The notes under the pieces were generated by a model. That model was not told the origin of the DNA. It worked only from the letters and a program-made list of their open reading frames with translations, and made no database searches. A DNA stretch of 64,000 nucleotides from assembly GCA_963777315.1 (NCBI GenBank), contig CAVZQC010000004.1, forward strand, positions 736,001 through 800,000, written 5' to 3'. Positions 1-64,000 of this stretch are shown here, one piece after another (the first letter of the stretch is position 1; every line of letters begins with the position of its first letter). The stretch comes from Vulcanimicrobiota bacterium (GTDB lineage Bacteria; Vulcanimicrobiota; Vulcanimicrobiia; Vulcanimicrobiales; Vulcanimicrobiaceae). A program made the translations under genes and the position numbers.

Positions 1-444
1 AACGGTTTGACCCTGCCGCTGCTGATCGCGGGTCCCGTTTTGGCAGCGCATGCGGGTTTTTGGGCGTTCGCCGCTTCGCTGGTGTTCGCACTGGCCGTGC
101 TCGTCGCGGGCACCATGCTGCACTCGACGGGTTTGGTCGGCGGCGGCGACATCAAGCTGATTGCCGCCGTATGCGGACTTATCGGGTTTTCCGGCGGCCT
201 GCAGCTGCTGCTGTACACGGCCGTATCGGGCGGCGTGCTCGCAATCGTTTACTCCGCATGCACCGGCAAACTGCCCGCCGTGCTCGCACGCACGTTTTTC
301 GGATTACACGCCTTGGCCGTGACCGGGTCGGCGCGGCTGACGCCTTCAAGCGCTAAAATTCCGTATGCCGTCGCAATTGCGGTCGGCCTGCTCATCGACT
401 TCGCGTCTCTGACGCGCTTTCCGCAATTGAGGTTTATGCCGTGA
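1..444 (+). CDS. cpaA: Prepilin peptidase CpaA/TadV (A24 family), 5'-truncated by window edge
   Basis: Frame is open from base 1 (NGLTLPLL, like the typical IPNxLT motif); GGGDIKL catalytic Asp motif; C-terminal IPYAVAI; directly upstream of cpaB. Confidence 0.88.
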   Translation, partial: NGLTLPLLIAGPVLAAHAGFWAFAASLVFALAVLVAGTMLHSTGLVGGGDIKLIAAVCGLIGFSGGLQLLLYTAVSGGVLAIVYSACTGKLPAVLARTFFGLHALAVTGSARLTPSSAKIPYAVAIAVGLLIDFASLTRFPQLRFMP

Positions 445-1316
445 CGCGCAACAAAAAACCACTGCTGATCATCATCGCCGCCGTTTTGGCGGGCGGTGCT
501 GCCCTGACCGCTTTCGACTACATGTCCACGGGCAACCGGCACGCGCCTGCGGCTCCGCCGCGGGCGGTCATCGTGGCAGCTCGGGCGATCAGCGCGCGCG
601 AAGCAATCACCAACTCCATGCTGGTAACGATCACCCGGCCCTCGGACGCGGTCGATCCGGGATCGTTTTCTTCTTCGGCTGCAGTTGCGGGCGACGTCGC
701 GCTCGCGGACATCCCCGCCGGCGCGGCGCTGACGTCCTCCAACGTGACGCGCGCGTCCAATTTGCCGTCCGCCGTACATCTGACCGACGGAATGCGCGCA
801 ATGAGCATCGCGGTCGACGAAGTCAAGGACGTTTCCGGGCTGCTCGAACCGGGGGATCACGTCGACGTCTATGCCGTCACGGCGCGCTCCACCAGCGAAC
901 AGCCGCGCGCGTTTGCGATCCTGCGCAACATCGTCGTGCTCGGCGTGGGCGGACAAGTCGCCGGAACCGAAGCCACGCCCGGACCCCAAAGCATGCAATG
1001 GCGTTCCGTTACGCTGCGCGTAACGGCCGATCAGGCGAAAACGCTGGCAGTCGCCGATCTGAATTCGACGCTTCGTCTGGCCCTGCGGCCGCCCGACGAG
1101 TCGACCAAATCCGAACCGCAGGACGCGTTCTTCGTGCCGATGCAAAGCGGTCCGTCGATGCCGTCCGCGCCCGCGCCGGCGGCTGCGCCGCCGATGCCCG
1201 CGCCCGCAGCGCCTGCAGGCGCCGGAGCTGCGCCTCCGCCGGTGCGGCATGCGGCGCCCACGGACGGCGTGCAATACATCTTGGGAGATCGCGTCGAAGG
1301 CAGCGGTTCGCGCTAG
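441..1316 (+). CDS. cpaB: Flp pilus assembly protein CpaB (SAF + RcpC domains)
   Basis: N-terminal TM segment; VIVAARAI SAF-like start; GMRAMSIAVDEVKDVSGLLEPGDHVDV; LRLALR; Pro/Ala-rich tail. Confidence 0.93.
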   Translation: MTRNKKPLLIIIAAVLAGGAALTAFDYMSTGNRHAPAAPPRAVIVAARAISAREAITNSMLVTITRPSDAVDPGSFSSSAAVAGDVALADIPAGAALTSSNVTRASNLPSAVHLTDGMRAMSIAVDEVKDVSGLLEPGDHVDVYAVTARSTSEQPRAFAILRNIVVLGVGGQVAGTEATPGPQSMQWRSVTLRVTADQAKTLAVADLNSTLRLALRPPDESTKSEPQDAFFVPMQSGPSMPSAPAPAAAPPMPAPAAPAGAGAAPPPVRHAAPTDGVQYILGDRVEGSGSR

Positions 1317-3383
1317 ATGTCGATGATTCTCTTCGTCATCGGCGCCAAGGGCGGCGTTGGAACGACGACGCTCGGCATCGACCTCGCAAAGCGCCTATCC
1401 GAAAAGCAAACGGCGCTGCTGGTCGACGGCGACCTTTCCGGCCGGCGAAGCATCGCCTCGATCTTCAACCGCTTTGCCGCGTTGGACGAGCGCCGGGCAG
1501 TCGACGGATTGGGCGTGGCGGCGCTCACGCAAAATCTCACGCTGCTGGAAATGGCGGCCAGCATTCACGAAGGCTTTACGATCAAGCCCGAACGCATCGA
1601 CGAGTTCTTCGTCAGTGCCGCCGAGCATTCCGAGACGATGATCGTCGACGCGCCGCAGCCGTTTGCCGCCGCGGTGCGCCCGTTCGCGGTTCGGTCCGCC
1701 GGCTTCATCCTGATCGTTCAGCCCACGCTCTTGGGCGTAACCGGCGCGCGCGCGATGCAACTGGAGATGCAGAAATTCGGCGTGCCGCCAAATCGCATGA
1801 TCTTCGTCTCATCCGCGCTGATGCCCAAGCCGGAGATCTCGGCAAGCGACATCGAACGCGCTCTGGGCATCGGCATCGTGACGGACATTCCGCCGAGCAC
1901 GGATCGGCGGTACGAGCGTTCGATGCAGACGCTCGGGGAGGCGATTCGCGCACTCCCGCCTTCCGAAACGCTGATTCTGCGTCCGTCGGCCAGCACGCCT
2001 TTGGGGGAACGGCGTTTGGGCCCGCGCGGACCCAAACCCGAAGACGCGTTTTCCGATAAGCGCAGCGCCGCGCCGGCCACGCTGCAGCGTGGCCAGCGTG
2101 ACGAACTCAAAGCGGCAATTCATGCCGAGCTGTCGCGGCGCGTGGATTTTGCCGCCATCTCCGGTTCGGATCAACTCAAAATCGACGAAGTGCGCAACGA
2201 AGTCGAAGCGACGGTCGCCGAATTCGCAGCCAAGCACGAGAACGCCGGCAGCGCCGAGCAGATCGCGCGGCTGCGTCAGGAGATCTTCGATGAAGCTTTG
2301 GGCTACGGGCCGCTCGAGGACTTGATGCGCGATCCGGCCATCACCGAAGTCATGGTTTCGGGGCCGAACAAAATTTACGTCGAACGCGAAGGCCGTTTGG
2401 AAAAAACCAGCAAGACATTCGTCGACGAGCGTCAGCTGCGCTTGGTCATCGAGCGCATCATCTCACCGCTCGGGCGGCGCATCGACGAATCGATGCCGAT
2501 GGTCGACGCGCGTCTGCCCGACGGCTCGCGCGTGAACGCGACGATCGAGCCGCTGACGCTCGACGGATCCACGCTCACGATCCGGCGCTTCGGAAAGCGC
2601 CGCCTCAACGTCGAGGATCTGATCTCGCGCGGTTCGCTCATGCCGGCGATGGCCGACTTTCTGCGAGCCTGCGTCGAAGCCCGTTTGAACATCGTCATCA
2701 GCGGCGGAACCGGTTCGGGTAAGACGACCCTGCTCAACGTGCTCTCGCATTTCGTGCCCACTCACGAACGCATCGTGACGATCGAAGATGCCGCCGAGCT
2801 GTATTTGGATCAAGACCACGTCGTTCGCATGGAAGCCCGGCCTCCCAACGTCGAGGGCCGCGGAGAAATCCGCATACGCGACTTGGTGCGCAATGCGCTG
2901 CGCATGCGCCCGGACCGCATCGTGGTCGGCGAGTGCCGCGGCGGAGAGGCGCTCGACATGCTCCAAGCGATGAACACCGGCCACGACGGTTCGCTGACCA
3001 CGGTTCACGCCAATACGCCGCGCGATTGTCTCTCGCGCATCGAAACGATGGTTCTGATGGCCGGCTACGATATTCCCGTGCGCGCCATTCGCGAACAGAT
3101 CGTCAGCGCGGTCGACCTGGTCATTCAAGTCTCGCGGACCCGCGACGGCACGCGCAAAGTGACGAGCATCAGCGAGGTGATCGGCATGGAAGGCGACGTC
3201 GTCACGATGCTCGACCTGGTCCGCTACCAGCAGCACGGCGTCGACAAAGAAGGCTTGACGATGGGCAACTTCGTGTTTACCGGCGTGCAGCCCCAATCGA
3301 TGACGCGCTTTGCCGAATACGGCGTCACGTTCAATTTGGATCGCCTGAACGAAATGCAGCTGGCCGTCGCGTACTCGGCATGA
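1317..3383 (+). CDS. cpaF: Fused CpaE/TadZ-like (MinD/ParA P-loop) and CpaF/TadA pilus assembly ATPase
   Basis: N-terminal [10 protein letters not shown] and LLVDGD; C-terminal [18 protein letters not shown], Walker [34 protein letters not shown]. Confidence 0.92.
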
Positions 3384-4240
3384 ACCTGGTTCTTCCGGTC
3401 TTCGTCGTTCTAGGCGTCGGCGGTGCGGTCGCCGTTACGTTCTTTACGTACTGGCGCAGCGTGGTGCGGGTCATCGCGCAGCTCATGGAGCCCTATCGCA
3501 CGGGCTTGGAACGTGCCGCGATCCCGGTAAAATCCGAGGAGTTGGCCTTCACGGTTCTGGCAGTGGGAACCGTTCCGTGGGGAATCATCACGGCATTTTG
3601 GCATCCGACGCCGCTGCTGAGCGTCGCCATTCTCATCATCACCCTGAGCGCGTCGTTCTTCACGACCCGGGCGTGGATCAATCGTCGCGTCGTCAAACGC
3701 TTGGTGGAGTTCAACAATCAGCTCGAGATGGCGCTGCGCCTCATCGCAGGCGCGATGCGCGTCGGCTTGGGGATGCGCCAGGCGCTGATCAGCGTCGTTA
3801 CCGACATGCCGGATCCCGCCCGCGTGGAATTCACCCGCGTTCTGAGCCAGACGCAGATCGGCGTGAGTTTGTACGACGCGCTCGATCAGCTGTGCGAGCG
3901 CATGCCGTCGAGTGAAATGGAGATGATGGCCAACGCCGTTCGCCTGCAAAGCCAGACCGGCGGCAACCTCTCGCGAGTTTTGGAAAATTTGGCCGCGACG
4001 ATCAAAGAGCGCCGCCGCCTGTCGCGCAAGATCCGCGCGCTGACCGCCGAAGCGCGGGCAACCAAATACATCATCACCGCGCTTCCCGTTTTCGTAGCGG
4101 TTTTCGTCATGGCGGTCGAGCCCGAAATGCGCGAAGGCTTGCTCGATACGATGATCGGCCGGGTATGCTTGCTGATCGTTGCCGGGCTGCTTTCCGTGGG
4201 ATGGTATCTTTTCAACCTCATCTCGAAGATCGACATCTGA
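3380..4240 (+). CDS. tadB: Tad pilus inner-membrane platform protein TadB (T2SS F family)
   Basis: ATG at 3380 overlaps cpaF stop (ATGA); FNNQLEMAL...GLGMRQAL, QTGGNLSRVL, IRALTAEAR. Confidence 0.9.
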   Translation: MNLVLPVFVVLGVGGAVAVTFFTYWRSVVRVIAQLMEPYRTGLERAAIPVKSEELAFTVLAVGTVPWGIITAFWHPTPLLSVAILIITLSASFFTTRAWINRRVVKRLVEFNNQLEMALRLIAGAMRVGLGMRQALISVVTDMPDPARVEFTRVLSQTQIGVSLYDALDQLCERMPSSEMEMMANAVRLQSQTGGNLSRVLENLAATIKERRRLSRKIRALTAEARATKYIITALPVFVAVFVMAVEPEMREGLLDTMIGRVCLLIVAGLLSVGWYLFNLISKIDI

Positions 4241-5091
4241 TGAACATGCTATTCTTCATGGGCGCGTTTGCGCTCGGTGCCGGCGGCCTGGGATACTACG
4301 CCATGCAGTCGGGCAATAGCGATCTGCGCGATCGCGTGGCGGCAATGGATGCGGCGGCGGGCATGTCCAAAAAGGACGAAAACTCCACGCTGCTGCGCCG
4401 CTTGCTCGACGAGCGGCGGGCGAACGCGCTTTCCGTCAAGCTCCAGGAGGCGGGATGGTACCATCTCACACCTCAAAAGCTCTTCGCGCGCTCGTTCGCC
4501 GGCATGGGCATAGGCGCCGGGGTCGGCGTACTGGCGATGCTGTACTTTCATCGCATTTCGCCGGTGTATATCGGGCTATGCTTTGCTTTGGCAGCGTACG
4601 GCGCGTATGCTCCCTACGCCTCGATGCACCGCACGATCGACAAGCGCAAGATGAGTATCCACCGCGAGCTGCCCGACTTTTTGGACGTGCTGGCAACGAC
4701 GGTCGATGCCGGCATTGCGCTCAACGGTGCGCTCTCGGCGGCGTGCGACGGGCTGCATGGGCCGTTCGGTGAAGAAATGCGCGCAGCGCTGCAGGACATT
4801 CGGCTGGGGCGATCGCGTGCAGACGCGCTCATGGCGCTCGCGCAGCGCGTGCGCGAACCGGACTTGACCACGACGATGGTTGCAATCGTGCAGTCCGAGC
4901 GCTTGGGCGCGAGCATCACCGAAGTGCTGCAGCAACTGGCGGCCGAAACGCGCGAACGCCGCACGCTTCGCGCCGAAGAGATCGCCGCTCAGCTTCCCAA
5001 CAAACTGGTGTTTCCGGTCGGCCTGTGCATGCTGCCCGCGCTGCTGCTGCTGATTTTCGGCGCGGTCGTCGCCAAACTGATCAACAAATGA
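4240..5091 (+). CDS. tadC: Tad pilus inner-membrane platform protein TadC
   Basis: TGATG overlap with tadB; ELPDFLDVLA, GRSRADAL, RAEEIAAQLPNKLVFP. Confidence 0.9.
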   Translation: MNMLFFMGAFALGAGGLGYYAMQSGNSDLRDRVAAMDAAAGMSKKDENSTLLRRLLDERRANALSVKLQEAGWYHLTPQKLFARSFAGMGIGAGVGVLAMLYFHRISPVYIGLCFALAAYGAYAPYASMHRTIDKRKMSIHRELPDFLDVLATTVDAGIALNGALSAACDGLHGPFGEEMRAALQDIRLGRSRADALMALAQRVREPDLTTTMVAIVQSERLGASITEVLQQLAAETRERRTLRAEEIAAQLPNKLVFPVGLCMLPALLLLIFGAVVAKLINK

Positions 5092-5696
5092 TTGCCGCCA
5101 TCCTGTGCGCGGTCGTGTTCGCATGTTCGGCTGCGTGCGGAATCGCACTCGCGCAGGTGCTGTGCGCCGACGTTGCGCCGCTCGACGGAGCACCCGAACC
5201 CTCGCGGCTATCGCCGGCAGTGCCGATTGCGGCTTTCAGCGTGCTTGGCGTTATCGTGGCGCTGCGCGGAGCGCCGCCTTTGCAGCTCGGACTCATTGCC
5301 CTCGTGGGCATCCCATTGGCCGGAAGCTGGTACGCGGACGCAAAGAAGGGCCTCGTTCCCGACGTTTTCACCATGGCGCCGCTGGCGCTGATCGCGATCG
5401 CGGTACTCTTGCATCACACGTGGTTCGTTGCCGTGTCGGCGGCGGTTACCGGCGGCGCGTTCGGTCTGGCGGCCCTGTTGTCGCGTGGCCGCGGCATGGG
5501 CTGGGGGGACGCGAAGCTGGCTGCCGTAGCGGGCGCGCTGCTCGGGTTGCCGTGGTCGCTGGGCGTTCTCGGCATCGCATGCTTTGCCGCGACGCTTGTC
5601 TCCGTCGTGCGCAACCGCGGCACGCAGCCGATAGCCTTTGCGCCGTACATCGTGGTATCGGTCCTGATCGCCGTGGCGATGACCGTCCACGCCTAG
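5088..5696 (+). CDS. Second prepilin peptidase (A24 family)
   Basis: ATG at 5088 overlaps tadC stop; multi-TM; D...LVPD and GMGWGDAKL motifs; IAFAPY C-terminus. Confidence 0.85.
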   Translation: MIAAILCAVVFACSAACGIALAQVLCADVAPLDGAPEPSRLSPAVPIAAFSVLGVIVALRGAPPLQLGLIALVGIPLAGSWYADAKKGLVPDVFTMAPLALIAIAVLLHHTWFVAVSAAVTGGAFGLAALLSRGRGMGWGDAKLAAVAGALLGLPWSLGVLGIACFAATLVSVVRNRGTQPIAFAPYIVVSVLIAVAMTVHA

Positions 5697-5859
5697 TGTC
5701 CTGAGTCAGAAGTCCGTTGACTTTCTTCCGCAGTCTTTTCCCTTGCTGCGTTGTTGCTCCTCGGTTACAACGCTACGGCGTTGCGCCCTCCTCGCGCCTA
5801 GCAGCAAGGAAAAAATCCAAGCGGAAATAATGCCATCAACTTCTGACTCAGGACACTAG
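5693..5859. mobile_element. Non-autonomous MITE, IS630/Tc1-like (161 bp between TA duplications, CTAG at both ends)
   Basis: Perfect 21-bp inverted repeat CTAGTGTCCTGAGTCAGAAGT (5693-5713) / ACTTCTGACTCAGGACACTAG (5839-5859); imperfect complementarity continues inward; no transposase ORF. Confidence 0.8.
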
Positions 5860-5871
5860 AGATTCCGCGGT

Positions 5872-7359
5872 TTAGGCTGAAGCGCGAACGTCGACCATCT
5901 CGCCGGCGGCAGCTAGCGGGCCGCGTTCGACGGAGATCGTTCGCAGCAGATGCAGCACTTCGCCGAACGTTCGGCGCAGTTCCGCGGCCAGCTCTTCCTG
6001 CCCGCATTGCGGCATCCCGACGAGCAGATCGCCCCGGTACAGTTCGCGAGCGCGCTCGAGATGGAAGAGCACGTAGCGGTTGGCGCGCTGCGCATGTCCG
6101 CCCCGTGCCGCATTGACGTGCCCTTGAAACTCGGAAAGGTCGGTGATGACGTTTTGAATGACCACCGCCAAGTCGTCTTCAGAGCGAAAGTACGCATCGG
6201 TGCCGGCCTGCCCGACGACTCTGCGCAGCGCTCGGCGAATGTTGCTGCAGGTCGTGCGTAAATTTTGCGCAGCCACGTGGCTTTCTCGGCCTTGCCAGAA
6301 GATCTCCATCACTTCGCGCCGCTTCGCGCTGCCGTCGGCCTTGAGCAGCAGATATTTGAAGACTTGAGCGTCCTTGCGGCGGATCCACTTCACCGGAACG
6401 CCCGCGATCGACACGCGCAGCTCGCCGAACAACTTGGCAACCATCGGGGCCGCTGCGGCCGAATTGCTCGAACGCACGCCGGCGGAGCGAAACGCACGGC
6501 CTACGGCGGAGAGTACCGACGGCGCGTCATTTTCGCGCACGACGAACAGCCCCTCGCGCTCCCAGGCGGCGAGATCTTCCGAAGACATCGAGCGGTTCTC
6601 TTCCAATGCGGCGATGAATTGCGAACCGCCGCGCAGCCGGCGCGCTTCGCCGGCGACGAAATCGGTAAACGCTTTGGCGGATTCCTCTTCCCAAATCGTG
6701 AGCGCCGCGCGCAGCGGCGCTCGTCTCCGCAGCGCGGCATGCAGTGCTCCGCTCACGACCATCGGCCAGCCCTGCGTTTGGCGGACAAACTCGCCGGCAT
6801 CGGCGGCTTGCGCGTCGACGTCCATGAGGCGGCACAGCGCGAGCGTTTCGCTTTCGTCGAACGCCAGTACGTTCCAGTCGACGATCTCGGCCGTGGCGTC
6901 GCAGAGCCAGCGCGGCTGAACGACTGCGTGCGCCGAACGCGCACAGAGCGTTACGCTGACCGTACGCTCCAATGACGCGCAAAACGCCTGGATCGCTTCA
7001 CGCCCGGAAGCGCCGGCGAGGTCCGCATCGTCGATGACGACGTTCGAGATGCCGGCCCGCTCCACCGCGTCGAGCGCACCCTGCAGCGATGCGGGCATGG
7101 CCGGCACGCCGGCCGCGCACATCAATTGCACGAATACCGCCGTGGCGTCGTCGCCCGCGTTCAGACGAACGTATCTCCACGCGCCGCCGGACGACAGCAC
7201 GCCCTGCGCGGCCAGGGTGGATTTCCCAAAGCCGGCCGGCGCGCAAATTGCCCATACGCGGTGTTCGCGCCGCATGCGGTCCAGTAAACGCGGACGGTCC
7301 AAATTGAACGCCGGCAACCGGGAAAGCCGCCCCGGAGCCGAACGCGCGAAAGCGCTCAT
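5872..7359 (-). CDS. MalT-like AAA / winged-helix / BTAD-like transcriptional regulator
   Basis: DRPRLLDRM...APAGFGKSTL, VIDDAD, TQGWPM (MalT-type N-terminus); LFGELRV, VFKYLLL, NLRTTCSNIRRAL, ELYRGDLL (SARP/BTAD-like). Confidence 0.75.
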   Translation of the reverse strand: MSAFARSAPGRLSRLPAFNLDRPRLLDRMRREHRVWAICAPAGFGKSTLAAQGVLSSGGAWRYVRLNAGDDATAVFVQLMCAAGVPAMPASLQGALDAVERAGISNVVIDDADLAGASGREAIQAFCASLERTVSVTLCARSAHAVVQPRWLCDATAEIVDWNVLAFDESETLALCRLMDVDAQAADAGEFVRQTQGWPMVVSGALHAALRRRAPLRAALTIWEEESAKAFTDFVAGEARRLRGGSQFIAALEENRSMSSEDLAAWEREGLFVVRENDAPSVLSAVGRAFRSAGVRSSNSAAAAPMVAKLFGELRVSIAGVPVKWIRRKDAQVFKYLLLKADGSAKRREVMEIFWQGRESHVAAQNLRTTCSNIRRALRRVVGQAGTDAYFRSEDDLAVVIQNVITDLSEFQGHVNAARGGHAQRANRYVLFHLERARELYRGDLLVGMPQCGQEELAAELRRTFGEVLHLLRTISVERGPLAAAGEMVDVRASA

Positions 7360-7429
7360 TTACCTACAGTATCGGCACAATCGCCGAAGGGCCGCAGGCA
7401 GACCATTTGGCTCACGCGCCGTCGGCATT

Positions 7430-7456
7430 TGAGCCCCTCGCCCGATATGCCGATAG
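7430..7456 (+). promoter_or_regulatory. Candidate sigma28-type promoter (TGAG-N15-GCCGATAG)
   Basis: -10 GCCGATAG at 7449-7456, 7 nt before ATG 7464; weak -35. Confidence 0.45.
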
Positions 7457-7463
7457 TATCTTC

Positions 7464-9491
7464 ATGATGCCGCTCTTTACAGGCCGCAGCAGTTTTGAAC
7501 GCGTGCTCTTCCAGGAGCACCCTGCCGCAATGTGGATTTACGATCCGCGCACGTTGCGCTTTCTGGACGTCAACGATGCCGCCGTAGCACTGTACGGATA
7601 TTCCAGAAGTGAGTTTCTCGAGAGCACGATAGATCGGCTCACGCCGCTGGAAGATCTGACTTCGCATGCCGAGCGCCCTTATGCGCGTCATCGCACGCGC
7701 GACGGACGCACGGTGCGCGTGCAGCTTCACGATCGCCTCGTGCAGTACCGCGGGTCGAATGCCGCGCTGGTGACCGCGCACGAGATCGGCGTGTTCGCCG
7801 AGGCGCAAGAACGGTTGTCGGTGAGCGAAGCTTCCCTCGCGCTCGTGCAGCAGCTCGCGCACGTCGGCACGTTCAGTTACGATCGACGCAGCGGCCAACG
7901 CTACTGGTCCGAGGAAACGTACCGCATCCTTGGCATCGAGCGCGGCGTCCCGCCGCTGCTGGAAGGGTTTTGGGCATTTTCGCACCCCGAAGATGCCGAC
8001 GTCCTGCGGTCGGAAGTGCTGCGCGCGCGTTCGCAAGGACGCCCGTACAGCATCGACCACCGCATACTGCACGCGGACGGCTCCGTGCGGCACGTGCACG
8101 AGCACGGGCAATGGGAGTACGACGACCGCGGCGAGTGGCAGTTCTTCTCCGGCACGCTTCAAGACGTTACGGATCGCGTGCGCGCCGAAGCGGAAATTCG
8201 CCATCTGGCATATCACGACTCGCTCACGAACTTGCTCAACCGTTCCGGGCTCATGGCGCGCCTAACGTCCACTCTGAACGGAAGCTCGCCCGAAGCGCTG
8301 ACCGCGATCATCCTGTTCGATCTGGACCGTTTCAAAACGATCAACGACACGCTGGGTCACCGCGCGGGCGACGAAGTGCTCGTTGCGATCGCCCAGCGTC
8401 TGCGCAGCCGCCTGCGTGATGCAGAGCTGCTGGCTCGCACCGGCGGGGATGAATTCGTAGCGGTCGTACCTGCCGGCACCGACCGGCTGAGCATTTCGTT
8501 GCGGGCCGAGCACCTGCTGCAAGCCTTCCGCACGCCGTTCATCGTGGGCAGCTATCCGTACACCATATCCGCGAGCGTCGGCATCAGCGTTGCTCCGCTG
8601 GACGGATCCAACCCGGACGATTTGCTGCGCAATGCCGACGTGGCGATGTATCAGTCCAAGGCGTACGGCAAGAATCGCTTCAACTATTATACGACGGAGC
8701 TGCAAAGCATGGCGGCGCGCCGTTTCGATCTCGAGCGGGGTCTGCGCAGAGCTTTGGATCAAAACGAGTTCGCGATGCATTACCAGCCGGTGGTCTGCGC
8801 GCGAAGCGGGCAAGTCAAGGCGGTCGAAGCGCTCCTGCGCTGGCAAAACCGCGATCTGCAGCCCACTCCGCCGGGCGAATTCGTCGAGTTCGCCGAGGAG
8901 ACCGGCGTCATCGAAGAGATCGGCGACTGGGTGTTCGAAACGACGTTCGCGCAAGCCAAGCGATGGTCCGAGCAGGGAGTCGATCTGCGCGTTTGGGTCA
9001 ACGTATCGGCGATCCAGCTGCACGCCGGTCTGCCGTCCAAGGTCCGCGAGCTGCTGGCCAAGTACCGGATCGAGCCCGACGTGCTCGGCTTTGAACTTAC
9101 CGAGAGTTCCTTCATCAACGCCAACGCCGAAACGATGTCGATCCTGCGCGAGATCAAGTCGATGGGGATTCGACTTGCGCTCGACGATTTCGGAGTCAAG
9201 TACTCATCGTTGGAATACCTGCAGCGGCTGCCCATCGACACGGTCAAGATCGACCGGATCTTCGTCACCGGCGTGGGTTCGAACCGGGTGAACCGAGCCA
9301 TCATCGGCGCAATCGTGAACATCGCTCACGAGATGCGCTTCAACGTGAGCGCCGAAGGGGTGGAAACGTTCGAAGAACTCGAAACGATCCGATCGCTGGG
9401 CTGCGACACGTGGCAAGGCTTCTTCTGCAGCACGGCCAGGACGCCGGAAGAGATCGCACCACTCGTCGAGGCGGTCAAGGAAGTCGTCTAG
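7464..9491 (+). CDS. PAS-PAS-GGDEF-EAL diguanylate cyclase/phosphodiesterase
   Basis: PAS (FLDVNDAAVALYGY; YWSEETYRILG); AYHDSLTNLLNR, TGGDEF; VEALLRW, ALDDFG, TVKIDRIFV, AEGVE. Start 7464 preferred over TTG 7407. Confidence 0.93.
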   Translation: MMPLFTGRSSFERVLFQEHPAAMWIYDPRTLRFLDVNDAAVALYGYSRSEFLESTIDRLTPLEDLTSHAERPYARHRTRDGRTVRVQLHDRLVQYRGSNAALVTAHEIGVFAEAQERLSVSEASLALVQQLAHVGTFSYDRRSGQRYWSEETYRILGIERGVPPLLEGFWAFSHPEDADVLRSEVLRARSQGRPYSIDHRILHADGSVRHVHEHGQWEYDDRGEWQFFSGTLQDVTDRVRAEAEIRHLAYHDSLTNLLNRSGLMARLTSTLNGSSPEALTAIILFDLDRFKTINDTLGHRAGDEVLVAIAQRLRSRLRDAELLARTGGDEFVAVVPAGTDRLSISLRAEHLLQAFRTPFIVGSYPYTISASVGISVAPLDGSNPDDLLRNADVAMYQSKAYGKNRFNYYTTELQSMAARRFDLERGLRRALDQNEFAMHYQPVVCARSGQVKAVEALLRWQNRDLQPTPPGEFVEFAEETGVIEEIGDWVFETTFAQAKRWSEQGVDLRVWVNVSAIQLHAGLPSKVRELLAKYRIEPDVLGFELTESSFINANAETMSILREIKSMGIRLALDDFGVKYSSLEYLQRLPIDTVKIDRIFVTGVGSNRVNRAIIGAIVNIAHEMRFNVSAEGVETFEELETIRSLGCDTWQGFFCSTARTPEEIAPLVEAVKEVV

Positions 9492-11617
9492 TGCACTGGT
9501 TTTCGCCGCGCAGCGCTCCTGCGAAAAGCGCGCCGCCGGACTTTTTTCACGGCAGCCCGCTGCCCATGTGCGTGTACGATACCGCTGCCCAAACGTTCTT
9601 GGACGTCAATGAAGCGGCGCTTCGTCAGTACGGGTACGCCCGCGAGGAGCTGATCGGTGCGCCGATCGATCTTTTGCGGGGGCCGCAAGACGGCGTCCAG
9701 GATTTGGTCGACTCGTTCTCGGGCATTTCTTCGCTGCGTCCCGGCCGAATCTTCAAGCACCGGCGCAAGAACGGCGAGGTGTTCTTTGCGGACGTGCGTA
9801 CGCATGACCTCGTCTTTGACGGCCGCAGCGCCCGGCTCATGGCGGGCGAGGACGTGACCGCGCAAATCAAGGCCGAGCAGGTGCTCCGCCAAACCCAGGT
9901 TGCGCTTTCGCGCGCGGAGCAGATCGCGCACTTGGGCAGTTATGCCTACAACTATCGCACCGGCTTTGCGTTCTGGTCCGAGGAACTGTACCGCATACTT
10001 CGCGCGCCGGTAGGACGCGTCGACGTCGGTGACGGGCTATGGCCGTTTCACCATGCCGACGACGCCGACCGCGTGCGGCGCGAACTCGCGCGCGCGCAGC
10101 TGCATCGCAAAGCGTACGACCTCGAGCACCGCATCGTGTGCTGCGACGGCACGGTCACGCACGTGCACGAGCAAGGCCACTGGATCTTCGACGACGACGG
10201 ACAAGCCGTCGCACAGTTCGGCACGATCTTGGACATTACGGATCGTAAAACGACCGAGTCGTCGCTGGTGGATCTCGCCTACCACGACGCACTTACGGGC
10301 CTGCGAAACCGCACCGGGCTGCGCCAGGACATTCGCCGCATCATCAGCAACTACGAGGGCCGTTCCTTAGTCGGCATTCTGTTCGTCGATCTGGACCGCT
10401 TCAAGATCATCAACGACACGCTCGGGCACCGCGTGGGCGACGCGGTTCTGGCCGAAGTCAGCCGGCGGCTGCGTTTGGCCGTTACGCCGGACGACATCGT
10501 AGCGCGCACGGGCGGCGACGAGTTCATCATCGTTCTGGACGGCATGCCGGACAAAATGTCGATCTCCGAACGGGCAGCCAAGGTCATCGATGCGCTGCGG
10601 CCGCCGATCTTGGTCGGCGAGCACGAGCACTTCCTCTCTGCAAGCATCGGGATAAGTTTGTTTCCGCTCGACGGCAAAGAGCCGGACTCACTCCTGCGCA
10701 ACGCCGATGTGGCGATGTACGCGATGAAACGGCGCGGCGGCAGCGGCTACGGTTACTATACGCCCGACCTGCAGTACGCTGCTTCGCGCAGATTTCGCAT
10801 GGAACGCGCGCTGCGCCACGCGCTCACACGCAACGAGCTCGCCTTGCGCTATCAGCCCATCGTCAGCGCGGCCGGCAGCGAAATCGTCGGCGTCGAGGCG
10901 CTGCTGCGCTGGAACAGCCTGGAATTAGGGCCGATAGAACCGTCCGAGTTCGTTGCGCTTGCCGATGAAACGGGCCTGATCGTTCCCATCGGGCGGTGGG
11001 CGATGGACCAAGCCTTCGAACAGACTGCGGCGTGGGCTCGCGCGGGTTTGCGAACGCGTACCTGGCTCAACGTGTCGCCGTATCAACTTCACGATCCCAA
11101 CTTCGTGCGAACGCTCGAAGAATTGCGCGGCCGGCACGGCCTTCCGGCCGACCTGATCGGCCTTGAGGTCACCGAAGCCGCCTTCATCGATCGGGCGCAA
11201 GAGGCCGAAGCCACGCTGCGCGAGCTGCGCGGAATGGGCGTGGGCTTGGCGCTGGGCGATTTCGGCGTGCAGCACTGTGCTTTGGCTCGACTGCAAACGC
11301 TGGCCGTGGACACGGTGAAAGTCGATCGCAGCTTCGTCGAGTCGGTCGATCGAAACAGTTATCATGCCGAAGTTGCCGAGGCAATCGTCCGGCTGTGCCG
11401 CAAGCTCGGGCTGAGCGTGACCGCCGAAGGCATCGAGCGAAAGGAACAGCTCGAGATGCTGCGCGCCCTGGGCTGCGATGCCTGGCAGGGAGCGCTGTAC
11501 GGCGAAGCGCGCGAGTCCGACGAAGTGGCGCGGCTGCTGCGCCACTGCGAGCACCGCGTCGCTACGGCAGCGGCAGCAGGGACCCCGTCGGAGCCGATGT
11601 TTGAGCGCCTGCCGTAG
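9491..11617 (+). CDS. PAS-PAS-GGDEF-EAL protein, paralogue of upstream gene, with degenerate EAL loop 6
   Basis: GTG at 9491 overlaps upstream TAG; TGGDEF intact; EALLRW present but DDFG is GDFGVQHCALARL. Confidence 0.9.
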   Translation: MHWFSPRSAPAKSAPPDFFHGSPLPMCVYDTAAQTFLDVNEAALRQYGYAREELIGAPIDLLRGPQDGVQDLVDSFSGISSLRPGRIFKHRRKNGEVFFADVRTHDLVFDGRSARLMAGEDVTAQIKAEQVLRQTQVALSRAEQIAHLGSYAYNYRTGFAFWSEELYRILRAPVGRVDVGDGLWPFHHADDADRVRRELARAQLHRKAYDLEHRIVCCDGTVTHVHEQGHWIFDDDGQAVAQFGTILDITDRKTTESSLVDLAYHDALTGLRNRTGLRQDIRRIISNYEGRSLVGILFVDLDRFKIINDTLGHRVGDAVLAEVSRRLRLAVTPDDIVARTGGDEFIIVLDGMPDKMSISERAAKVIDALRPPILVGEHEHFLSASIGISLFPLDGKEPDSLLRNADVAMYAMKRRGGSGYGYYTPDLQYAASRRFRMERALRHALTRNELALRYQPIVSAAGSEIVGVEALLRWNSLELGPIEPSEFVALADETGLIVPIGRWAMDQAFEQTAAWARAGLRTRTWLNVSPYQLHDPNFVRTLEELRGRHGLPADLIGLEVTEAAFIDRAQEAEATLRELRGMGVGLALGDFGVQHCALARLQTLAVDTVKVDRSFVESVDRNSYHAEVAEAIVRLCRKLGLSVTAEGIERKEQLEMLRALGCDAWQGALYGEARESDEVARLLRHCEHRVATAAAAGTPSEPMFERLP

Positions 11618-12215
11618 CCGGAACCCCCGACTCGACCAGTTGGCGGTACGCTATCAATCTGTTCGTGTTTTTCGTCACGTCGAGCTGCAGCTCGTATGAG
11701 TTCTGAATCGCCCTAGTCAGATCGCGCGTATCGTACGTGTACGAAAAGCGCTTGAGGTTCTTCAAAATACTCTTTGTCTGCACGTTGAGCGTCGCGTACG
11801 CTTCGCGCAGCTGCGAACCCGTGCGCTCGTAGGTGGGATAGTTCGAGCTCACGATTTCGCGCTTGAGCCGCGCATCCTCGATTTGCGATCGCAGCGCCTG
11901 TAAGCGCACGCTTTGGGGATCGTACTTCTGGCCCTCGTTGAGCACGGCCAGTGCGTCGTCGAAATCACCCCTGCGGTAATTGCTCTCGGCGATCGCCGCC
12001 GATACTTGCGAGAATCCGGCGCGCGCGCGCGGATCCCGCGGGCTGACCTTCAGGGCCAACCGATAGGCGATTTCGGCCTCGTGCAGGCTGCCGTTCTGCA
12101 GGGCGACGTCGCCCTGATTGACGCGGGTATCGACGATCCAGTGTTCGACGGTACCGGCACAGCCGGCGAGGCTCACGAAGAGCGCCGCGTAAACGAGGGT
12201 GCGTAGAATGTTCAC
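11562..12215 (-). CDS. TPR-containing putative lipoprotein
   Basis: Lipobox-like SLAGC; TPR-like helices (AEIAYRLALKVSPRD, FDDALAVLNEGQKYDP). Confidence 0.7.
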   Translation of the reverse strand: MNILRTLVYAALFVSLAGCAGTVEHWIVDTRVNQGDVALQNGSLHEAEIAYRLALKVSPRDPRARAGFSQVSAAIAESNYRRGDFDDALAVLNEGQKYDPQSVRLQALRSQIEDARLKREIVSSNYPTYERTGSQLREAYATLNVQTKSILKNLKRFSYTYDTRDLTRAIQNSYELQLDVTKNTNRLIAYRQLVESGVPATAGAQTSAPTGSLLPLP

Positions 12216-12224
12216 GAGTCTATG

Positions 12225-13145
12225 CTACCTGCCATGGTTGACGATCCGAGCAACGGCCGAGATGATCCAGGCGGCGGGCCAAAGCAGCGCTTGGGAGACC
12301 AGCCAGCCGATTATCGCCGTCAATGAGAGGTAGAAGACCATTGCCTTGACTTCCTGGTGCGAACGCTCGCCTTTGACCGCTTCGTCGACGATGATCGACG
12401 ACGTCGGATCCACGAAGAAGGTAAAGGCGATGGTCCCGATGCCGTTGATGATGCCGGAGATGCCGATAGCGGTCCTCGCCACGTTGACGTCCAGTACGCT
12501 GGCGTAGTATGCCGCGACCACCCCTATCGCGTAAATGCCGGTCACGACGACGTTGAAAACGAGCAGGCGCCGGGGAATGTTGCGCGCGGAGAAGCTGAAG
12601 ATTTCGCTGTAGTGCGGCACCCGCAGCTGCGAGAGCACGCTCCACAGCACCCGCGGATCGAACAGACGCACCAGCGAGTGCGGAAGCGATTTCGTTTGTT
12701 CGAAGGAGCGCACGCCGCGCACGTACAGGTACGTAAACATCGGCAGCATGAGGCTGCCCAGGATGGTTCCCACCGTGCCGGCCACGATGATCAGCCGCAG
12801 CTGCCATTCGAACGCGTGCTGGATGCCGGCGATCGATGCATGCAGCTGCACGGCCGGCAGATGGCGCAGCATCAGAGCCTTGACGGCGTTTCCCGCCTTG
12901 TCGGAGATAGGGCCGAGCATGAGCGTGTAAACCAGGGTCGCCAGCCGGCTGGCGGTGACGAACAAGTTGAACAGCGAAATCGACGTGGCGATGCGCCCGG
13001 TGCGCACTCCCGCCAGGCGCGCTGCGTACGCGCCGATTTGAATGGCTTGCACGATGACGTTGATCGCCAGCGCGACGACGAGCTGCCACGTCCAAAACGG
13101 AACCAGGGCAGCCCCGGGGTTATGCAGCGCTACGGTTCCATGCAA
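12225..13145 (-). CDS. amj: Lipid II flippase Amj family (DUF2837)
   Basis: AYAARLAGVRTGRIATSISLFNLFVTASR and SGIINGIGTIAFTFFVDP resemble the Amj/YdaH family; start uncertain. Confidence 0.8.
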   Translation of the reverse strand: MHGTVALHNPGAALVPFWTWQLVVALAINVIVQAIQIGAYAARLAGVRTGRIATSISLFNLFVTASRLATLVYTLMLGPISDKAGNAVKALMLRHLPAVQLHASIAGIQHAFEWQLRLIIVAGTVGTILGSLMLPMFTYLYVRGVRSFEQTKSLPHSLVRLFDPRVLWSVLSQLRVPHYSEIFSFSARNIPRRLLVFNVVVTGIYAIGVVAAYYASVLDVNVARTAIGISGIINGIGTIAFTFFVDPTSSIIVDEAVKGERSHQEVKAMVFYLSLTAIIGWLVSQALLWPAAWIISAVARIVNHGR

Positions 13146-14376
13146 CGGACGCTTCGTCGACCGGTCCGAGCACGCACAGACCGAGATTGTTCTCCGCCAA
13201 CAGCTCCTGTGCGAGGGTGTGAATCTGGTCGGCCGTAACGGCCTCGACGTTCTCCTCGATCTCTTCGGTGGTCAGCTCGCGCCCGAGCGAGAACTCACTG
13301 CGGCCCAGCCGGATCATCCGGCTCGACGTGCTCTCCAGCGAGAGCGTAAGGCTGCCTTTGATGTGCTCCTTGGCCAAACGCAGCTCGGCCTCCGTAACGC
13401 GCTGCTCGCGCAGACCGGCGAACTGTTCGCCGATGACCGACACGCACTCGCTCACGTTTTTCGGGGACGTGCCCGCGTACACCGCAAACAGACCGGCGCC
13501 CCGGTACGCCGCTTGAAACGAGTATACGGTGTACACCAACCCGCGCTTTTCCCGAATCTCCTGAAACAAACGGCTCGACATACCGCCGCCCAAAATCGTA
13601 TCGAGCACCGATAGGGCGTACCGGCGATCGTCGCGCACCGAAAGACCGCGCGTTCCGAGGACGACGTATGCCTGTTCGCTGTCCTTGTAACGGAAAAGCG
13701 AATTCGGCGTGGCAGGCGGCGCTTCGGGCACGGGCAGCTCGCACGATCCCTCAAAGGAAGCAAAGCAGCGTTCGAACAGATCGACCACGGCTTGGTGTTC
13801 GACGTTGCCCGCGGCCGCCACGACGACCGAATTCGGCGCGTAATGGCGTTTCATGTGCGCGCGCAGATCGTCGGGCGTGATTGCGGTCACCGTGTCGGCA
13901 AAGCCTATGGTCGGTGCGCCCAAGTTGCTGTCTTGCCACATGGTCTGGATGAAAAGGTCGTGGATCAGCTCGTCGGGCGAGTCTTCGTACATCTTGATCT
14001 CTTCGAGAACGACCTTTTGCTCTTTGCTCAGTTCCTGCGGATCGAACTGCGAGTTCAGGAACATGTCGGCCAGCACGTCGACCGCCAGCGGAAGATGCCG
14101 GTCCATGACCTTGGCGTAGTAACACGTCGTTTCTTTGTCGGTGAACGCGTTCAAGTTGCCGCCTATGCCGTCCATCTCTTCGGCGATACGGCGTGCCGTG
14201 CGGCTCGGCGTTCCTTTGAAGAGCATGTGCTCGACCAGATGAGATATCCCCCGGCGTTCGGCGCTCTCGTCGGCGGAACCGACGTCGGCCCAAATGCCTA
14301 TCGACGTCGAGCGAAAGGCGGGCATCGTTTCGGTTATCACCCGAACGCCGTTGCTCAAGGTGGTCTTGCGGTACAT
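13120..14376 (-). CDS. M16 family zinc peptidase (pitrilysin-like)
   Basis: MYRKTTLSNGVRV start; inverted zinc motif HLVEHMLFKGT; LGGGMSSRLFQEIREKRGLVY. Confidence 0.93.
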   Translation of the reverse strand: MYRKTTLSNGVRVITETMPAFRSTSIGIWADVGSADESAERRGISHLVEHMLFKGTPSRTARRIAEEMDGIGGNLNAFTDKETTCYYAKVMDRHLPLAVDVLADMFLNSQFDPQELSKEQKVVLEEIKMYEDSPDELIHDLFIQTMWQDSNLGAPTIGFADTVTAITPDDLRAHMKRHYAPNSVVVAAAGNVEHQAVVDLFERCFASFEGSCELPVPEAPPATPNSLFRYKDSEQAYVVLGTRGLSVRDDRRYALSVLDTILGGGMSSRLFQEIREKRGLVYTVYSFQAAYRGAGLFAVYAGTSPKNVSECVSVIGEQFAGLREQRVTEAELRLAKEHIKGSLTLSLESTSSRMIRLGRSEFSLGRELTTEEIEENVEAVTADQIHTLAQELLAENNLGLCVLGPVDEASVAWNRSAA

Positions 14377-14384
14377 GTGTTCTC

Positions 14385-14903
14385 TCACTTTAGAGCGCTG
14401 CGCATCCACTCCTGGTCCCAGAACGCGCCGTCCCCCCGCCGCATGCGAGCGACCATGGAATCGGCGCTCTCGCCCCGGCGGACGCTGAGCGTAAAAACGG
14501 TGCGCGAGGTGGGCTTTGCCAAATCTCCCGCGACGACCACGTCTTTGCCCACGCGCAACGGCACGGTCGCCCAGACGTCCACCTCGTTCACGTTCGAGGA
14601 AGTAAACGCCGTGCGCACGATCTGCGCGATCTCGTCGATGAATTGTTCGCGCGTGAGCGGCCGGTGAAAGCGCACGCCGGAAAGGCGCAGCCCCGCGACG
14701 CTCCGCCCGTCGACCGAATCGGCGTAGACGTTGAGCACTTGAGCCGGCCACACCGTCGCGAACAGTGCTCGTCCGATCGCCGCGGCGACCGGTTTGGCGT
14801 TGCCGGACGATCGCGCGTAGGCATCGGTTGCGCCCACGCCTGCGGGCGCCGCCGGAAACAAGGCTTGGGCGAGCAGAACGAGCGCGCTAATAGCTCTGAG
14901 CAA
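14385..14903 (-). CDS. Hypothetical exported protein
   Basis: Signal-peptide-like N-terminus; fills the gap between proS and the M16 peptidase on the same strand. Confidence 0.65.
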   Translation of the reverse strand: MLRAISALVLLAQALFPAAPAGVGATDAYARSSGNAKPVAAAIGRALFATVWPAQVLNVYADSVDGRSVAGLRLSGVRFHRPLTREQFIDEIAQIVRTAFTSSNVNEVDVWATVPLRVGKDVVVAGDLAKPTSRTVFTLSVRRGESADSMVARMRRGDGAFWDQEWMRSALK

Positions 14904-16341
14904 AATACGCGTTGACCTTGGCGGGTTCTCCGCACGCTACGCAGGCCGCACCGGCTTGCTCGAGCGCGCGAAGGGTGCGGGTCGTCGCACCGGTTGCGGC
15001 CTTGACCTGCGCTTCGCAGGCCGGACGATCGCACCACGGTATATCGATCATCCCGGCGCGCGAACTGCATTTGTCCAAAAATTCACCGCGTTCACTCACC
15101 GCGAACGTGTGGGAACGCAAGAACGCATCGGCCTGCGCGTACAGCGCGCCGTGCACTTCCGCGAGCGTTTCGCGCAGCACGCGCTCGAGAGCATCGAAGG
15201 AAACCGCCGTTTTCGCGCCGCTTTCGCCCTTGGCTTTGTCGCGGCGCACGACCATAGCGCTGCCGCTAAGCAGATCGCGCGGACCGATCTCGATGCGCAC
15301 CGGAACGCCGCGCATTTCCCATTCGGCGTATTTCCATCCCGGCGTCTGTTCGCGGGTGTCGACGCGCACCCGAAAGCCCGCGGCGCGCAGTTCGCGCGCC
15401 AGTTCCTGCGATTTGTCGATTGCAGCGGTGTCCGAGCCGGTGACGATCGGCACGAAGACGGCCTCGACGGGCGCGAGTTTGGGCGGAAGGCGCAGCCCGC
15501 GGTCGTCGCCGTGCACCAGAATCGCGGCTCCGAGCATGCGCCACGACATTCCCCACGACGTCGTGTAAACGTGTTTGATCTCCCGGTCCGCGTCGGCGAA
15601 CGTGATGTCGTACGCTTTGCTGAAATTTTGCCCGAGGTCGTGCGACGTAGCGGACTGAAGCGCTTTGCCGTCGGGCATGAGGGCCTCGATCGAAAAGGTT
15701 TCAACTGCGCCGGGAAACCGTTCGCTCGCGCTCTTGATGCCGGCGTACACCGGCACGGCAGCGACGTTTTCCGCGAAATCCTTATAGACGCCCAGCATCT
15801 GCAGCGTTTCTTCGCGAGCCTGCGCGGCGGAGGCATGCGCGGTGTGCCCCTCTTGCCACAAAAATTCCATCGTGCGCAGAAACGGGCGCGTGGCCTTCTC
15901 CCAGCGCACGACGTTGGCCCATTGGTTGATGAGGATCGGCAGGTCGCGATAGGATTGAATCCATTTTGCGTACATCACGCCGATCATCGCTTCGGAGGTA
16001 GGGCGAACTGCGAGGCGCTCTTCGAGCGTTTCTTTACCGCCCTGCGTCACCCACGCAACTTCGGGGACGAACCCTTCGACGTGCGCGGCCTCGCGCACGA
16101 GCAGACTCTCGGGAATGAACAGCGGGAAGTACGCATTTTCATGGCCCGTGGCCTTGAACCGCTCGTCCAAATGCTTTTGCAGATTCTCCCACATGCCGTA
16201 ACCGTGCGGGCGCAGCACGACGCATCCTCGCACCGGCGAATAGGAAACGAGCTCGGCTTTGAGGCAGACCGCCGTATACCAGGCGGAGAGATCGGTCGCT
16301 TTGGAGGGAACTTCTTTTACGAGCCCGTCGGAATCGGACAT
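14887..16341 (-). CDS. proS: Proline--tRNA ligase (archaeal/eukaryal type, no insertion editing domain)
   Basis: AVRPTSE, NQWANVVRWE, PFLRTMEFLWQEGHT, SATSHDLGQNF, CxxC and C-terminal AQSY. Confidence 0.96.
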   Translation of the reverse strand: MSDSDGLVKEVPSKATDLSAWYTAVCLKAELVSYSPVRGCVVLRPHGYGMWENLQKHLDERFKATGHENAYFPLFIPESLLVREAAHVEGFVPEVAWVTQGGKETLEERLAVRPTSEAMIGVMYAKWIQSYRDLPILINQWANVVRWEKATRPFLRTMEFLWQEGHTAHASAAQAREETLQMLGVYKDFAENVAAVPVYAGIKSASERFPGAVETFSIEALMPDGKALQSATSHDLGQNFSKAYDITFADADREIKHVYTTSWGMSWRMLGAAILVHGDDRGLRLPPKLAPVEAVFVPIVTGSDTAAIDKSQELARELRAAGFRVRVDTREQTPGWKYAEWEMRGVPVRIEIGPRDLLSGSAMVVRRDKAKGESGAKTAVSFDALERVLRETLAEVHGALYAQADAFLRSHTFAVSERGEFLDKCSSRAGMIDIPWCDRPACEAQVKAATGATTRTLRALEQAGAACVACGEPAKVNAYFAQSY

Positions 16342-16417
16342 GACCGGCCCCGGATTCGCAGAAACAAGTGCGCCGCCCTTTGATGGGGCGGCCTGCGCGC
16401 GCGTCGAACGGCACTGC

Positions 16418-17026
16418 ATGCCGAAACTTACCCGCATCTACACGCGCACCGGCGACGATGGTACGACCGGTTTGGTCGGCGGTGGTCGCGTGAAGAAAGA
16501 CGACCTTCGCATCGAAGCCTACGGCACTGTGGACGAACTCTCGAGCTTCATCGGCGTGGCTCGAAGCCATTTGGCAACTCGTCTCGAGGCCCACGCAGAC
16601 GTACGGCGTTTGGATGCGTGGCTGGCGTGGACGCAGGACGTGCTGTTGAATTTGGGCGCGCAGCTGGCCACGCCGCTCGACAAACGCCGGGAGGGCATGC
16701 CGCTGGTAACCGCCGGCGACGCCAAGGCGCTCGAGCGCGCGATCGACCGCGCGCAAACCGATCTCGAGCCGCTCGCGAATTTCATCCATGCCGGCGGAAC
16801 GCCGGCGGGTTCGTTTCTGCACGTCGCGCGCACGGTGTGCCGCCGCGCGGAACGGCGACTCGTTTCGCTGCGGCAAATCGATACCGATGTTTCGGCGGAG
16901 TGCGTGCGCTACGTCAACCGCTTATCGGATGCGTTGTTCGTTTGGGCTCGCTGGATCAATCACCGGTGGGACGCTCCGGAGCATCTTTGGAATCCTCGGA
17001 CGCAGCCGCCGGTCGAATCGCAATAG
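16418..17026 (+). CDS. pduO: Cob(I)alamin adenosyltransferase, PduO type
   Basis: IYTRTGDDGTT, RIEAYGTVDELSS, HVARTVCRRAER, YVNRLSDALFV. Confidence 0.93.
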   Translation: MPKLTRIYTRTGDDGTTGLVGGGRVKKDDLRIEAYGTVDELSSFIGVARSHLATRLEAHADVRRLDAWLAWTQDVLLNLGAQLATPLDKRREGMPLVTAGDAKALERAIDRAQTDLEPLANFIHAGGTPAGSFLHVARTVCRRAERRLVSLRQIDTDVSAECVRYVNRLSDALFVWARWINHRWDAPEHLWNPRTQPPVESQ

Positions 17027-17552
17027 CACCGCGCGCGATTCCGTATCGTAGGAGCGCGGCTACCGTAACGGCATCGCCGATTCGCGCCGATGCCGCGGCA
17101 CTTATGGCGATCGCTTCAGGCACTCGGACGAGTTCGATCGTTTCGACCGGCTCGGGCGCGGCGTCGACGTGCTCGATTCCGTGCGCCCAGAACAGCTCGA
17201 TCGGAGCGTTCATGATCGACGGTATCTCGTACAAGGCCCCCAGCGGCTCCCAATGTGAAGCGACGACGCCCAGTTCTTCACGCGTTTCCCGCTGCGCGCA
17301 TTCCAGCGGCGTTTCATCCGGTTCCGCGCCGCCTTTGACGATCTCCACCACCTCGGTTTGAGCTCCGAACCGCGGCTGGCGGCAAAACAACAGATCGCCG
17401 CCGTCGCTTACGACGACTGCCGAACTCGCAGGCGTGACGATGAGAACGTGCTCGCCGCGCACGCCGCTGGGATGAAGTATCGAATGCGCCTCGACGCATA
17501 CATACGGATTGCGGTAGATTTCGCGCGATTGCAGGCGCCGGTAAGCGTTCAT
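16956..17552 (-). CDS. NUDIX hydrolase (ADP-ribose pyrophosphatase-like)
   Basis: Nudix box GGAEPDETPLECAQRETREELG. Confidence 0.88.
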   Translation of the reverse strand: MNAYRRLQSREIYRNPYVCVEAHSILHPSGVRGEHVLIVTPASSAVVVSDGGDLLFCRQPRFGAQTEVVEIVKGGAEPDETPLECAQRETREELGVVASHWEPLGALYEIPSIMNAPIELFWAHGIEHVDAAPEPVETIELVRVPEAIAISAAASARIGDAVTVAALLRYGIARGAIAIRPAAASEDSKDAPERPTGD

Positions 17553-17603
17553 CGCGCGATGTTCTTGTAGGGCGCAGCCCGCTCTTTTGCGAACCGGGCG
17601 GGA

Positions 17604-19109
17604 ATGTCTTTAGCCGCCCGCTTGTTTGCTACGACCAACATCGAGAAGCTGCGCGCTCTTTCGCGACAGAGGATTCTGCGGCGCGCGCTGACCGGCAAGG
17701 ACCTGATCGCAATCGGACTGGGCACGATGATCGGCGGGGGCATTTTTACGACGATCGGCCCGGGCATTGCCATGGCCGGTCCCGCCATCATCATCTCGTA
17801 TCTGATCGCGGGCGCGGCTTCGTTGTTTGCCGCGCTCTCCTACGCGGAGCTCGGGTCGATGGTGCCGATCGCGGGCTCGGCGTACACCTATTCGTATGCG
17901 ACCTTGGGCAAATTGGTCGCATGGATCATCGGTTTCGCACTGCTGTTCGAATACGGCATCAGCGCAGCCCCCGTCGCCCAGCAATTCTCCGGGGCGATTC
18001 AAGCGGTCCTCAAAGACTTCAGCCTGAGCCTGCCTCATTGGGCGCAGACTTCCGCGCTGACCATTTCGGGGTCGTGGTGGATTCCTTCGCACTGGGATTT
18101 CCTGCATTCGCAGTACGATATCGTCGGCGCGATCTTCGTGCTTCTCCTCTCGGCGGTGCTGTCTATCGGCATTCGCGAAACGGCAACGACCAACAACGTC
18201 TTCGTCGTTCTGAAGATCGGCGCGCTGTTCGTGTTCATCATCTTCGGATCGACGCTGTTCCATCCCGCGTACCTGCACGATTTTGCGCCCAAAGGCTGGG
18301 GCCATCTCTCCCCGTTCTCGGGCGGCGGCGGGTTCGGCATTATCCCCGGCGCCGCTCTGGTGTTCTTCAGCTACATCGGATTCGACACGGCCACTACGAC
18401 CGCCGAAGAAACGAAGAACCCGGCGCGCGACGTGCCCGTGGGCGTCATCGGAGCGCTGGCCATCGGCACGCTGCTCTACTGCGCGACGGCGATCGTGCTC
18501 GTGGGCGACGTACCGTGGCAAAAAGTCGATCAGAACGCAGCTCTTCAGGCGGCGCTGGCGCCGCTGCACAATTGGTTTGCGAATATCGCCATAACGGTCG
18601 GCGTCCTGGCCGGAACGACGTCGGTGGCGCTGGCCTCGCTGCTGGGACAAACCCGGATCTTTTACGTCATGGCGCGCGACGGCATGCTGCCCCCGTTCGT
18701 GGCGCGCGTGCATCCGCGGTTCAAAACGCCGGTGCTGATGACGATGATCACCGGATGCGCGGTCGCCGTTCTCACGCTGATCGTTCCGCTGACGCAGCTG
18801 CTCAACTTGGTGAACATCGGAACGCTGCTGGCCTTCATCGTCGTCTGCGCGGGCGTCATTTTTCTGCGCTACAAGCGCCCGGATATCCCGCGCTCGTTTC
18901 GCTCGCCGTTCGTGCCGGTATTTCCCGCGCTGGGCATCGCGTTCTCGGCCTTTTTGGCGGTCTTCGGGCTTTCCCGCGAAACGTGGATCTGGTTCGTGGG
19001 CGCGCTCATAGTGGGGCTGATCATCTTCTTCTCGTACGGTTTCCGTAAGTCCGATCCGGAAAAAATCGAACCCGTCGCAGAACCCGAAGGGCTGCAGGAA
19101 TTCGTTTGA
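17604..19109 (+). CDS. APC-family amino acid permease (cationic amino acid transporter-like)
   Basis: GLGTMIGGGIF, YAELGSMVPIAGSAYTY, FFSYIGFD, AEETKNP; many TM segments. Confidence 0.93.
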   Translation: MSLAARLFATTNIEKLRALSRQRILRRALTGKDLIAIGLGTMIGGGIFTTIGPGIAMAGPAIIISYLIAGAASLFAALSYAELGSMVPIAGSAYTYSYATLGKLVAWIIGFALLFEYGISAAPVAQQFSGAIQAVLKDFSLSLPHWAQTSALTISGSWWIPSHWDFLHSQYDIVGAIFVLLLSAVLSIGIRETATTNNVFVVLKIGALFVFIIFGSTLFHPAYLHDFAPKGWGHLSPFSGGGGFGIIPGAALVFFSYIGFDTATTTAEETKNPARDVPVGVIGALAIGTLLYCATAIVLVGDVPWQKVDQNAALQAALAPLHNWFANIAITVGVLAGTTSVALASLLGQTRIFYVMARDGMLPPFVARVHPRFKTPVLMTMITGCAVAVLTLIVPLTQLLNLVNIGTLLAFIVVCAGVIFLRYKRPDIPRSFRSPFVPVFPALGIAFSAFLAVFGLSRETWIWFVGALIVGLIIFFSYGFRKSDPEKIEPVAEPEGLQEFV

Positions 19110-19138
19110 CGCTACCGGCGACGGGTAAACAAGCATCC

Positions 19139-19486
19139 ATGGCAGCACGAAAAAAAAGCGGCGCAAGCAAAGCCGCAAAAAAATCCAAACCCGCAGCCGG
19201 CGCCCGTAAGTCGACGCGCAAAGCGCCGGCCAAATCGCCCAAGCGCGCAGCAGCCTCCGCCGCCGGCGCGGTGAAGAAGACGGCCAAAGCCGCGGCAAAG
19301 GGTACGAAAAAAGCCGCCAAAAAGGCTCCCGATACCGCTCGCACCATTGCCGACACGATGATGACGACCGGTAAAGCGCTGCAGACCGGAGCGGCCATCG
19401 TCGAAGGCGTCGCGCAGCACATCGAATCGCTGCCCAGCATGCAGAAAAAGCCGCGCGGCGCAAGCCGGCCCCGTTCTCGAACCTAA
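19139..19486 (+). CDS. Lys/Ala-rich histone H1-like basic protein
   Basis: MAARKKSGASKAAKKSK... with repeated AAKK/KKA units; very basic. Confidence 0.65.
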   Translation: MAARKKSGASKAAKKSKPAAGARKSTRKAPAKSPKRAAASAAGAVKKTAKAAAKGTKKAAKKAPDTARTIADTMMTTGKALQTGAAIVEGVAQHIESLPSMQKKPRGASRPRSRT

Positions 19487-19509
19487 CCCCGCGCCGAAGC
19501 GCTAAGCAG

Positions 19510-19989
19510 CTACTGCGTTTGGAATTGGGCGCCGTCCGAGGCGCTGCCGGGCGTGTCGACGTCCACGCGAGCGGTCATCTTGTCGAATTTCACCCGGACG
19601 CCGAAGAGTTGCTGCACCGCGCGCAAGCTGACCATGACGCGCCCGCGCACGCGAAAAGGCGGATGGTGCAGCGTCATCGGCATGCCGTTGAGTTTGGCAT
19701 GCGTCGAACCGGCTTTGAGGTGCAGCACTTGATCGCCGCGAGTGACGACCACGTCGCCCGACGCGCGCTCGTACCGCGTATCGGCGCCCAGCGCATCGCC
19801 GACCGAGCGCAGCGGCACGAACACGCCGTCGCGCATGGATGAAACGGGCGGAACGTCGCTGATCAGCGGCTGACCGTCGACCCGGACGTCGACCGGTTTT
19901 GAAAACACCAACGTCAGCGAAGCGCCCAGCGCCAGGCACGCCGTGACCGCGAGCACCGTCTTAGACGGCGGCCGATATCTCATGCGCAT
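19510..19989 (-). CDS. Copper amine oxidase N-terminal (stalk) domain protein
   Basis: N-terminal hydrophobic segment; VFVPLRSVGDALGA, GRVMVSLRAV, FGVRVKFD. Confidence 0.8.
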   Translation of the reverse strand: MRMRYRPPSKTVLAVTACLALGASLTLVFSKPVDVRVDGQPLISDVPPVSSMRDGVFVPLRSVGDALGADTRYERASGDVVVTRGDQVLHLKAGSTHAKLNGMPMTLHHPPFRVRGRVMVSLRAVQQLFGVRVKFDKMTARVDVDTPGSASDGAQFQTQ

Positions 19990-21106
19990 AGTCCGGGTAT
20001 TTTTCCGCAATCACTTTTTCTATCTCCAGGCGCAGCGCTCCGAGCAGCTGATCCTCCGGAAAGGTTCCGACGAGCTCGCCGGCCCGGTAGATAGCGCCCT
20101 TGCCTTTGCCGCCGGCCACGCCGACGTCGGCCATTTTCGATTCGCCCGGACCGTTGACCACGCAGCCCATGACCGCAACTTTTACCGGCGCGGTATACTC
20201 TTTGGCGATCGCTTCGACGCTGCGCCCCAGTTCGAGCACGCTGATCTCCGCGCGCCCGCACGACGGGCAGGCCGTGATTTCAAAGCCTTTTTCCCGCAAG
20301 CCGAGCGCCTTGAGCATGCTCCAGCACACCGGCACCTCTTCGATCGGGTCGGCGGCGAGCGAAACGCGAATCGTATCGCCGATTCCTTCGAAGAGCAAAA
20401 TGCCAAGGCCGATGGACGATTTCACCGTGCCGTCGCGCAGCATGCCGGCTTCGGTGATGCCTAAGTGCAGCGGATACGGCGTACTGCGTTCGCGCAGCCG
20501 CTTGTCCATCAGGCGATATGCGTGCACCGTCGTGGTGACGTCGTGGGCTTTGAGCGAAATGACGATGTCGGTGTGAGCCAGGCTTTCGAGTATCTCGACG
20601 TGGCGCATCGCCGATTCGACCATCGCCTGCGCAGTATGGCCCAAGGTTTTCTCGAGATCCGGCGCGAGCGATCCCATGTTGACGCCGATGCGGATGGGGA
20701 TGCCTTTGGCTTTGGCGGCTTCAACGACTTCGGCCGTCTTTTTCGGATCGCGGATGTTGCCCGGATTCAAGCGCAATTTCGCCACGCCGGCATCGATCGC
20801 GGCCAGCGCCATGCGGTGATCGAAGTGAATGTCCGCCACGATGGGAACCGGAGAGCGGTGCACGATGGCCGGCATGGCGGCGGCGTCGGGCGGATCCTTC
20901 ACCGTCACGCGCACGACCTCGGCGCCTTCCATGGCTAAACCGTAGACTTGCTCGAGCGTAGCGTCGGCGTCGGCAGTATCCGTCGTGGTCATCGTCTGCA
21001 CGACGATTGGATGGTCGCCGCCGATCCACACGCCCTTCGCGTCGGCTTTTCCGGTCTTGTTCTGCAGAAACACCGGCTTACTTTGCCTGCGCAGCCGAAT
21101 CGACAC
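19961..21106 (-). CDS. ispG: 4-hydroxy-3-methylbut-2-en-1-yl diphosphate synthase
   Basis: VQTMTTT, ADIHFD, RLNPGNI, HLGITEAG, GDTIRVSL, CPSCGR, GCVVNGPGE. Confidence 0.97.
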   Translation of the reverse strand: MSIRLRRQSKPVFLQNKTGKADAKGVWIGGDHPIVVQTMTTTDTADADATLEQVYGLAMEGAEVVRVTVKDPPDAAAMPAIVHRSPVPIVADIHFDHRMALAAIDAGVAKLRLNPGNIRDPKKTAEVVEAAKAKGIPIRIGVNMGSLAPDLEKTLGHTAQAMVESAMRHVEILESLAHTDIVISLKAHDVTTTVHAYRLMDKRLRERSTPYPLHLGITEAGMLRDGTVKSSIGLGILLFEGIGDTIRVSLAADPIEEVPVCWSMLKALGLREKGFEITACPSCGRAEISVLELGRSVEAIAKEYTAPVKVAVMGCVVNGPGESKMADVGVAGGKGKGAIYRAGELVGTFPEDQLLGALRLEIEKVIAEKYPDYAHEISAAV

Positions 21107-21139
21107 TAGCGTCGGCTCCCTGAAGTTGGGGACGCCACT

Positions 21140-22288
21140 TTAGAACGGTCCTTTCCCTTGGACGATTTGGACGACGTTGTAAAAATTGATCACCAGCATG
21201 AGCGCAATGAGAACCGCAAAACCCGTAATGTGCACCCAGGCTTCTTTCTCGGGATCCACGGGTTTCCCGCGTACGAGCTCGCCGATGATGAACGCGGCTC
21301 GGCCGCCGTCGAGTGCGGGCAGCGGCAGCAAGTTGAAGACGCCCAGCGCAAACGAAATCAGCGAAGCGAAGAACAGGTACGGGCCCCAGCCGAAATCTTG
21401 AATCGTCATCGCGGCCTGTCCCATGCCCACCACCCCGGAAACCTGGCTGCCGTATTTGGCGGGATGGCTGGCGAGCAGCGCCAGACTGCCGAACGTCTGC
21501 GCTCCCACGAACTCGAATTGCGCGACGGATTCACGCACCGCGCGAACGAGTCCCACGTGCTCGTATGCAGCGACGGGCTGAAAGCCGATGCAGCCCATTT
21601 CGTGCTGCGGCGCAGGACAATTCACCGGCGTCACGGTGACCGTGCCGCGCTGGCCGTCGCGCGCGTACGTCAACCGCAACGGCCGGTGCAGCGCATCGTG
21701 AATGAGCGTGACGAGCTGGTTGCCGCTGCGGATCGCAACGCCATCGACGCTGACGATCTTGTCACCCGCATGCAGACCCACGCGCTGCGCGGGCATGCCC
21801 GGCGAGAGCAGGCCCACTCGCGGCTGCACGTTGCTGCTCTGCACGCCGAATGCGAGCGCTCCGGCAAAAAGAATGGCGAAGGTGAGAATGAAGTTGGCGA
21901 TCGGCCCGGCCAAAACGATGGCCAGGCGCCGCCAGGGATTTTTTGCCTGGAAATTGTCGTCGTCGTACTCACGCCCGTTGACGGTGACCGTTTGACGAAA
22001 TTCTCGCTGCTGCTCGGCCTGCGAGGCTTTGTTGTCCTCGCCGTGCATGGCGCAGTAGCCCCCGATGGGCAGCGCGCGAAGCGAATACATCGTTCCGCTG
22101 CGTTTGCTGCGCCGGCCGTAGAGCAGCGGTCCCATCCCGACCGAGAATTCGAGCACGCGCACGTTGTTCAGGCGCGCGATCAGAAAGTGGCCGTACTCGT
22201 GCAGCACCACCAGGATGGAAAGCACGACCACGAACAGCACGATTTTGGCGATGCTCGCCAGTGTGATTGCCGCCAGAACGATAGCCAC
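21140..22288 (-). CDS. rseP: RIP metalloprotease RseP (M50 + PDZ)
   Basis: HEYGH, AGPIAN, PDZ domain, NLLPLPALDGG; conserved position. Confidence 0.94.
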   Translation of the reverse strand: MAIVLAAITLASIAKIVLFVVVLSILVVLHEYGHFLIARLNNVRVLEFSVGMGPLLYGRRSKRSGTMYSLRALPIGGYCAMHGEDNKASQAEQQREFRQTVTVNGREYDDDNFQAKNPWRRLAIVLAGPIANFILTFAILFAGALAFGVQSSNVQPRVGLLSPGMPAQRVGLHAGDKIVSVDGVAIRSGNQLVTLIHDALHRPLRLTYARDGQRGTVTVTPVNCPAPQHEMGCIGFQPVAAYEHVGLVRAVRESVAQFEFVGAQTFGSLALLASHPAKYGSQVSGVVGMGQAAMTIQDFGWGPYLFFASLISFALGVFNLLPLPALDGGRAAFIIGELVRGKPVDPEKEAWVHITGFAVLIALMLVINFYNVVQIVQGKGPF

Positions 22289-23437
22289 TTATACCTCGAC
22301 ACGCGGGGCGAGCGCCGCAACGGCCGCTCGCGCGTTTTCGCGCGCAGATGCATCCGCGCGCCGTACGCCCTCTAAACTCAATGTTTCGGCATTCTCGCAA
22401 GCCATTACGCGTTCGACGACCTGCGCGATCTGTCCAAAACGGATCTTCCCTTCTACAAACGCCGCCACGGCGATTTCGTTTGCCGCCGAAAGAACCGCCG
22501 GCGCCGTCCCGCCCGCGGCGAGAGCCCGATAGGCCAGGCGCACGCAGGGAAACCGGTCGTCGTCGGGGGGTTCGAAATCATAACGCACGGCGCCGGCGCC
22601 GGGATGCGCGCCGACGGCGGATAACGGCCCTGCATCCGTCGCGGGCCCATCGCACAAGCGCTCGGGGTAGGCCAAGGCGTAGCCTATCGGCAGCCGCATG
22701 TCGGGAGCGGCCGCCTGCATCTTGACGCTGCCGTCGCTGAAAACCACCATGCCGTGGGCGATCGACTGCGGGTGGACCAAAATTTGGATCCGCTCGCCGG
22801 GCAGGCCGAAGAGCCGGCCGGCTTCGATAGCCTCCAAGCCCTTGTTCATCATCGTTGCCGAGTCCACGGTATTCTTTATGCCCATGCGCCAGGTCGGGTG
22901 CGCCAGGGCCGCCTCCAAAGTGGCGTCCTGCATTTCGGCCGCGGTTTTGCGCCAGAACGGACCGCCGGATGCGGTGAGTATGACGGAATGCACGCCGCGG
23001 CGATCCTCTCCGACCAGGCATTGAAAGACGGCCGAATGTTCGGAATCGACGGGGAGAATGTGCGACCCGCTTCGCGCTGCGGCGCGCACGAGCAGCTCCC
23101 CTGCGGCCACGATGAGCTCTTTATTGGCCACGGCGATATGGATGCCGCGTTCGACCGCGGCAAAGACCGCATCGAACGAAACGAAGCCGTCCGTGGCGGC
23201 AAGGACGAGGTCGGGATCGCACTCGACCGCGACGCGATGCAGACCTGCTGCGCCGTCGCGTGCATCCGCAATGCAGCCGACGCCGAACTCGGCTGCCTGA
23301 GCTCGCAGTTTGTCGATCTGTTTTCCGGCCGCAAGCGCGACGACCTCGAAGCGATCGGAATGGCGGCCAATCACGTCCAGGGCCTGCGTTCCGATGGATC
23401 CGGTGCTGCCTAAAACGGCAATCCGTTTTTTACGCAA
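22289..23437 (-). CDS. dxr: 1-deoxy-D-xylulose 5-phosphate reductoisomerase
   Basis: LGSTGSIG, ANKE, PVDSEH, LTASGGPF, DSATMMNKGLE. Confidence 0.97.
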   Translation of the reverse strand: MRKKRIAVLGSTGSIGTQALDVIGRHSDRFEVVALAAGKQIDKLRAQAAEFGVGCIADARDGAAGLHRVAVECDPDLVLAATDGFVSFDAVFAAVERGIHIAVANKELIVAAGELLVRAAARSGSHILPVDSEHSAVFQCLVGEDRRGVHSVILTASGGPFWRKTAAEMQDATLEAALAHPTWRMGIKNTVDSATMMNKGLEAIEAGRLFGLPGERIQILVHPQSIAHGMVVFSDGSVKMQAAAPDMRLPIGYALAYPERLCDGPATDAGPLSAVGAHPGAGAVRYDFEPPDDDRFPCVRLAYRALAAGGTAPAVLSAANEIAVAAFVEGKIRFGQIAQVVERVMACENAETLSLEGVRRADASARENARAAVAALAPRVEV

Positions 23438-24278
23438 AGGCGAGCAGCCCCAGCACGTGCAGCGCTCCGAAGAACGCCATGCCGCCGAAAAGATAGGAAT
23501 CGAAGCGGTCCAGCGCGCCTCCGTGTCCTTGAATCACCGTGCCGGTGTCCTTTACGCCGGCATCGCGTTTGAGCGCAGATTCGACGAGATCCCCGGCCTG
23601 CGCCGCAATGCACGTTGCCGCGCCCAAACCCGCGCCTTGCCACCATGCCATCTGCAGACCGGGCACGTACGCCAGCGCTGCGCCGACGGCGCCCACGACG
23701 ATCAGCGCGCCCAGAGAGCCCTCAACGGTCTTTTTGGGCGAAATTTTCGTCAGCTGATGCTTGCCGATCAGTGAACCCACCAGCATGGCGCTGATGTCGG
23801 TCAGCGCGATCAAGACGACGACGAGGATCGTCCAGTACGTTCCGCGCTGCGGAACCTCGCGGATGAACACGAAATAGGTGAGCAGCTTTCCAATATAGAG
23901 CACCGCGAGCAGAGTGTACGCCGTGCGGGCGAAATACCGTCGCCGGTCGCCGTACATGCCCAGCCAGAACGTCGCCAGCACGATGAACGCCAGCAGCACG
24001 CCTTCCCACTTGGACATCAGGTGAAAAATCGCCAGGAAAACGTAGGCGAGCATGCCGATGACCGCAACTTGAAACTCCATCGGCTGGCCTTTGATGTCGC
24101 AAAGGCGGGAAAGCTCGTACAGCATCAGCGTGCCGAGCACGATCAGCAGCGCGTAGAATGCGGGCGACCAAAAGATGCTCGCGATGCCGACCACGGCCAG
24201 GGCCATGCCTACCAGCACGCGCCGCGTCGACAAGAGCCGTCCGGCAGCCGCGGGGGCGGCCGGTGCGGACGCGGTCAC
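23430..24278 (-). CDS. cdsA: Phosphatidate cytidylyltransferase
   Basis: ISPKKTVEG, GDLVESALKRDAGVKD, GHGGALDRFDS. Confidence 0.95.
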   Translation of the reverse strand: MTASAPAAPAAAGRLLSTRRVLVGMALAVVGIASIFWSPAFYALLIVLGTLMLYELSRLCDIKGQPMEFQVAVIGMLAYVFLAIFHLMSKWEGVLLAFIVLATFWLGMYGDRRRYFARTAYTLLAVLYIGKLLTYFVFIREVPQRGTYWTILVVVLIALTDISAMLVGSLIGKHQLTKISPKKTVEGSLGALIVVGAVGAALAYVPGLQMAWWQGAGLGAATCIAAQAGDLVESALKRDAGVKDTGTVIQGHGGALDRFDSYLFGGMAFFGALHVLGLLAFA

Positions 24279-25021
24279 GCTCCCCCGAAGCGTCGCTGCC
24301 GTTTTTGAAATTCTATCAGCGCTCGTACGAACTCTTCCTTGCCGAACCGCGGCCAGTAGACGTCGGTCATCACGAGTTCCGTGTAGGCCAATTGGTACAG
24401 CAGGAAGTTAGACAAGCGATGCTCGCCGCCTGGTCTGATCAGCATATCGGGGTCCGGCAGTTGTCCGGTGTAGAGGTACGAGCCGATGACGCGCTCGTCG
24501 ATCGCTTCAGGCGACAGGCGGCCGCGCGCCACATCGTCCGCAATGGTTTTGACCGCCCGCTGCAGTTCCGCGCGAGCGCTGTAGTTGACCGCCAAGTTCA
24601 ACAAAAGACCGTCGTTGCGAGCGGTTCGGTCCATCAGATCTTCGAGCGCTTGGCGCGAAGCGGGCGGCAGCGCGCGATACGCGCCAAGTACGTTCACGCG
24701 CACGTTGTTGCGGCTCAGTTCGGCCAGCTCGTTTTGCGCGAAATACACGCACAAGTCGAGCAGCAGAGAGATCTCGGTGGTGTCGCGCCGCCAGTTTTCA
24801 GTGGAGAATCCGTACACCGTCAGGATCGAAACGCCCAAATCGCGGGCAGCGCGCGTCACCTCGCGCAGCGCGACCATGCCCCGCCGATGGCCTTCGATCG
24901 CCGGCAAGCCGTTGAGCTTGGCCCAGCGCCGGTTGCCGTCCATGATGATCGCCACGTGATGCGGCACGCGTGCGGCATCCAACTGATCGGCTAATTCGGG
25001 AAGAACGCCTGCAATCGTCAT
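24275..25021 (-). CDS. uppS: Undecaprenyl diphosphate synthase
   Basis: HVAIIMDGNRRWA, FSTENWRR, DPDMLIRPGGEHRLSNFLLYQ. Confidence 0.96.
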   Translation of the reverse strand: MTIAGVLPELADQLDAARVPHHVAIIMDGNRRWAKLNGLPAIEGHRRGMVALREVTRAARDLGVSILTVYGFSTENWRRDTTEISLLLDLCVYFAQNELAELSRNNVRVNVLGAYRALPPASRQALEDLMDRTARNDGLLLNLAVNYSARAELQRAVKTIADDVARGRLSPEAIDERVIGSYLYTGQLPDPDMLIRPGGEHRLSNFLLYQLAYTELVMTDVYWPRFGKEEFVRALIEFQKRQRRFGGA

Positions 25022-25025
25022 GGCG

Positions 25026-25259
25026 TCAGGCCGGCGGATCTTCCAGAGCACGGTACGATTCGTATCCGCACACGAGCTCGACGCGCGCCGCCGATTCATC
25101 GCCGGCCGGCAGGCTTACCGGACGTGCACGCAGCACGCGCAGCGCGCCGCAGCCCGCATACGCGCCCACGGGCGCGAGCAGCGAAAACACCAGCGCTTGT
25201 CCGGCCAGTGCGCGGCGCGCGTCGACTTCAGGCATCAGTATCAGGTCTTCGAGCGGCAC
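25026..25259 (-). CDS. Small hypothetical protein between frr and uppS
   Basis: 77-aa ORF filling the intergenic gap in operon orientation. Confidence 0.55.
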   Translation of the reverse strand: MPLEDLILMPEVDARRALAGQALVFSLLAPVGAYAGCGALRVLRARPVSLPAGDESAARVELVCGYESYRALEDPPA

Positions 25260-25268
25260 GGCGGCGCG

Positions 25269-25826
25269 TCAGACCTCCAGAATCTCTTTTTCTTTAGCGG
25301 CAATGAGCTGATCGATGTCCTTGACGTACTTGTCGGTGAGCTTCTGGAGCTGATCCTGCATGCGTTTGCCGTCGTCCTCGGTGATCTCGTGGTCCTTGAG
25401 CTGCGCCTTGAGGTCGTCGTGGGTTTTGTGCCGGACGTTTCGCACCGCGATCTTGCCTTCTTCGCCCTTCTTTTTGACGACTTTGACCAGGTCTTTGCGC
25501 CGCTCTTCGTTCAGCGGGGGAACGATCAAACGGATCTGGTTGCCGTCGACGTTGGGCGTTAAACCCAAATCGCTCTTTTCTATTGCCTTGCGGATGTCGC
25601 CGACGGTATTGCGATCGAACGCCTGAATCATCAGCGAACGCGCGTCCGGGACGCTAACCGTCGCGACCTGCTTTAGGGGGACTGCCGAGCCGTACGCTTC
25701 GACGTGAAGCCGGTCGAGCAGCGCGGGCGTAGCACGGCCGGTGCGGATCGACGCGAATTCGCCGCGCGTGGACTCCAGGCACTTTTGCATTTTCGTTTCG
25801 GCATCTTTCAGGGAGTTGTCGGCCAT
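25269..25826 (-). CDS. frr: Ribosome recycling factor
   Basis: SIRTGRATP, SDLGLTP, PPLNEERRKDLVK, KEKEILEV. Confidence 0.97.
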   Translation of the reverse strand: MADNSLKDAETKMQKCLESTRGEFASIRTGRATPALLDRLHVEAYGSAVPLKQVATVSVPDARSLMIQAFDRNTVGDIRKAIEKSDLGLTPNVDGNQIRLIVPPLNEERRKDLVKVVKKKGEEGKIAVRNVRHKTHDDLKAQLKDHEITEDDGKRMQDQLQKLTDKYVKDIDQLIAAKEKEILEV

Positions 25827-25853
25827 TCGCACTCTCCAACGATTGTCGTTCAA

Positions 25854-27243
<1,390 letters not shown>

Positions 27244-27274
27244 GTTATACTCCAGTTGCGGTGAGGGTGAGCGG

Positions 27275-28069
27275 CTATACTCCGGCTTCGGCCTCGGCCA
27301 TGGTCGTGACGGGCTCTTCCTCCGGTTCGGCATACGCCTCGTAGCCTTCCGGCTCGGCGTAGGACGCCGCCTCGCTTGCGCTTTGGGTCTCGGTTCGCCC
27401 CTCGACGATGGCGTCGGCAATTTTTGAGACGATCAGTTTTACCGCCCGAATGGCGTCGTCGTTGCCCGGAATCGGGTAGTCGATCTCGTCGGGGTCGCAG
27501 TTCGTGTCGATGACCGCGATAATCGGGATCTTCAGCTTGCGCGCCTCCATGACGGCGATCCGCTCTTTTTTCGGATCGACGATGAAGACGGCATCGGGCA
27601 GCCGATGCATGTCCTTGATGCCGCCCAAGAAGCGCTCGAGCTTGGCCATCTCGTCGGCAAGCTTGGCGACTTCCTTTTTAGGAAGACGATCGAAGTCGCC
27701 TTGCTGCTTCATGTTCTCGAGCTCGCGCAAGCGGGCGATGCGCTTTTGTATCGTCGCAAAATTGGTCAGCGTCCCGCCCAGCCAGCGCTGGTTCACGAAA
27801 TAGGTGCCGGCTCGCTCGGCTTCTTCCTTGACCACGTCCTGAGCTTGTTTTTTGGTGCCCACGAAGAGCACGACCTTGCCTTCGCGCGAGAGTTGCTTGA
27901 CCGCTTCATAGGTCTCGCGCAGCTTCTGCACCGTCAGGGCGAGGTCGATGATGTAGATACCGTTGCGCTCTTGGAAAATGTACGGTTTCATTTTCGGATT
28001 CCAGCGGCGCGTCTGGTGACCGAAATGGACGCCCGCTTCGAGCAGGGCGCGCATAGAAATAATCGACAA
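27275..28069 (-). CDS. rpsB: 30S ribosomal protein S2
   Basis: TTG start preceded by [33 protein letters not shown]. Confidence 0.98.
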
Positions 28070-28204
28070 TTCGTGTCCTTTCTGGTCCTCGGCCGGGTGC
28101 CGTCCTGGCGCCGGCCATGGTGAGGCCATAGCATCCCGCCTCCGTGAAGGATGAAGTGGCGCCGCCCGGCAGGGTCGCCCCGGGGCAGCCGCCAGAGTAT
28201 AACA
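28070..28204 (-). promoter_or_regulatory. rpsB extended -10 promoter (TGnTATACT) and approximately 120-nt GC-rich leader, likely autoregulatory
   Basis: TGTTATACT on the minus strand at 28204-28196; long leader before rpsB; S2 autoregulation through the leader is known in other bacteria. Confidence 0.55.
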
Positions 28205-28253
28205 TGGCTCCGCGGCGGTGTCACGGCGAAAGACGCTTGCTCGGGAGGCTGGC

Positions 28254-28281
28254 TAGGTCGCATTGCGGTTCCGGCCGATAT
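28254..28281 (+). promoter_or_regulatory. Candidate sigma28-type promoter of rfbB operon (TAGG-N16-GCCGATAT)
   Basis: Perfect -10 GCCGATAT at 28274-28281, 8 nt before ATG 28290; no SD. Confidence 0.55.
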
Positions 28282-28289
28282 CCTAAGCG

Positions 28290-29309
28290 ATGCGGCTTTT
28301 GGTCACCGGCGGCTTAGGCTTTATCGGTTCGAATTTCATTCATCTGGTTCTGCGCGAGCGGCCGCACGCCAGGGTGCTGAATTTCGACGCCATGACCTAC
28401 GCCGGCAACCCGGCCAATTGCGCGGACGTTGAAAGCGACCCGCGCTATAAGTTCGTCCGCGGCGATATCTGCGATCCGGCGGCCGTGAACTGCGCGCTGG
28501 CGGACGGCATCGACGCCGTGATCAATTTTGCGGCCGAAACGCACGTGGACCGCTCGATCCTCGAGCCCGAGGCGTTCTTGCGCACGGACGTCTTGGGAAC
28601 GCAGACACTGCTCGAGGCGGTGCGGCGTAACCATATTGCGCGTTTCGTACAAGTTTCGACCGACGAGGTCTACGGCGACGTCGCGCAGGGTGAATCGGTG
28701 GAAACCGATCCGCTTGCGCCGCAAAGCCCGTACAGCGCCGGAAAGGCCGCGGGCGATCTCCATGTGCTGGCATACTGGAACACGTACCGAACGCCCGCGC
28801 TGATCACGCGCGGCTCGAATACGTACGGGCCCTACCAGTATCCCGAGAAGCTGATCCCCCTGTTCGTCTCCAATCTCATCGACGACACGCCCGTGCCGGT
28901 GTACGGCGACGGCTTGCAAATTCGGGATTGGATGCACGTCGACGATCACGCTCGCGGCATCCTGCACGTGCTCGAACACGGCGATCCGGGCAACGTCTAC
29001 AACGTCGGCGGCGGCAATCCGCGCACGAATCTGGAGATTACGCACCGTCTGCTCGAAAGTTGCAGGCGCGCGCCGCATTCGCACGTGCGGCACGTCGCCG
29101 ACCGCGCCGGGCACGACCGGCGCTACGCTATCAACTGCTCCAAGCTTCGTGCGCTCGGATGGCATCCGCGCGTACGATTCGAGCGGGGACTGCACGAAAC
29201 GGTTGAGTGGTACCGGCGCAACGAAGCGTGGTGGCGGCCCCTCAAGAACGGCGACTTTGCCGATTACTACCATAAACAATATGCGCATCGGGGAGTTGCT
29301 ACGGCGTGA
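28290..29309 (+). CDS. rfbB: dTDP-glucose 4,6-dehydratase
   Basis: VTGGLGFIGSNF, FAAETHVDRSI, STDEVYG, YSAGK, EKLIP, DRAGHDRRY. Confidence 0.96.
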   Translation: MRLLVTGGLGFIGSNFIHLVLRERPHARVLNFDAMTYAGNPANCADVESDPRYKFVRGDICDPAAVNCALADGIDAVINFAAETHVDRSILEPEAFLRTDVLGTQTLLEAVRRNHIARFVQVSTDEVYGDVAQGESVETDPLAPQSPYSAGKAAGDLHVLAYWNTYRTPALITRGSNTYGPYQYPEKLIPLFVSNLIDDTPVPVYGDGLQIRDWMHVDDHARGILHVLEHGDPGNVYNVGGGNPRTNLEITHRLLESCRRAPHSHVRHVADRAGHDRRYAINCSKLRALGWHPRVRFERGLHETVEWYRRNEAWWRPLKNGDFADYYHKQYAHRGVATA

Positions 29310-30040
29310 AGGGCATCATTTTAGCCGGCGGTTTGGGATCGCGGCTTCGACCCCTGACCAAAGTCACCAACAAGCATCTGCTGCCGATTTACGACAAGCC
29401 GATGATCTACTACCCCATCCAAACCCTGGTCGGCGCCGGAATCAAAGACATCATGATCGTCACCGGCGGGAATTCCGCGGGAGACTTTCTGCGTTTGCTC
29501 GGCAACGGACGTGAATTCGGCCTTAAAGACATCGCCTACACCTACCAGGAGGGTGAGGGCGGAATCGCCGACGCGCTCAAACTCTGCGAGCACTTTGCCG
29601 AAGGGCAGCGCATCGTCGTCGTTTTAGGCGACAACATTCTTGCCGACGACATCTCGGACTACGTGCGCAAGTTCCAGGAGCAGGATTCCGGAGCGCGCAT
29701 TCTGCTCAAAGAGGTCGACGACCCCGAGCGCTTCGGCTGCCCCGAGCTCGAGGGCGAGCGCATCGTTCGCATCGAGGAGAAACCCATGCGCCCCAAGAGC
29801 CGCTACGCCGTGACCGGCGTGTACATGTACGATCGGCGCGTCTTCGATTTTTGCCGGCGGCTCGAGCGGTCTGCGCGCGGCGAGATGGAAATCACCGACG
29901 TGAACAATGCGTACATCCGGGAAGGCGACCTGTTCCACGACGTGCTCGACGGCTGGTGGACCGACGCCGGTACGTTCGAATCGCTGTTTCGAGCCGGTCA
30001 GCTGGTCGCGCGCGAACGCTCGAGCGTACCGGCTCTATAA
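29306..30040 (+). CDS. rfbA: Glucose-1-phosphate thymidylyltransferase (short RfbA/SpsI type)
   Basis: GIILAGGLGSRLRP, NKHLLPIYDKPMIYYP, LGDN, EEKP, WWTDAGT. Confidence 0.9.
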   Translation: MKGIILAGGLGSRLRPLTKVTNKHLLPIYDKPMIYYPIQTLVGAGIKDIMIVTGGNSAGDFLRLLGNGREFGLKDIAYTYQEGEGGIADALKLCEHFAEGQRIVVVLGDNILADDISDYVRKFQEQDSGARILLKEVDDPERFGCPELEGERIVRIEEKPMRPKSRYAVTGVYMYDRRVFDFCRRLERSARGEMEITDVNNAYIREGDLFHDVLDGWWTDAGTFESLFRAGQLVARERSSVPAL

Positions 30041-30937
30041 GCGCTGCGCCGCGATCGTAAACTCAAGACACGTCTTATAGACGTCGGGAAGCTGCCCGAG
30101 GGACTGCAGCCGGTTGAGCTCCCGGGCGAAGACCTCCACCTCGGCATCGCAGCCGAACATCACCGGATCCGTCGTGATGCTTGCGTCGCAGACTCGAGCT
30201 CGGCCGTCGCGATGCTCGCGGTAGATCAGCGTCTGAATGCGGCAGCCCAGCGCAGTCAGCAGCGCGACGACCTGCGGTGCCGTAACGTAGAAAAACGTGC
30301 CGATGCCCGCCGTCGGGCGTCCCATCGCGCGGCACCACTTTTCAGCCTGCACGCGCGGCATGAAGCGCGGCCACGCCATGCAGTAGTGGGTGTCGTACGA
30401 CATACGATAATCCGGCGCGCACAGCTGCAGCCAGCCGCCGCGTTTGGTTACGCGGACCGCCTCGTACAGGACCGACGGCAAATCGGAAACGTGTTCCAGG
30501 ACGTGGTAGCTGGTGACGAGGTCGAAGGATTGATCCGCGAACGCGAGGCGTCCGGCATCCCCGACGCAGACGTGCTCTTGCCAGCTGTCGGGGTAGCCTA
30601 GCCACGCGCACCAGCTGCGCGCCAGTTCGATCTTCTGAACGGACAAATCGACGCCGTAAGCCGAGTGACCGCGCTGCAGGGCTTTCCATACCAGCGTTCC
30701 CGGCCCGCAGCCCAGGTCCAATATCGCGCGCGGCGCGCCTAAGATTCCCGGAGTTGCCGTCAGCGCGGGCAGCTCGTTCAAACGGAAATCATGCGCATCC
30801 ACGCTTGTAAGGTATGCGAGCAAATTACCGTAGAGCGGACCGTCCAGGGGCAATCCGTACGTCTTGCAGTCTTCGTCGAGATAGGCCTTGGCGCTTGCGA
30901 TGTAGTCGCCGGCGGGTGCCTGCATTGGCGCGATCAT
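30035..30937 (-). CDS. Class I SAM-dependent methyltransferase
   Basis: ILDLGCGPG, YGVDLS, GDAGRLAFADQSFDLV, HVLEHV; start at 30937 or 30925. Confidence 0.85.
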   Translation of the reverse strand: MIAPMQAPAGDYIASAKAYLDEDCKTYGLPLDGPLYGNLLAYLTSVDAHDFRLNELPALTATPGILGAPRAILDLGCGPGTLVWKALQRGHSAYGVDLSVQKIELARSWCAWLGYPDSWQEHVCVGDAGRLAFADQSFDLVTSYHVLEHVSDLPSVLYEAVRVTKRGGWLQLCAPDYRMSYDTHYCMAWPRFMPRVQAEKWCRAMGRPTAGIGTFFYVTAPQVVALLTALGCRIQTLIYREHRDGRARVCDASITTDPVMFGCDAEVEVFARELNRLQSLGQLPDVYKTCLEFTIAAQRL

Positions 30938-30940
30938 GTC

Positions 30941-30967
30941 TAATGTATCGGCGGCGCATGCCGAACC
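30941..30967. promoter_or_regulatory. Overlapping divergent sigma28-like promoters (plus: TAAT-N15-GCCGAACC for wbqC; minus: GCCGATAC for the methyltransferase)
   Basis: Plus TAAT 30941-30944 and GCCGAACC 30960-30967; minus -10 at 30952-30945, 7 nt from ATG 30937, with weak -35. Confidence 0.45.
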
Positions 30968-30976
30968 CAGTACTGA

Positions 30977-31694
30977 ATGCCCTCGTGTTCTGCTGCCGTC
31001 GTCCAGCCGTCGTACATCCCGTGGCGCGGTTACTTCGATCTCATCCGGCGCAGCGACGTGTTCGTATTTTACGACGACGTCCAATACGACAAACACGGCT
31101 GGCGCAACCGCAACCGCATAAAGACAGCCCAAGGGCTGCGCTGGCTAACGGTCCCGGTTCATGCTAAAGGCAACACGCTGGGCGGTACGCCGATCAACCG
31201 TATTCGCGTCGACCATACGCGCGACTGGAAGCGCGCGCATGCAGAGCAGCTTCGCCATTCGTACGCGCGAGCGCCGTTTTACGAGCGATATCGCGAGCTG
31301 ACTGCGGAACTCTACGCGAGCGCTTGCGAACTGCTGGCGGACTTCACCATCGCCACGACGATTCGGCTGGCCCGCCACCTGGGAATCGAGCATACTCGCT
31401 TTCTGCGTTCGTCGGAATTCGCCGCGTCGGGCGCCAAGACGGACCGTCTGATCGATCTGTTGCAGCAAATCGGGGCAACGCACTACATCAGCGGGCCGTC
31501 GGCGCGGGCCTACATCGAAACCGACAAGTTCGCGCGCGCCGGCATTTCATTGGAGTACGCCGCGTACGACTACGCCCCGTACGAGCAGTCTGTATCCGCC
31601 GTACGAAGCCGGCGTTTCCATCCTCGATACGATTTTCACGCTGGGTCCGCGAGCGCAATCCTGTTTCGAGCCGGCACGTGCGCCCGCCGGCTGA
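30977..31694 (+). CDS. WbqC-family protein, apparent +1 frameshift at about 31589
   Basis: QPSYIPWRGYFD, DDVQY..GWRNRNRIK, YISGPSA; removing T31589 restores EQLYPPYEAGVSILDTIFTLGP, the expected C-terminus. Confidence 0.88.
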
Positions 31695-31719
31695 TAACGC
31701 GGCGCGCACATCGCTGCGC

Positions 31720-32850
31720 GTGCCGTTCAACAAACCGTACGTAACGGGCCGCGAGATGCAGTACCTGCAGGAAGCCATCGACAACGCGCATCTTTCCGGC
31801 GACGGCCCGTTCACCGAGCGAATCCATCGCCGGCTGGTCGAGCGCATCGGCTCTGAGTCGGCTCTGCTGACGCATTCGTGCACGGCCGCGCTGGAGATGT
31901 GCGCGCTGCTGCTCGACATCCGGCCCGGCGACGAGGTCATCATGCCTTCCTACACGTTCGTGTCGACTGCGAACGCATTCGTATTGCGAGGCGGCGTGCC
32001 GGTGTTCGTGGACATCCGGCCCGATACGATGAACGTCGACGAAACGCTCGTCGAGGCCGCCGTTACGCCCAGAACTCGCGCAATCGTGGCCGTCCACTAT
32101 GCGGGCGTTGCCTGCGAAATGGACGCACTCGCGGACGTTTGCGCGCGACGCGGGCTGAGCCTGATTGAGGACGCCGCGCAGGCGCTGGGCGCGAGCTACC
32201 ACGGTCGTCCACTGGGTTCGTTTGGGCGCCTGGCTGCGCTCAGCTTCCACGAGACCAAGAACGTGATATCGGGCGAGGGGGGCGCGCTGCTCGTGAACGA
32301 TCCCGCATTGTCGCAGCGAGCGGAAGTCATCCGCGAGAAAGGCACGAACCGTTCCAACTTCCTGCGCGGTTCGGTCGACAAATACCGCTGGGTCGACGTC
32401 GGGTCTTCCTATCTGCCCAGCGAAATCACCGCAGCGTTCTTGTGGGCGCAGCTCGAAGCCGCGGATGAATTGCTCGAGCGCCGGCTCTCCCTGTGGAACG
32501 CATACGACCGCCGGATGTGCGCGCTCGAAGACGCCGGCAAACTGCGCCGTCCCACGATACCGCAGAGCGCCACGCACAACGCGCATCTGTATTACGTGCT
32601 GGTGAACGACGCGCAAACGCGCACGCGCGTGCTCGAACGCCTCAAAGCCCAGGGCATCGGCGGGCTGTTTCACTACGTTCCGCTTCATTCCGCTCCGGCG
32701 GGCCGGCGGTTTGGACGCGCGCACGGTTCGCTGGCTCAGACCGACGAACTGAGCGCGCGGCTCGTGCGGCTGCCGATGTATTACGGCATGGAACAGGCGC
32801 ATATCGACGGCGTCTGCGCCGCGCTCGAATCTGCGCTCGGTGCAGCCTAA
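31720..32850 (+). CDS. rffA: dTDP-4-amino-4,6-dideoxyhexose transaminase (WecE/RffA type)
   Basis: PFNKP, SGDGPFT, SCTAALEM, EDAAQ, SFHETKN, IREKGTNR, GSSYLPSE, FHYVPLH. Confidence 0.93.
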   Translation: MPFNKPYVTGREMQYLQEAIDNAHLSGDGPFTERIHRRLVERIGSESALLTHSCTAALEMCALLLDIRPGDEVIMPSYTFVSTANAFVLRGGVPVFVDIRPDTMNVDETLVEAAVTPRTRAIVAVHYAGVACEMDALADVCARRGLSLIEDAAQALGASYHGRPLGSFGRLAALSFHETKNVISGEGGALLVNDPALSQRAEVIREKGTNRSNFLRGSVDKYRWVDVGSSYLPSEITAAFLWAQLEAADELLERRLSLWNAYDRRMCALEDAGKLRRPTIPQSATHNAHLYYVLVNDAQTRTRVLERLKAQGIGGLFHYVPLHSAPAGRRFGRAHGSLAQTDELSARLVRLPMYYGMEQAHIDGVCAALESALGAA

Positions 32851-33362
32851 TCCGCCAAGCGCGCCAATCGCCACACCGGTGCGAACGCGCCGTTCCAAAA
32901 CGCTTCTTCCTCCAGCGTAGCCTCCAGGGTAAAGCCGGCGCGCTCGAAAGCAGCGCGCGAACGCGCGTTTCGCTCGTGAACGTATGCGTAAATTTTATGC
33001 AAACCCAACGTGCCGAATCCGTACGCGCACAGGGTCCGCAGTGCACCGGTTCCGTACCCTTGCCCGGCCGCGGCCGGTGCAACGACGATGCGCGCCTCGG
33101 CGCGCCGGTGTCTCTGGCTGATGTCCCAAAGCCACACGATGCCGACGTGTTCGCGGCCGTCGAGGGCTTCGATGGCAAACCAGACCGCGCCGGGATTCTT
33201 CGTTACGTTTTCGTCAATGTACCGGTCGTGCTGTTCGGCCGTCACCGGAAGCGCGCGGTCCAGTCCGTTCATGACGGCGGGATCGTTGATCCATTCCAGC
33301 CAGCGAGCGCGATCCGCAGGCTGCAGCGGCCGAAGCCGCAGCCGTTCCCCCGCTTCGAACAT
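32847..33362 (-). CDS. GNAT (RimJ/RimL-like) N-acyltransferase
   Basis: LRLRPL, GQGYGTGAL, LGLHKIYA, NARSRAAFERAGF; alternative start 33413. Confidence 0.85.
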   Translation of the reverse strand: MFEAGERLRLRPLQPADRARWLEWINDPAVMNGLDRALPVTAEQHDRYIDENVTKNPGAVWFAIEALDGREHVGIVWLWDISQRHRRAEARIVVAPAAAGQGYGTGALRTLCAYGFGTLGLHKIYAYVHERNARSRAAFERAGFTLEATLEEEAFWNGAFAPVWRLARLAD

Positions 33363-33393
33363 GCCGCCGCGTTTCGACGGCCCGCGCGGGCGC

Positions 33394-33421
33394 TCATGCC
33401 CCCGATTTGCCATGCCGATGA
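33394..33421 (+). promoter_or_regulatory. Candidate sigma28-type promoter (TCAT-N16-GCCGATGA)
   Basis: Motif spacing; followed by AGGAG SD and ATG 33447. Confidence 0.4.
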
Positions 33422-33446
33422 ACTGTAGGAGCCTTAGGAGATTGCC

Positions 33447-34271
33447 ATGATCACGACCAAAACGCTGCAGGCGAATATCGCGGTCCACACGACGATGGCG
33501 GATCGCTACGAAACCGACGAACCGCATTTCCGCCCCGAGAACCAGCACAAGGTCCGGCGCGTCCTGCAGACGCTCGCAGCGCGAGCCGGCGGCGGACGGC
33601 TGCTGGACGTGGGATGCGGTACGGGCTTCATCATCAATCTCGCGCACGATCTGTTCGATTCCGTCGACGGCATCGACATCACGCCCGCCATGCTGTCCAA
33701 AGTCGACGTAGGGCCGGGGAACATCGAGCTGCACACGGGCGCGGCCGAGTCGCTGCCGTTCGCAGACGGCACGTTCGACATGGCAAGCTCTTACGCGTTC
33801 ATGCACCACGTCGAAGATCACAAGCGAGTCTTGGCCGAGGTAGCGCGCGTCTTGCGCCCGGGCGGCTTGTTCTACGTCGACCTCGAGCCCAACAAACTCT
33901 TTTGGCAGTCGATGGTCGGGCTGGAGCGCGAAGGCGGCGCGTACTCCGATATCCTCACGCGCGAAATAGACTCCGTACTGCATACCGACGAATCGGTCGA
34001 AAGCGAGTTCGGAATCGCGGGGCAGACGTTCAAAGACGCGGAGCCGATAAAATCGGTCCTGGGCGGTTTCGATCCGTACGAGTTCGAGCGCGACGCGCTC
34101 GCCGCCGGTTTTTCGTCGTGCGAAACGACGTTGGACTGGTTCGCCGGACAGGGCGCCGTTCTGCACGGCCAATCGGAAGAGGCAATGAACGCGGTGGACG
34201 CGTACTTGCGCCGCGTGCTGCCGCTGTCGGCGCACCTGTACAAATACATCCGGTTCGTATGCGTGCGATGA
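33447..34271 (+). CDS. Class I SAM-dependent methyltransferase
   Basis: LLDVGCGTG, AESLPFADGTFD, RVLRPGG; AGGAG RBS. Confidence 0.9.
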   Translation: MITTKTLQANIAVHTTMADRYETDEPHFRPENQHKVRRVLQTLAARAGGGRLLDVGCGTGFIINLAHDLFDSVDGIDITPAMLSKVDVGPGNIELHTGAAESLPFADGTFDMASSYAFMHHVEDHKRVLAEVARVLRPGGLFYVDLEPNKLFWQSMVGLEREGGAYSDILTREIDSVLHTDESVESEFGIAGQTFKDAEPIKSVLGGFDPYEFERDALAAGFSSCETTLDWFAGQGAVLHGQSEEAMNAVDAYLRRVLPLSAHLYKYIRFVCVR

Positions 34272-35053
34272 TTGCGCGCAGCGAATCGCCCGCTGCCGGC
34301 CTGAGCGAGATCGCCTCACGCGGCTACACCATCGTCAGCAGCGTGGTCGCGCAGAGCGAGGTGGGCGCGCTCAAAGACGCGTTGGCAACGGCGATCGCGC
34401 AGGATCTCGACGCTTGGAGCGGGCGCGACTACGTGAACGCTCACATGGTGATGAATCTGATGACGCGCGGCACGCCGTTCGCTGCGCTGCTGGAAAACGA
34501 CGCAATTCACGCGCTGCTCACCCCGCTGCTGGGCGATACGTGCATCCTGTACGCGTACACGTCTTCCAGCATGCCGCCCGGCGGCACGAACTATTCGCGC
34601 CGGATCCACGTGGATTGTCCGCGCGTCATCCCAGGCTACGTCACGAACGTCGGCGTGACGCTGGCACTGGACGACTTTACCGACCAGAACGGCGCGATGT
34701 GCCTGCTGCCGGGTTCCTTCACGCGGGAAGTCGAGCCCAGCGAAGACGAATTCGAGAGCCGCTGCGAGCGCGCGTATCCACGCGCGGGCGACGCCATCGT
34801 GTTCAACGCGCGCACGTGGCATCGCGGAGGGATAAACCGCACCGATCGCTACCGGCACGCCGTTACGATGAACGCATGCCGTTCCTACATGCGCCAGCAG
34901 TTCGATTATCCGCGCCTGGTCGGGCCCGACGTTACGAATTCGCTCGGCGATCTGGGGCGGCGGTTTTTGGGATTCAACGTTCGCATGCCGGCGACGCTCG
35001 ACGAATACTATCGGCCGCCCGAGCTGCGCCTCTATAGGACGAACCAGGGCTAG
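34268..35053 (+). CDS. Phytanoyl-CoA dioxygenase (PhyH) family Fe(II)/2-oxoglutarate oxygenase
   Basis: HVD, ALDDFTDQNGAM..LPGS, WHRGG.N. Confidence 0.88.
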   Translation: MIARSESPAAGLSEIASRGYTIVSSVVAQSEVGALKDALATAIAQDLDAWSGRDYVNAHMVMNLMTRGTPFAALLENDAIHALLTPLLGDTCILYAYTSSSMPPGGTNYSRRIHVDCPRVIPGYVTNVGVTLALDDFTDQNGAMCLLPGSFTREVEPSEDEFESRCERAYPRAGDAIVFNARTWHRGGINRTDRYRHAVTMNACRSYMRQQFDYPRLVGPDVTNSLGDLGRRFLGFNVRMPATLDEYYRPPELRLYRTNQG

Positions 35054-36804
35054 TGATCGCCGCAGACAGAGCATCGCCGATCGCGTGCTTCGGCACGGCG
35101 GCGACCACCGCATGGGCGCAGCGCCTTCCCGCTGACGTTTCCATGGTAGTGGCGGACCCCGGCGGTTTTGCCGGCGCCCTGGTGGATCTCATCGCGCGAG
35201 GCCTGGCCGGCACGTCGCGCGACGCGGCGATTCTGCCCGCCAATCCGCGAGCGCTCGTACTCGAGTCGGTGTTCGAGTCACTGCTCGGACAAGCGCAATC
35301 TCACGATGCCGTTTTCCGGGCCATGGATGCTTTGGCGATGGGCAAGCTCACGATAAACGGCGAAACGCAAGCTCAGCTCGAATACCGTTTTCTCGCGCCG
35401 GAGGCGGCTGCAACCTTCGCAGACCTCGCAATAACCGCCGACCGCACATTTTTTCGTTCGTTTCACGAATTGGAACGAGCGGTTGCGCAGTACGGATACC
35501 GTCCCCCGCGAGCGCGCATCGTAACGCCGGTCGATCCGCGCGTGCCGCTGCCCCGCACCGGCGCCGGCGACGCCGATACGCGACGCGACTGCATTGCGGT
35601 GTGGGCCGTCGGCAGCACGCCGGCGATGCTGGGCGCCTTCGAAGCTGCGTGCTTCGATCTGCGTACGCAGCTCACCGTCATCGGCGACACGCCGCGACAT
35701 TGTGCGGCGGTGCATCCGGAAGGCTCCCACGCGGTTCTCGAATCGGCCAGCGCGATCGTCGCGCTCGCCGACGATCCGGGCACGGTTTACGCCCTCTCGA
35801 AGTTTGCCAAACCGCTGTGCGCGCCGGTGTGCGGCGCTGCCGAAATCATCGAAAACCTGTACGAATTTGCGCCGTGGAATCGAGTCGAAACCGTCAACGC
35901 GATCCTGCAGGCGCTCAGGGGCTTGGCCTCCGCGCCGCTGCCGGCTCACGGCCGGCTGAGGTTCCCCACTGCGCCGGCGATCGAAGTCGCTTCCAGCGCG
36001 CCGCTGGTCACGATCGTCATGCCGACCTATTCGCGTCCCGCGACGCTGGCTGCGGGATTGCAGCGTCTGGCGCAGCAGACGTATCCGAACATCGAGATCG
36101 TCGTGGTGAACAATGCCGGCACGCCCGTCGGCGACGTCGTTGCGAACGTCCCCAATGCGCGCCTCATCGATCGCGCGGAAAACACCGGCAATGCCACGCG
36201 CCCTCGCAACGACGGCATCGCATCGGCTCGCGGGAAGTACATCGCGCTGCTCGACGACGACGACGTATTCTTTCCCCAGCACGTCGAGCGCATGGTGCAC
36301 GCCCTCGAAGCGTCGCGCCGCGATGCGGCCTATTCGGATTTTCTGGTGCGCTTCGTCGATCGCGCCGGCGACGGCGGCGAGCGCGTTTGGGGATGGGACC
36401 TGCAAAAGCCCTTCGGCATAACGTCGTACGAACTGCTCGTGGCCAATCGTCTGGGATACCTGACGGTCTTTATGCGGCGCTCGCTCATCGAACGCATCGG
36501 CCACTTCGCCGAGGAAGTGCTGGGCGGCGAAGAGGTCGAGTACTGGCTGCGCATTGCGGCGCACGTCGATTTCGTTCACGTCGCCCAGCCGACCACCGCT
36601 TACACGGTCGTGCGCGACTGGCGCGGACAGCTCAGCGAGAAAAGCCACGCGCTGTATGCAGGCGGGTACGAAAAGGTATACGAGCGCTATCCGGCGGCCG
36701 GTTTGCCGTTGGTGCAGCAATCGCGCGCTGCATACGTGGCTTCCCTTCGCAGCACCGTTGCGCCGCCTGCGATGGAGCCGCGGTATAGGATCGCCGCAGG
36801 ATGA
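35053..36804 (+). CDS. GT2 glycosyltransferase with uncharacterised N-terminal region
   Basis: VTIVMPTY, QTYPNIEIVVVN, RNDGIASARGKYIALLDDDD. Confidence 0.87.
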   Translation: MIAADRASPIACFGTAATTAWAQRLPADVSMVVADPGGFAGALVDLIARGLAGTSRDAAILPANPRALVLESVFESLLGQAQSHDAVFRAMDALAMGKLTINGETQAQLEYRFLAPEAAATFADLAITADRTFFRSFHELERAVAQYGYRPPRARIVTPVDPRVPLPRTGAGDADTRRDCIAVWAVGSTPAMLGAFEAACFDLRTQLTVIGDTPRHCAAVHPEGSHAVLESASAIVALADDPGTVYALSKFAKPLCAPVCGAAEIIENLYEFAPWNRVETVNAILQALRGLASAPLPAHGRLRFPTAPAIEVASSAPLVTIVMPTYSRPATLAAGLQRLAQQTYPNIEIVVVNNAGTPVGDVVANVPNARLIDRAENTGNATRPRNDGIASARGKYIALLDDDDVFFPQHVERMVHALEASRRDAAYSDFLVRFVDRAGDGGERVWGWDLQKPFGITSYELLVANRLGYLTVFMRRSLIERIGHFAEEVLGGEEVEYWLRIAAHVDFVHVAQPTTAYTVVRDWRGQLSEKSHALYAGGYEKVYERYPAAGLPLVQQSRAAYVASLRSTVAPPAMEPRYRIAAG

Positions 36805-38549
36805 CGCTGCTTTTGCACTGGAACGAGCGCGAATATGCCGAGGAGACCGCTTCGATCCGGTCTTTGCCGCAAGCCCAGTCCACGCTTGTCGTCGCGACGG
36901 ATTTTTCGCAGCCCTCGCTGACCGTTTCGGCGATCGTCGAAGCTCGCCGGCGCGGAGCAACCGTCGCGCTCTATCCGATAATGGCGGATCCGCTGCAGGG
37001 CGTGCTCGAGCAGGTCGGCGCTGCTATAGCGCGGCAGCCCGACGAAGGTCAGCGCTTCATTCAGCTCCTGGCGCTGCGCGACGGGCGACTGAACGTCAAT
37101 CAGAAACCGCTGCACGAAGCCGCGCAGTTTGCACCCGACGTGCTCGCCGCGGCGGTTTTATGCGTGAAGTTGTGCGACGTGCTGCTCTGCTTTACCGCCG
37201 CAGAGAAAGATCGCTGGAGCGCGCTGATCGGACGCCCCGTTCGCAGGTTTGCGTATTTGCCGGCGCCGCGGCTGCACCGCGCACCGGACCGGGGCGGTCT
37301 TGCCGTGTACGCTCCCGGAATGGCCGACGCGCAACTCGCGCTGATCGCGCTTGCGCTGCAGGAACGTCGCCTCAGCGCCGAGTTCGTCAACCAACCGCAG
37401 GCGCAGATCCCGGGTAGTGCGGTGATCGTGCCGCAGTGGTGGCGGCCCGGCCGGATTCTTTCGCTTGCCGCTGCCGGTTATGCCGTCATTTCGCCCGCGC
37501 TTGGAGCAGCCGATGCTCGCTGCGGATGCGCCACATATCGTCCGGAAGACGTCTTTTCGTTCGGAGCCGCCGTGGACGCGGCCCAATCGACCGCGGTCGG
37601 ATTGCGCTTCGACGTCGACGCACGCTCGTGTGCCGGCGATATCGAGGCCGCCGCAGTACCGGACGTGCGAGGGCCGCGCGTTTCCGTCATCGTGCGCACC
37701 TACGACCGGCCGGCACTGCTGGCGCGGGCGCTGGCCAGCATAGCAGCACAAACGTATCACGACATCGAGATAGTCGTCGTCAACAACGGCGGCCCCGGCG
37801 TCGAAGCAATCGTGCGCAAGAGCTGCGGCGCGCGCGCGTACCGCTACGTTACTCTGGCCGTGCGCGCGCACATCAGCGCAGCCTCCAACGCCGGCGCGCG
37901 TGAGGCTAGCGGAACGTACGTGGGCTACCTGGACGACGACGACGTATTGTACCCCGACCATTTTGCGCGCGCCGTCGAAGCGCTCGAGCATTCCCGCGCA
38001 GATCTGGCTTACACCAACTGCATCGCCGAGTATGCGCGCGTCGAGGGCGAATCCAAACACATCTTAGGGTTTCAGATATTCCGCGACAACGAATTCTGCG
38101 CCAAAGACCTGTACTTGGACAACGTGGCTCCAATCCACAGCATCGTTCACCGGCGCGACGTCTTCGAGCGGTTCGGGTACTTCGACGAGTCGCTCCCGGT
38201 GACCGACGACTGGGAAATGTGGCTGCGCGCCTCGCGCGGTTCGCGGTTTTTACACGTCGATCGCGTGACCTGCGAATATTCCTGGCGCTTCGATCCGGCG
38301 CGGGGAAACATGACGCTGACGCACCAGCGTCAATTCGCCGAATCGTACGAAGCAATTACTTCGCGGTACGGCTGCGACGTTGCCGCCATTCCGAGCATTG
38401 CAGCGCAGCAGCTGCAGGTCAAAGCGGCGCAAAAGCAGCGCGCCGACCAGCTCGCGCAGCTCGGACCGCGCATGGCCGAGCTGACCGTCAGCGCGATGGC
38501 GCAAAACGCGGTTGCGGCGCAGCCCGTGCCGTTCGATCCTTTTGCATGA
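36801..38549 (+). CDS. GT2 glycosyltransferase with uncharacterised N-terminal region
   Basis: VSVIVRTYDR, QTYHDIEIVVVN, YLDDDD, FDESLPVTDDWEMWLR. Confidence 0.87.
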   Translation: MTLLLHWNEREYAEETASIRSLPQAQSTLVVATDFSQPSLTVSAIVEARRRGATVALYPIMADPLQGVLEQVGAAIARQPDEGQRFIQLLALRDGRLNVNQKPLHEAAQFAPDVLAAAVLCVKLCDVLLCFTAAEKDRWSALIGRPVRRFAYLPAPRLHRAPDRGGLAVYAPGMADAQLALIALALQERRLSAEFVNQPQAQIPGSAVIVPQWWRPGRILSLAAAGYAVISPALGAADARCGCATYRPEDVFSFGAAVDAAQSTAVGLRFDVDARSCAGDIEAAAVPDVRGPRVSVIVRTYDRPALLARALASIAAQTYHDIEIVVVNNGGPGVEAIVRKSCGARAYRYVTLAVRAHISAASNAGAREASGTYVGYLDDDDVLYPDHFARAVEALEHSRADLAYTNCIAEYARVEGESKHILGFQIFRDNEFCAKDLYLDNVAPIHSIVHRRDVFERFGYFDESLPVTDDWEMWLRASRGSRFLHVDRVTCEYSWRFDPARGNMTLTHQRQFAESYEAITSRYGCDVAAIPSIAAQQLQVKAAQKQRADQLAQLGPRMAELTVSAMAQNAVAAQPVPFDPFA

Positions 38550-38579
38550 CTTTTCGGCTGCGCTGCAAAATTCGCCGGA

Positions 38580-39506
38580 ATGTCGAAGTATTACCGGTAC
38601 TTCGCCCTTGAACGGGATCCGTTCTTAGACACGGCCGACCCGTATTTTTACTGCGAACTCGGCTCGCTGCGAGCGGCGAAGGCCCGGCTGGCAGGCTGCG
38701 TGCAGGAATCGCGCGGACTGACGATCGTTTTGGGCGAACCCGGAACCGGCAAAACCAGTCTTTGCACTGCGCTGGAACAGGATCTGCTCGCGGACGATCG
38801 CGTCGTACTGGGCAAAATCCTGGATCCCACGTTTGCAACCGAAGTCGAATTTCTCATGGCGATCGGCCGGGTATTCGGTTTGGCGCTCCCGCCGCGATCC
38901 GGCGCGGCGCTCAAGAACGCGCTCAAAAATTTCTTCTTCGAGACGGCGGTGCTGGAGGAGCGCATCCTCGTGCTCATCATCGATGAAGCGCAAAACCTCA
39001 CCGACGAAGGCTTGGAAACGCTGCGCCTGCTGCTCAACTATCAAGTACCGCAAAAGAAACTACTCAATATCCTGCTGTTCGGTCAGAGCGAGCTGGAACG
39101 CCGCGTGCATGCGCGCAACAACCTGGCCGACCGCGTCGACACGTGGATTCGCCTGCAGCCGCTGGACGAAGCTACGGCAGGCGCGGTTCTGGATTTTCGG
39201 CTCGGCCGCGCCGGTTTGAATCCGGACCAGCAGATCTTCACGCCCGAGGCGCGCTCGCTGCTGGTACGCGCCTGCAGCGGGCTTCCAAGGCGCCTGACCG
39301 TGCTCGGACACCTTTCCATGAACGAAGCCGCCGATCGCGCCAGCACGTTGGTGCGCGACGATCACGTTCGCGCAGCGCTGGCCGCGCGAGGCATTTCGGA
39401 ACCCGCGCCGGTTGCGGCGCAGGCGGGCCCCGAACCCGTCAACGGACACCGTCCGAACGTCTTGCGCCGCATCTTTTCGCGGCGCAAACCCGCGCAGCTG
39501 CCGTGA
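38580..39506 (+). CDS. ExeA/GspA-like AAA ATPase
   Basis: YFAL..DPF...DP.FY, GEPGTGKT, IIDEAQNL, LLFGQSEL, SGLPRRL. Confidence 0.85.
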   Translation: MSKYYRYFALERDPFLDTADPYFYCELGSLRAAKARLAGCVQESRGLTIVLGEPGTGKTSLCTALEQDLLADDRVVLGKILDPTFATEVEFLMAIGRVFGLALPPRSGAALKNALKNFFFETAVLEERILVLIIDEAQNLTDEGLETLRLLLNYQVPQKKLLNILLFGQSELERRVHARNNLADRVDTWIRLQPLDEATAGAVLDFRLGRAGLNPDQQIFTPEARSLLVRACSGLPRRLTVLGHLSMNEAADRASTLVRDDHVRAALAARGISEPAPVAAQAGPEPVNGHRPNVLRRIFSRRKPAQLP

Positions 39507-40884
39507 AGCGCGATCCCGATTTCGATGCGAGCGCCGATATGCGCCTGGTGGAACTGCATCGAGCCGCCCTCGGCGTCCCCGCGCCCAAACGCTCGGCATG
39601 GGAATCCCACAACGCCTTTGAAGGGGCCGCTATTCAACCCGTAGAGCCACCGCATCTGGAGAGCGCCGTCATCGTCGTGGAGGCCACGGCGACGCCCAAG
39701 GACGGCGTTATTCCGGGTGCCGTCGTCACCGTTGCGCTCAGTTTGGCCAACGAAGGCGTCGCCGAAGGACGCGATGTCCGCGTCATCGTGCCACTTCCCG
39801 GCGGAGCCGCGTACCGCAACGGCTCATTCGTTCGCGACGGTCGTCCCCAATTGGACGATGCGGCCGACGAGCTCTTCGAAAGCGGCAGCACGATCGCGTC
39901 GTTGCCGGCCAAATCACGCACGACGTTCGTATGGAAGATCGGCGTTCGTCTGGGCGCCAAGCCGCTGGTAATCGCTCCGGCGGTTAGCGCTCGAGATACG
40001 GCGATCGTCGGCGCGCAACCACTGATCGTCTCGCGCAAACCGGGCGCGCAAGCGGGCTTTGCCGCGCAAGTGCAGCAGAACGATCTGCCCATCTACGAGC
40101 TGGACGAGGAGGAAACGCTAGAGCACGTCGCCGCGCAGGCGGCGCTTTCGGCGGTTGCCGCGCCCGTTGAAGAGGCGCCGCAGGCCGAATCGCCGCTCGA
40201 AATATCCGCCCCCGCGCCCATTGCCGAACGCGAGGCCGTCGTCCTGTACGGACGGTTGGATCGGCCCTCGGTCGCCTATTTCGAGCAGGTGTTTCGTGAA
40301 TCCAAAAATCCCACGCTGCTCAATCATTGTATTTTGGCAGGCGCGCTTGCGTGTACTCGAGACGCCGCCGGCGCCGACGTTGCAGGGCTGGCGTCGCACA
40401 TGGAGGCGCAGGCGCAGACTCCTTCAACGCATCGTGCTGCACGAAAAAATCGGAAAGAAAGAGCCCATCGCCGACTATGCCGGCAGAATGCTCGCGCGGG
40501 TCGATCAATTTGTCCCCGCCCCCGTTGCGCAGCTGTCGGCCCGCGGACGATCCTAACGTGCTGGTGCTGCAGGCCGAGCTGGAACCGCCGACGCTGTCGC
40601 TGCTGCGGCAAATGCAAGAAGACGCCGCACGCTGGGATTTCGCCAAAGCGCGTCAGCTCACGCTGGCTCTGCAAGGACGCCGCGTCGGCGCCGGCGTATC
40701 GGCGGATCGCGTTGCGGCCGCCGACGCGGCTTTACGCGTCTATTCGCAGGCCGCGTCCACGCAGCTGCAGCGTTTCTTCGTTCGCATGCGCATCGATCGA
40801 ACGACCGGTTTGCTTTTCGTGCGGGACGAAACGCTCGATTCGGCCGCGCGGGTCCTCGTCAACGCGCTGGTCGAGCTCTTTTAA
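39503..40884 (+). CDS. Hypothetical protein with DUF11-like Ig domain, two apparent +1 frameshifts (about 40418 and 40536)
   Basis: GTG overlaps the ExeA stop; PGAVVTVALSLANEG...VPLPGGAAYRNGS; reading frame moves MEAQAQ to LLQRIVLHEK to PADDPNVLVLQ and ends LVELF*. Confidence 0.6.
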
Positions 40885-41270
40885 GTCAGACGGTCCAGCG
40901 ACGCAAGCCGCGACGTAGCGCGCGGGCGCGCGAAGGAGCGTAAAGCCGATTTCCAGCGAGTCACGGTCTGCAGCCGCTGCCCGACGGCATCCCGGTATTG
41001 CGCCAGGCGCGCCATTTGATTGTCGCGGATGGCCCCAACGTAGCGCAGGCGGGCGAATACGTCCCGATCGAACTGCTCGCTGCGAACGCCGCGCGCATCG
41101 TCCATGGCATTGGCCAGCGCGTGCGTCACGCGCCGCGAATCGTCCATCGTGCGCTGCAAATCGCTCCATCGCCGAGTCATGAGGGCGCGCTCGGCTTGGC
41201 CGCACAGCGCTTCCAATTGAGCGAGTTCTTCTTCGACGGCGTCGAGGCGCGGGTCACCCGACCGCAGCAA
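40881..41270 (-). CDS. Putative flagellar chaperone (FliT/FlgN-like helical protein)
   Basis: Directly downstream of fliS; helical composition; assignment by position only. Confidence 0.5.
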   Translation of the reverse strand: MLRSGDPRLDAVEEELAQLEALCGQAERALMTRRWSDLQRTMDDSRRVTHALANAMDDARGVRSEQFDRDVFARLRYVGAIRDNQMARLAQYRDAVGQRLQTVTRWKSALRSFARPRATSRLASLDRLT

Positions 41271-41694
41271 AGCCTTCTCCCACCGCCGCCGGCGCGGCCG
41301 GCTTGCGCTGCATGCCTTTGAATTCCGAAATCGCCTGCGCCCACATCGCGCGGTACTCCTCGAACGAGGGAAGGATCCGTTCCACGCGAGCCGCGTCTTT
41401 TTGCATATTCGCCATCACCAGTTCGTGATGCCAGAACTCGTAAACCCGGAACAGATTGCGTGCCACCTCGCCGCCGATCTCCATGTCGAGCGAACCCATC
41501 AGCAGCGCGAGCGCCCGCTGCGCGCGCAGCAGCGACTTGTGGATGCCCTCGATGTCGCGCCGGTCCGCGCGAAGCTTCTCCAGACCCTGCGTCGCGCTTA
41601 AGACCAGCACGTCGAAAATTTTGACGATCAGGTCTTCTTTCGACGCAGTCGCGATCGACGTTTCGAGATACTGCCGTTCAACCGAACGCTTCAT
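41254..41694 (-). CDS. fliS: Flagellin export chaperone FliS
   Basis: YLETSIATASKEDLI, LMGSLDMEIGGEVARNLFRVY, ANMQKD. Confidence 0.92.
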   Translation of the reverse strand: MKRSVERQYLETSIATASKEDLIVKIFDVLVLSATQGLEKLRADRRDIEGIHKSLLRAQRALALLMGSLDMEIGGEVARNLFRVYEFWHHELVMANMQKDAARVERILPSFEEYRAMWAQAISEFKGMQRKPAAPAAVGEGFAAVG

Positions 41695-41706
41695 GCAGGC
41701 CGGATG

Positions 41707-43720
41707 CTAGCCGCCGCTTTGTCCGTTTTGATTGAAGAACGAACCGAGCTGCGACTGCAGGGATTGATACTGAGCGATCTGCGTTTCGGCTTGAACGAAC
41801 TCGGTGCGCATTGCGTCGGCCTGCATGTTGACGTTGTCTTGTATCTGCGCGATCTGCTGCTGCAGCGACTGGATGTTCGAACTGTTGGTGTTTTCGAATC
41901 CCTGCACCAATGAAACGCTCGGGATCGCCCCCAGCAGCGCGTTAGCGGTGTTCGTCGGCATGCCCGTGACGCTGGTGAGATACGTGCCCATTTGCGTGAC
42001 CAGCCCCTGCGGACCGTTGAACAGCGCCTGCACCGCGTTCGGATTGGCAGCCAACGCCTGCTGCAGTTGCTGCACGTTGAGCGGCTGCAATTGGCCGTCG
42101 GTTCCGGCCATGGTCTGCGTGCTGATCTGTTGGGTGGAAGCGCCCGTCGCATCCGACGACGTGTTCTGCGCCAGCTCGCTGAAGGAACTGGTCAGGTCCA
42201 GTCCGATTGCCGAGAGCGAACTATAGGCTCCGCCGTTGGGATTGAACGCCGTGACCATCTGCACGAGTTCGTTCTTGATCGAATTCACGTCGGCATTGTT
42301 GTACAGAACGCCTCCGCCGACCGGCGTAGAAGGAGCGCCCATGCCGGTTCCGGCCGGCGACGTGGGAACGACCGGGGGCGCCGTCGCGCTGTTGATTTCG
42401 TTGATGGCGGCGTTATACGCCGAAACGAACGTGTTGAGCGCGCTGACCAGCGACGAGCTGTCCTGCGTGACCGTAATTTGGAAGGGCGAAGCGGCCGCTC
42501 CGGTGACGTTGATCTGCACGCCCGGTATCGCGGTGGTGACCGCATTGCTGCTGCTGTAGATCGTTTGCGGAGGTCCCCCGCCGTTCTGAACCGTGACGGA
42601 GGCTTGTTTGCCGATGGACGTGGTTGCGCCGCCGGCCGTGGTCAGTCCGGTGGCGCTCAGGAAATTGCTGCTGTCCGACCCCGAGCCCAAGACGATGGAC
42701 TGAGGTCCGGTATTCTTGTTCGTGAGCGTGATTTGCCCGGTCGACGCGTTATACGAGGCGACGACGCCTGCGTTGGATTGATTGATGCGCGTGAGCACCG
42801 AGGCCAGGTTGTCCGCAGACTGCATTGACGGAAATCTGAACGCCGTTGATGGTGAAGACGCCGCTTGTGACCGCGGTGGCATAATTCGCGTTCGTGCTTT
42901 GGCCAAGCGCGTTGGTCGAATTGAACGCCGGCGCCTGATTGATGCCGCCGACGCCGGCCGTGGCAACGACCGAGCCGGACGACGCGCCGTTGTTGACCTG
43001 CGCGGAATCCAGTCTAAGCACTTGCAGCAGGTTACCGGAGTCGCCAGGAGCGCCCAAAGAAATGGGGCGGCTCGAATCCGAGATCTGCACGGCGCCGCCC
43101 ACCAACTGCATGGTGAATCCGGCATCGCCGGCAGCGTGCTCGGCAGTGTTGACGTTGGCGATAATCGTGTTGAGCGAGTCGGTCGTTACGTTGTAGGAAA
43201 CGGTTACACCGTTTATCGTGACCGAACCGGTTGCGCCGGCTCCGTTGCTGGGAGTGATCGCGGCCCATGAATCGCTCAGGGGCACGTCGGCGCCGGAGGC
43301 CGTCGTTCCCGGCATCGAGTCGGTGATGGCGTGACCCATACCGGCGGCTCCCAAGACCTGCGTTGCCGTTGCAAGCGTCGTTCCGTCGATGGTATAAGTT
43401 CCCGGAGCGGCGCTCGCGCCAGGAATGCCTTGAGCGCCGGCATCGGCGGGATCGCTCGAGACCGCACCCACCGCGTTATAGCCGTCGGGCTGCGACAAAG
43501 CCGTGAGCGCGTTCTGCACGGACGCCAGCATCCCGTTGATCTTGATCAGCTCGCTGTTGGCGGCATTGAGCGTCGCAATCTGCGCGTTGAGCGAGACGGT
43601 CGGCTGCAGCGAGAGCGAGGTCAGCTTCTGGATGATCGAATTGTAGTCGATTCCGGAAACGATGCCCGGAAAAGAAACGGGCGGCACATTGTAGCCGGGA
43701 ACGCTTGAAGTGCTGGACAT
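41707..43720 (-). CDS. fliD: Flagellar filament cap FliD, apparent +1 frameshift at about 42819
   Basis: SFPGIVSGIDYNSIIQKL N-terminus; FVSAYNAAI and FVQAETQIAQYQS C-terminus; removing one base gives ISVNAAADNLASVL. Confidence 0.88.
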
Positions 43721-43728
43721 TATCGTTC

Positions 43729-44067
43729 CTACGCGTTCCTATCCAGCGCTACGCCGCTGTGCTTGTCGAAAAATTGAGCCATCTGCACGACCATCTCAGA
43801 GGGAACCTGTGCTATTTCCTCGCCCGTATGCGGATCCGTGAAGACCATGACGATCATGTTGGGATCGTGCTCGACGCGGTATCGCACGTCGACCGTTACC
43901 GGCTGCGCGGGATGGCCCTGTGAGAAAATCTTTGCGATCACCGGAGCGAGTGCGTCGCCGTTCGGCGCCGCGGCGAATTGCTCCGATTGAGCGGTGCCGG
44001 CATACGGAACCGCAGCCGGGGGCGTCTGTTGCAGCACTGCGGCGGCGGCAACGCCTTGAACGTCCAT
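43729..44067 (-). CDS. flaG: FlaG family protein
   Basis: DPHTGEEIAQVPSE, GVALDRNA; upstream of fliD. Confidence 0.85.
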   Translation of the reverse strand: MDVQGVAAAAVLQQTPPAAVPYAGTAQSEQFAAAPNGDALAPVIAKIFSQGHPAQPVTVDVRYRVEHDPNMIVMVFTDPHTGEEIAQVPSEMVVQMAQFFDKHSGVALDRNA

Positions 44068-44089
44068 GTTAGGCCTCCTACTCCTTTAG

Positions 44090-44117
44090 TGTTCGGCCTT
44101 GCGCAGGCGGCAGTTTA
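44090..44117 (-). promoter_or_regulatory. sigma28 promoter of flaG-fliD-fliS (TAAA-N16-GCCGAACA)
   Basis: -35 TAAA 44117-44114, overlapping the upstream stop codon; -10 44097-44090. Confidence 0.75.
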
Positions 44118-45965
44118 GGCTCCCACGCGGGCTTGCGAGGCAGCCGCGTAGGCCCGCACGGTGGTCGCCAGCGCAGCCCTTGGATCGCAGGAAGCGAGGA
44201 CGCGCCGAGCACACTCGGCGAGCGCGCGCGGACGTTCGCCTGCCGCCATCCACGCATCGCCCAGGGCGATCGCTATAGAGGCGGTATCCCGCGGATCCGC
44301 CTGCCACGTGCCCGCTCCCCATTGGCAGGCGTAGCCGGAAGAAATGGCCGCAGCGCACCCGCTCGCGATCGCTTCGGCGATGCGCCGCAGACCAAAGCGC
44401 ACGTAACCGACGTCCGCAAACACGCGTGCGCTGCGGTACAGCGCCGCTCTGACGGCGGGATCGGGCTCGGGAACGAACAGCGTTCGTTCGTCGGCGAACG
44501 CAGCCAGGTGCCGGCGGTACCGTTCGTCGCGAACGGGGCCCGCGATCACCAGCGGCAAACCGGCCTGCGCGGCCGCCCGCACGAGCAGAAATTGGTTGGC
44601 GCGCGGCTCGACCGGCGCATGCGCGAGCACGAAATCCGACGTTCCGACCAAACGTTCGATGCAAGCCGGAGCAGCGGACCTTTCCAGATATGCGGGCGCG
44701 TGCAGCACCGGCCCGTTAAAGCCGCAACTGCGCACGAGCTGCGCTTCATCCGTACCGGCGGTTATCACGGCGTCGGCTCGAGCCAACACCTCGCGCAGGC
44801 TGCGCTCGTATCCCGCAAACGGTTCGCCGTGCGACTGCGGCGCGGCCAGCCGGTCCTCGATGGAGATTTCATCTTCGGCGCGTTCGATCGCAGCGGTCGA
44901 GATTGCGGCTTGCCACGAACTTTGCGCGACGACGTCCGGCAGCCCAGCGGTAACGACCAGAGCAGTATCCGCCGCGCGCGCCCGCGCCGACAGCGCCGCA
45001 AGTCCCTGCGGCACCGCAAGCGTGAAAGCGTGCACGAGGTCATAGGCGCCGGGATCGCAGGCCGAAGCGAAACACACGTCGACGGTAAACCCTTCTTCGC
45101 GCAGTCGCCCTGCAAGCGTTTGCGCATCGTCGGAATCGGCATCGGGTGCGGCTTGCCAGTCGTCGCGCAGCGCAATGGCAATGCGGCCCGAGGAGCCACC
45201 GTGCGCGCGAACGTCGATCGCGAAAGCGGGCCGTACCGTTCGACGGACCGAGCACTCCACATGGAAACTGCGCCTTACCGCGTCCAGCTCCACACGAATG
45301 CCCGCGGGCCCGGCATCCGCACCGATTGCGACATCGTACTCGCCCTCCAGCGGTGAAAATATCGCCGTCGCGTACCAGCGTGCGGCCAGGGCGTTGCGCT
45401 GGGGATCGCCCAAGTCCGCGCGCACGTGCGCCGCGTGGCGCGCGAGCATCAGCGCTCCGCACGCTCCGTTCTCGTCGGCGATTCCGACGCGGCGATCGGT
45501 CGCAAAACGGGCCGCATGCATGTAGGCCGCGGCATCTTCACACACCAAGCGATACGCAGCGGCTCCCAGAAAGCGATTGCGCCGTGCCCGTTCGAACAAG
45601 GCGGCGCCGTCCCCGCGAAAAAAGCGCACGGCTTCTTCATCGAGCCGGCGCGCTTGGATCCATGGCAGGAGCGCGGCCTCGAGCGCGGCGGCTTGCTCGT
45701 GCGACACGCAATGCGCATACGCCGCAGGCCATACCAGTGCAGAGAGTTCGGGATACTCGAGCATTTCGGGAACGATTTCGATCCGCGGTACGACCGCAAC
45801 GTTCTCCCCGTCGAAAAACACCAGATCCATGGCCGCCGGCTCATCTGCGCGCTCATCGATAGGCTCGATCCGTGCAACGGTCAACGTCTGCGCGTTCAGG
45901 CTCACGCGTCCGTGCGACCACTGCGCGAAGTGCGTGAATGCTGGATGGCGCCGATGCGTTCTCAT
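44115..45965 (-). CDS. Putative glycosyltransferase (GT-B/GT4-like C-terminus, divergent N-terminus)
   Basis: YDLVHAF, VEPRANQFLL, PLVIAGP, LYRSARVF...FGLRRIAEAIASG. Confidence 0.7.
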   Translation of the reverse strand: MRTHRRHPAFTHFAQWSHGRVSLNAQTLTVARIEPIDERADEPAAMDLVFFDGENVAVVPRIEIVPEMLEYPELSALVWPAAYAHCVSHEQAAALEAALLPWIQARRLDEEAVRFFRGDGAALFERARRNRFLGAAAYRLVCEDAAAYMHAARFATDRRVGIADENGACGALMLARHAAHVRADLGDPQRNALAARWYATAIFSPLEGEYDVAIGADAGPAGIRVELDAVRRSFHVECSVRRTVRPAFAIDVRAHGGSSGRIAIALRDDWQAAPDADSDDAQTLAGRLREEGFTVDVCFASACDPGAYDLVHAFTLAVPQGLAALSARARAADTALVVTAGLPDVVAQSSWQAAISTAAIERAEDEISIEDRLAAPQSHGEPFAGYERSLREVLARADAVITAGTDEAQLVRSCGFNGPVLHAPAYLERSAAPACIERLVGTSDFVLAHAPVEPRANQFLLVRAAAQAGLPLVIAGPVRDERYRRHLAAFADERTLFVPEPDPAVRAALYRSARVFADVGYVRFGLRRIAEAIASGCAAAISSGYACQWGAGTWQADPRDTASIAIALGDAWMAAGERPRALAECARRVLASCDPRAALATTVRAYAAASQARVGA

Positions 45966-47713
45966 GCCGGCACTTCGCGCAGCAGATACCGGCGCAACCC
46001 GCTCGGGCTGGCATCGCGCAGATCCTCGATGCGGACGTGCCGCGCCCGCGCTGTCGCAGCAATCCGGCCGTCGTCGTCCGTTTGTTCGCTCACGTCGATG
46101 TCGGCGACGGTATGCAACTCCATGCCCGCGCGCTGAGCGAAGCGTTCCAACCGCGCACCGATCGTCTGCGCCGGCAGATCCCCTAGTGCTGCAATGGCCA
46201 GCAGCACCGCATGGTCCGCGTCGAAGGCGCGCAGATAGCGGCCCGCAAAAGCGCCGACGCGGTTCCAGTCGCTTTCATCGCGCACCGTGGCGGTAAACAC
46301 GACGTCATACGTCCGATCCTCCCGGGCCTGCGGCTGCCGGGGCAATGCAACGTAATGAAGGTCGCGAACGAAGCCGCGCCGGATGGCCGGCCCGGGGACG
46401 TAGCCGCCGCCCTGCCGTATTTGCGGAAGATCCCATTTGGCGGCGAACTTGAGCCAGTTCTCGCGCATCGTCGCGGTCCAGTCGATCTTGTTGGCCGCAA
46501 AGGTCTGGGAACCGAAGTGGTGGATGAACACGTCGTCGCAAACGTAGATGCGATAGCCGGCAGCGCGCACGCGCAAACAGAAATCGTCGTCCTCGAAATT
46601 GCCGATGCCGAACCGCTCGTCGATTCCGCCGATCTCCTCGACGACGCGCCGATCGATGCACAAACACAAACCGATCGCGCGGTCGGTCATGTAGCCTCGA
46701 TCGCGATACCGCTCTCGCCTGGCGGCCGCAAAACGGTGCATCTGCGCCATGTCGGCGTATGCAGCGCCGATGACGATCTGATCGCCCGCTATCTTGTTGC
46801 TGCGCGGGGCCGACACCCCAAGTCCGGGAACTCGCTCGAATGCGCCGAGCAGGCCGTCGAGCCAGCCTGCCGTCACCACCACGTCGTTGTTGAGTAAAAC
46901 GATGTAGTCGCCGCGAGCCGCCGCGATCGCTTGATTATTGCCGCCCGCGAACCCGCGATTGGTCGGATTGAAGATCACGCGCACGCCGGTGAGCGTCTTG
47001 AGCCAGTCCACGGTCTCCGCGCGCGAACCGTTGTCGACGACGATCACCTCATAGTTGCCGCTCGTGTGCGAACGGATCGATTCCAGGGCGAGCTTGGTAA
47101 ATTCCGGCGCGTTCCAGCTGAGCATGACTATCGATACCAGTCCGCGCTGCACCGGCTGTGCGCTGCGCGCCCGTTCGATCGGCTCGGCGCTCGTGCCGCC
47201 GGTGCGCGTGACGATTCCGCGCTGGACGGCGCCCGCGAGCAGCTCCGAAACGGCCGCATCGAGCGAGCCGCACTCACGCAGTCGCTCGTGCTGGGGAAAC
47301 TGGGCGAGCGCGAGCAGGGTGCAGCACGCATTTGCGCAGGATGCGGCGCCTACCGCCGGCGAGCATTCGACCTGGGCGATCAGTTCGTCGAGCCAGCCTT
47401 CGCTCAGCGCGCTGCCCGCGCGCACCAGCGCGAGGTACCGATCGCCGCGAATCTCCATTTCCGCGCGAACCGCCGCTATCGCTTCGGAGGATCGCGCGAA
47501 GACTATGCGCTTGACCGGCGCGCGGTTGGCCTCGAGCGTCCGCGCGAAAGCGGCTCGATCGAACGGCGCCGGCTCACCGTGGCACACGATCGTCGTTTGC
47601 GGAATGTCGAACGTGTCGTATACGGCTGCGCCGCGCGGCATGCGCACGCAGCGGCGAATGGTGCCTTGCTCGATGTAGCGCAGTTGCTCGGCGGGTTCCA
47701 CGCGCACAATCAT
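45962..47713 (-). CDS. GT2 glycosyltransferase
   Basis: VSIVMLSWN, EVIVVDNGS, NRGFAGGNN, LLNNDVVV, IDERFGIGNFEDDDFCLR. Confidence 0.88.
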   Translation of the reverse strand: MIVRVEPAEQLRYIEQGTIRRCVRMPRGAAVYDTFDIPQTTIVCHGEPAPFDRAAFARTLEANRAPVKRIVFARSSEAIAAVRAEMEIRGDRYLALVRAGSALSEGWLDELIAQVECSPAVGAASCANACCTLLALAQFPQHERLRECGSLDAAVSELLAGAVQRGIVTRTGGTSAEPIERARSAQPVQRGLVSIVMLSWNAPEFTKLALESIRSHTSGNYEVIVVDNGSRAETVDWLKTLTGVRVIFNPTNRGFAGGNNQAIAAARGDYIVLLNNDVVVTAGWLDGLLGAFERVPGLGVSAPRSNKIAGDQIVIGAAYADMAQMHRFAAARRERYRDRGYMTDRAIGLCLCIDRRVVEEIGGIDERFGIGNFEDDDFCLRVRAAGYRIYVCDDVFIHHFGSQTFAANKIDWTATMRENWLKFAAKWDLPQIRQGGGYVPGPAIRRGFVRDLHYVALPRQPQAREDRTYDVVFTATVRDESDWNRVGAFAGRYLRAFDADHAVLLAIAALGDLPAQTIGARLERFAQRAGMELHTVADIDVSEQTDDDGRIAATARARHVRIEDLRDASPSGLRRYLLREVPA

Positions 47714-49729
47714 GCGAGTGCGCTTTCCGCCACGCGTTTGGCTTCGTCCAAGCGTCCCAAACGCAGATACAAACTCGCCAGTTCCACCGCTACCCGCTGT
47801 TTGCCGACTCCCAGTGCGCTGCACAGCAGCGTTTCGGCTTCCGAACTGCGGTCGAGCGATTCCAGCAGCGACGCTTTGACCAAAACCGCGTCGACGTTGA
47901 GCGCTCCCGCCTGCAGGACGCGTTCGATCGCCTCGAGCGCCTGCGCGGGATTGCCCGTTTCACGCAGGATGGCCGCGCGTAAAAACCATGGACCGTCTCC
48001 GACTGCGGGATCGGTAATGGCATCCAGATGCCGCAGCGCTTCTTCTTTGCGATCCAGATTCGCGCACGCCAGTGCGGCGTAATACCCGAAGCGGCCGTCG
48101 CCCGGGTGCAGCCGCACGCCCTCGCATGCCGTCTCGAGCGCGTCTTCGTAGCGCTTGGCCGCAAACGCTTGGCTCATGCGCTCGAACCGCTCGCCGGCCT
48201 CCCCGCGGTTCTTCTCCAGCGCATCGAGCGCGCGCGCGGCATCCTGCGAATCGGGTGCGATTCGGCACGCCTCCACGACGAATCGCTCGCCATCGGGCCA
48301 ACCGTTTTGGCGGCAGACGTAGGCCGCTGCCAACAGCATGGATACTGCGGTTTCTTTGGAGAGAGCGCTTGCGGTGCGGTCGATGAGCGCCACCGCTTCG
48401 CGTTCCTTTTTGTGACGCAGCAGGTAATTGACCAGGTTGACGGCGGACAGTTCGTCGCCGAAGTCTTCGTACAGCGAGCGAAATGCCGCCTCGGCTTCGG
48501 CAGGACGGTTCAACCGCTCCAAAGCGCTCGCGCGATTCAGGCGCAGCGGCTGTATCGCCGGACGGTTCGACAGTCCGCGTTCGAACCACTCGAGCGCCTG
48601 CGCGTCGTCGCCTTGCTGCACGTAGGTGCTGCCGATTTCGCACTGCGCTTTCCAGGCCGACACCTCGTCGTCGACGACGAACTGGCGATCGATGAAGTCG
48701 CCGTCTTCGATCGCCTTGCGATACATGTCGCGCGCGCTCTGCAAGTCGTTCATCAAAAAATACGCCTTGCCGGCCGAGAAATGCGCGTTCGCGTATCGCG
48801 GCGCTCGCTCGATGCAGAGCTGCGCGTCAGCTCAAGCCTTTCTCGGGCATTCCAAGGTGCTCGCTGTAGATGTCGGCGAGCATCTGCAGGCCGTTTGGCG
48901 TGAACGCCCGCATGCCGTGTTGCTTACACAACTCCCACATGCGCTCGAAGCCTTGGGCCGCGCGGGTTTGGTCGCCGCCCAAATGGGCGGTCATTCCCAA
49001 ATTGTACCAATGGAACGCATCGTCGGGATTCTCGGCCAGGGTCTGCTCGATGATTCGCATGTTGCGAGCGTACTTGTCGCGGGCACTGACCACTTCTTCG
49101 AGATAGCCGTGGTGCAGGATTTTGATTGGCGCGGTCACCGCGTCCATCGATACGGCGCTGCCGTCGACGCTGGGAAACTCGTGGATGGCCCCGCAGAAAC
49201 GAATGCGTTCGTGGTTTGGAAACAGCCTCACGATCGCGTGCGAGATCGTTCCGCCGCCGCGGTAGCGGTTGGACGAGTTCGCGCACCGCAGCCATACGCC
49301 GGTCAGATGTGCGGGCGCCGTTTTGAGCTGCTCGAGCGCGGGCAAGGATTCCGCCAGCAGCTCCTCGTCGGCATCGAGTTGAAAAATCCAGCGTTTCGTC
49401 GCCATTACGAGGGCTTGATTGCGCGCCCACGCAAAGTCGTTGCGCCATTCGCGCCGCTCGATGCGCGCGCCGAACTGCCGGGCGATGTCGACCGTGCGAT
49501 CGGTCGAACCGGTGTCGACGACGTTGATTTCGTCGACGATGCCTGCCGCGCTGGCAAGACATCGTTCCAAAAATCGCTCTTCGTTGCGGACGATCATGCA
49601 CAAGCTTAAGCCCGCAGGACGCTGAAGCCAATCCTTCGGAGGGACCGGCAGTCCAAACGGCGGCACGGCGTGCGCCGGCGGAGAGGCCGGGGGCGCGCAC
49701 GTGCCCTGCGTGCGTACGCGTATAGGCAT
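47710..49729 (-). CDS. GT2 + TPR flagellin-type glycosyltransferase, apparent +1 frameshift at about 48827
   Basis: LSLCMIVRNEE, VDTGSTDRT, WRNDFAWARN, LDADE, GAIHE, HHGY followed by TPRs; removing one base joins ORFs 48827-49729 and 47710-48756. Confidence 0.87.
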
Positions 49730-49755
49730 CGGTTTAGTGTTCGGCTGCGGGAATG

Positions 49756-49786
49756 AAAAACGAGAGGTCGCCGGAGCGGCCTCTCG
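49756..49786 (-). terminator. Rho-independent terminator after fliC
   Basis: Minus-strand hairpin CGAGAGGCCGC-TCCG-GCGACCTCTCG followed by TTTTT. Confidence 0.8.
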
Positions 49787-49810
49787 CTTGCACGGGTGCG
49801 TGTCCGGCTA

Positions 49811-51031
49811 TTAGCGGAACAGACCCAAGACCGACTGCGCGTTCGCGTTCGACTGCGCCAGGACCGAGGTGCCGACTTGCACCAGGACCTGAAGCTTCGT
49901 GAACTCGCTGGTGGCTTGACCCACGTTGAGATCGCGAATCGCCGATTCGGACGCCTGGAGATTGACCGACGCCACGTTGTCGTTGTTCGCATCTTCGTTG
50001 AGGCGAACGATGACCGCGCCGAGTTGCGCCCGCTGGTTGAGCAGCGTGTTGAGCGCGTTGTCGACCGTGCCGATGGCATCTTCGGCCGCGAGCACGCCCG
50101 CGGACGTGTTGGCCACGTTGATGTTCGAGACGCGAAGCGTCTGCGCGTTCGTGGCTTGAATGCCGATCTGCACCGTGTCGCCTTCGTTGGCGCCGGATTG
50201 AATCGTCAACGGACCCGACGGAGAGCTGCTCGCCGCTACCGCTTGGCTGACTTTGATGTACGCCGTGGTTCCGGCATCGGCCAGCGTGACGTTTCCGACC
50301 GTGATGGCCAGACCGTCGACGGTGATCGTCCCATTTCCGGCCAAAGCGCTCGTGTAGACGTCTGCGCCCACGTTCGTGCTGCTGCTGGAGAAGAACGAAA
50401 CCTGAACCGCGACCGAGGTGCTGCTGGTGTTGATGACCTGCAGTTCGATCGTGCCGTCCACCGCGCCGTTGGTCGTCGTGTCGAAATTCGCCGTTTGGCT
50501 TACCGACGCAACGAGGTTGCCTTGGCCGGCGGCGCCGGCGCTGGCGAGCACTGCGTTGTTCGTGATGTTGTACGAGGCATCGACGTACGGCTGGAAGCCG
50601 GCGTGGCTGCCGTCGAGGAGCGGCTGTCCGTTGAAGTTGGTTCCCTGCGAAATGCGGTTCACTTCCAAGAGCAGCTGCGAGATCTCAGCCTGAAGGTTCT
50701 GATTGTCCGACGGGCTGTTGATCGAGTTGGACGCTTCGACCGACAAGCTGCGAATGCGCTGCAGAATGTCGGTTTCGCTCGCCAGGGCGCCGTCTGCAAC
50801 CTGCGCGGCGTTGTTCGCGTCTTGAACGTTCTGCGAAGCCTGCTGAAACGCGTCGACTTGCGTTTGCAGATTCGTCGCGATGGCAAGACCCGACGGATCG
50901 TCGGCTGCAGAGTTGATACGCAGGCCGCTGGACAGCTGCGTCACCAAGTTCTTTAAGGTCGATTGATTGTTGTCCAGGTTGTACTGGACGCTATTGGCCA
51001 ACAAGTTGTTGGCGATGCTGAGTCCTTGCAT
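49811..51031 (-). CDS. fliC: Flagellin
   Basis: LSSGLRINSAADDPSGLAIA, ILQRIRSL, TNFNGQPLLDG, RAQLGA...RL, ESAIRD, LAQSN; GGAGG RBS. Confidence 0.97.
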   Translation of the reverse strand: MQGLSIANNLLANSVQYNLDNNQSTLKNLVTQLSSGLRINSAADDPSGLAIATNLQTQVDAFQQASQNVQDANNAAQVADGALASETDILQRIRSLSVEASNSINSPSDNQNLQAEISQLLLEVNRISQGTNFNGQPLLDGSHAGFQPYVDASYNITNNAVLASAGAAGQGNLVASVSQTANFDTTTNGAVDGTIELQVINTSSTSVAVQVSFFSSSSTNVGADVYTSALAGNGTITVDGLAITVGNVTLADAGTTAYIKVSQAVAASSSPSGPLTIQSGANEGDTVQIGIQATNAQTLRVSNINVANTSAGVLAAEDAIGTVDNALNTLLNQRAQLGAVIVRLNEDANNDNVASVNLQASESAIRDLNVGQATSEFTKLQVLVQVGTSVLAQSNANAQSVLGLFR

Positions 51032-51090
51032 GTTTCCTCCATGATCACACGCATGTGTGAATGACTAGTCCGGGGAGACTTCCTGTCCCC
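51032..51090 (-). promoter_or_regulatory. fliC leader with CsrA-binding hairpin and a second hairpin
   Basis: Minus-strand GGGGAC-AGGAA-GTCTCC (51090-51074, GGA in loop); TCACAC-ATGC-GTGTGA (51060-51045); ATGGAGGA overlapping the SD. Confidence 0.7.
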
Positions 51091-51100
51091 TTCGTAGATG

Positions 51101-51127
51101 ATATCGGCCGCTATCCGACCGACTTTA
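51101..51127 (-). promoter_or_regulatory. sigma28 promoter of fliC (TAAA-N15-GCCGATAT)
   Basis: Exact SigD-type consensus; -35 overlaps the csrA stop codon. Confidence 0.9.
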
Positions 51128-51400
51128 GGAGAGCTCTTTAGGATTTTTCGGCGGCTTCTTACGCGCCTGAAGGGCCGCGCGTCCGACGGCTGACGCTCGC
51201 TCCTCACCCGTGGAGGCGACCTCGGCTGCAGTGCGGTTGGTGCGCTGGATCTCTTCGTATATTTCGGAGCGGTGAACCGCTATTTCCCTGGGCGCTTCGA
51301 TGCCGAGCTTGACTTGGTCGCGATCGACGGCCACCACGACAACGCGGACGTTGTCGCCGACCATGATCGATTGGTTGACTTTGCGGCTTAGGACTAGCAT
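51125..51400 (-). CDS. csrA: Carbon storage regulator CsrA
   Basis: MLVLSRK..QSIMVGD, KLGIEAP, HRSEIY; Asn55 and C-terminal extension. Confidence 0.96.
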   Translation of the reverse strand: MLVLSRKVNQSIMVGDNVRVVVVAVDRDQVKLGIEAPREIAVHRSEIYEEIQRTNRTAAEVASTGEERASAVGRAALQARKKPPKNPKELS

Positions 51401-51448
51401 CGGTGCCCTCCTTGGCGTGCTTGACGGCCTTAGGCTGACACAGCGGTT

Positions 51449-51934
51449 CTACGCGGGCTGCGCTGCGCCTTGCTCCAGCGGGGCCTTGCGCGGAATCGGG
51501 GTGCGCACGGAGTAACCGCAGTTCTCCATCATCACCTGACGAGCGCGCCGGGTCTTCAAATTGACGACCACGGGCGCGAGCAGGTTCATCGTCATGTCTG
51601 CCGCGTCTTTGGTGACCACGACGATGCACAGCAGCGTGAAGTCCTCCGCACTGCGCACATCCAGCGTTTCGGTAGCGTAAGCCGGCATGCGAGGCTCGTA
51701 ATCCGCAAAAAACTGCCACGGATCGGCCGCCGGCAGAGCGACGCCAGGATCGTCGATCGACTGCAGCCACACGAAGCCCGGCTGCTCGTCCAACGACAGC
51801 GCCAGGAAGCGCCGCAGATCCGAAAAGCCGGGGATTCCCCACGGAAACTCGATCTCGTCGGTTTGAGCGAAGGATACTTCCCCAAAGCGCGAGGTCGCGA
51901 TCGTGTTCTGGTGGGGCTCCATCGTGGCTTGCAT
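51449..51934 (-). CDS. fliW: Flagellar assembly factor FliW
   Basis: TSRFGEV, FPWGIPGF, WLQSIDDP, TMNLLAPVVVN. Confidence 0.94.
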   Translation of the reverse strand: MQATMEPHQNTIATSRFGEVSFAQTDEIEFPWGIPGFSDLRRFLALSLDEQPGFVWLQSIDDPGVALPAADPWQFFADYEPRMPAYATETLDVRSAEDFTLLCIVVVTKDAADMTMNLLAPVVVNLKTRRARQVMMENCGYSVRTPIPRKAPLEQGAAQPA

Positions 51935-51952
51935 ACCTCCGGTTTTCCTTTG

Positions 51953-53242
51953 CTACTGCAGATAGTCGAAGAGCGTTTTACTCTCCAACCGCGTTGTGGT
52001 TCCGTACGCGGCCTGCAGCGCGGTCTGCGTCTGCGAGAACTGCGAGATTACCTTTGCAATATCGGCATCTTCAATGTCCGATTGCACCTTGGTGTCGTTA
52101 ACTACCTGTGAACCGGCAGCCGTTCCCAGCGCCGTCAACGTCTGAAGGCTTGCGCCAAGCGTGGCCCGCGCATCGAGCGTGGACTGCGTGGCGTTGTCGA
52201 TATCCGCGAGCTGACGCGAAACATCGGTCTGACGATTCGCCTGCGACTGCAGGCCGAACGCCTCGACGAAATTACCGGGGCTTGGCGCACCCGCACTGGC
52301 GGCGTCCGCAACGTCAAACCCGCCGCTTGCCGAGCTCAGCACCAGTTGCTGCCGGCGGTAATCGAAAGAGGCCGACACGCCGGTCGCGCCGGTCTGGGCG
52401 TTGATCGCGGCCAGCACGCCCGAGATCGTCGCGTTCTGCGCAATCGCAACGGTCACTCCCGACGGCGCTTGGCCCGACGTGATGGTGATGTCGACGTTTC
52501 CGTTGGCATCGGCTGCAAGGGGCGTGGCCAATACGCCGGAGTTAATCGCGGTTGCCGGTGCAAACGCGGTGTTGGTCGCGTTGACGCGGGACGAGCTTTG
52601 AGAGGTAACCGTTGCGCTGGTCAATGAATTGCGCAGCGCGATCAACGTTTGGAAAACGTCGGGCGAGCCGTCGGGAGCACCGTAGTTGAACGCTTGGCCA
52701 AGCGTCACCGACGTGCTGACGGATTCACCGTTGTACATTTGCTCGGTCTGCCCGTTCACATTTCCGCTGAAAGCGACGCCGGATATGGGCTGTCCGGTCG
52801 GCGTGACAGGTGCAGCCGTCGGATTGGCGGTTCCCGCGAAAACGTACTGTCCGGCATATTTCGTGTTGGCAACGCCGATGGCTTGCTGCAGAAGTCCGTC
52901 GACTTGGTTGGCCAACGCCTGCAGCTGCGCGCTGGTTTGCAATCCGCCGGCGGCCTGCACGGCGATGCTGCGGGCGCTTTGCATGATGCCGGTAAGCGAG
53001 GAAAGCGCGCCGTCCACGGTCGTGAGTTGGGCGCTGGCATTTTGAATGTTCGACGATCCCTGATTCTCTTGCGCGATCGACGCGCGTACGGCGAGATCTT
53101 GAGCGATTTCCATGGGATTGTCAGAAGGCACGTTGAGCTGCTTTCCCGACGATGCTTCAGCGCCGTATTGCTGCTGCTGAGCCGACAGCGTGTCGATTTG
53201 GCTGATTTGGTTGTCGTAGACCGTTGAAGTCGCGATCCGCAT
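51953..53242 (-). CDS. flgL: Hook-associated protein 3 FlgL
   Basis: MRIAT, SSGKQLNVPSDNP, ANTKYAGQYVFAG, EDADIAKVI, TLFDYL. Confidence 0.93.
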   Translation of the reverse strand: MRIATSTVYDNQISQIDTLSAQQQQYGAEASSGKQLNVPSDNPMEIAQDLAVRASIAQENQGSSNIQNASAQLTTVDGALSSLTGIMQSARSIAVQAAGGLQTSAQLQALANQVDGLLQQAIGVANTKYAGQYVFAGTANPTAAPVTPTGQPISGVAFSGNVNGQTEQMYNGESVSTSVTLGQAFNYGAPDGSPDVFQTLIALRNSLTSATVTSQSSSRVNATNTAFAPATAINSGVLATPLAADANGNVDITITSGQAPSGVTVAIAQNATISGVLAAINAQTGATGVSASFDYRRQQLVLSSASGGFDVADAASAGAPSPGNFVEAFGLQSQANRQTDVSRQLADIDNATQSTLDARATLGASLQTLTALGTAAGSQVVNDTKVQSDIEDADIAKVISQFSQTQTALQAAYGTTTRLESKTLFDYLQ

Positions 53243-53260
53243 GGCAGACTAGCCTCCTTG

Positions 53261-55414
53261 CTATTGTCCGGCGCCCAAGGTGTTGATGACGGTATTGAGC
53301 AGCGAGTCCAGCACGTTCATCGTACGGGCCGCAGCCTGATAGGCGTTTTGATACTTGATGAGATTCTGAGTTTCTTCGTCGATGTTGATGCCGTCGACGT
53401 TTTGGCGGCTGGTGTCGATATTCTGCGCGAGCGCCGCCTGCGCGGACGCACCGGTCGTCGCGGTCTGCGTGTCCATCGCCATCTGGGAGACGACCTGCCC
53501 GTAGTACGCGCCCAGCGTCTGCGTTTGCGCAGACGCAATCGAGAATCCGGCCGCATGGGCGTTTGCAAACGTAGCAGTAATCGACTCTATTCCGGTGGCC
53601 GGATTGACGCTGATTGCCGAGACGACGACGTTCTCTTGCGGCCCCGCTCCGCCGGCCTGCGCGTCCACGGTCAGCACGTCGCCGGGACGGACGGCGTTCA
53701 CTCCGGCGGGCAGCGCGATGGTGTACGTGCCCGGACCGGCAATGGCGGCGGCACTTGCCGTTTGCAGCGCCGGTACGCCGACGTTGCCTGCGAACATCGT
53801 TGCCAGCGCGTTGGCGGCGCCGATATCGGCGGCTCCAAACGCGTTGGATGCGTTTTGCTGCACGCCTTGAATGCCGCTCGCTCCCAGAGCTCCCAGCAGC
53901 GATGCGCCCGGCGTTGCGGGGTTGTTGCCGTCGGTTATGGTGAAGGTCGGATCGGTCGGCGTGCCGGCCGCCTGCTGCGCAGCGCGATGAACCGCATCGA
54001 TGTTGGAGGGGTCGCGGGCGAACACGATGTGCTGCGATGCGGCGTCGAAGGAGGCCGTTACGCCCAGATGCGCGCCGTTGAAATGCGTGATGAACGCGTC
54101 GATGCTCGAATCGGTGCCCGCTGCGGTCGTATCGTAATTGAACGTCTGCGCGACGCCGTCGACGGTGACGGTCAGCGTTCCGGTGATCCCGCCTGCGGCG
54201 GGCGGGTCCGCCAGAGCGCCGTTGCCGTTCATGGGGGCGGACGTATCGACCACGTTGTTTGCCGAATTGAGCGGCTGGACCAGGGTTCCCGCGGCGGTTG
54301 ACGCGAGCGCGGCGGGAAGCTGTGAGGGGTTGGTGATGCCGACCGTAATGTTCGACGCGGAAATCGGCTGCGAGGCGGCCTGCGGCTGGAAAAGAGCCGC
54401 GCCGGGCACGCCGTTCTGATCGTAGGCCGACTCGGTGACGCGATTGACTTCGTTTGCCGTCGCGGAGGCAAAGTCGTCCAGCTGCTGACCGTAGGCGGTC
54501 AGCTTGGTGTTGTAAAGATCCGCGTACGCAGCCAGCTGCGCGCTTCCCAGCGGAATACCGGGAGCGTTGGGCGAGGCCGGCGGGTTGCTCTGAAAATCGA
54601 TTTTGAAAACCGGAGTTCCGTTGGCTGCGGTTCCGATTGTGGGCGCCGCCAGGTGGTACGCGACCGTATCGTTCACCAACGCTTGGCCGTTGACCGTGAC
54701 CAGCGTCGAACCGTCGGCCTGAATGGACGTCTGCGTCGAGATGTATTGCGAAAGCTGATCGATCAGCGTATCGCGCTGGTCTTTAAAGGTGTTGGGGTTG
54801 TCGCCCACGGCCGTCGAAGCGCGAATTTGGCCGTTGAGAGCGGCAATTTGATCCAGGACGCCGTTGACGGTGGTCACGACTGCGCCCGCTTGCGTCATGA
54901 CTTGGGCCTTCTGGCCGCTGACCGCAGCCGCTGCCGCGTTCAGCGCGGTCGCCAGCGCCTGCGCCGACGACAGCACGTTCGCACGCGAACTGGTGGATCC
55001 GGTACCGGCTTGGCCGATCAGTTGGCCGACCGCAGTTTGAAACGCCGTGAAATACGAGCTGATACCGTTGCTGGGCTCTCCCAGGGACGACTGCAGAGCC
55101 GTCAGCGTCGTCTGCTCGGTGGAGAAATAGTTTTGCGACGACGACGCGCCGCGAAAGAGCGAATCGTATGAATCCTGGTGAATCCGCTGAACGTCCGAAA
55201 CGATCGAACCGTTGCCGAACGTGCCCGCGAAATGCGCCGAAGCGAACGGCGACCCGACCACCGGCTGCATCTGCGTAATGTCCGCGATCTGGCGAGACGC
55301 GCCGGGCGTGTTGACGTTGGCGATATTGTCCGACGTCACGTCGGCGGCTTCTTGGAACGTCTGCAGCGCGTTGCCCATAACTCCCAAGCCGAAGAAACTG
55401 CCTAATCCGCTCAT
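53261..55414 (-). CDS. flgK: Hook-associated protein 1 FlgK
   Basis: SDNIANVNTPGASRQ, DQRDTLIDQLS, GINIDEETQNLIKYQNAYQAAAR. Confidence 0.95.
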   Translation of the reverse strand: MSGLGSFFGLGVMGNALQTFQEAADVTSDNIANVNTPGASRQIADITQMQPVVGSPFASAHFAGTFGNGSIVSDVQRIHQDSYDSLFRGASSSQNYFSTEQTTLTALQSSLGEPSNGISSYFTAFQTAVGQLIGQAGTGSTSSRANVLSSAQALATALNAAAAAVSGQKAQVMTQAGAVVTTVNGVLDQIAALNGQIRASTAVGDNPNTFKDQRDTLIDQLSQYISTQTSIQADGSTLVTVNGQALVNDTVAYHLAAPTIGTAANGTPVFKIDFQSNPPASPNAPGIPLGSAQLAAYADLYNTKLTAYGQQLDDFASATANEVNRVTESAYDQNGVPGAALFQPQAASQPISASNITVGITNPSQLPAALASTAAGTLVQPLNSANNVVDTSAPMNGNGALADPPAAGGITGTLTVTVDGVAQTFNYDTTAAGTDSSIDAFITHFNGAHLGVTASFDAASQHIVFARDPSNIDAVHRAAQQAAGTPTDPTFTITDGNNPATPGASLLGALGASGIQGVQQNASNAFGAADIGAANALATMFAGNVGVPALQTASAAAIAGPGTYTIALPAGVNAVRPGDVLTVDAQAGGAGPQENVVVSAISVNPATGIESITATFANAHAAGFSIASAQTQTLGAYYGQVVSQMAMDTQTATTGASAQAALAQNIDTSRQNVDGINIDEETQNLIKYQNAYQAAARTMNVLDSLLNTVINTLGAGQ

Positions 55415-55890
55415 ACTTTGCTACTCACTATGACGCTGGTGCCCGCAGGGGCGACGTAACCCCGGCGTTTGTAGATGCCGGTGCGTTCGGTCATCGATTC
55501 CTGTACTTTGGACGTTATCTTGACCAGGCGCTCGAGCCCGGCCACGATCAGCGACTTGTTGTTCGCAATCGTAATGCCCAGCGAGATCGATCCGTATCGC
55601 AGCTCGGCCAAGCGCTGGTTCAGATCCGCGCGCAGATGAAAGGGCGCGTACGCGCAGACTTGCCTGAGCGTGAGGGAACCGAACCCGCGCACCTGCATGC
55701 CGCGACGTTTTGCGCTGCCCGCGTGATGCGCCGCGCGCGCGGCGTTGAGCCGGCCGTCCGCCTCCGAAATGGACTCCGGCGGGCCCAGCACCAGTACGCG
55801 CGTAAGGTGCAGCGCTGCCGAATTGAGCTGCGCGAGCGCCTCGGACTCCTCTTTGAGCGCGGCGGCAAAAGTCTCCCATGAATCGCTCAT
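55411..55890 (-). CDS. flgN: Putative flagellar export chaperone FlgN
   Basis: ATG overlaps the flgJ stop; lies between flgJ and flgK; helical, with ANNKSLI and a late Tyr. Confidence 0.65.
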   Translation of the reverse strand: MSDSWETFAAALKEESEALAQLNSAALHLTRVLVLGPPESISEADGRLNAARAAHHAGSAKRRGMQVRGFGSLTLRQVCAYAPFHLRADLNQRLAELRYGSISLGITIANNKSLIVAGLERLVKITSKVQESMTERTGIYKRRGYVAPAGTSVIVSSKV

Positions 55891-56267
55891 GGCTGCAGCT
55901 CCGAGGGAATCTGCGTCTTCGATTCGCGCGAGGCATCCGAAAGAACGCTGCTGCGCAATTGCTCTTCCAGTACGCGCGCGATGCCGAAGTTGCCGCTCTG
56001 CGCAACCGATTGCGAGCGCTGCTCGTCGAGCATGGTCTGAAAAGTCTGTTCGGCATTCGATTCCTGGCCGAAGATCGATTCTTTGGGCACCGTATCGCGC
56101 ATTGCGGTAAACAGCATGTCCAGAAAGACGCCTTCGAGCTGCGTGGCCGCCGTATGCAAACGCGACAGCGCGGCCTTCTGCTGGGGCGTGTACTGGGGCC
56201 CTTGCGTTTGCATTTGCTTCGGATCGAGGGCCGAAGGCTGGAGGCCAACCGCATTCGCCGGTTTCAT
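55887..56267 (-). CDS. flgJ: Rod-binding protein, single-domain FlgJ
   Basis: LHTAATQLEGVFLDMLFTAMRDTVP, FQTMLDEQ, FGIARVLEEQL; no muramidase domain. Confidence 0.88.
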   Translation of the reverse strand: MKPANAVGLQPSALDPKQMQTQGPQYTPQQKAALSRLHTAATQLEGVFLDMLFTAMRDTVPKESIFGQESNAEQTFQTMLDEQRSQSVAQSGNFGIARVLEEQLRSSVLSDASRESKTQIPSELQP

Positions 56268-56444
56268 ACCGAACCTCCAGATTGCATCCGTTCAAGGTCG
56301 AGGGTCGAAGGCCGGAGGCCCCACGCGCAGCCCGGATACGCCTGTGTCAACGAATCTCCAGATTGCATCTGCTTACGAACGAGGGCCGAAGGCCGGGGGC
56401 CCCACGCGCAGCCCGGATACGCCTGTTTCACTGAATCTCCAGAT
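56208..56444. repeat. Imperfect tandem repeat, 81-bp unit, two copies plus a diverged third copy forming the flgJ 5' end
   Basis: GGCCCCACGCGCAGCCCGGATACGCCTGT occurs twice 81 bp apart; CTCCAGAT occurs three times. Confidence 0.9.
56264..56431 (-). CDS. 55-aa ORF made of two 27-aa repeats resembling the FlgJ N-terminus
   Basis: MKQAYPGCAWGPRPSALVRKQMQSGDSLTQAYPGCAWGLRPSTLDLERMQSGGSV*; GTGA overlap with the flgI stop and ATGA overlap with the flgJ start. Confidence 0.4.
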   Translation of the reverse strand: MKQAYPGCAWGPRPSALVRKQMQSGDSLTQAYPGCAWGLRPSTLDLERMQSGGSV

Positions 56445-57552
56445 CGGCTTGCAGCGCGCCCGCTTCACGCAGCGCTTGGACGATTGCGATCAGGTCGCGA
56501 GGCGTCACGCCCATCGTGTTCAGGGCGCGCACGACGCTCTGCAGCGTCGCGGCTCCGGCTACGAAAGTCAGCTGCCGTTTTTGCTCGGTCGCGGTGACGC
56601 GAGTGTTGGTCTGAAGCCCGCCGCCGGTCCGGCTGAAGGAAGACGGCACGAACTTCTGCTCGGTGCTGATCGTAATCGACAAATTGCCGTGGGCAATCGC
56701 GCACGGCGCCAGTTTGATGTCGCCCCCGAAAACGATCGTTCCGGTGCGTTCGTTCATCACGACCTTGGCGAGCTGGTCCTGCGCGAGCGAAACGTCGCTT
56801 GCGTCGGCGAGAAACTGAACGGGATTGTTGCGGTAAGCGCCCGGCAGGCTCACGTGTATCGTCTCGGCATCCAGAGCGCCGGCCGTACCGCCGCCGAAGT
56901 GCCGGTTGAGGGCCGTGGCCAAATTCGCCGCCGTCTTGAAATCGGGCGTCGTGAGAACGTAGTTGAAACCGTTGCCGCTTTGAATCGGCGTAAGCATGTC
57001 GCGTGCGATCACCGCGCCGTTGGGAATGCGTCCGGCTGTCGGATGGTTCTTGGTGAAACTGGACGAGTCGAAGCCCGCCGTGAAGCCGCCGATCGAAAGC
57101 GGGCCTTGCGCGGTCGCGTAAACCAAGTTGTTGGCGGCTTTGAGCTCGGTGAGAATGAGCGTCCCGCCCTGCAGGCTGCTCGAATCGCCCATTGCCGACA
57201 CGGTAACGTCGACGTTGTCGCCGGAGTGCGCGAACGGCGGCAGCGTAGCGGTGACCATGACGGCGGCCACGTCGCGCGTACGCACTTCGTTGCTCGTGGT
57301 CGAGATGCCGAACGACTGCAGAACGTTTTGAATCGATTGACTGGTGAAGATCACCGACGTCGAGTCGCCGGTGCCGTTCAAGCCGGTCACCAGGCCGTAG
57401 CCCACCAGTTGATTGCCGGTGACGCCCTGCACGTGCGCAACGTCCTTCACGTAGACCTGGGTCGAAGCTGCGGCCGGCAGCACGGAGCCGGCGGCGCAAA
57501 GGGCCGCGCACAGGGCGAAGGTTAACCAACGGTATACAATTGCGGTCATCAT
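56428..57552 (-). CDS. flgI: Flagellar P-ring protein
   Basis: NQLVGYGLVTGLNGTGD, VAAVMVTATLPPF, SSLQGGTL, NERTGTIV, AGALQADLEI. Confidence 0.97.
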   Translation of the reverse strand: MMTAIVYRWLTFALCAALCAAGSVLPAAASTQVYVKDVAHVQGVTGNQLVGYGLVTGLNGTGDSTSVIFTSQSIQNVLQSFGISTTSNEVRTRDVAAVMVTATLPPFAHSGDNVDVTVSAMGDSSSLQGGTLILTELKAANNLVYATAQGPLSIGGFTAGFDSSSFTKNHPTAGRIPNGAVIARDMLTPIQSGNGFNYVLTTPDFKTAANLATALNRHFGGGTAGALDAETIHVSLPGAYRNNPVQFLADASDVSLAQDQLAKVVMNERTGTIVFGGDIKLAPCAIAHGNLSITISTEQKFVPSSFSRTGGGLQTNTRVTATEQKRQLTFVAGAATLQSVVRALNTMGVTPRDLIAIVQALREAGALQADLEIQ

Positions 57553-58154
57553 CAAAACAGCCAATTTAGTATTCGGCGGATCAGCCCCACATTTTTCTGT
57601 TGGAAGTTGCCGCTGAACGATCCCTGAACGTCCGCCATGCGCGAGCCCAGCACCGTGTCGCTGCTGTCGACGTCCTCGGGGCGGACCACACCCGTGACGT
57701 GCAGAGTCTGATCTTGTCCGTTCACGATCATGCGCTGGTCGCCGGCGACCTCAAGGGCTCCGCTGGGCAGAATTCCGACGACGGTAGCTTCCATATCGCT
57801 CGTAAACGTCGTTTGGCCGTTTTCGGTCTTGGAGTTTTGCGAGCCGGTTTGGCCGCCGATCGACGTCGGCAAACGGATGAACCCCAATATCGAGGGACCC
57901 GAACCGGAAGTTCCGGTCGAAGAGCCGACGTTGAACTGTTTGGTGTTGCTCGAAACGTCGCTGCTGAAGCTTTGCACGCTGAAGTTGAACTGCACGTGAA
58001 GCAGATCGCCTACTTGGGATGCGCGGTGGTCGGGTCCCAGCCGCAATGGATGTCCCGGCGCCGCGGCGGGCGGAGGAGCGGTGTAGAGGGTGTCCGCCTG
58101 TGCGGCGCACGGCAGCAGCAAGGCTAGCGCGGTTACAATGGCCGGCGTTTTCAC
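57552..58154 (-). CDS. flgH: Flagellar L-ring protein
   Basis: DHRASQVGDLL, ATVVGILPSGALEVAG, TGVVRPEDV, LGSRMAD, LNWLF. Confidence 0.92.
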   Translation of the reverse strand: MKTPAIVTALALLLPCAAQADTLYTAPPPAAAPGHPLRLGPDHRASQVGDLLHVQFNFSVQSFSSDVSSNTKQFNVGSSTGTSGSGPSILGFIRLPTSIGGQTGSQNSKTENGQTTFTSDMEATVVGILPSGALEVAGDQRMIVNGQDQTLHVTGVVRPEDVDSSDTVLGSRMADVQGSFSGNFQQKNVGLIRRILNWLF

Positions 58155-58882
58155 GAACCATCACCTCCGGAAATATCCAGCTCGACGGTCGCCGGAGCCG
58201 TTACGGTGCCCGAGAGCGCTTTGTGCGTGGCGGGATTGAACACGAGTACCTGATCGCCTAAACCGCCGCCGGTGCGCGCGAGCACGTCGGCCGCAACGGT
58301 CACGCCGCTGTCGCGAACGATGAGCATCACCGTCGAACCGGCTTTGACGATCTGATTGACGGCAGTTGCGTCGATGCTCACCGGCTGGCTCTGCAGCACT
58401 GAGCTCAAGGTGCGCCGCCCGAGCAGCACGTCGATGCCGTTTGCCGCACGTCCGGCATACGGGACGCGCGCAAGCCGTAAATCGCCCTGCGCGAGCACCG
58501 TGCCCGGAGCGATATCGCGCGCAGCCACAGCGGTCTGCACGTACTGCTGCACGCGGTAGGCGACCAGCACGGTGCGATCGATGCGCCCGTTCACTGCGAT
58601 TTGCACCGGCACGTCCAAGAACGCACTCCCGCCCAACGGCGACTGCACGCGCAATGCCACGTGCCCTGCGCCCACGACTTGGTCTGCGACCACGCAAGCC
58701 GGAACCAGGTCGCGATCGTCCTGATGCGGCAATGCCGCGGCCGCGCGCGCTGCAAGGGCGGCGATGCGCCGGCCGCTCACGATTTGCGTGGCGACTTCGT
58801 AACTGCCCGAAATGGTGCCCGCGTATGCCGGCACGGCGGCAAACCCGAAGAGCGCCGCCGCGCACAACGCTAACCCTCGCAT
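58151..58882 (-). CDS. flgA: P-ring formation chaperone FlgA (in frame with flgG as sequenced)
   Basis: Own signal peptide MRGLALCAAALFGFAAVPAYA; AVAARDIAPG SAF domain; GGLGDQVLVFNPATHK. Confidence 0.85.
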   Translation of the reverse strand: MRGLALCAAALFGFAAVPAYAGTISGSYEVATQIVSGRRIAALAARAAAALPHQDDRDLVPACVVADQVVGAGHVALRVQSPLGGSAFLDVPVQIAVNGRIDRTVLVAYRVQQYVQTAVAARDIAPGTVLAQGDLRLARVPYAGRAANGIDVLLGRRTLSSVLQSQPVSIDATAVNQIVKAGSTVMLIVRDSGVTVAADVLARTGGGLGDQVLVFNPATHKALSGTVTAPATVELDISGGDGS

Positions 58883-59674
58883 TAGCTTTTGCTTCATCTG
58901 CACCGCGGTTTGCAGCATCTGATCGGCGCTGCTGATCGCTTTGGAATTCGCCTCGAACGCCCGCTGCGCGACGATCATGTTGACGATTTCCTGCACGACC
59001 TGAACGTTGGAGTTCTCCAAATACCCGCTCTGAATCGTACCGGCGCCGTTCAGGCCGGCAGCCGAAACGACCGGCGCGCCGGATGCGGCGGTCTGCGTGT
59101 AGAGATTCTGGCCGCCGACCGGCGACAAGCCTGCCGCGTTGACGAAGCGCGCGATCTGCACTTGTCCCAGTTGCTGGGGCTGCGTCGAGCCGGGGACGAG
59201 CGCCGTAACGGTGCCGTCGGATCCGATGGCAACCGACTGCGCGTTCTGCGGAATGGTGATTTGCGGCTGCAGAAAATACCCGTCGGCCGTGACCAGGGCG
59301 CCGTTGGCGTCCTGCTTGAACGAGCCGTCGCGCGTGTACGCCGTCGTGCCGTCCGGCATCGTGACTTGGAAAAACCCGTCGCCTTGAATCGCCATGTCGA
59401 GCGAGTTGCCGGTCTGCATCAGGTTGCCTTGAGTGAAGATCTTTTCCGACGAACCGACTTTGACGCCCAAACCGACTTCCTGTCCGACCGGAACCACGCT
59501 GGCTCCTACCGGCGAACCGGGCGCGCGCATTTCCTGATACACCAGATCCTGGAACCGCGCTTCGTTCCGGCGAAAGCCGGTCGTGTTCACGTTCGCCAAG
59601 TTGTTGGAAACGGTGTCCATGTTGAACTGCTGGGCTTCCATACCGCTGGCGGCGGTGAAGAGTGCTCGCATCAT
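58882..59674 (-). CDS. flgG: Distal rod protein FlgG (stop apparently lost by +1 base in the T4 run at 58887-58890)
   Basis: MMRALFTAASGM, NNLANVNTTGF, FQDLVYQ, YTRDGSF, LENSNV, AQRAFEANSK. Confidence 0.94.
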
Positions 59675-59692
59675 GTGTGTTACCGGGCTCCT

Positions 59693-60475
59693 TTATTGTG
59701 CCGACGTCCGCCCGACGTTCGCGATCGCGAAGCCGTTGGCGGTGTCTTGCGTTTGAATGGATTTTTGATTGGCTTCGAACCAGCGCTGCGCGGTGATCAG
59801 ATCGACCATCGAGCGGACGACGTTGGCGTTGCTGCGCTCGAGATATCCTTGGTTGACCGTCGATTGCGTATCGAGTGCCGGACGCGCGGCGCCCGTGTCG
59901 GCAAAGCGGTTGTCCCCCTCGGGCCGAACCGCGCGCAGATTGCCGAATCGTACGATTCGCAGCGAATCGACGATTTGACCGTTCTGGTGCACGTCGCCGT
60001 TTTGCGCGATCGTCACCTTCCCCGCGCCGAGCTGGATGCTGCCGTCACGGCCCAGCACGCGATCGCCGCCCATCGTCACGAGGTAGCCCTGCGCGTCGCG
60101 CGCAAACTGTCCGTCGCGCGTGTAACGGATGCCCTGGGGGGTCTGCAGCGTGAAGAATCCGTCGCCCATGACGGCCGCGTCCAGATCATTGCCGGTGTTT
60201 TGCAGCGCGCCTTGCTCGAAAACCGCGGGCGTGTCCATGACCTGCGCACCGGTGCCCAGTGCTCCGACGAACGAACGTCCGGGCGCACCTTGTCCGGGCG
60301 CGCTGCCGGGCTGGTTTTGGACCAGGTACACGCCCAATTCGGGAGCGGATTGCACCTGCAGCAAGGTTCGCTTGAAACCGCTGGTGTTCACGTTGGCCAA
60401 ATTGTTGGCGATCGCGTCCGCCTGCGACTGTGCTACCAGCGCTCCCGAGGCGGAAGTATAAAGCCCGCGTACCAA
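59693..60475 (-). CDS. flgF: Proximal rod protein FlgF
   Basis: RGLYTSASG, ANNLANVNTSGFK, YTRDGQF, LERSNANVVRSMVDLI. Confidence 0.88.
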   Translation of the reverse strand: MVRGLYTSASGALVAQSQADAIANNLANVNTSGFKRTLLQVQSAPELGVYLVQNQPGSAPGQGAPGRSFVGALGTGAQVMDTPAVFEQGALQNTGNDLDAAVMGDGFFTLQTPQGIRYTRDGQFARDAQGYLVTMGGDRVLGRDGSIQLGAGKVTIAQNGDVHQNGQIVDSLRIVRFGNLRAVRPEGDNRFADTGAARPALDTQSTVNQGYLERSNANVVRSMVDLITAQRWFEANQKSIQTQDTANGFAIANVGRTSAQ

Positions 60476-60603
60476 AAGTCAACCCTCCGCACGGCCGTGT
60501 AGTACTCGGCAGAACGCCTCGTACGCGCGGAGCCGTCAATCGATCTTGCTCCGCCGCGGCTTCCACCCCGTGCGAAGGGCAGTCCGGCCGCGTTCATTTC
60601 AAT

Positions 60604-60631
60604 CTATCGGTAAGGCTGCTTGCGGAATTTA
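60604..60631 (-). promoter_or_regulatory. sigma28-type promoter upstream of flgF (TAAA-N16-ACCGATAG)
   Basis: -35 at 60631-60628, -10 at 60611-60604. Confidence 0.65.
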
Positions 60632-60647
60632 GAGCGCTATGGAATCT

Positions 60648-62222
60648 CTATAAGCCGCCGAAAGCGTAGCTGTAATTCCGCAGCGACGGCCAGAGCGTCT
60701 GCAGCGGCGTCTTGGGATTGCCCAGCACCCAAATCGGCAGATCGTTTTCATACGGCATTGCCAGCGGGTTATGGAAGGTGCCGACCCGGTCCACCGATCC
60801 GTAGTGAGCGAGCAGTTCGCGCCCATTGACGTCGATGATGGTTTTTCCGCCGTAGCCGTGCGTTCCCCAAATCCAATAGTTGTTGTTCCCGCTCAGCGCA
60901 GGCGGCAGCCCGTACTGCGCTCCGAAGAAATCTATGGCAGACGCTTCACCGAAATTGTGCGCGTAAATGGCTGCATCTTTACGTTGCGCCGGCGGCAACG
61001 CGCGGTACACCGACGCAACCTGCGCCGCGAGCTGCGGCCACCCCGTCATGTCGGCATAGTACTGGATTGGCGTGGCATTGGTGGCGTCTTTGTCCACGTG
61101 GAATCTGATGTGGAACAGCTTGCCGATGAACTGCTGGTATGCAATATACGTGCGCATCGGCAAAACGGGCAAAACGAACGGCGTGGACGGTATCGCAAAG
61201 GCGACCACGACCGCAATGATCGCTACGCGCCATGCGTAACGCACCCCGGTCCAGCGCTCGATGGGAACCGCGCCCGCGGCAATGAGATACGGATAGGCGG
61301 GCGCCGGATAGTACGCCTTGGCGTCCAAGGCCCACATCATCGCAATCAAAAGCAGATAGGTATAGCCGAGAAAACGCGTGCGCGGCTGATACAGCAGCCA
61401 TCCCAGGCCAACGAGCCACACGACGGAGAGCAGGGGGCTCATGATCATAATCTGCTGGAGCACGAACGGGGGCCACTTCAAAATGAATTTGTCGTAGTCA
61501 TTGTGCAGCAGCTGGAGAATCGGAAAGTGGTAGTGCCACTGCCACCACACGTTCGGAACGACCAGCGCGAGCGCAAGTGCCACGCCGCCGGCGAACCACC
61601 ACGACTGCGCCGCGCGGCGCTGGGGCGTGAGCAGCAGTCCGGCTATCAGCGCGATGCCGAAAAATGCGACGCTGTACTTGCTCCAGGCCGCAAACGCGAT
61701 CAGCAGTCCCGCAAGCAGCCACAATCGCCGGTCGGCGCCTTTGACGATGCGCAGGGTGATGAGCGCCACCAGCGGCCACGTCGCCGCTTCGACCATGTCG
61801 GGCGAGAGGCGCGACCCGAAGGCCATCATTTCGGGCGAGACGATAGTGACCAGCGCCGCGACGACTATCGCGAAGACGCCGCCGCCCAGTTCCACCGCGA
61901 ACAAGCATGCCGCGTACGTCGTAACGGCTGCGAATACCGCGGGAATCACGCGCAGCGCGAACAGCGAAATGCCCATCGTTTGAGAAAACGCGGCCATCAG
62001 CGGCGCAAGCGGAGGCTGATCGACGTAGCCCAGCGACGGGCGCATGCCGCAGATGATGAAGTACAGCTCGTCGCGGAAAAAGCCGTAGTGCGGGTTGCCC
62101 GCCACGTGCAGCGCCAGCGCGACCATCGCGGCGAAAGCCGGCGCATAGCGTCCCAGCCGCAGGGCACGCGGGCGCGGCGGTATCTCGCCCCGTTCTACGC
62201 TTCCAACCCGTTCCAGCAACAC
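60648..62222 (-). CDS. GT39/ArnT-like (GT-C) membrane glycosyltransferase
   Basis: YGFFRDELYF, GYVDQPPL, KYS, PNVWWQ, KAYYPAPAYP, NFGEASAI, SGNNNYWIWG; start uncertain (62222-62267). Confidence 0.85.
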   Translation of the reverse strand: MLLERVGSVERGEIPPRPRALRLGRYAPAFAAMVALALHVAGNPHYGFFRDELYFIICGMRPSLGYVDQPPLAPLMAAFSQTMGISLFALRVIPAVFAAVTTYAACLFAVELGGGVFAIVVAALVTIVSPEMMAFGSRLSPDMVEAATWPLVALITLRIVKGADRRLWLLAGLLIAFAAWSKYSVAFFGIALIAGLLLTPQRRAAQSWWFAGGVALALALVVPNVWWQWHYHFPILQLLHNDYDKFILKWPPFVLQQIMIMSPLLSVVWLVGLGWLLYQPRTRFLGYTYLLLIAMMWALDAKAYYPAPAYPYLIAAGAVPIERWTGVRYAWRVAIIAVVVAFAIPSTPFVLPVLPMRTYIAYQQFIGKLFHIRFHVDKDATNATPIQYYADMTGWPQLAAQVASVYRALPPAQRKDAAIYAHNFGEASAIDFFGAQYGLPPALSGNNNYWIWGTHGYGGKTIIDVNGRELLAHYGSVDRVGTFHNPLAMPYENDLPIWVLGNPKTPLQTLWPSLRNYSYAFGGL

Positions 62223-62273
62223 GGTCGCTTTCTTACCCGCTCCGCCTGCGCGCCACCCCCTCGGCACAAAGAC

Positions 62274-62297
62274 AAACGGCGCACGACGGCGCCGTTT
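62274..62297 (-). terminator. Terminator-like hairpin after fliE
   Basis: AAACGGCGC-N6-GCGCCGTTT perfect stem. Confidence 0.6.
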
Positions 62298-62339
62298 ACG
62301 TGGGTTGGACCAGCCCGAGCAGCAGCGAGCTGCATCGGT

Positions 62340-62684
62340 CTACATCTGCATTTGGGAAATTTGGGTGTACGCGTCGAGCAGTTTGTTGCGGATGGCGAGC
62401 GTGAATTGCATGGCGAGGTTCGCCTCCTCGACCGACGTCACGACCTTGCTCACGTCGTTGGTGCGGCCGGAAGCCAGGTCGCGCGAGAGCTGGTCCGACT
62501 GGGAGACCTTGTCGTTCACGTCGCTCATCATCGACTTGACGGTGTCCTTGAACGAACTCCCGCTCGCCGCGGCAGACCCCGCGATAGCTTGAGCGGCCGG
62601 CCCATCCGACGTGCCGATGTCGGGAACGAACGTGCCCGGAACCGCGCCGGCCATCGCCGCGCCGTACGTTGTGTTGATGTCCAC
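62340..62684 (-). CDS. fliE: Hook-basal body complex protein FliE
   Basis: SFKDTV, EEANLAMQFTLAIRNKLLDAYTQISQMQM. Confidence 0.94.
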   Translation of the reverse strand: MDINTTYGAAMAGAVPGTFVPDIGTSDGPAAQAIAGSAAASGSSFKDTVKSMMSDVNDKVSQSDQLSRDLASGRTNDVSKVVTSVEEANLAMQFTLAIRNKLLDAYTQISQMQM

Positions 62685-62686
62685 AT

Positions 62687-63133
62687 TCAGCTCCGCAGCA
62701 GGTTGAGCGCGGCGTTGGTCATCGTGCGCGCTTCTTGAATCGCCGTAACGTTGGCTTGATAGGCGCGCGAAGCCGCCATCATGTCCACCATCTCTTTGAC
62801 CACGGAAATGTTGGGATAATGCACGTACCCGCGCGGGTCGGCATCGGGATTGCTCGGATCGAAGACCAGCCGATCGGGGCTGTTGTCCTGAACGATTCCC
62901 AGCGCTTGAACGCCGCCGCCCGCGTTGGGCGAACCCTCGCCGTCGTCGGGGCCCACCAGCGGATCGGATTGGCCCGGCTTTTCGGAATAGACCACCAGCT
63001 GCCGTTTGAACGCGCCGCCCTGCGGCGTATGCGTGGTGTTTGCATTGGCGATGTTGTTGGCGATGACGTCCATGGCCAGACGTTCGGCGGACAGGCCGGA
63101 GGCGCTGATTTCGATCGAATTGTAAAAATCCAC
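62687..63133 (-). CDS. flgC: Basal-body rod protein FlgC
   Basis: ISASGLSAERLAMDVIANNIANANTT, DPSNPDAD..GYV.YPN, ASRAYQAN. Confidence 0.96.
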   Translation of the reverse strand: MDFYNSIEISASGLSAERLAMDVIANNIANANTTHTPQGGAFKRQLVVYSEKPGQSDPLVGPDDGEGSPNAGGGVQALGIVQDNSPDRLVFDPSNPDADPRGYVHYPNISVVKEMVDMMAASRAYQANVTAIQEARTMTNAALNLLRS

Positions 63134-63567
63134 TACCGCGGCTGCTCCGTGATGGCTTCGCGCAGGCGCATGAACTGCACTTGCAGCAGTTGAGACATCG
63201 TCTGGGAGTATGCCGAGTTTTCCGAAAGCTGCGCCATCTCTTGGTCGACGTCGACGTTGCTGCCGTCGGCGCGCATTTGGTCCGTATCGTCGGTTTGAAC
63301 GCCGGGCTGGAAAGCGCCGGGCGCCTGGGAGTCCCCGAACTGGCGATCGCCGTTCGTCTGCAGCGCCAAGTCCGGCGAAGAGGCCGGGTCGCCTTGCGCA
63401 GCCGCCAGCGAATCCTTGAACGAAACGGTTTGGCGGTAGTAATTCGGCGTGTTGACGTTGGCGATATTATTGGAGATCGCAGCGTGTTCCACGTCCGCGC
63501 CGGAAATAGCGTTGCTGAGCATATCGACCGTCGAGCCGAAGCCCACGGCAGCGGTGTCGTTCATCAC
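63133..63567 (-). CDS. flgB: Basal-body rod protein FlgB
   Basis: ISNNIANVNTPNY, RADGSNVDVDQEMA. Confidence 0.94.
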   Translation of the reverse strand: MMNDTAAVGFGSTVDMLSNAISGADVEHAAISNNIANVNTPNYYRQTVSFKDSLAAAQGDPASSPDLALQTNGDRQFGDSQAPGAFQPGVQTDDTDQMRADGSNVDVDQEMAQLSENSAYSQTMSQLLQVQFMRLREAITEQPR

Positions 63568-63572
63568 AATCC

Positions 63573-63600
63573 CTATCGGACGATTGCCCGCAAATCTTGA
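63573..63600 (-). promoter_or_regulatory. sigma28-like promoter upstream of flgB (TCAA-N16-TCCGATAG)
   Basis: -10 ends 5 nt before GTG 63567 and 8 nt before ATG 63564; no clear SD. Confidence 0.5.
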
Positions 63601-63617
63601 ACCGGCTTGGAGCGGAT

Positions 63618-64000
63618 CTAGGTAAACTGCGTGGCGTGCAGACGGGCGTAGGCGCCGCCCTTGGCCAGCAAAGTTTGGTGCGATCCCATTTCGACCACGC
63701 GCCCGGCCTCGATATACAGGATCGTGTGGGCACGGCGGATCGTCGAAAGACGGTGAGCGATGATCAGCGTGGTGCGCCCGGGTAAGAGGCGGTCCAAGGC
63801 TTGTTCGATGAGCGCCTCCGAGTGCGTGTCCAGCGCGCTGGTCGCTTCATCCAAAATCAGAATGCGAGGATCGCGTAAGATAGCGCGCGCGATGGCAATG
63901 CGCTGGCGCTGGCCGCCGGAAAGGCGCAGGCCGCGCTCGCCGACCTCGGTCGCGTATCCCTGGGGGAATCCGAGAATGAACTCGTCGGCGTTGGCCTGCA
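63618..64000 (-). CDS. ABC exporter ATP-binding domain (MsbA-like), 3' end only
   Basis: [41 protein letters not shown]. Confidence 0.9.

Follow-up and report, generated by a model that had tools for sequence, protein, structure and literature searches.

The window analysed here, 64,000 nucleotides of a Vulcanimicrobiota bacterium assembly, holds four genes whose reading frames are broken by apparent single-base insertions, and the question is whether these genes have decayed in the cell or are misrepresented in the assembly. A preliminary description reported five +1 frameshifts, each within the letters GCWG[A/T]C, and read them as possibly marking a system that modifies or cuts GCWGC. DNA alignments with relatives gave a one-base excess at four of the five sites, and frameshift-aware alignment with same-genus orthologues gave it at all five (31590, 40416, 40543, 42819 and 48828), confirming an excess base in the assembly at or near every position (Table 1). 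The GCWG[A/T]C letters are likewise present at all five. When 66 proteins of relatives were aligned to the window, no further +1 shift was well supported on both sides. Pfam matches on intact orthologues agreed with the names wbqC (WbqC, PF08889), fliD (FliD_N) and GT-TPR (Glycos_transf_2 plus TPR); the intact orthologue of the "DUF11-like" gene has no Pfam match. Alignments of the four genes contained no in-frame stop codons, and identity stayed high past the breaks.

Table 1. Positions of the five excess bases in the window and of the candidate methyltransferase gene.
Feature	Position	Strand	Remarks
AG[T]CT, extra base in the middle of AGCT; breaks wbqC (about 30977-31711, plus)	31587..31591	+	DNA and frameshift-aware alignments
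AG[A]CT, extra base within AGCT; gene without a name (about 39503-40884, plus)	40416..40420	+	relative reads AGCT here
Intact AGCT (40531-40534) with one-base excess 1-9 bases downstream; second break in the gene at about 39503-40884	40531..40543	+	
AG[A]CT, extra base within AGCT; breaks fliD (about 41707-43720, minus)	42817..42821	+	alignments with relatives
T[C]AGCT (minus strand AGCT[G]A), extra base adjoins AGCT; breaks GT2-TPR gene (about 47710-49729, minus)	48827..48832	+	
Candidate writer, beta-class methyltransferase, putative orphan	C4:926000-927151	minus	PF01555; outside the window

The exact placement of the extra bases points to a different motif. Three sites read AG[T/A]CT, and an intact AGCT adjoins the other two (40531-40534 and 48829-48832). 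At 48827 the repair first proposed restored GCWGC and the peptide LSCAQL. Because the orthologue has Tyr, the best score is obtained by deleting the adjacent base 48828 (144 versus 135), a repair that gives LSYAQL and produces no GCWGC. At 40536 the one-base excess stood; the best-scoring removal is 40543 (88 versus 81), followed by 40535/40536, which places the excess base 1-9 bases downstream of the intact AGCT. Altogether, 5 of the 194 AGCT sites in the window are affected.

Frameshifts were then called across the genome against a same-genus genome, and 425 raw events were reduced to 266 that align strongly on either side of the shift and to 125 that were coding-like on both sides. The wbqC site failed these filters and was confirmed by the separate alignments listed in Table 1. 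An unbiased k-mer scan of the 125 frameshifts found AGACT/AGTCT 46 times versus 1.0 expected. AGCT or AG[A/T]CT lay within 10 bases of 81 of the 99 +1 shifts, against a background of 5.7% (binomial p about 1e-82); among the 18 that lacked the strict word within this distance, several had AG[C/G]CT or an AGCT just beyond it. For 23 of 39 AG[A/T]CT breaks the corresponding letters of the relative are AGCT; in the controls this holds for 28 of 475 AG[A/T]CT words from genes without a break and for 1202 of 3431 intact AGCT words. In aligned genes 81 of 5256 AGCT sites are wrong, a share of at least 1.5%. Only 13 of 25 -1 shifts carried an AGCT-type word; this list is unreliable because it includes the same-genus relative's own +1 errors. 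The same-genus genome showed the same top words, at 159 of its 284 +1 shifts.

If the breaks were real lesions confined to dispensable motility and glycan genes, as the preliminary description had suggested as its alternative, essential genes should be spared. This fails because single-copy essential genes are broken elsewhere in the genome: +1 shifts at AGCT-type sites interrupt cysS, valS, ligA, rpsA and polA (twice), as well as secY, secD, map, ftsH, guaA and pyrB, with high identity on either side of each break and no second strong copy. Like nanopore modification errors, these events are blind to gene essentiality and affect a small share of motif sites. The broken essential genes and the relative with the same signature bear out the core of the earlier account, namely that the assembly errs systematically at a modified motif and that the genes are intact, and most likely, therefore, the breaks are modification-induced nanopore consensus errors. 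The five in the window probably arose in long-read sequencing and not by mutation.

Other relatives were compared as well. Enzyme-bearing relatives with fragmented assemblies (those carrying the methyltransferase described below) had no frameshift of their own at 14 loci covering 55.6 kb, after exclusion of three mismatches against the broken copy of the enzyme gene in the same-genus relative; zero events in this length has p 0.06 at the rate of this genome and 0.004 at that of the same-genus relative. Counting against the artefact reading, an enzyme-bearing relative assembled as a single contig (L177) had none in the 6.3 kb covered. In long-read relatives, covered for a few kb, there was one +1 shift at AG[A]CT (G015) and one beside AGCT (L183); a further genome (G011) had one at AG[A]CT among several unrelated errors. 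The strain is present in one DNA run at a depth of 2-3, where 14 of 32 aligned records were at least 99% alike with no indels listed, and none of the listed pieces crosses any of the five sites. No RNA run containing the strain was listed.

The genome encodes one PF01555 enzyme (114 bits), in which the catalytic DPPY precedes the AdoMet motif FMGGG, the order of the beta class. DPPY is conserved in 120 of 120 close homologues, for which the JGI label is adenine-specific; this motif is more usual among m6A enzymes. The protein shares 62% identity with CCJ35311.1 of Methanoculleus bourgensis MS2 over 323 residues, and 55-60% with Methanoregula and Methanospirillum proteins; overall it is 55-65% identical to the long form of Methanomicrobiales, against 42% to the short form of Nitrosopelagicus. 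Full-length matches of 57-65% occur in 32 of 81 Methanomicrobiales genomes, and no plasmid match was found at 1e-30. A quick tree of the enzyme gave long-branch warnings.

According to the available portions of PMC10609329, HG16 comprises persistent orphan AGCT m4C methyltransferases of Methanoculleus, Methanoregula and Methanospirillum and, alone among the beta-class groups, is retained in each of these three genera, while HG11 is the group of Nitrosopumilales. The HG16 cluster includes a member from M. mahii DSM 5219, a strain whose AGCT-m4C enzyme is M.Mma5219II. The spread of the candidate enzyme is in keeping with cluster 357 (HG16) but not with cluster 301 (HG10, GTAC), a link at the level of phyletic pattern rather than accessions because the supplement rows carry none. 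As described for HG16 and HG11 in that text, the candidate is of the beta class, appears to have no co-travelling partner gene, is found with a Dam-like GATC enzyme and is kept throughout several genera; unlike them, it is hosted by a bacterium, in a family that includes records named Vulcanimicrobiota and Eremiobacterota, where only 39 of 201 sampled genomes carry it. Judged by homology and the error motif, from which both its specificity and its modified base are predicted here, unlike those of the archaeal AGCT m4C enzymes, it is likely the AGCT m4C writer.

Four other methyltransferases are encoded: a Dam-family enzyme, a type I-like PF02384 enzyme, a 1354-residue Eco57I-family enzyme and a C5 enzyme with Vsr at C2:858545, the only C5 methyltransferase of the genome. 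Among all these enzymes, only the Dam-family and beta-class ones have orthologues in the same-genus relative. PF00145 was not found in that relative (93% complete) or in G015, and the C5 enzyme was rejected as the writer, since the search of the relative, whose error signature is the same, did not recover it. Dam was also set aside as the source of the errors: GATC lies near 15 of the 125 shifts and is not enriched.

That a system modifying or cutting GCWGC caused these frameshifts is effectively refuted. GCWGC is the site of systems such as TseI and ApeKI. M.BatI (PMC8936443) and M.AbaBS3I (PMC6329791) are described as GCWGC systems in the parts of those papers at hand, Listeria nanopore errors linked to GCWGC are mentioned in the literature excerpts cited below, and a C5 methyltransferase is available in the genome; the GCWG[W]C letters, as in such systems, stand at all five window sites and at 31 of the 99 +1 shifts. 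Every one of those 31 overlaps an AGCT-type word, however, and a further 50 shifts carry the AGCT word but no GCWG[W]C, while GCWG[W]C free of an AGCT-type word occurs at none of the 99, with 2.7 expected by chance. Nor is GCWGC depleted (observed/expected 0.97). The orthologue-matching repair at 48828 does without it, and the search for the cytosine methyltransferase proposed to make m5C at GCWGC returned only the C5 enzyme, which was not found in the relative that shares the signature. That real insertions occur at AGCT, whether because it is cut or because it is prone to mutation, and have left pseudogenes is very improbable: the five bases are not contradicted directly by read data and AGCT is mildly under-represented (observed/expected 0.88 and 0.79), yet this reading must accommodate broken single-copy essential genes, high identity downstream of breaks that leave the window genes' alignments free of stops, and the clean 55.6 kb of the enzyme-bearing relatives with fragmented assemblies.

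Two further readings accept the artefact. A base-caller or polisher that errs at unmodified AGCT in general would explain the flank preference, with 23 of 45 central insertions in CAGCTG versus 14.5% of AGCT sites (the whole-genome count of CAG[A/T]CTG, 211 seen and 160 expected, is too blunt for a cross-genome test), and enzyme-negative long-read relatives were covered for about 3 kb at four loci. We consider it very unlikely, given that an enzyme closely related to AGCT methyltransferases is encoded in the genome and that the nanopore error motifs published in the excerpts at hand differ by organism, each tied to the strain's modification system. It is unlikely, though less so, that the mark at AGCT is something other than m4C from the candidate enzyme, such as m6A, m5C, a backbone mark or the product of another enzyme. 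The DPPY motif, the four other methyltransferases and a genome 90% complete leave room for this, against which stand the sharing of only the Dam-family and beta-class orthologues with the relative of the same signature, the lack of GATC enrichment and the match of the beta enzyme's relatives to published AGCT-m4C groups.

We therefore favour, with considerable confidence, the reading that the five insertions belong to a genome-wide, AGCT-centred set of likely nanopore consensus errors, with N4-methylcytosine placed at AGCT by the predicted orphan writer as the probable cause. The assembly would derive from nanopore reads of native DNA; the methylated palindrome would alter the current and lead the base-caller to insert a base in most reads, in the forms AG[A/T]CT, T[C]AGCT or TC[G]AGCT at about 1.5-2.5% of sites; and polishing would retain the error while the genes stay intact in the cell. 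Modification-mediated consensus errors of Oxford Nanopore are treated in PMC10687267, 10.1101/2024.07.12.603236 and PMC11610603, whose available text gives GAAGAC, GCWGC, GCAGC and GCTGG as error motifs and puts the affected share of GAAGAC sites in Listeria assemblies at about 2%. The present errors resemble these cases in having one short motif, a few per cent of sites and a methyltransferase in the genome, and differ in the motif, AGCT, in consisting of single-base insertions and in a platform that we infer. The emphasis of those texts on substitutions over insertions counts against the favoured reading.

In practice, the flagellar and glycan genes of the window and about 80 further genes are best read as intact, and calls of pseudogenes or pathway loss at AGCT are unsafe in this assembly and its relatives. 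The class of artefact is already known and ordinary, although the errors amount to an indirect methylome, obtained at no cost, of a bacterial family about which little is known. The smaller new point is the bacterial subgroup with the enzyme, most of whose genomes (31 of 39) also have an unlinked Dam. The GATC and AGCT pair is described in Methanomicrobiales and ammonia-oxidising archaea in the accessible part of PMC10609329, and an archaeal-type AGCT enzyme beside Dam extends the question left open there of a common role for the two marks. It is conceivable, though somewhat doubtful, that a Vulcanimicrobiaceae (Eremiobacterota) subgroup acquired an orphan AGCT-m4C methyltransferase from Methanomicrobia and retains it with an unlinked Dam. 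Bacteria would then offer an instance of the orphan pair maintained by those archaea; this would hint at an epigenetic job for GATC and AGCT marks shared across domains, and would make the frameshifts of this assembly the first read-out of the enzyme's activity in the lineage. Neither this genome nor the same-genus relative has a cluster of AGCT or GATC near dnaA. Restriction enzymes are hard to recognise from sequence; next to the candidate gene lie one for an M48 peptidase and one of 510 residues, neighbourhoods vary among relatives, and orthologues of the 510-residue gene (78-85%) sit far from the enzyme of the same-genus relative.

The preliminary description had placed five one-base insertions in the window at GCWG[A/T]C, and the letters claimed are present in the assembly at all five sites. 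The one-base excess was evident at four of the five by DNA alignment with relatives and at all five by frameshift-aware alignment with proteins of a same-genus relative (G001), which placed the +1 shifts at 31590, 40416, 40543, 42819 and 48828. No additional well-supported +1 shift was found in the window among 66 relative proteins aligned, and the -1 steps in the alignment output are most likely breaks in the sequence of G001 itself. Identities of the broken genes as WbqC, FliD and GT2-TPR were confirmed by Pfam on their G001 orthologues; the DUF11-like label received no such confirmation. The repair proposed at 48827 did not hold: the orthologue carries a tyrosine at this site and the extra base is therefore most likely the neighboring 48828, removal of which does not restore GCWGC. 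At the 40536 site, comparison of single-base removals did not pin the extra base to one position. Three of the five sites read AG[W]CT and two adjoin an intact AGCT, so all five fit AGCT. The G001 orthologues of fliD and GT2-TPR seem to be broken elsewhere than the window's copies (window 42457 and 48475), which is what independent errors would give.

Contig C4, which carries the window, belongs to a six-contig assembly of 2.83 Mb (G000). Genes were called in both G000 and G001, with 2.79 of 3.0 Mb of the latter covered, and 2155 G001 proteins were aligned to G000 with frameshifts allowed. The 425 raw events were filtered to 266 strongly aligned on both sides, of which 125 were in addition flanked on either side by coding-like sequence (99 +1, 25 -1 and one -2). 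With no motif presupposed, the top word at these 125 frameshifts was AGACT/AGTCT (46 seen, 1.0 expected), followed by CAGAC, AGCTG, CAGTC, ACAGA and AGCTC. An AGCT-type word (AGCT or AG[A/T]CT) lay within 10 bases of 81 of the 99 +1 shifts, compared with 5.7% of randomly chosen positions. GCWG[W]C was present at 31 of the 99, always overlapping an AGCT-type word; the AGCT-type word occurred without GCWG[W]C at 50, and GCWG[W]C alone at none. Genome-wide tabulation of frameshift contexts thus yields AGCT as the error motif in place of GCWGC, and GCAG[W]C is simply the context that AG[W]CT has most often at a G+C content of 63%. Several of the 18 +1 shifts lacking a strict AGCT word within 10 bases have AG[C/G]CT or an AGCT slightly farther away. 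AGCT-type words were also found at 13 of the 25 -1 shifts, a list mixed with G001's own errors.

The original sequence at the broken sites was most likely AGCT. G001 has AGCT at the same place for 23 of 39 central insertions; in the controls, it has AGCT at 28 of 475 AG[A/T]CT words in unbroken genes and at 1202 of 3431 intact AGCT sites. Errors take the forms AG[A/T]CT, T[C]AGCT (AGCT[G]A) and TC[G]AGCT (AGCT[C]GA), with CAGCTG as preferred context (23/45 central insertions). Errors affect no fewer than 1.5% of the AGCT sites within aligned genes (81 of 5256), and the window holds five errors among 194 sites.

The alternative of real lesions had drawn on the observation that only dispensable genes were hit. 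An NCBIfam scan was made of 79 of the 89 G001 proteins with an AGCT-type break, leaving out seven spanning stretch borders and three window genes. Genes with such a break in G000 include cysS, valS, ligA, rpsA, polA (two breaks), secY, secD, map, ftsH, guaA and pyrB; all show high identity flanking the break on both sides, and no second strong copy of them was found in G000. As cysS, valS, ligA, rpsA, secY and others are broken too, the argument from dispensable genes falls. G001 has the same signature, with an AGCT-type word at 159 of 284 +1 shifts (background 4.8%), and the G001 gene for the candidate AGCT writer, a PF01555 methyltransferase, is itself frameshifted next to AGCT. In fragmented assemblies of enzyme-bearing relatives, the 55.6 kb covered at 14 loci contained no frameshift attributable to those assemblies, once three apparent shifts in comparison with the broken enzyme gene of G001 had been set aside; this gives modest support to an artefact (p 0.06 at the G000 rate or 0.004 at the G001 rate). 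The earlier reading of modification-linked assembly errors in intact genes is thus upheld by the AGCT-bound shifts and by essential genes broken amid high flanking identity. The window frameshifts are almost certainly assembly artefacts, and modification of AGCT is very probably the cause of the errors. Among the pieces listed for the one public run that contains the strain, none bridges any of the five sites, and the errors are presumably of nanopore origin. Motif-bound nanopore errors are an already known class: published reports describe them in Listeria at GCAGC/GCTGG (PMC10687267), at GAAGAC, affecting about 2% of sites, and at G5mCWGC, with 2-4 errors per nanopore assembly (10.1101/2024.07.12.603236), and strand-specific errors serve as a modification detector (PMC11610603).

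G000 encodes a C5 cytosine methyltransferase with Vsr, but no C5 enzyme was found in the 2.79 of 3.0 Mb of G001, and no second error motif attributable to the G000 enzyme was traced. Among the methyltransferases of G000, only the PF01555 and Dam-family enzymes have orthologues in G001, and GATC is not enriched at the breaks.

Methyltransferase genes of G000 and AGCT-rich repeat arrays of G001
Feature	Location	Strand	Remarks
C5 cytosine methyltransferase	G000 C2 about 857650-859570 (L011:604-2529)		divergent from Vsr gene
PF01555 enzyme	G000 C4:926000-927151	minus	sole one in G000; beta class, DPPY
Dam-family enzyme	G000 C2:531792-532475	minus	G001 orthologue passes TIGR00571 cut-off
PF02384 (type I-like) enzyme	G000 C5:145726-147204		no orthologue in covered part of G001
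Eco57I-family methyltransferase	G000 C6:15236-19270		1354 residues, among large genes; no orthologue in covered part of G001
AGCT-rich repeat arrays	G001 C1:1519288, 1059564, 912319; C3:40072		loci L107, L084, L077, L139

The genes flanking the PF01555 enzyme do not travel with it. Aligned with CCJ35311.1 of Methanoculleus bourgensis MS2, the protein shows 62% identity over 323 residues; identity is 55-60% with proteins from Methanoregula and Methanospirillum and 42% with one from Nitrosopelagicus. Within the Methanospirillum order, a full-length match of 57-65% occurs in 32 of 81 genomes and a shorter form of 44-51% in 18. DPPY is commoner in m6A enzymes and counts against m4C as the modified base. 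The gene is broken by a +1 shift beside AGCT in the assemblies of two relatives (L156 in G001, L162 in the same-family G011) and may therefore be annotated as a pseudogene there.

In a methyltransferase survey (PMC10609329), two beta groups recur in Methanoculleus: HG10 (GTAC, cluster 301), absent from Methanoregula and Methanospirillum, and HG16 (AGCT m4C, cluster 357), found in Methanoculleus, Methanoregula, Methanospirillum and Methanohalophilus mahii DSM 5219, whose M.Mma5219II is described as methylating AGCT (PMC11033074). Assignment of the PF01555 enzyme to HG16 is putative, resting on similarity and phyletic spread rather than on matched accessions; the enzyme probably writes m4C at AGCT. 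The survey also lists just one beta and one alpha enzyme for several Nitrosopumilus genomes, a pair that matches AGCT m4C plus GATC m6A (PMC10609329; PMC6329791; PMC8919816), and bacterial AGCT methylation is reported from Fimbriimonadia (10.64898/2026.06.24.734251). The beta-class enzyme of G000 and its unlinked Dam-family enzyme would form the same GATC+AGCT combination as has been described in Methanomicrobiales and Nitrososphaerota.

Of 201 same-family genomes, 39 carry the candidate enzyme; some genera have it in every member sampled (8/8, 4/4) and others in none (0/8, 0/7, 0/6); unpublished genomes enter these tallies, G031 among the carriers and others among the negatives. A Dam-family enzyme is present in 42 of the 201, and 31 genomes have both (31 of 39 carriers versus Dam in 11 of 162 non-carriers), counts that come from kin rather than independent genomes, so that the co-occurrence may reflect a single joint inheritance. 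The two genes are unlinked in G000 and G001, and neither genome has an AGCT or GATC cluster at the dnaA region. Close homologues of the enzyme come from records labelled Vulcanimicrobiaceae. A quick tree sets the ten bacterial rows apart across one branch (SH-aLRT 96), with Methanomicrobiales rows placed between these and the short form found in archaea; this topology hints at a possible transfer of the enzyme from methanogens.

No relevant published account of methylation motifs or restriction-modification in the Eremiobacterota/Vulcanimicrobi lineage was found in a search not covering REBASE or bioRxiv supplements, either of which may already assign the enzyme's specificity. Judged by title or abstract start, no published description of AGCT insertions in nanopore assemblies was found. 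The artefact itself is ordinary; its biological yield is modest, namely that a subgroup of bacteria pairs Dam with a probable AGCT methyltransferase of archaeal type.

Some intergenic regions of G001 hold arrays of a degenerate repeat that is rich in AGCT and REP-like in appearance, with up to 15 AGCT in 400 bases; no such array is among the top AGCT clusters of G000. The rpoB gene runs through more than one frame in three family genomes assembled into few contigs (G011 C14, G074 C6, G066 C2); two of them have the candidate enzyme, and G066 (76% complete) is not listed with it. Across the whole of G000, depletion is strongest for TGACA/TGTCA among the 5-mers (observed/expected 0.36) and for CTAG among the 4-mers (0.62).
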